A stretch of DNA of 23,860 nt from Gemmatimonadota bacterium (GTDB lineage Bacteria > Gemmatimonadota > Gemmatimonadetes > Gemmatimonadales > GWC2-71-9), in contig JBDHKN010000071.1 of the NCBI GenBank assembly GCA_039586365.1, positions 1 through 23,860 on the forward strand, in the 5' to 3' direction. Under the pieces are notes generated by a model that was not told the origin of the DNA, ran no database searches, and saw nothing but the letters and a program-made list of their open reading frames with translations. Both the position numbers and the translations under genes were made by a program. This document shows, in pieces, positions 1 to 23,860 of this stretch (position 1 is its first letter; each line of letters opens with the position of its first letter).

Positions 1-263
1 GCACTCTGGCGCGCCAGTCCCATTCCCAGCATTTGTGAGACGGTGGATTTGTCCTTTTTGATTATCTCCCCCGCTTTGTCGAACTCACCATTAGCCAACA
101 TGGGTTGAAGCACATTCCACATTTTGCGGTTCACGCTCCGGGTGCGAGCCAAATGAAACCAGCGCTCGACCGTAATGACCACGCCGGCCACGAACACGAG
201 CAGAATGGGGTACATGAACAACCCACCCTTCTGGAAAAACGCCACCATTGAATAAATTTCCAT
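1..263 (-). CDS. MotA/TolQ/ExbB proton-channel family protein, second paralog (partial, runs off the window)
   Basis: Not in the ORF track. Translated by hand from the ATG at 263: MEIYSMVAFFQKGGLFMYPILLVFVAGVVITVERWFHLARTRSVNRKMWNVLQPMLANGEFDKAGEIIKKDKSTVSQMLGMGLARQS. AGGAGG RBS at 270-275. 56/87 residues identical to the ExbB-like protein at 2854..3504. Confidence 0.92.
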   Translation of the reverse strand, partial: MEIYSMVAFFQKGGLFMYPILLVFVAGVVITVERWFHLARTRSVNRKMWNVLQPMLANGEFDKAGEIIKKDKSTVSQMLGMGLARQS

Positions 264-334
264 TACTTTCCTCCTAAAACCTGACAATCAATGACCTCAA
301 TCTTTTGTCTCATGTATTGACTCCATTCTCTTTC

Positions 335-1858
335 CTAGCCGGCGGGCAAGAAGTCGATCGGGTATAGGATGGTGAGCCTCGGGACACCTTCTTTCGGACC
401 AAAGTTGAACTTTTTGATGCGTTCAACAATCTTGGCTACCAGTTCTGGCGAGGCCAGATCTGTAGACTCCACTTCACACATGGACACCACACCACTTGTT
501 TCGATGCTCATTCGCAGCAATAACTTCCCACGCAGTGTTGGGTCCTTGCGCAATTCCTTATTGTAGATCCGATAAAGCGCCGCCTTATACCGATCGAATA
601 CGATCTGGATTTCTTCGTCAGTTCGGCCCGGAGCAGGCCCATCGCTCAGCGGCCTAGACGATTCCTCCAAACCCGCAATGTTGCTTTCCACCCGCACAAA
701 GCCTACGCCGCTGCCGCTGCCGCTTCCACTACCTGTGCCGATACCGCCACCACCGAGCCGGTCGACATTGCCGCTTCCGACGTTGCGACTGACCCCGGCA
801 TAGCCGATTCCACCGCTGGAGCCGCTCTGCGCCTGCATGGCCACCAGCGAGCGCTGAGGCACAGCCTGCCCTGCCACCCGCGGGCTTTGTTTGCTCAGAC
901 GGGCCTCGGTGCCGAGTTTTGCAACGGGAGTTTCGTTCATCAGATCAGCAAAAGTGTCCTTGAACGCCAGAACACCGACGCGTTCCGCTTTTTCCCGCGC
1001 TGCTGACGCTCCTCCGCCGGCATCAGGGACCACTTTCGGCGGTTTATCCGGCTTTTGTTGTTCAGGCCGGGGTTTGGGCTCTTTCTTGACCGATTTCGGC
1101 TCCTCCTTAGGTGGCTTCGGCTCTTCCTTAGGTGGCTTCGGCTCTTCCTTGGGTGGCTTCGGCTCTTCCTTGGGTGGCTTCGACACCGGTTTCGGCATTG
1201 TCGCCGGCCTAGGCGGCTCCTTCTTGACCAGCTTGGCCAATCGTTCCGGAATCTCGACCTCGGCGATGGAGCGATCCGGTATTGGCACTTTAATCAGGGA
1301 AATGAGAGAGCCAAAAACAAGGCATACCAGCAACGCCACGAGAACGGCGCGGCGCAAGCGCCTTTCGCTCTCAGCGTCCTTGGTCCAGGGCATGAGCATC
1401 GCGCGGAAAGGAACGGGCGAAATCTCCCGCTCTATGACGAACTCCTCCTTGCGCCGTTCTTCACGGTCGTATGCATCACGCACCTGTTCGTAGAGGATAT
1501 CCAATTCGTCGATGCATTGGTTGATCTGCTCCTGGAGAGACGCTTGTTTTTCCAGAATCTCGCGGATCTCCCCCTCGAAGTGGGCAATACGGCCCCGCAC
1601 ACGTTTCATATGTCCGGCGGCATCTTTGGCCTCCGGAATTCCTTCCCAAAAGAGTTCATCCGCTTTCAGTTCCCCTAGCTTGTCGAGTGCATTGCAGACG
1701 TCCTGCAAGGCATCAAACCGCTGTTTATCGGAGGAAAACGTTTCGAACTCTGCCTCTACAACGCGCAACTCACCTTCGAGCGCCTCTCGTTTTTGCCGGG
1801 CTTGCTCGATCTGCGCGTTCAGTGGCGCCAATTCCTGTTCTAATAAAGATGTATTCAC
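335..1858 (-). CDS. TonB-like energy transducer with an AgmX/PglI (GltG-type) C-terminal domain
   Basis: 507 aa, GTG start. N-terminal coiled coil, one TM helix (AVLVALLVCLVFGSLISLI), Pro/Lys/Glu-rich linker, Gly-rich segment, and a TonB-C-like end (RTDEEIQIVFDRYKAALYRIYNKELRKDPTLRGKLLLRMSIETSGVV...FNFG...ILYPIDF). Directly follows two ExbD genes. Confidence 0.85.
   Translation of the reverse strand: MNTSLLEQELAPLNAQIEQARQKREALEGELRVVEAEFETFSSDKQRFDALQDVCNALDKLGELKADELFWEGIPEAKDAAGHMKRVRGRIAHFEGEIREILEKQASLQEQINQCIDELDILYEQVRDAYDREERRKEEFVIEREISPVPFRAMLMPWTKDAESERRLRRAVLVALLVCLVFGSLISLIKVPIPDRSIAEVEIPERLAKLVKKEPPRPATMPKPVSKPPKEEPKPPKEEPKPPKEEPKPPKEEPKSVKKEPKPRPEQQKPDKPPKVVPDAGGGASAAREKAERVGVLAFKDTFADLMNETPVAKLGTEARLSKQSPRVAGQAVPQRSLVAMQAQSGSSGGIGYAGVSRNVGSGNVDRLGGGGIGTGSGSGSGSGVGFVRVESNIAGLEESSRPLSDGPAPGRTDEEIQIVFDRYKAALYRIYNKELRKDPTLRGKLLLRMSIETSGVVSMCEVESTDLASPELVAKIVERIKKFNFGPKEGVPRLTILYPIDFLPAG
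1095..1178. repeat. Four tandem 21-bp repeats encoding (KPPKEEP)x4
   Basis: Unit TTCGGCTCYTCCTTRGGTGGC starts at 1095, 1116, 1137 and 1158. Confidence 0.95.
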
Positions 1859-1868
1859 GGCATTCCCA

Positions 1869-2363
1869 TTAGCTTTGGACGGTCTTCTGAATGACGGCGA
1901 GGGAAATCCTTCCGTATCCAGAATCCGTGCAGGTTGACATTATTTTTTTAAGCACTTTGAACGGAATCGTTTTATCAGCGAGGATAGTCACTTCCTTGCT
2001 CTGAGCAACCGTCTTGGTGCTTATACCGATAATATTGCGTTCAAGCTGCTCCAGTCGTTCTGTTATTTCAGTAACCGTCTGAATTCTGTCCTCAAGAAGC
2101 TCAGGGGTGGGGATCACGGCTTCTCCCTGAACCACTACCACCTCGGGGCTGACCATGATTACTACTGTCTCCCTTGGCTTGGTCTCGACAACGGAATCGG
2201 GCAGCTTGATCTGCCTGGGCGTTTCCAGAATATCACTGCCGGATGAGTGGAAAAGCAGAAAGAACACCAGTATGGTAAAAACATCCATCAGCGGTGTCAG
2301 ATTCAAACCTGTAACCTTTCTCTTTCCACGCCCCATCCGTTTCATGCGTCTGCTATTTTTCAT
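1869..2363 (-). CDS. ExbD/TolR family biopolymer transport subunit (AglQ/AglS-like), canonical Asp retained
   Basis: 164 aa. Basic N-tail, TM motif LNLTPLMDVFTILVFFLL (Asp27), and C-terminal ILADKTIPFKVLKKIMSTC...GYGRISLAV typical of ExbD. ATGA overlap with the upstream gene at 2360-2363. Confidence 0.92.
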   Translation of the reverse strand: MKNSRRMKRMGRGKRKVTGLNLTPLMDVFTILVFFLLFHSSGSDILETPRQIKLPDSVVETKPRETVVIMVSPEVVVVQGEAVIPTPELLEDRIQTVTEITERLEQLERNIIGISTKTVAQSKEVTILADKTIPFKVLKKIMSTCTDSGYGRISLAVIQKTVQS

Positions 2364-2851
2364 GGCGCGTCTCCTATGGATATGTCGGGAAAAAGTACCA
2401 TTTTCTGAACCTCTTCGCTCCCTTCCACCTGCACTTCGGCACCACGCACCGCATCCATGACCTGGATCAGATAGTCGTACTCTATTTCCGGTTCCATCAA
2501 GACGGTCGCGTCTTCCTTCTCCGGGTACCGAGCCTTAAGGCGCACAAGCATTTCGGACAACATCTTCATATCGTACTGACCGTCTTTTTTCGGTATTGCG
2601 GCTTCCACGGACGACCCATTGCCAATCTCCAGTCCTGCCTCACGTACAATCACCTCGATAGCGAAATTTGGTGTCTTTGAAGCCGATCCGCCTGCGCTTG
2701 TCGGAACGGTCAACTCCATGATCGTAACGCGCGAAAAGACGGCACTAATGAGTAAAAACGGTATGAGCACCACCATCAGGTTCAAGAAAGTGGTGACCTC
2801 CAGCCCGCGTGTTTCATCCCTTCTCCGTTTATTATGATGTCGTCTGGTCAT
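2360..2851 (-). CDS. ExbD/TolR family biopolymer transport subunit (AglQ/AglS-like), Asn in place of the canonical Asp
   Basis: 163 aa. Basic N-tail, TM motif LEVTTFLNLMVVLIPFLLISAVF, and periplasmic EPEIEYDYLIQVMDAVR matching the ExbD pattern. Starts 2 nt after the ExbB stop. Confidence 0.88.
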   Translation of the reverse strand: MTRRHHNKRRRDETRGLEVTTFLNLMVVLIPFLLISAVFSRVTIMELTVPTSAGGSASKTPNFAIEVIVREAGLEIGNGSSVEAAIPKKDGQYDMKMLSEMLVRLKARYPEKEDATVLMEPEIEYDYLIQVMDAVRGAEVQVEGSEEVQKMVLFPDISIGDAP

Positions 2852-2853
2852 GA

Positions 2854-3504
2854 TCAGCTCCTATCGAATTGGCGCTTGGTGAAATTGGAGATGGTATTCA
2901 GCGCCTTGACCGATGCCATCTCCAGACTGTCCACGATCTGACCTGTGGTCGATGTGAGCTTGGCATGGAGAAGTAGAAGCGGAATCGCGGACATCAGACC
3001 AAATGCCGTGGTGTTCATCGCCACCGAGATGCTCGCGGAGAGCAGATCGGCCTTCTCGGCGGGGTTTGCATTGGCAACCGCGGTAAAGGCCTCGATCAGC
3101 CCCATAATGGTGCCGAGCAGTCCCAGCAGTGTAGCGATATTAGAGAGCAGAGCCACGTACGGCGTGCGCTTCTCCAACTGCGGGATGATCTCCATCATAC
3201 TCTCCTCCATGGCGATTTCGATGTCTTCGCGACGCTGGACAGCACCCTGGCGCGCCAGTCCCATTCCCAGCATTTGCGCCATGCTGCATTTGTCCTTGTT
3301 GACCATTTGCCGGGCCTTGTCGAACTCTCCCTTGACCAGCACTGGATGCAGCAGGTTCCATAATTTGTGGTTCGCGATCCAGATACGGTTCAACTGAATC
3401 CAGCGCTCAAATACGATGGCCATGCCAACCGCAAACACAAGCAGAATGGGGTACATGAACAATCCACCCTTTTGGAAAAACGCCACCATCGAATAGAATT
3501 CCAT
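2854..3504 (-). CDS. MotA/TolQ/ExbB proton-channel family protein (AglR-like)
   Basis: Start moved to the ATG at 3504 (AGGAGG at 3511-3516, and the paralog at 263 starts identically), giving 216 aa. Family motifs GGLFMYPIL...ERW, ATLLGLLGTIMGLIEAF and ISVAMNTTAFGLMSAIP. Confidence 0.95.
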   Translation of the reverse strand: MEFYSMVAFFQKGGLFMYPILLVFAVGMAIVFERWIQLNRIWIANHKLWNLLHPVLVKGEFDKARQMVNKDKCSMAQMLGMGLARQGAVQRREDIEIAMEESMMEIIPQLEKRTPYVALLSNIATLLGLLGTIMGLIEAFTAVANANPAEKADLLSASISVAMNTTAFGLMSAIPLLLLHAKLTSTTGQIVDSLEMASVKALNTISNFTKRQFDRS

Positions 3505-3539
3505 CACTTTCCTCCTTCCTCCCAAACGGGACAACGAAC

Positions 3540-3827
3540 CTATTTCGCGGTGCTGACTCGATAAAATTCAAGCTGCCGCATGAAAACGTCCCGATCCACA
3601 GGTACATCACCCTCGTTCAGCATCATGTCCAAGCTCGTCTCCACACCGATTTCTGAGCTTTTCCAGGGAACGATATAAAGGGACTTCGGGGCTTCATCGT
3701 TACCTACGATGGACATACCGGATAGCTCCTTGGCTTCCGATTCCTTGTCCTTATCCACATCCTGAGCCATGGCCATGACGGCCGGGAACAGGACCACACA
3801 CAGGCATAGAACCAATTTGCGATACAT
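3540..3827 (-). CDS. Small exported protein, positionally GltF-like
   Basis: 95 aa with a Sec signal peptide (MYRKLVLCLCVVLFPAVMAMA|QD) and a strong RBS AAGGAGG at 3832-3838. Lies between the GltE-like TPR gene and the motor genes. Confidence 0.8.
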   Translation of the reverse strand: MYRKLVLCLCVVLFPAVMAMAQDVDKDKESEAKELSGMSIVGNDEAPKSLYIVPWKSSEIGVETSLDMMLNEGDVPVDRDVFMRQLEFYRVSTAK

Positions 3828-3836
3828 AGTCCCTCC

Positions 3837-4529
3837 TTAGTTGCGTCCAAGCCGGGCGCGCAGATCGGCGATCCACAATTGAACCTGTTTATCTTCGGGC
3901 CTGGCCTCGCTGTAAATCTCGTATTGCTCGAGGGCGCAGGCCAGGTCATTCAGATACAGGTCGCAGAGAATCCCGAGATTTCTGTGCACCGGGTAATAAT
4001 CCGGAAAGCGCGCGATCGCCTTCTCATAAATCGCCCGGGCCTCGGCAAATCGTCCGGTTTTGCGATACAACAAACCGTATTCATTACATGCCACCGGGTG
4101 CTCTGGAACCAAGCGCAGCGCTGCTTTAAGATGCTCCTCGGCTTGCTCCAGTTTGCCAATATGCTTATAAGCAATCGCAATATTGATATAGGGCGCCGTG
4201 ACGCCTGGTGACTGCTCGATGACTTTTTCCAGAAGGTTGATGGCTTGGCCATATTCCTGGTCATTCAGCATTGCGACGGCACGCTGGAAGCCTCTGCGAG
4301 AAGCCTCATCCATTTGAGGAGTTTCCATGATAATGAATCCTTCCCGGCCATCCTCGAGTCGCTCCACAGAGAAATTCTTGGCCATGGAGGGTTCCTGAAC
4401 AACCGGGGTCGGCTTGACCTTTCCATCGGTTGCGCACCCGGCAAGAACCGACAGCACCATCGCCAGGATTACGAATCCGACGTACGTTCGTGTTTTTGAC
4501 CACCGTAACATTCTTATATGCATGCCCAT
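3837..4529 (-). CDS. TPR lipoprotein (GltE/AglT-like)
   Basis: Start moved to the ATG at 4529 (GAGGAGG at 4538-4544), giving 230 aa. Lipobox LAGC (Cys32), then TPR helices (PYINIAIAY..GKLEQAEEHLKAAL; ACNEYGLLYRKTGRFAEARAIYEKAI; VHRNLGILCDLYL). Confidence 0.88.
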   Translation of the reverse strand: MGMHIRMLRWSKTRTYVGFVILAMVLSVLAGCATDGKVKPTPVVQEPSMAKNFSVERLEDGREGFIIMETPQMDEASRRGFQRAVAMLNDQEYGQAINLLEKVIEQSPGVTAPYINIAIAYKHIGKLEQAEEHLKAALRLVPEHPVACNEYGLLYRKTGRFAEARAIYEKAIARFPDYYPVHRNLGILCDLYLNDLACALEQYEIYSEARPEDKQVQLWIADLRARLGRN

Positions 4530-4563
4530 ATCGATCGCCTCCTCGTCGCTCGATCCGTACCCG

Positions 4564-7500
4564 TTAGGGGCGGCCTCCTTGGCCGCCCTGGGCAGGCACA
4601 AGGGCCTGCCCCTGCATTTGCGTCTGTTTGCGTGCATCGGTCGGGTGTTCGGTCTGGGCCGGTTCTTCAACCTGTACAGGCTCTGCGGGTTCAACCTCCA
4701 AGACAGACCCAGGTTCCTCGATCTGCACAGGCTCCGTGGGTTCAGCTTCCGCAGCCGCTTCAGGTTCTTCAACCTGCACAGGCTCCGTGGGTTCAGCTTC
4801 TGTGGCTGCCCCAGTTTTTTCAACCTGTGCAGGCTCTGCGGGTTCGACGTCCAAGACAGACCCAGGTTCCTCGATCTGCACAGGCTCCGTGGGTTCAGCT
4901 TCCGCAGCCGCTTCAGGTTCTTCAACCTGTAAAGGCTCTGCGGGCTCGACTTCAATGACAGACCCAGATTCGTCGACTTGTGCGGACCCCGAAGGTTCGG
5001 CCTCCGTAACAGAACCGGGTTCACCGACCTGCCTAGGCTTTGAGGATTCGGACTCCGCAGCTGTAGCCTCTCCGGATTCCGCTTTCGCTGTTGTTGCCGA
5101 CCTGTCAATTTCGAAAATGTAAGTTTCCAGCGAACTGACGATGCTGCTGGTCTCTTCCGGCTTGTCATAGCGGGCAGGTACGAATTCTGCCAATTTCTGC
5201 AGGCTCTTTTCGATCCACACATTGTAGACACCCCGGGGAATCAGCTTGAGGTTGCTCTCGTGGACATCGATGGCCTTCTCTTCGAACGGATAGGCCTGCT
5301 CTTCGATGGCCAGTTCGTACCGCGCCAGCTCCGAGGGACTCAGCCCTTCGGGACGCTCCGACGTCATCAGGGCTTTGCTGAAGTGGGCATAGATCTCGCC
5401 CAGATAGAAGGTCGCGGCGGTAGTGACCTCTCCAAATTCATAATCCATGAGCTGGCTAAATTTCTGCGTCGCCGTCTTCATCAGCTCTCGCTTCTTGCGC
5501 AGATTATCCTCAAAGGGTCTTACCAGCCTGACGGCCACGAACGCGTCATAGCTCGATTCGGCCAGCACCAAGGCGGCTTGCGCGGCAAGAGAGCGGGTCC
5601 GCGGGGTTCGGGTGCTCCCCGCTGAGGCGTCGATCGCGACGATCTTAGCGAGTTCGTTCAGATAGGATTCCCTATCGTTCTGCCCCTTCAGAATCTCGGC
5701 GATTTTGTTGCGCGTCTCTAGGTTGATCTCCACGGGTTGCGAGAAATAATCCACATAGCGCCGGTAAACCTCGAGCGCACGAATGCTGTTGCCATCCTCT
5801 TCATGCAATTCCCCCGCGACCAGGAGGGCCTCCCTTCTGATCTCGTCGTCCTGGGATTCCCGTTCAATGCGTTCATATTCATTGGCGGCCAGAGAGAGCT
5901 GACCGTTTTCCCTGTATACATAGGCCATCTTCTTGGTCACCTCGGGCTGCAACTCGTGCCCCGGGAAGCTGTTGCGGAATCCCACCAGCACCGTAGCGGC
6001 CATCTCCCAATCCTCCAGCTGGATCAAGGCTGCGGCAGCGTCGTATTCGGCGGTCGGCCTGATTTTTGAGGTTGGTGCTGTGCGACCCACCCGCAGGAAG
6101 TGGTCCGCCGCAACCCGATAATCTTCGACGGCATTGGCCTGTTCCCCCTGCTTGTAAATGGATGCCGCAAGGTTGTCGACCAGGTCCTCGTGCGTCTTGT
6201 CTCCTGCAGGCAGCATAGCCAACACATTCAGATAAGCGGTCTCGGCCTCGCTGTATCGCAGGAGCTCATAACAAGAATGACCAGTGACCAACCAGGCCGC
6301 GCGAAGGACATCAACATCGGTGCTGGGGAATACGTCAATGAGCTTGTTCGCGGCCGCCAGTGCCTTTTCATATTCCTTCATACCGTAAAGATCATCCGCG
6401 GCAGCGCCGAGGACGATCGCCGCCTTCTCGTGCTGTGGGAAGGTATCGGCAAACTTCAACGAACTGCGGACAACTTCGCGCTTGACCGTATCCATGTCCT
6501 CCGGCTTGACGGCACCAAGATGCTCCCTGTATGCGTAGACGGCCGCGTAGCCGGCTTCGGAGGATTTTTCGTGGGGCGGGTAGTCATACGCGGTCTTCTC
6601 GTATTCCACGGCCGCTGCGCCGAATGACTGGTTTTCCAGCAGCAGATCCGCCATCTGGTAGTTGATCGTTGGCGATTCTATGTCCATGGGGAACGAGACC
6701 AGGAACTCCCGATACCAGCGCTGAGCCTCTTCGAAATTCGCCGCCTTCTCTTCTGCCTGTCGCGGGTCCCGGTAGCCTGCGTGATAATGATTTGCCAGGT
6801 CGGTCAAGTTGGTTTTCAGGTAACCCAAGACGTCCGGACGATCGCTCGGCTCGAAATACTTCCAGTATTCGGCCTTCAGGCCATAGGTCGTGGCGAATTT
6901 CTTCTTGGAGTCAAGGACCAGACTGGGGAACCCGCCGGCGGCATGAATATCGATAACCCGCATATGGAAGTTCGGCGCCACCTTGTGGAACGGGTTACGG
7001 CTCACGAAGGCGTTGTAGGTTGCACAGGCATCGGCGTAACGACGCTTATCGAAGTAGAATTCGGCGAGGTTGCTGTATACCCTGTCCTCGTAACTGCGCT
7101 TCCCGTGGCGTGAGAAATATTCCATCACAGAATCGGCACCGCCGAGATTGGAGAAACTCAAACTGATGACGCGGAAGGTGTCTTCCATGCGCTTGCGTTC
7201 CGGCTCATCTTCGGTCTGTGCGAAGTCGTATCCGACGGATACCTTGTAATCGAGCAGCGCAATGAATGGATGCAAGGCGTCTTCATAGAGCTCCTGCTTG
7301 TAGAACGTCCAACCCAATTTATACAAGGCGAGGTCGTAGAAGAGGGAACCAATACCAATATCCACGATGCTCGTATAGGCGTCCTCGGCATTGAGGTAGC
7401 GCTTGCGCACAAAGAAGTATTCAGCACGCCGGAACTGCACTTCATCGATATATCGGGACCGAGGGAAGTCGCTGACCATCCGGTCCATAACCTCCATGGC

Positions 7501-8115
7501 CTGCTTAGTCTCTCCCAGTTCCTCGTACGCGCGGGACATCTGGTAGAGTACCTGGTCGTTGCGTTCGTATAAGGGGTAATCATTGAGAAGTTTCGTGTAG
7601 AGCTCGATGGCCTCGCGGGCACTTGCCCTTTCGAGATCATCAACGCCTTCGGCAGGCCCGTCAGCGGCCGCTGCCATACCGGCCACCTGCTGCGTCTGGG
7701 TCGCCCGTCTTTCAAAGTCTGCCTCGGACTCGTCGTGAATCCGAATGTGCGCCGATCCCTGGGCCGACGGCTCACTGGGGGCCGAAGTGCTCCCCGGACG
7801 CGCCGCGCGTTCCGGGGCAGGCAACGCCGGTGCCCGCCAGTCAGGCTCGGCACCCTCGGTGAGGGTGCCGTATTCTCTTTCGATCTTCAGGTCGGCCAAG
7901 CGACGAATGGCCTCGGGCGCCAAGGCTGAGTCCGGAGTCTCCTCCAGAAAGCGCTGATAACTCAGCATCGCTTTCTCGAGCCCGCCTTCGATCTTCTCCT
8001 CCTTGATCTCGATTTGCATATGACGTAACTTGGCAATCGTATCCTTGTTGCTGATCGATTGACAGGCAACAAGCATCACCAGTAGCGCCAATATGAAAAG
8101 TCTGATCCAGTTCAT
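4564..8115 (-). CDS. Large TPR lipoprotein (GltD/AgmU-like) with an acidic repetitive C-terminal tail
   Basis: 1183 aa. Lipobox LVAC (Cys18) and many BamD/YbgF-style TPR units (DQVLYQMSRAY, EVQFRRAEYFF, ALYKLGWTFYKQ, AEYDAAAALI). ATGA overlap with the upstream gene at 8112-8115. Confidence 0.9.
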   Translation of the reverse strand: MNWIRLFILALLVMLVACQSISNKDTIAKLRHMQIEIKEEKIEGGLEKAMLSYQRFLEETPDSALAPEAIRRLADLKIEREYGTLTEGAEPDWRAPALPAPERAARPGSTSAPSEPSAQGSAHIRIHDESEADFERRATQTQQVAGMAAAADGPAEGVDDLERASAREAIELYTKLLNDYPLYERNDQVLYQMSRAYEELGETKQAMEVMDRMVSDFPRSRYIDEVQFRRAEYFFVRKRYLNAEDAYTSIVDIGIGSLFYDLALYKLGWTFYKQELYEDALHPFIALLDYKVSVGYDFAQTEDEPERKRMEDTFRVISLSFSNLGGADSVMEYFSRHGKRSYEDRVYSNLAEFYFDKRRYADACATYNAFVSRNPFHKVAPNFHMRVIDIHAAGGFPSLVLDSKKKFATTYGLKAEYWKYFEPSDRPDVLGYLKTNLTDLANHYHAGYRDPRQAEEKAANFEEAQRWYREFLVSFPMDIESPTINYQMADLLLENQSFGAAAVEYEKTAYDYPPHEKSSEAGYAAVYAYREHLGAVKPEDMDTVKREVVRSSLKFADTFPQHEKAAIVLGAAADDLYGMKEYEKALAAANKLIDVFPSTDVDVLRAAWLVTGHSCYELLRYSEAETAYLNVLAMLPAGDKTHEDLVDNLAASIYKQGEQANAVEDYRVAADHFLRVGRTAPTSKIRPTAEYDAAAALIQLEDWEMAATVLVGFRNSFPGHELQPEVTKKMAYVYRENGQLSLAANEYERIERESQDDEIRREALLVAGELHEEDGNSIRALEVYRRYVDYFSQPVEINLETRNKIAEILKGQNDRESYLNELAKIVAIDASAGSTRTPRTRSLAAQAALVLAESSYDAFVAVRLVRPFEDNLRKKRELMKTATQKFSQLMDYEFGEVTTAATFYLGEIYAHFSKALMTSERPEGLSPSELARYELAIEEQAYPFEEKAIDVHESNLKLIPRGVYNVWIEKSLQKLAEFVPARYDKPEETSSIVSSLETYIFEIDRSATTAKAESGEATAAESESSKPRQVGEPGSVTEAEPSGSAQVDESGSVIEVEPAEPLQVEEPEAAAEAEPTEPVQIEEPGSVLDVEPAEPAQVEKTGAATEAEPTEPVQVEEPEAAAEAEPTEPVQIEEPGSVLEVEPAEPVQVEEPAQTEHPTDARKQTQMQGQALVPAQGGQGGRP
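4648..5055. repeat. Eight degenerate 51-bp (17-aa) tandem repeats, consensus E-A/V-E-P-A/T-E-P-x-Q-V/I-E-E-P-x-x-x-x
   Basis: Units: ESESSKPRQVGEPGSVT, EAEPSGSAQVDESGSVI, EVEPAEPLQVEEPEAAA, EAEPTEPVQIEEPGSVL, DVEPAEPAQVEKTGAAT, EAEPTEPVQVEEPEAAA, EAEPTEPVQIEEPGSVL, EVEPAEPVQVEEPAQTE. 4697-4776 is identical to 4850-4929 (80 bp, 153-bp offset). Confidence 0.93.
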
Positions 8116-10001
8116 TGACTCACCCTCTCTTGGGTCTGGGCCCTGGTGGCACGGTCATAGCTGTCCGCCATGCCGAAGCGCGCCTTGATTTGTAACTCGG
8201 CAAGTCTCTCGCGGCGCCTGGTGAGTTCATTCACGGCCATGGTTTCAAGCATATGGCCCTGACGTGCCATCAGTTTCCCGACCTTTTCCCGGGCTTCCCG
8301 GATTAGGAACCGCTGGCGGCGAATTACGTCGTCGTAACCTTCGTAGCTTTGGGTGGCGGCCTGACGGGTACGCACGAAGGCCTTGTACTGCCTTTTCAAC
8401 CGATCAATAAAGAGATTAAGGTCGCGAAGATGCTTGTGAGCTTCGGTAAGACGCCGATCATATTCCGTATAAATGTTCCAGAGCAGCACCCCCCGCAAAC
8501 GTTTGATCCGGGCGGCGATCCCGCTGGGGACAGCTATCGCGGCGGAAGTTAGCCTCTGTTCCAGTTGCGCGATTTGTTCACTGATGATCCGCTCCTTGGA
8601 GGTTGCCAGGTAATCGGGCCTGGGCGCCACCAGCATGGCATTCAGGCGTTTTTCGATACGGTCCCGCTGCTCCAGGCGCAGACGCATTTGCGAGTCGAGC
8701 CGCCGGAATTCCCGGTCGATGTTGGGAAGCAGCGGCTGGTAATAAGCCCGGCGTTGTTCAATGATTTCTTTGAAGGCATCCAGATCCCTTTCCCAGCCCT
8801 CCAGCTTCTTGCGCAATTGCTCCAGGTCAAGATAGTTTTTCAGGGACTCCTGGAAATCATGGGAGGCCATCAATTCAAGCAGGTAATAGGTCTCGGGCGT
8901 TTGCGGAAGCTTGCGCAACTTGACGACCCAGTTGGAATCCTGTTTCAGCTCTTCCCGTACCAAAGCCCGAAGAAAATGACCTTGGCGAATGCTCTTGATA
9001 GATGCCTCGAGTTTGTCTATCTCGGTGCCGAACTTCTCAAGCGCGCTGCCATACATCAATGCCGCCTTGCTGTGCACGTTCAGCTTCCCATAGGCATAGG
9101 GAACGGCGAGCATGGCTTCCTGTACTGGTGAGTCTGTGACCTCCCTCGTCACCAGCGCGCTCCAGGGCACCAGAGCCGTCTCGAAGCGTCCCTGGAAGGC
9201 ATCCGCCCATCCCGAGCCCAGCAACGCCCGGTTCGAGAACGGGCCGTTCAAACGCACCCGATCTAGCACCTGCTTGGCGCCTTCAAAATTGCTTTCCTCC
9301 AACAGTTTGGTTCCGAGGACCAGGTTCGATTTATCCTTGATTGCCAGCGTAAGCGAATCGTTGCTGTTGATCTGACCGGTACGGTCTAGACACTGGCGCC
9401 CCTCAAGCTCCTTCCCTTCCCTGAGCAGCGCAATGCCGAGGTTGTAAGTGCTGAAGCCTTCGAGGCTTTTCGCATCCTGGAGGTCTCTCAGAATACGCGC
9501 GGCCTCCGAAAAGCGGCCGTTAGCCATGAATATTTGCGCGCGCAGGAATGCCAGATCATCGCGAATCCTTTGAGGAACGTCTCCCCTGATACGCTCTATG
9601 GCATACAAGGCATTGACCGGCTGGTCTTTTTGGAAGTAGATTCGTGCTAGGCGGAAGATAGCCTCGTTGCGCACCTGCTCCTCCACGTTGCCCTCGATGA
9701 CCGCTGTGATGGCTCGCCCGGCCCGGCGGTGCATCCGATATGCCAATTCAAAATCACCAACGGCAAACTCGGCGTGGTTGATATGGTAATAAAGGGTATC
9801 CAGTTCAGGTTCGTCGAGCCCATGGTGCTGCTCAAGCTCGGTGTCGAGCCTGGCGATCGCATCGAACCAGTCCCCCTGAAAGGCGTAGTACAGGGCCTCT
9901 CCGAAATAGAGATCCCTCAGCTCTTTCGGAGCAAACGTACTGGCCGCCACCGAAGACGCAGCCAATATCAGAATCGTCAATAAAACCAACAGCCTGGCCA
10001 T
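8112..10001 (-). CDS. Exported TPR plus coiled-coil protein (GltC-like)
   Basis: Start moved to the ATG at 10001 (629 aa) because MARLLVLLTILILAASSVAA is a signal peptide and it begins 4 nt after the upstream stop. TPR-like helices (EAIFRLARIYFQK, STYNLGIALL, RALLGSGWA, QEAMLAVPYAYGKL), then a long heptad-rich C-terminal half. Confidence 0.85.
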   Translation of the reverse strand: MARLLVLLTILILAASSVAASTFAPKELRDLYFGEALYYAFQGDWFDAIARLDTELEQHHGLDEPELDTLYYHINHAEFAVGDFELAYRMHRRAGRAITAVIEGNVEEQVRNEAIFRLARIYFQKDQPVNALYAIERIRGDVPQRIRDDLAFLRAQIFMANGRFSEAARILRDLQDAKSLEGFSTYNLGIALLREGKELEGRQCLDRTGQINSNDSLTLAIKDKSNLVLGTKLLEESNFEGAKQVLDRVRLNGPFSNRALLGSGWADAFQGRFETALVPWSALVTREVTDSPVQEAMLAVPYAYGKLNVHSKAALMYGSALEKFGTEIDKLEASIKSIRQGHFLRALVREELKQDSNWVVKLRKLPQTPETYYLLELMASHDFQESLKNYLDLEQLRKKLEGWERDLDAFKEIIEQRRAYYQPLLPNIDREFRRLDSQMRLRLEQRDRIEKRLNAMLVAPRPDYLATSKERIISEQIAQLEQRLTSAAIAVPSGIAARIKRLRGVLLWNIYTEYDRRLTEAHKHLRDLNLFIDRLKRQYKAFVRTRQAATQSYEGYDDVIRRQRFLIREAREKVGKLMARQGHMLETMAVNELTRRRERLAELQIKARFGMADSYDRATRAQTQERVSQ

Positions 10002-10005
10002 AAAA

Positions 10006-10521
10006 CTACCTTTCCTTAAGGGTGATGCTTTGGGCAGCCAGCGATATTTCCACGATCTTGGGGCCCACATCCTTGTTGACGTTGAAGTTCTCCGTTTTCC
10101 GGAAATCGGCGCCTCCCGCAGATTTGCCGATAACAGACACCTGCAGATCATGTTCACCGGTTCGGATATTGCCGGTATAAATACGCTGCACCCCCCCCTT
10201 CTGCAGGGCTTCGAGTTCCTTGAAGGTGTAAATGTGATGAGCAACCGGCTTGCCGCCCAAACTGATTTCGACCGAGTCGAGACGGAAGGTCTCGCCACTG
10301 ACCAGTGATACGAATACCGCGACCTGCGTATTGGACGGATATAGCAGCTTCTCTTCAAGCTGATTCAGCTCCGCCGCAATACCCAGAACATCGCTCTTAA
10401 TTTCCTGCACCTGTTCATCCAGGCCCTTGATCTGTTCCTTGGAGACTTCCTGCCCATATGCGGCGAAGCTCAAAACAAACACCGTAATCCCTATGATGAT
10501 CATCCTCAGCCAGCAGAACAT
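10006..10521 (-). CDS. Exported hypothetical protein (short coiled coil plus beta-rich domain)
   Basis: Start moved to the ATG at 10521 (GAGGAGG at 10527-10533), giving 171 aa. Signal peptide ending SFAAYG|QE, coiled coil LDEQVQEIKSDVLGIAAELNQLEEKLL, then alternating beta-strand pattern. Confidence 0.82.
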   Translation of the reverse strand: MFCWLRMIIIGITVFVLSFAAYGQEVSKEQIKGLDEQVQEIKSDVLGIAAELNQLEEKLLYPSNTQVAVFVSLVSGETFRLDSVEISLGGKPVAHHIYTFKELEALQKGGVQRIYTGNIRTGEHDLQVSVIGKSAGGADFRKTENFNVNKDVGPKIVEISLAAQSITLKER

Positions 10522-10548
10522 GTTTACCTCCTCACATCTCAAGAATTC

Positions 10549-10664
10549 ATGGAATGTTGGAATAATGCCTTTACCGGATTTCAGTCGATCTATGAAAAAT
10601 GTAGTTCGCAACTTTATTAACCCCCTATTCCAGTCTTCCAAAATTCCATATTTCTATTTTTCCA
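10549..10664. promoter_or_regulatory. Candidate regulatory element: TTCCA array with 8-bp period plus a 14-bp inverted repeat, in an AT-rich intergenic gap
   Basis: TTCCA at 10628, 10636, 10644 and 10660, TTCTA at 10652; inverted TGGAA at 10550 and 10558. 10549-10562 and 10636-10649 are inverted repeats matching at 13/14. The pattern is seen directly; the function is inferred. Confidence 0.45.
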
Positions 10665-10692
10665 TCCCAATGGGGGCCAAACCCCCAAGTTT

Positions 10693-13600
10693 CTAGAATT
10701 TCCCGACCATATTGATGAACAGACCCTGATGCCTGTAATCCAGTTGGGTCAGATCATCAGAAAAATCGCTGAAGTTGTAGCCGACACCCACCTTGATGTT
10801 ATTTCCCAGGTGGCGGTATATCCCCACCAACGCCCCGCTGCGACTGTCCTGTGCATCAGGCAGGTCAAGCCAGCGTGCCTCGAACAGCGCATCCCATCTG
10901 TGGATGAATTCCCAGTCTGCCCGCAGCACATACAGGTGGGCACGACTGTCGAAGAACTCCGGATTCGCCCGATCCTGGGCCACCTGGCCATGACGGTAGG
11001 CGTACTTTCCCCCCACGGTCCAGCGCGACGTCAGGTCATACGTGATATCCACCGATCCGATGTGGCTGCGCTGGATATAGTCAGACGCTGTATTGGTGCC
11101 GCTCACCTGATCGGCCGCAGGGAAATTATAGAAATAGGTGTACTTGATCAACGCATTCAGACGGTCGTGATGCACGGGGCGAAACGCGTAGCCCAAGACC
11201 GCTTCCGTATAGTCGCCGTTAAATTGCTCTCCCAGTGAACTCTCACTCACGGCATAATTGAATTTTCCGATGAGTCGCCAATCCGTGGACAGTTGGTACT
11301 TGAAGCTGTTTTTGAACAGCCAAACGGTGAGTTTGGAGAAGCTGGTATCCTGCTCGGTTTCGTCGATGCGATATTCCAGGGCGCTGGCGATCTTTAGCCC
11401 GTCGAACCCATAGCCGGCACTCACGGCCAGCGCTTTTCTCTCGAGTTCGGCGGCGGTATAAGGATCCTTGAGGGTCCCGAAATCGAGATGAGCGCCAAAA
11501 TTGAGGCGATCGAAGGGCGCGAGGTCTACGCCGGCGGAATGCATCAGACCCGTGGGTACGTTGCCGTGGGCATACCGCTCTTCGAGGTAGACACTCGCGC
11601 TGTCAGAATAACGCGTGCGGAAACCGGAAGCCATATTGCCCTTCCTTGCACGAAGGCCATTATCGGTCCGCTCGTTCTCGAGGGTATAGTTGAGGTACAC
11701 AGTGGTCCGGTCGGAATACAAGTACTCGGTCCCGAGCTGGGCTCCCGGCCCGAGATCTCCTTCGGAAACCTCACCGACGACATTGAACCGATCGGTCAAA
11801 CGCAAACTGCCACCGACACCGATCCGGCCGTTGTCTTCACGGTTGCCGGTCGTCTGGATCGTTTCCTGAGCGAAACCATAGGTCGTCCAGCGTGAACGGG
11901 AATCGTACTGCAGCCGGACCACCGCATCCGTACGATCGCCTTCTTCCTGGGTTGCGGGTGGTACGTCCGCCGAGTTGTCTTCACGGCTGTCGTGACGCAC
12001 GCCCGAACTTAAGGTCCATTTCTCATTTATCCGATAATCGAGATCCAACTCACCGGCCTCTGTCTCGAGACCATCTCGCTGAATTTTCTTGTCCGCCTTC
12101 AAACGTGCACCCAGACGGTCGGTAATAGGCAGTTCCGCAGTTCCGCCGTATTTGGTCAGATCTTGAGCGGTGGCTAGGCCCGGTGCGGAATATCCCGCCT
12201 CGAGATCCTGCAGGTAGAAGGTGACCCGGCCGCGCCCGTTTTCAAAGAAGTCCTTGAAGCCGACGGTGGCATCGACGCGATAGCCTAAGGCATCGACTTC
12301 GCTGTTATTAAAGGAATCCGACGTGTCGAAATTGAAACCGCCGTCAATTGAGTTCGTTGTTAGCGAGCCTGGACCTTTGGTACGGCCCGTTTCGAGCCTG
12401 ATCCACGATGTTGAGGACTTCCGGATCGTCAAATCCGCGCCACCCAGGCTGTTTTCGATGTCCTCTTGTTCATCCCGGCTGGCGGTCAAGCCAATCTTGA
12501 CATGGTCATTGAACCAGTAATGAACCCTGCCGCCGGTCGCCAGCGTGTCCGGATCATCGAACCCCGGGGTGAATTCATAGCGAACCACCAGGAAGACGGG
12601 ATTCCCACTGATCGAGTTAATTTGCACTAGCAGACCATCGTTCGCCGTTGGGGACAGGGGCTGCGTCAGCAGGATTCGCCCCTGCAGGTAGTCGATGTCG
12701 TAATCGAGCACGGGCGTCAGGTTTTTTACCCCCAGAACCACTCCGGAATCCTTGTCGCGGACCTCGATGCGCACCCTCTCTGACCCCTCCAGAATATCCC
12801 GCCTGCGCAGGAAATAGGACGACCCGCCCGTCCCCAAAAACTCATCGCGCCCTGCAACGGTGCCCGGGTCCGCGGCAAACCCGTCAAACAGCAAGCGCGG
12901 TTCCCCGAAACTGGTAGTGTCGAGGGGCTGGTAATGCAGATTGGCGCCGTACAACCCACGGTCCACTTGCGCCAGATCAGTATCGGTATACGCGATCTTG
13001 AAGTTGCCCCAGAGCCCGTAGGTTTCTTCTTTTCTCATCTTGACGTAGAACTTGCCAAGGGTAGGCGCATCTTCAACGACGGTGCTGTCATCGCCGAAGG
13101 TTGGATAGTAGTAGTCGGGATCGATTCGCCGGAACAGCGCCTCAGGGGACTTGTCCAAGAAATTGGAGAAGATCTCGTCCAAAGGTCCTTCGCGTGTATC
13201 GGCGCTCGCCGTCAACGACCAGCCATTATCGAATTTGCCGTTCGTATAGAACGCCACTCGACCCTGGACTCCCAAATCGTCTTGGTATTGCTGTTTATCC
13301 GGCGCGAGCAGTTCGGCCGGTCCGTCGGTCTTGTTGCCAGACAGGGTCAGGTCGGCGATACCCACGGTGAACCAGTCGCTCTTTTTCAGCTCCAGGTCGC
13401 GCAGGAACAGGTCGCCGTTACCGAACTTGTCGAGTACGGCTACTTCCACGCTATGCATGCCCTCCGGCAGGATTTCTTCAGCCACGAACCTGCCCTTGTC
13501 GTCCACGGGTACCGCATAGCCAGCCATCCACACCCTGTGCTCTTCGGGAATCGCCGTGCCGTAGGCATGTACCGTACCACCGCGAAGCGGGATATTGCGA

Positions 13601-15813
13601 CTGGCTATGCGGCTTTCTCCATAGCCGACCAGAAGTTCCTTGCCGGGATTCGCTTCGGCAATGGACGGATCGACATGGTCGACCACCCACAGAGGCTGGC
13701 TGCTTGTCTCGTCAAAGAGGCCCTTCTTATCGTAGACCCGCACGACGTATTGCAACTTGTGCACCGGTGCGGAGAAGGACTCGAACTCAGGTTGCCATTG
13801 GGCCATACCGTCAGCATCCATCTCGATGACAGCGATGGGGATATCGCGGACGGACTGCTCCTCCTCGAAAATCCTGACCTCAGCCCGCTCAACAAAGCTG
13901 TGGTAGTTGGTGTACAGGCGGAAATGCACCAGGTTTTCGGCAAATGCAGTATCCTCCAGATCCTTATAACGAATACTTCTCGGCCAGGCAGTCACGTTCA
14001 GCCGCGGTTCTAGCCTCAGGCTATCGTATTTGAACTGGATATTGGCCTTTTCCAGGGCCACGTCTGTGCAGCGCTGCACATCGGAACTGCATTTGCCCGG
14101 GTCATCTATTGGTTTTCCGTCTACGGTGATGCGCATAAGATTCAGTCCGAATGGATCGACCGTATTCACCTCGCGGGTCAGAGGCGTGACCTCCACCCCC
14201 TCGTAGTCATCGCGGACGAGCAGCTCATCGTAGACAACCTGTACCTGGACACGCGACGTATCGGACTCGATAAAACCTGCGTTCACCACATCCTCGGACT
14301 GGACATATCCGCGGCCGTCGAACTCCGCCTGCCCCTCCTTCAAGCCCATCTGCTCACTGACGCCCGCCATGGCCCGGCGTGCGCGCGCTATGGACAAGCC
14401 GATGTCATCCCCGTAAACCGCTGCAGTGCGCCGATCCAGACGTTTGTTTGAGGTAAAGCCCATAAACCGCAGGCGGACATGGGTCTTGTCGCTGATCTCA
14501 TCCATGATGCGGCGTAATCTGTCGGTGTAACCATATGGGATCACAGGTTTTCCGTTTTGAAACAGGATTGGATTGATGTTGCCTGAGGCCGAATTGTAGA
14601 CACGGGTGACGGTTTCGGAGCCGGGGGCGTCCGGGCATAGTTGGGGCTCGTCGGGCAGATCCTGCAGCGGGTCGTCGTGCCAGAATTCCACTACCACGCG
14701 CCGATTCAGGGCCCGGCCGTGTTGCGTATCGTTGGAAGCAGCAGGCCGCGATGCTCCCTTGCCCTCAATTTCAATTGCGGCATTGGGCAAGCCCAAGTCA
14801 TCCTGGACAGCGAGTGCAACGCGCCGGGCAACGGCTTTAGAGAGCCCAACGCTATCGCCGTAAATGCGTTTGTCCCGTCCCTTCAGAGAGAGGTTATCCG
14901 TGTAGGCGATGAACTTGACGACAACGTTTTGTTTGCCGCCAAGATTATTCAGCGCCTGCCTGACCTGCTGTAGAAATTCTTCCGGCACACTCAGCATACC
15001 TTTGTCGTAATGAAGGGGGCGAGTCATGTTCTTAATGCGCGCGCGATGGGAATGGCCCTCCTTGTATCGCAATTTACAGACGGTCTCGGTGCGGCAGACC
15101 TTGATGCGATTTACCTCACGGGGGACGACCACTTCCTTCTCGACCGGCTTTTCCGTAATTTCGTCATACCAGACCTGCACTTCAACGCGCCGGTTGAGCT
15201 GCCGCCCTTCTTCTGTCGCATTACTGGCGACCGGCTGGCTGTATCCAAGCCCCTCGTAAGAGATGGCTTCGGGGGGCAGATTCAGCGCGCGCTGGCAATA
15301 TTCGGCGACGGTGCCAGCCCGTTCTCGCGACAGCCCGACATTGTCGCCGTACCGCTCTATCAGGTCACCCCTGAGCGGCAGGGAATCGGCATGACCGACA
15401 AAGTGGAGTCGCACATTGGTGCGACCGCGCATGCTATCGAGCACATCGCGGAGAAGCTTAAGGTAGTTGTCGGGAATTTCCGCTTCACCCAGGCCGAAGT
15501 GGATGGGCGGAACCAGATTATGGAGCTTGATCGTTTTGACATCCTGTTCGGCGACTTCTTGCATCTCCGTGCGATCTCCCTCATCCTCTTCGAATATGGC
15601 GGGGTCATGGATCCAGGGTGTGAAGGACTGGTCAGTCGGCAGGTGCATCTCGACTGCCTCTCCGGTCGCATCCGTTTCCCTAACCCCTGTTTCCACGAAT
15701 GGAGAAGCCTCTGCGACTGTCGCGCTGATAAGACACAAACAGAAGATGACGATACTGTGCTTCAGTAAGAATCTCATCGATATGGATAGGCTATGGGACA
15801 TAAGCTTCATCAT
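10693..15813 (-). CDS. Large outer-membrane protein: three OmpA-like domains plus a giant C-terminal beta-barrel region
   Basis: Start moved to the ATG at 15813 (AGGTGA upstream, 7 nt after the giant gene's stop; 15810 or a later Met is possible), giving about 1706 aa. Signal peptide ...IVIFCLCLISATVAEA|S. OmpA_C motifs GHADS..NVGLSRERA..GLGYSQPVASNATEEGRQLNRRVEV plus two more copies. About 900 C-terminal residues rich in amphipathic strands, ending GLFINMVGKF (BAM beta-signal-like). Confidence 0.88.
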   Translation of the reverse strand: MMKLMSHSLSISMRFLLKHSIVIFCLCLISATVAEASPFVETGVRETDATGEAVEMHLPTDQSFTPWIHDPAIFEEDEGDRTEMQEVAEQDVKTIKLHNLVPPIHFGLGEAEIPDNYLKLLRDVLDSMRGRTNVRLHFVGHADSLPLRGDLIERYGDNVGLSRERAGTVAEYCQRALNLPPEAISYEGLGYSQPVASNATEEGRQLNRRVEVQVWYDEITEKPVEKEVVVPREVNRIKVCRTETVCKLRYKEGHSHRARIKNMTRPLHYDKGMLSVPEEFLQQVRQALNNLGGKQNVVVKFIAYTDNLSLKGRDKRIYGDSVGLSKAVARRVALAVQDDLGLPNAAIEIEGKGASRPAASNDTQHGRALNRRVVVEFWHDDPLQDLPDEPQLCPDAPGSETVTRVYNSASGNINPILFQNGKPVIPYGYTDRLRRIMDEISDKTHVRLRFMGFTSNKRLDRRTAAVYGDDIGLSIARARRAMAGVSEQMGLKEGQAEFDGRGYVQSEDVVNAGFIESDTSRVQVQVVYDELLVRDDYEGVEVTPLTREVNTVDPFGLNLMRITVDGKPIDDPGKCSSDVQRCTDVALEKANIQFKYDSLRLEPRLNVTAWPRSIRYKDLEDTAFAENLVHFRLYTNYHSFVERAEVRIFEEEQSVRDIPIAVIEMDADGMAQWQPEFESFSAPVHKLQYVVRVYDKKGLFDETSSQPLWVVDHVDPSIAEANPGKELLVGYGESRIASRNIPLRGGTVHAYGTAIPEEHRVWMAGYAVPVDDKGRFVAEEILPEGMHSVEVAVLDKFGNGDLFLRDLELKKSDWFTVGIADLTLSGNKTDGPAELLAPDKQQYQDDLGVQGRVAFYTNGKFDNGWSLTASADTREGPLDEIFSNFLDKSPEALFRRIDPDYYYPTFGDDSTVVEDAPTLGKFYVKMRKEETYGLWGNFKIAYTDTDLAQVDRGLYGANLHYQPLDTTSFGEPRLLFDGFAADPGTVAGRDEFLGTGGSSYFLRRRDILEGSERVRIEVRDKDSGVVLGVKNLTPVLDYDIDYLQGRILLTQPLSPTANDGLLVQINSISGNPVFLVVRYEFTPGFDDPDTLATGGRVHYWFNDHVKIGLTASRDEQEDIENSLGGADLTIRKSSTSWIRLETGRTKGPGSLTTNSIDGGFNFDTSDSFNNSEVDALGYRVDATVGFKDFFENGRGRVTFYLQDLEAGYSAPGLATAQDLTKYGGTAELPITDRLGARLKADKKIQRDGLETEAGELDLDYRINEKWTLSSGVRHDSREDNSADVPPATQEEGDRTDAVVRLQYDSRSRWTTYGFAQETIQTTGNREDNGRIGVGGSLRLTDRFNVVGEVSEGDLGPGAQLGTEYLYSDRTTVYLNYTLENERTDNGLRARKGNMASGFRTRYSDSASVYLEERYAHGNVPTGLMHSAGVDLAPFDRLNFGAHLDFGTLKDPYTAAELERKALAVSAGYGFDGLKIASALEYRIDETEQDTSFSKLTVWLFKNSFKYQLSTDWRLIGKFNYAVSESSLGEQFNGDYTEAVLGYAFRPVHHDRLNALIKYTYFYNFPAADQVSGTNTASDYIQRSHIGSVDITYDLTSRWTVGGKYAYRHGQVAQDRANPEFFDSRAHLYVLRADWEFIHRWDALFEARWLDLPDAQDSRSGALVGIYRHLGNNIKVGVGYNFSDFSDDLTQLDYRHQGLFINMVGKF

Positions 15814-15820
15814 CCTGTTA

Positions 15821-18800
15821 TCACCTGCCGGCAAGTGGAGCACCGCGGCGCCAGAAAACTTCGGTTTCAACGTCCAGCCGGTAGCCGCCATCCGACCGTT
15901 TCCACCGGTTGGTGATTTCCTTTTTCAGCGCGTCGAGGCGCTTACGCACCAGGCCTTCCCGTTCGACATCGGCAAGGTACGACAGACGCAGCACAGACGG
16001 CGCCTTCTTCAACTCTTCTATCAACTGGCTGATCTTGGGAGTCCATTGCAGCCGTAGTTGTGTGGTGTTCGGCTCGAACACGCCATCGGCGATATCGATG
16101 CGCACCACACGGTGGATGGTCGCTCCAAAGTTCAAGCGGAGCATCTTGCCGCGGGTGGCGCGCCTAACACGCGGATTTTCCGTGGTCAAGCGATAGCCGG
16201 TCGGCAGGCTGCGCTCGTCCAGCTTGAGGATGAAATTACTGCCGCGATCCTCGTCGGGCACCGCCGCGCAGGTGATGTGGAATCGACCGTGTTCATCGGT
16301 GGTAACGATCAGACCGCGCACTGTCACCACGCGAACCCCGGCCAGGCCCTTCTCACCCGTATCCTGCTGTCCGTTCAGATTGCGGTCGTCGAACACCTTG
16401 CCGATCACATCGGTGCAATCGAAGTTGGGATCAGGGATAACCCGCACAGTGGCCGTCGCCTCCCCAGAGACCGTGCCGCCGGTGGCTGTGTTGAGCACTA
16501 TCGCCCTGTTGACGTATTCGCCTTCGGAGACGCCGGAACCCACCACCAGGAGCAATTGGATGGTGTAGCGAGTGTCGACCTGCAGCTCGAGCCCATCCCA
16601 GACCAGTTCCCGGCCGTTGATCCGTGGTTCGGCCGGCTTGCCCTCCATACGGGCGGAACCGGCCACGTATTTGAAGCCGGCCGGGAAGCGATCGACGATG
16701 CTAATGTCCTGCAGCGGCACGCCGAACACGTTGGTCACGGTGATTGTGTAGGGCACCAGCTCTCCCCGGCTCACGTTGATCAGGGACGAGGTCTTGGTTA
16801 TGGCCACGGCCCCATCCAGTACCGGATCGATGGGGATGAAATTGTTGAAGATTTGGCTCTCAAAGGGCACGTTCCCATCGCTCAGCAGGAGGTGCAGATG
16901 ATAGATGGTGCCGGCCGTGCGCGGCAGGGCCGACCGAGGTGGCACTACCGCAGAGGCCACAACCTCGCAGTAGTTGGCGGTGGCCGGCACCGCATCGTCC
17001 GGACTGAGGGGGCAGGCGGGAACGGAGAACAGCGCCGTGTTTGCGTCACTTGTGGGCGGAATGATTTGGGACGGCGTGTTTAGATAACCAGTGGCCGGTG
17101 GTGTCACCTCGATGAGATAGGCGCTGCCCGCCGGACAAGACGCATCGCTGAAGTTCAGATCGAACTTATAGAAGCCGTCCAGGGCCGTAACCTGATTCTG
17201 CTGTGCCGGGTCATCGAAGCACTGGCTCGGCAGAGCCGCACCGGTTGCCGCGTTCAGCATCGTCACTCTGGCGCCGGCAACCGCCGTACGGCTAACCGAG
17301 TTGTACACGGCGCCGTTGGGCTGGATGGGCAGGTTCAGGTCCTGCAGATTGTTGCCCGATGCAACGATGATATCGCTGATGCGATGGGGTCCGTCGGTGA
17401 ACACAGAGTAGGCATTACCCAGTGCGGCGGCATTGGGGCCTGCGCCCCGGGCGGTGAAGCGCAGCTCATAAAGGTCCGGCGTGCCCTCGTTGGGCATCAG
17501 GCCGCTGAAGCGGTAAACACCGTTGGCATCGGTGGTCGTCGTGGCCACCAGCAGGCTGTTGCGATACAGGGCCACAGACCAGCCCTCCAGGCGTGTCTCG
17601 GTACTGTCATCTGAGTTGTCCAGATTGGCGTCGTGCCAGACATTGCCGTTGATAGCGGCGGTGCCTGGCGTGCCGCCCACATCGATGGATACGCTGGCCG
17701 AAGCGGGCGAGGCGGGACCGTCCCAGCTTACCTCGCCCCTATTGGTGATGGTGGTTCCTATGGCGACGATGGGGTTGATCTGCACCCGGAACCGCAACTC
17801 GGCACTGGCCCCGGAGGGCAGATCGCCATAGGTGGCGCCATAGTCGGCAGTGAGCTGGTTGCCGGCAAAGGTCACCCCGACGGCGGCCCCGTTGAGGGTG
17901 CCTGATCCGGCCACATAGGTCACCAACGTATTCAGGGGCAACTGCAACGGCGGGGGCAGCTGGTCCAGATCATCGGTGATCACCACGTTGGTGGCCGGCA
18001 CGGTGCTCACGTTGGTCACCCGCACGGTATATTCCAGTTGTCCTCCGGCCAGGGCGGTACCGCCGCCCACCACGGCGACATCTTTGGTCACTGTGAGCAA
18101 CTGGGTGTCGCCCACCACGATGATGGTGGGTTGAAAACCGTTGGAGGGCAGTCCGTCGGCATCGGTCAATTGGGGCGGCAATTCATTGGAGGTAAGGGTG
18201 CCCTGGTTGGTAATGACGGTGCCGGGCAGGACGCCTGTGTTGACCGTGACCTTAAAGGTGACCACGGCGCTCTGGCCGGTGGAGATGATGCCGGGTCCGG
18301 GGTTGTCGCTGGACTGGATGCTCAGGCCGGCGATAAGGGGCGATACACCGCCCGGCAGGGCTGTGCCGTTGAGCTCCAAGGTGTTTCCATTATAGATGGT
18401 GTCGGTGGGCACGTCATCGGTGAGCACCACTCCCGTGGCCGGAATGGCCGCGGTGTTGCTGATCGTAATGGTGTAGACCAGCACGTCGCCCGGATCGACA
18501 ATGCCCGGTGTGCCGTTGTTGTCCTGAAATATGGTCACCGTCTTGTGGGCGTAAAGCAGTGGTACGGCTCCCACCACGTCGCGGGTGGGGTCGTCGGGCA
18601 CCGGTGTGTCGGGATCATCCGAAGGATGGTCGGGCTGCGCCCCGCTGCCCTCGCCGGTACTGCTTACGAAACCCTGGTTCTCGATAACCAGGCCGCTCAC
18701 GGCGTTCGGATCCACCACCACATCAAAAGTTACCGTGACCACGTTGGTTGCCCCCGGCGTGGCATCAGCCCGCATGTATCCGGGTGTGGGATTTTCGCTG

Positions 18801-21800
18801 GCGTTAACCAGGATGCCGGCAACCAGCGGATTGACGCCGGGGCCCGGGTCGGCTACCGCAGTCCCGTTTAGGGTCGTGCTGTTGGCCACGTATGTGGTAT
18901 TGGCCGGCGTTAAGTCCCCCAAGCGGACGTTGACGGCGTCCTCATTGCCGATGTTTTTGATGGTGATGGTGTAGCGCAGGGTGTCTCCGGCCATAAGGAC
19001 CGCCGGATCGCCGGTGAGGTCCTGGGAAGTCTTCCAGATCTCGAAGGCAGGTCCAGAGCTGATCAGGGTGGAGGTTTGGTTACTTGGTTCGGAAGTCAGA
19101 TTGCCTCCAGTCAGCAGTGCCTGATTCAGCACGGTCGTTCCGCTTTGAATCACGGGGGCGAGTGTCGCCTCGAATACAATGGTTACCGAATCGTTGGGAT
19201 CCCCCTGTACAGCCAGTGTCAGGTTACGAACATCAACAATACCCGTGCCGTTGGCACCGCCCGTGGCATTTGTGTTTGTGGTATCGGCATTGGTATCTGA
19301 GACGCTTAGCAACTGCAGGCTGCCGGGAGCAAATTGCGCGTCCAACTCGTCCACCACAAAGGCATTGTTCAAAGGGGCAATACTTTGATTGGTGAGCACG
19401 ATGGTGTACCGGAGCGTATCTCCGGGCTCGGCATTCGTACCCGGATCTTGCCCAGTCGTCACATTGACGACGGACTTCACAATCGAGACCGCGAGCTTGG
19501 TCATCAACGTTACGGTAGCCGGGCCGGTGAAGTAGTCGTTTTCCACCGGGGTACCTGTGCCGTTACGCTCGAAGGCGTTGTCATCGTCCAGCCCGGTCCA
19601 CTGGACCGTGGCGCTGTTGGTCAGCGGCTGCCCCGGCACCACCCCGCCCAGCACCACAACGTCATAGGCCAGGGTGACCTGGGTCCCCTCGACCACGTCG
19701 ATGTCCGCGGTGCCATCGGCCAGGCTCCAGGTCAGGGTCTGCGGGGTGGTACTGCCATCCCCCGTTACCGTCGGGTCGGCGATGGTGTTGCCCGTGCCGT
19801 CCACGCTGGCCGTGCCGCTCTGGTAGGCCAGGCCTAGACTCAAACTGTCTTCAATCAGAAGATCGAACGCATCGGAGAAGTTATCTCCCGCTGCCCCGCC
19901 GTTGGCGGTGAAACTCACGCTGTAGCGCAGGATATCTCCGACATTCGGGGCCACACCAGGGTTACTCACGTTTGCCACGGCTTTGGTGATGGCTAACAGC
20001 GGCTCGACGATGATCACAGCTGCACTGGTGGAGGATGTATCCAACCCTGCGGGAATGTTCGTATAAGTGTAGGAGGCGGTGTTGGTGAAGCTGACACCGG
20101 CATTGGCCTGGTCATTGTTGGCCACACGCGCCGTCAGCGTAATGATGACCTGTTCACCGGCCGGGATGGTGGCGATCCCCAGATTGACATTTCCCGGGGC
20201 GACACTGTTGTCGGTCAGGATCACTGCCGCGCCCCCACCGTCAACCGCAGTAGCGCCGACATACTCCAGCGCGCCGTGCAGGGTGTCGGTCACCACCACA
20301 TTATCGAGTGCAGTGTTCACCGGCGCTGCCGGTACCGTGATCTGGTAGACCACGTTATCACCGATGGTCGCTTCCACCGGTGAGACCAGGGTCTTTATTA
20401 GCTGCTCGTTGTTTACGATATTGGTCATCCACACTTCCGCAACGCTGGTGGACGTGTAGAGACGGCCCGTCTGGGAAAGAGGCAGTGACCGGTATTCAGG
20501 CAGTCGGGCCTGGTTGCTCCAGGTGTTCGAGACCGTGAGATCAGTGTGGAAACCAATGTTGTAATCGATCGTCACGCATTCACCTGGATTGACGAGAGCG
20601 CTATCCAGAAGCGCGATCCGCATCTCCCCACCTCGAGGGGGTGCGGTGTATGTGTAATCGGTGCCCGCCGTCAACGTGTTCGCACCGATTTTGACAACCG
20701 GCGGATTCGCCACAAGGTCGCTCTCGTCAAGCTCCGGTGCAAGTTGGTCCGTAATCACCACACCGTAAGCTGGCGCCAGACCGTCGTTACAGGACGATAG
20801 CTTGAAGTTCATTATATCGGTCGAAATGCTGACCTGGTACGGCTCGGCCGCCGTCCCGGTGCCGAGGCGCCCCGTTCCCAGATCCACTTTGCTGATCGCC
20901 CTCATTTGCGGCTGACGGACCTCGATCGTCTCCGTCGCCGTCAATCGGGTGGGGTAGACGGCCGGATCGCCGCCGGTGTAGGAGAGTCTCGCGGTGTTGG
21001 TGCGCAGAATACTCGTGCTATAGTCCACGCCCGTCGGCGGCGCGTCGGTCACCACCCTGGCGACATACTGAATCACCAGCGGATCAATCGGCGTTCCGTC
21101 ATTGCTCGGCTGGTTGGTTATATCGCCTAACTGCCAGCGCAGGCGTCCCGTATCGCCGGCCGCAGGTTGGGCCGCCAGCGTGTAACTGAAATCCGGACCC
21201 GCAGTGATGGAAAAGCTTTCGAACGCCAGTCCTGCCGGCAGGTCATCCTCCACCACGACGTTTCGCGTGGTGTATTCCTGCAGATTCAGCGTCAGATCGA
21301 AGGTGACGGTATCGCCGACGCGAACGATCGGATCGGTGGTACTGGGCGGTGTCTCGGCATAGGAGTCCTCGACGGCTGATTTGGCAATGGAAGTGTTATC
21401 GAGCGTCCCGACGCTGACAGTGGCAGGACCGTAGCAGTAATCATTGAGTGTATCCGTCGTCGGGCAACCCGCGCCGGTGCGCTCGGCCAAGGATCCGCCG
21501 TCCAGAGAGGTCCAGTCCACAAAGACGCTGTTATTGATGTCTGCGCCCGTGACCGCTTCCACCGACACCTGATAGGTCAGCACCAGCGTCTGGCCGGGGG
21601 GGATGTCGAGCGTAAAGTCGCCGTTCTTTTGCCCCCAAGCGAGTGCACCTGTGGGCAGTGTGGTTGGAGTTACAACGAAACCGACAACATCGATCCCGTT
21701 GATCTGAGCGGTGGCGGAATTGGGAACCAGCGATACGTTCGCCGGCAAAGTGTCGACCACACTGGTGTCAAACGCGGTGGAGTTACCACTATTGGGAATG

Positions 21801-23860
21801 GTGATTAGATATTCGAGGACGTCACCTACTGTGGCTGGATCATTTGGCAGTTTGCCCGCTGGCGTGACAAAACTCACCGCCTTGGTGGCAGTCAGGTCCG
21901 GCTCGACCACGTTCATGTTGCTGGTGCCACCCGCGCCACCAGTCGCTTGCGTCGCGTTGTTGCCGTTCATCCGGTTGTAGGTGTAAGACGCGCTGTTTGC
22001 GAATGACAAACCACTCTGGTTGGTGATGGTGTTTTGCAGCTCTACCGTAATCTCGATAACCGCCTGACCGTTGGCGGGGATATCGATACCGGTCGCCGCG
22101 TCTTCAATGATAAGGTTGGTAGCTGTGCCGGTATTGCTCAGGGCCCAGGCGCCGCCGGATACCACGGTTGCGTTGACAAAGCTCAGGTCTGCGTTGGACA
22201 GGCCCAGATCGTCCAGAATCCGCACATCAAACAGGGGTACGGCGATCGGGATCGCGGGCACTGTGATGCGGTAGTTGAATTGTTCGCCGATTGTCGCGCT
22301 CGCCTGGGTATTCGCCTTCGACACCGGGCCGGGAGTCTGAATGAGCACCTCTGTGGGATCAGCCGGATCACCGGGCGCGGCGATTCCGTTAACGTACGGG
22401 TCATCACTGTAGGCAGTGAGCCCAATAGCAGAGAGAATCGCCTGGTTAGGAACCACGGTACCGTTGGCGAGGTTCGCGGCCAGGTTGATCTCAAACTCGA
22501 ATACGAACTCGCCGCCGACTGGGACATTCAGAGAGGGAGGATCGCCGCTGATTTCCAACAGGCCTGTACCCGAATCAAAGCTGTACGTGGCTCCCGTGGG
22601 TGGAAACGTAACCATGGCGAACGCGGTCAGATCGAAGAGGCTCGGGTCCAGCTGGTCGCTGATCGTGACCCCATTGATCGTCTGGTCAACATTGAAGAGC
22701 CGCACCCGATAGCGCAGCCTGTCACCCGGGGCGGCCGTGGTGGCCGGATTTGCACCACTGGACAGATTCTCGACCGTCTTCTGAAAATAGTAGCCGGCCA
22801 ACGCCGTCGTGACGGTCTCGCTGTCCTGGAAATCCGCCACGCCCGGTGTGCCATCGGTGAGCGTCCTGTCGTATTGGCGGCGGCCGGCAAAGCTGCTGTC
22901 ACCACTGAACCATTGGGTAGCACCGGCAACGTTGGTCAGGGCCAAGCCGTCTTGCGTAATGCCTGCATCGAGCTGAGATTGGTAAGTGACAATCAGGTGC
23001 TGGGAGGGCCCAATCACTGCCTCGGCCGACTCCATGGTCAGGCTGAGCTGGCACGTGGGCGCACCATTATAAGTAACGGAGTAATCGGTGCCCTGCACCA
23101 GCGGACCCGAGATCGAAGTGACGCCATCCGCCGCAAAAATCTCTGCGCTGACCCCCGGCCCTGTGGTAGGGTCATAGTCGCACATGCCTACTGGGATCTC
23201 GTCGAGGATCGTGGTGTTCCAGGCATCGCCACCGCCTGTGTTCTGGACATCGATGGTGAAGGTCGCCGTGTCTCCCAAATTCAAGGCCGTCTCACTGCTC
23301 GTCTTTGTGACCACGAGATCGGGTTCGACGATGGTCATCGGAGCCGAAATCCCATTCTCACCCGGGAGGGGCACGTAGAACACGCCATCTATGTATCTCC
23401 CGAAGGACCACTCGGCGGTATTGGTGAACACCGTCCCTGCCGCGTTTGCCGGCGTGTTGTTCAGAACGACTGTGATCTCGATCACGATCTGCTCCCCGGC
23501 CGGGATGAGGGGAAGGCCACTAAAATCGAACGTGAGCACACCTCCGACATTGGAGAATGTGTGCGGCGCCGGCGTAGGTGGCGTACCACTGCCCCGCCAG
23601 TAGGCGACGTGGCTCACATAGGTGAGGTCCGCACCCGTCGCGTTGAGATCGTCCGTGAGTATGACGCTGTGCAAGTCGTTCAATGACCCAAAGTTATTGA
23701 TGACGGTTCCGGTGGCTGCGTCGTACAGGACTGGGCTCGTCAGCGTGTAGATAAAGGGAACACCGACGGCGGCGAACGGCGCGGGACTCTGCTTATCAAT
23801 TTTTTCTACGGGTATTAAAAGGTTCTGACAGCCTTCCTGGATGGCGGATGAGGAGCCATT
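15821..23860 (-). CDS. Giant DUF11 / isopeptide-domain repeat surface protein with SdrD-B-like domains (putative adhesin; start lies outside the window)
   Basis: The frame stays open from 23860 (NGSSSAIQEGCQNLLIPVEKIDKQSPAPFAAVGVPFIYTL...) through the track's TTG 'start' at 23683, so it is >=2679 aa. 14 modules of type xxK(T/S)...GDxLxYT(I/V)xxxN...xxDxLP...xNxA. SdrD-B-like units INGNVWHDANLDNSDDSTE and VIGKVFDDRNLNGQQDTGE. T/V/G/P/D-rich composition. Confidence 0.92.
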   Translation of the reverse strand, partial: NGSSSAIQEGCQNLLIPVEKIDKQSPAPFAAVGVPFIYTLTSPVLYDAATGTVINNFGSLNDLHSVILTDDLNATGADLTYVSHVAYWRGSGTPPTPAPHTFSNVGGVLTFDFSGLPLIPAGEQIVIEITVVLNNTPANAAGTVFTNTAEWSFGRYIDGVFYVPLPGENGISAPMTIVEPDLVVTKTSSETALNLGDTATFTIDVQNTGGGDAWNTTILDEIPVGMCDYDPTTGPGVSAEIFAADGVTSISGPLVQGTDYSVTYNGAPTCQLSLTMESAEAVIGPSQHLIVTYQSQLDAGITQDGLALTNVAGATQWFSGDSSFAGRRQYDRTLTDGTPGVADFQDSETVTTALAGYYFQKTVENLSSGANPATTAAPGDRLRYRVRLFNVDQTINGVTISDQLDPSLFDLTAFAMVTFPPTGATYSFDSGTGLLEISGDPPSLNVPVGGEFVFEFEINLAANLANGTVVPNQAILSAIGLTAYSDDPYVNGIAAPGDPADPTEVLIQTPGPVSKANTQASATIGEQFNYRITVPAIPIAVPLFDVRILDDLGLSNADLSFVNATVVSGGAWALSNTGTATNLIIEDAATGIDIPANGQAVIEITVELQNTITNQSGLSFANSASYTYNRMNGNNATQATGGAGGTSNMNVVEPDLTATKAVSFVTPAGKLPNDPATVGDVLEYLITIPNSGNSTAFDTSVVDTLPANVSLVPNSATAQINGIDVVGFVVTPTTLPTGALAWGQKNGDFTLDIPPGQTLVLTYQVSVEAVTGADINNSVFVDWTSLDGGSLAERTGAGCPTTDTLNDYCYGPATVSVGTLDNTSIAKSAVEDSYAETPPSTTDPIVRVGDTVTFDLTLNLQEYTTRNVVVEDDLPAGLAFESFSITAGPDFSYTLAAQPAAGDTGRLRWQLGDITNQPSNDGTPIDPLVIQYVARVVTDAPPTGVDYSTSILRTNTARLSYTGGDPAVYPTRLTATETIEVRQPQMRAISKVDLGTGRLGTGTAAEPYQVSISTDIMNFKLSSCNDGLAPAYGVVITDQLAPELDESDLVANPPVVKIGANTLTAGTDYTYTAPPRGGEMRIALLDSALVNPGECVTIDYNIGFHTDLTVSNTWSNQARLPEYRSLPLSQTGRLYTSTSVAEVWMTNIVNNEQLIKTLVSPVEATIGDNVVYQITVPAAPVNTALDNVVVTDTLHGALEYVGATAVDGGGAAVILTDNSVAPGNVNLGIATIPAGEQVIITLTARVANNDQANAGVSFTNTASYTYTNIPAGLDTSSTSAAVIIVEPLLAITKAVANVSNPGVAPNVGDILRYSVSFTANGGAAGDNFSDAFDLLIEDSLSLGLAYQSGTASVDGTGNTIADPTVTGDGSTTPQTLTWSLADGTADIDVVEGTQVTLAYDVVVLGGVVPGQPLTNSATVQWTGLDDDNAFERNGTGTPVENDYFTGPATVTLMTKLAVSIVKSVVNVTTGQDPGTNAEPGDTLRYTIVLTNQSIAPLNNAFVVDELDAQFAPGSLQLLSVSDTNADTTNTNATGGANGTGIVDVRNLTLAVQGDPNDSVTIVFEATLAPVIQSGTTVLNQALLTGGNLTSEPSNQTSTLISSGPAFEIWKTSQDLTGDPAVLMAGDTLRYTITIKNIGNEDAVNVRLGDLTPANTTYVANSTTLNGTAVADPGPGVNPLVAGILVNASENPTPGYMRADATPGATNVVTVTFDVVVDPNAVSGLVIENQGFVSSTGEGSGAQPDHPSDDPDTPVPDDPTRDVVGAVPLLYAHKTVTIFQDNNGTPGIVDPGDVLVYTITISNTAAIPATGVVLTDDVPTDTIYNGNTLELNGTALPGGVSPLIAGLSIQSSDNPGPGIISTGQSAVVTFKVTVNTGVLPGTVITNQGTLTSNELPPQLTDADGLPSNGFQPTIIVVGDTQLLTVTKDVAVVGGGTALAGGQLEYTVRVTNVSTVPATNVVITDDLDQLPPPLQLPLNTLVTYVAGSGTLNGAAVGVTFAGNQLTADYGATYGDLPSGASAELRFRVQINPIVAIGTTITNRGEVSWDGPASPASASVSIDVGGTPGTAAINGNVWHDANLDNSDDSTETRLEGWSVALYRNSLLVATTTTDANGVYRFSGLMPNEGTPDLYELRFTARGAGPNAAALGNAYSVFTDGPHRISDIIVASGNNLQDLNLPIQPNGAVYNSVSRTAVAGARVTMLNAATGAALPSQCFDDPAQQNQVTALDGFYKFDLNFSDASCPAGSAYLIEVTPPATGYLNTPSQIIPPTSDANTALFSVPACPLSPDDAVPATANYCEVVASAVVPPRSALPRTAGTIYHLHLLLSDGNVPFESQIFNNFIPIDPVLDGAVAITKTSSLINVSRGELVPYTITVTNVFGVPLQDISIVDRFPAGFKYVAGSARMEGKPAEPRINGRELVWDGLELQVDTRYTIQLLLVVGSGVSEGEYVNRAIVLNTATGGTVSGEATATVRVIPDPNFDCTDVIGKVFDDRNLNGQQDTGEKGLAGVRVVTVRGLIVTTDEHGRFHITCAAVPDEDRGSNFILKLDERSLPTGYRLTTENPRVRRATRGKMLRLNFGATIHRVVRIDIADGVFEPNTTQLRLQWTPKISQLIEELKKAPSVLRLSYLADVEREGLVRKRLDALKKEITNRWKRSDGGYRLDVETEVFWRRGAPLAGR

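What the first reader, a model, noticed from the sequence alone, without database searches (positions are those of the whole stretch)
1..23860. Candidate undescribed envelope machine: Agl-Glt-like PMF motor + giant beta-barrel + giant isopeptide adhesin in one cluster
Seen: 12 co-oriented genes, mostly tightly spaced (ATGA overlaps at 8112-8115 and 2360-2363; gaps of 2, 4, 7, 9 and 10 nt), that together span the envelope. They give an inner-membrane ExbB/ExbD/ExbD motor, a TonB-like transducer, periplasmic or lipid-anchored TPR scaffolds, a peptidoglycan-anchored outer-membrane barrel and a huge extracellular-type repeat protein. Established: in Myxococcus xanthus, AglR/Q/S with GltC/D/E/F/G form the gliding motor and transducer core, acting on the GltA/B/H/K platform and the CglB adhesin. 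Related core clusters of unknown function occur in non-gliding bacteria. Inference: here the outer platform is replaced by the OmpA-barrel protein and the DUF11 giant, making an energised export, display or surface-movement system. It would be conceptually parallel to the type IX system (motor + SprA + SprB) but built from Tol/Exb parts. No classical TonB-dependent receptor, TolB or Pal is recognisable in the window.
Basis: partly seen in the sequence, partly recalled or inferred. Interest (0 to 1): 0.9.

Follow-up and report, generated by a model that had tools for sequence, protein, structure and literature searches.

The report
SprA-related pore with gliding-type motor
A conserved gene cluster joins a giant surface fibre, a very large outer-membrane pore that is a distant relative of the type 9 secretion pore SprA, and an ion-driven motor related to the core of the myxobacterial gliding machine, so it probably exports and holds the fibre on the cell surface by a route that our literature searches did not find described.

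Summary
The 12 co-oriented genes and their spacings are real. The motor block matches, in order and size, the published Agl-Glt 'core complex' of unknown function. In this clade it is tied to the giant/barrel pair: 67 of 69 close loci, and 8 of 8 gammaproteobacterial genomes, where the order is rearranged. Other cores carry small barrels instead, and the pair also occurs without the motor or as one fused protein.

New here: the ~40-strand barrel is a distant homologue of SprA, the T9SS translocon. Profile-profile probability is 95% (E 4e-8); the two are reciprocal best hits among 9,315 ORFs; SprA is the top fold hit. Detectable homology is confined to the N-terminal third. PorV and GldM were not found in five linked genomes.

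Best reading (0.55): energised export and display of a tethered, isopeptide-stabilised fibre. Binding and function are untested. The contig may be foreign to its bin. This scan noted the cluster before on other DNA, with no SprA link in the lines I saw.

The parts
15821..23860 (-). Giant DUF11/Cna-B-like repeat protein, 5' end cut off (>2,679 aa; 3,300-3,470 aa with a Sec-type N-terminus in close relatives). 14 visible repeats, then a conserved ~640-aa tail (SdrD_B, unknown domain, DUF11, SdrD_B, terminal domain)
   Evidence: Lys...Asp...Asn pattern in the repeats (isopeptide bonds inferred)
15821..16123 (-). C-terminal domain of the giant, probably a degenerate OmpA-like domain; proposed periplasmic retention anchor
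   Evidence: hhalign vs OmpA set: probability 24%, E 8e-4; vs the window's own OmpA domains only 0.5%. A distant giant (L180) ends in a true Pfam OmpA domain
10693..15813 (-). 1,706-aa outer-membrane protein: signal peptide, N-terminal motif, three OmpA domains, ~265-aa unassigned region, ~900-aa barrel
14209..15528 (-). Three OmpA-like (peptidoglycan-binding type) domains, residues 96-219, 259-385, 407-535
10696..13401 (-). Barrel domain, about 40 strands (38-42 from the DSSP list); distant homologue of SprA/Sov
   Evidence: AF2 model pLDDT 82.9, pTM 0.75; top VIA hit 6h3i_A
12409..12741 (-). Segment with the clearest SprA homology (barrel residues ~220-331, SprA-orthologue residues ~668-775)
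10006..10521 (-). 171-aa exported protein of no known family (coiled coil plus beta-rich half, by eye); first gene of core clusters of both types
8112..10001 (-). 629-aa TPR protein, GltC-like by position and size (Gura_3077 is 629 aa)
4564..8115 (-). 1,183-aa TPR lipoprotein, GltD-like by position and size; acidic Pro/Glu-rich repeat tail
3837..4529 (-). 230-aa TPR lipoprotein, GltE-like
   Evidence: weak gliding_GltE hit E 5.6e-5
3540..3827 (-). 95-aa exported protein. It occupies the skipped locus number between gltE and aglR in Luciano's table, so it is probably their 'additional gene'; a GltF-like role is only a guess
   Evidence: no family hit
2854..3504 (-). ExbB/AglR-like motor subunit; keeps both channel Thr, has Val at the usual Glu position and an extra Thr
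2360..2851 (-). ExbD/AglQ-like subunit with Asn in place of the transmembrane Asp
1869..2363 (-). ExbD/AglS-like subunit, keeps the Asp
335..1858 (-). GltG/TonB-like transducer: cytoplasmic coiled coil (no FHA), one TM helix, Pro-rich linker, AgmX/PglI C-terminal domain
   Evidence: NF033768 58.4 bits vs cut-off 40; gliding_GltG E 5.8e-9, below cut-off
3..263 (-). Second exbB paralogue (65% identical to the first), cut by the contig end; present after the transducer in 9 of 10 long-contig relatives (frameshifted in one assembly)

Best explanation
An ion-driven export-and-display machine for a giant fibre. Shown: the gene set, its linkage, a ~40-strand barrel with SprA ancestry, and natural fusions of giant and barrel. 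Inferred steps: (1) The giant and the barrel protein cross the inner membrane by Sec. (2) The barrel inserts into the outer membrane and is pinned to peptidoglycan by its OmpA domains. (3) The giant's folded, isopeptide-locked Ig-like domains pass out through the wide lumen while its C-terminal OmpA-like domain stays in the periplasm as a stopper, giving a tethered fibre of roughly 20 domains. (4) The ExbB/ExbD/ExbD motor pulls through the TonB-like transducer and the GltC/D/E-like scaffold on the barrel's periplasmic side, to gate the pore or ratchet the fibre. The motor is an accessory energiser acquired by one clade, since relatives have the pair without it. The likely role is adhesion or aggregation.
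Against: No contact between the motor block and the barrel or giant was tested. The pair occurs without the core: 21 of 47 barrel genomes had no GltC-like hit, and 0 of 9 such genomes passed the AgmX/PglI cut-off. In the Desulfobacterota sample, 15 of 17 barrel-family genomes had no GltC-like hit. SprA homology is not detectable over the C-terminal half (1.4%). The fold hit has rmsd 13.3 and is tied in Z with small porins. Foldseek did not list SprA among its shown top rows. The OmpA-like call for the giant's tail is weak (24%). The 80 close loci are kin (57-88% identity), so the counts overstate independence. A pal gene follows the operon in 5 of 10 relatives, which hints at a Tol-like role.
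Confidence: 0.55

Rival explanations
1. The pair exports the fibre by itself. The motor then moves or tugs the displayed fibre (surface creeping, retraction, or spreading fibres over the cell), as Agl-Glt and Agl-Nfs move their cargo.
For: Motor-less pairs exist, so export need not use this motor. Isopeptide-type repeats suit load-bearing. The Agl motor moves two different outer platforms (PMC3858216).
Against: Three peptidoglycan-binding domains should immobilise the barrel. The transducer has no FHA. GltJ was not over cut-off in 5 of 5 linked genomes. Luciano 2011 argue the core alone does not drive motility.
Confidence: 0.17
2. Tol-Pal-like envelope tethering. The motor acts on OmpA/Pal-type anchors to hold or remodel the outer membrane, and the giant forms a periplasmic or passively anchored scaffold.
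For: Four OmpA-like domains in the pair; a true pal (over TIGR02802 cut-off in 3 of 3 tested) follows the second exbB in 5 of 10 relatives.
Against: pal is missing at that place in the other 5. No TolB lies in the window. A SprA-sized pore and a variable 2,000-4,400-aa repeat region fit a surface protein better.
Confidence: 0.11
3. TonB-like import. The ~265-aa region before the barrel is a plug that the transducer pulls out to take in macromolecules captured by the fibre.
For: TonB-like C-terminal domain. An unassigned periplasmic region precedes the barrel (no atlas hit). Foldseek's top rows are TonB-dependent receptors. A TPR-exbB-exbD-exbD-tonB cluster is up-regulated on cellulose in Fibrobacter and was proposed to import cellodextrins (PMC6851124; its identity with the core complex is my inference).
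Against: The Foldseek matches have TM about 0.17 and rmsd about 25, so they reflect generic barrel likeness. Sequence homology points to an exporter. No catalytic or sugar-binding domain was found in 12 full or near-full giants.
Confidence: 0.09
4. Two independent modules that travel together on one transferred island and are co-regulated, with no physical coupling.
For: Each block occurs alone. A 171-nt gap separates them in the window. Distance correlation is lower between blocks (0.81) than within the core (0.95).
Against: Linkage survives reordering and inversion. Cores of this clade lack the small-barrel partners that 20 of 32 distant cores have (0 of 8), so the giant barrel fills that slot.
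Confidence: 0.08

Closest known systems
Agl-Glt/Nfs machineries of Myxococcus xanthus and their ancestral 'core complex' (GltC, D, E, G + AglR, Q, S; Luciano 2011, PMC3169522)
   Same: Same seven-gene set in one operon, with the order and sizes of the Geobacter cluster Gura_3077-3070; heterodimeric ExbD pair; TonB-like transducer with AgmX/PglI C-terminus
   Different: Outer platform is a SprA-related ~40-strand barrel plus a giant fibre instead of GltA/B/H/K-CglB. No FHA, no GltJ. One ExbD lacks the Asp. The passages and tables I read do not mention these partners
Type IX secretion translocon SprA/Sov (PDB 6H3I; TIGR04189, PF14349)
   Same: Detectable homology over the N-terminal strands and one inserted beta-domain; very large single-chain barrel; giant repeat cargo; a TPR lipoprotein and an inner-membrane ion motor in the same system
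   Different: ~900 aa rather than ~2,100-2,400 aa, lacking most of SprA's large inserts; OmpA domains in front; no TIGR04189/PF14349 hit; PorV and GldM not found; cargo ends in an alpha/beta domain, not a T9SS CTD; motor is of the Exb/Tol type
Type V secretion (autotransporters and two-partner systems)
   Same: Passenger-linker-barrel order in fused relatives; split passenger + barrel gene pair here
   Different: Barrel about three times larger (12/16 strands for type V, recalled); no autotransporter or POTRA family hit; periplasmic OmpA domains lie between passenger and barrel; dedicated ion motor in this clade
Ton and Tol-Pal systems
   Same: ExbB/ExbD motor family, single-TM proline-rich transducer, OmpA/Pal-type anchors
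   Different: No TonB-dependent receptor or TolB; transducer TM lacks the His motif; large TPR scaffold; two different ExbD

Membership tests
Agl-Glt core complex (Luciano 2011) | gltC, gltD, gltE, extra gene, aglR, aglQ, aglS, gltG in one operon | tested here: met
   Order and sizes match Gura_3077-3070 and GM21_0438-0445; domain calls; Geobacteraceae loci are 45-77% identical gene by gene
Agl-Glt core complex (Luciano 2011) | Direct orthology of each protein to M. xanthus Glt/Agl | tested here: inconclusive
   GltG model E 5.8e-9 and GltE model E 5.6e-5, both below cut-off; no GltC/GltD model among the listed hits; no M. xanthus sequences were available to align
Agl-Glt gliding machinery | Small outer-membrane barrels GltA/B/H with GltK and the vWA adhesin CglB | tested here: not met
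   None in the window; OMP_myx_plus over cut-off in 0 of 5 linked genomes, whereas a distant core's neighbour passes it
Agl-Glt gliding machinery | Cytoplasmic platform links (FHA on GltG; GltJ; GltI) | tested here: not met
   No FHA hit; GltJ over cut-off in 0 of 5 linked genomes; GltI, MglA and AglZ were not searched
Agl-Glt gliding machinery | Gliding motility | not testable with these tools
   Needs cells
Type IX secretion system | SprA/Sov orthologue (TIGR04189 over cut-off) | tested here: not met
   No hit for the window barrel, while two true SprA proteins score 481 and 845 bits
Type IX secretion system | Barrel homologous to SprA (superfamily level) | tested here: met
   N-terminal third only; fold, tied in Z with porins
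Type IX secretion system | PorV shuttle and GldL/M motor in the genome | tested here: inconclusive
   0 of 5 linked genomes for each, but no positive control rang for GldM and only a sub-threshold one for PorV
Type IX secretion system | Cargo with a type A/B CTD | tested here: not met
   No CTD family hit on the giant or its last 119 aa; the tail resembles OmpA instead
Type V secretion | Autotransporter (PF03797) or Omp85/POTRA barrel | tested here: not met
   No such hit; model has about 40 strands
Type V secretion | Passenger N-terminal to its own barrel in one chain | tested here: met
   In relatives only: 33 of 150 representatives; split into two genes in the window
TonB-dependent transport | 22-strand receptor with plug and TonB box | tested here: not met
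   No TBDT family hit; structural matches only at TM about 0.17
Tol-Pal | tolB and pal with tolQRA | tested here: not met
   Neither in the window; pal downstream in 5 of 10 relatives; tolB not searched genome-wide
Cna-B/isopeptide adhesins | Lys-Asp-Asn triad in each repeat | tested here: met
   TIGR04226 226 bits vs cut-off 30; Lys/Asp/Asn pattern in 14 repeats (the regex missed the Asp of one repeat and found it). Bond formation itself is not testable here

The most novel reading that the evidence does not exclude
An unrecognised protein-secretion class, widespread in Proteobacteria, Desulfobacterota and Nitrospirota, built on a stripped-down SprA-family translocon that exports and retains giant folded fibres. 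It comes in fused (autotransporter-like), two-gene and motor-driven forms. In the motor-driven form the Agl-Glt core complex is the energiser, which would give that complex its long-missing function and make T9SS and myxobacterial gliding parts interchangeable modules. In most members the motor has a single Asp-bearing ExbD and may run on sodium.
Probability: 0.4. Interest if true: 0.93.

Novelty: new variant of a known kind. Interest (0 to 1): 0.8.

Why it matters
The function of the Agl-Glt core complex in non-gliding bacteria has been open since 2011; this cluster names a cargo and a pore and makes the question testable by four deletions. SprA is described as unique to T9SS, and T9SS as confined to the FCB group (PMC12398890, passages). 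A compact SprA relative with at least 2,549 clusters at 50% identity (E<=1e-10), with no family model among the Pfam and NCBIfam hits, would extend that translocon family far beyond T9SS. It would also offer a minimal model for passing folded proteins through the outer membrane, and points to an abundant adhesion system in sediment bacteria.

Full report
OBSERVATION. The window is the whole of contig C119. It holds 12 genes on the minus strand with gaps of 7, 171, 4, -4, 34, 9, 35, 2, -4, 10 and 71 nt. In order: a giant DUF11 protein (cut at its 5' end); a 1,706-aa OmpA/barrel protein; a 171-aa unknown; TPR proteins of 629, 1,183 and 230 aa; a 95-aa unknown; exbB; two exbD; a TonB-like gene; and a second, cut exbB.

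SOURCE CAVEAT. The bin's phylum carries true SprA in 82 of 101 genomes (the tally includes one unpublished genome). It carries the GltC-like gene in 0 of 100 other genomes, and a close barrel in 1 of 60 relatives. C119 ranks 19th lowest of 132 contigs in tetranucleotide fit. Its closest relatives (85-88% on the 171-aa protein) come from records titled Chromatiales, Alphaproteobacteria and Desulfobacterales. The contig is therefore either recently acquired or mis-binned. The cluster itself is real: it lies on contigs of 0.7-1.5 Mb in several phyla.

MOTOR BLOCK. Luciano 2011 (PMC3169522; passages, Table S3 parts 1 and 3, Figure S1 text) describe a 'core complex' (GltC, D, E, G, AglR, Q, S and one extra gene) of unknown function in non-gliding bacteria. 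Their Geobacter cluster has the window's order and sizes (629, 1,108, 240, gap, 211, 166, 166, 484 aa). Profile support is direct only for the transducer (AgmX/PglI domain over cut-off; GltG model E 5.8e-9) and weak for GltE. GltC and GltD rest on position, size and TPR content. [quoted passage not shown]

LINKAGE. I examined the 80 best of 537 loci found with the 171-aa protein. The barrel is directly upstream in 67 of 69 with enough flank, the giant's tail in 45 of 45, and the core in 46 of 46. One of the two exceptions has the pair divergently transcribed. In 400 genomes of a class centred on an Acidiferrobacterales record, 76 had the GltC-like gene and 47 a barrel-family member; 26 had both, 21 the barrel only and 50 the core only. 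The 8 genomes with the closest GltC-like gene all had a 54-66% barrel 12-26 kb away on the same contig, mostly in the order core-giant-barrel. Linkage thus survives rearrangement. I fetched 40 of the core loci. The 32 distant ones showed no giant or barrel. Instead, 20 of 32 had small barrels like the OMP_myx_plus pair and 22 of 32 an HZS-alpha/LamG-type large protein, often with TlpA, DUF3570 and ApbE; the 8 closest fetched had none of these. Nine barrel genomes without a GltC-like hit also had no AgmX/PglI domain over cut-off, against a positive control that did. In 251 genomes of the Desulfosarcina record's phylum, 2 had the core, both with the close barrel adjacent, while 17 had some barrel-family member. 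Conclusion: two modules, each free-standing elsewhere, are locked together in this clade. Kin are not independent, so these counts overstate.

GIANT AND BARREL ARE ONE UNIT. 33 of 150 barrel representatives carry the giant's tail in the same chain. They include precise fusions of the two window genes at 51-54% identity (P0244, P0249); some could be assembly read-throughs. A further ~2,000-aa family fuses tail, OmpA and barrel. In fusions, OmpA or linker domains lie between passenger and barrel, so the passenger's C-terminal end is periplasmic (inference). The split giant ends in a domain that weakly matches OmpA (24%, E 8e-4), and one distant giant ends in a true OmpA domain. Full-length giants are 3,300-3,470 aa with a signal-like N-terminus. 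The repeats keep the Lys/Asp/Asn pattern.

MOTOR CHEMISTRY. Across 82 scored rows (two loci counted twice; a few rows where the other paralogue was picked fall among the 'other'), three positions covary. ExbB 161, ExbB 165 and first-ExbD 24 are Val/Thr/Asn in 62, Glu/Cys/Asp in 14 (mostly Nitrospirota and Geobacteraceae records) and other in 6. The second ExbD keeps its Asp wherever scored. The window is of the first type: one Asp-bearing subunit, and a Thr-Thr pair recalling PomA T185/T186 of the sodium stator (PMC6677748, passages). Sodium coupling is a guess (about 0.35); H+-driven ExbB also has two channel Thr.

MECHANISM. See Best explanation: Sec export, a peptidoglycan-pinned wide pore, the fibre threaded out and retained by its last domain, and the motor gating or ratcheting through the TPR scaffold (0.55). 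Rivals: the motor moves the displayed fibre (0.17); Tol-Pal-like tethering (0.11); import (0.09); co-travelling modules (0.08). No binding prediction could be obtained.

PRIOR NOTES AND PRINT. This scan reported the same cluster on other DNA (e1-3238431) and the giant-barrel pair with fusions (e1-2797113). The lines shown name Agl-Glt and autotransporters as closest, not SprA. I saw these notes after my first synteny count and re-tested linkage and fusion myself. Other notes report shortened SprA relatives with PorV and CTD cargo in other phyla; I did not test them. Eight literature searches on the system (listings only, apart from the papers named) showed no description of this barrel family. 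PMC12204202 and PMC12505986 (passages) do not treat it. Wartel 2013 (passages) call the core a standalone, possibly basal transport machine.

VERDICT. Observation confirmed; interpretation partly supported and sharpened. It is a new variant of the Agl-Glt class whose outer half is an undescribed SprA-related translocon. Interest 0.8.

Noticed in passing
window 2360-3504; loci L013-L090, L121-L166: Motor residues covary in two types (Val/Thr/Asn vs Glu/Cys/Asp); in the commoner type only one ExbD has the transmembrane Asp. A possible sodium versus proton switch.
   Followed up: partly
window 3-263; L244-L253: A second exbB paralogue follows the transducer gene, and in 5 of 10 relatives a true pal gene follows that; possibly a mixed ExbB pentamer.
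   Followed up: partly
L129-L160 (e.g. L142:4647-11250): Most gammaproteobacterial core complexes sit beside another conserved, apparently undescribed module: HZS-alpha/LamG/haem-motif large protein, SH3-barrel, OMP_myx_plus barrel, TlpA, DUF4266, DUF3570, ApbE.
   Followed up: partly
L195:8966-15370 (G000 contig C125): The bin encodes a true SprA orthologue (TIGR04189, 481 bits), as do 82 of 101 genomes of its phylum; other T9SS parts were not searched.
   Followed up: partly
window 15821-15860: The giant's extreme C-terminus has a Trp-x-x-Gly motif in 49 of 51 close loci and in the motor-linked gammaproteobacterial giants, but not in the motor-less ones; a candidate contact for the motor block, or only a clade mark.
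   Followed up: partly
window 4564-5100: The GltD-like protein ends in ~180 aa of acidic Pro/Glu-rich tandem repeats, variable in length among relatives.
   Followed up: no
L196-L213: A widespread ~2,000-2,280-aa fused family (DUF11-SdrD-OmpA-barrel), often preceded by a ~400-aa DUF11 gene and followed by other large genes, suggesting multi-subunit fibres.
   Followed up: partly
window 1-23860: The contig is compositionally atypical for its bin (tetranucleotide r 0.896; GC 0.571 vs 0.602); DNA holders with share above 0.2 are marine or other sediment metagenomes from three studies.
   Followed up: partly
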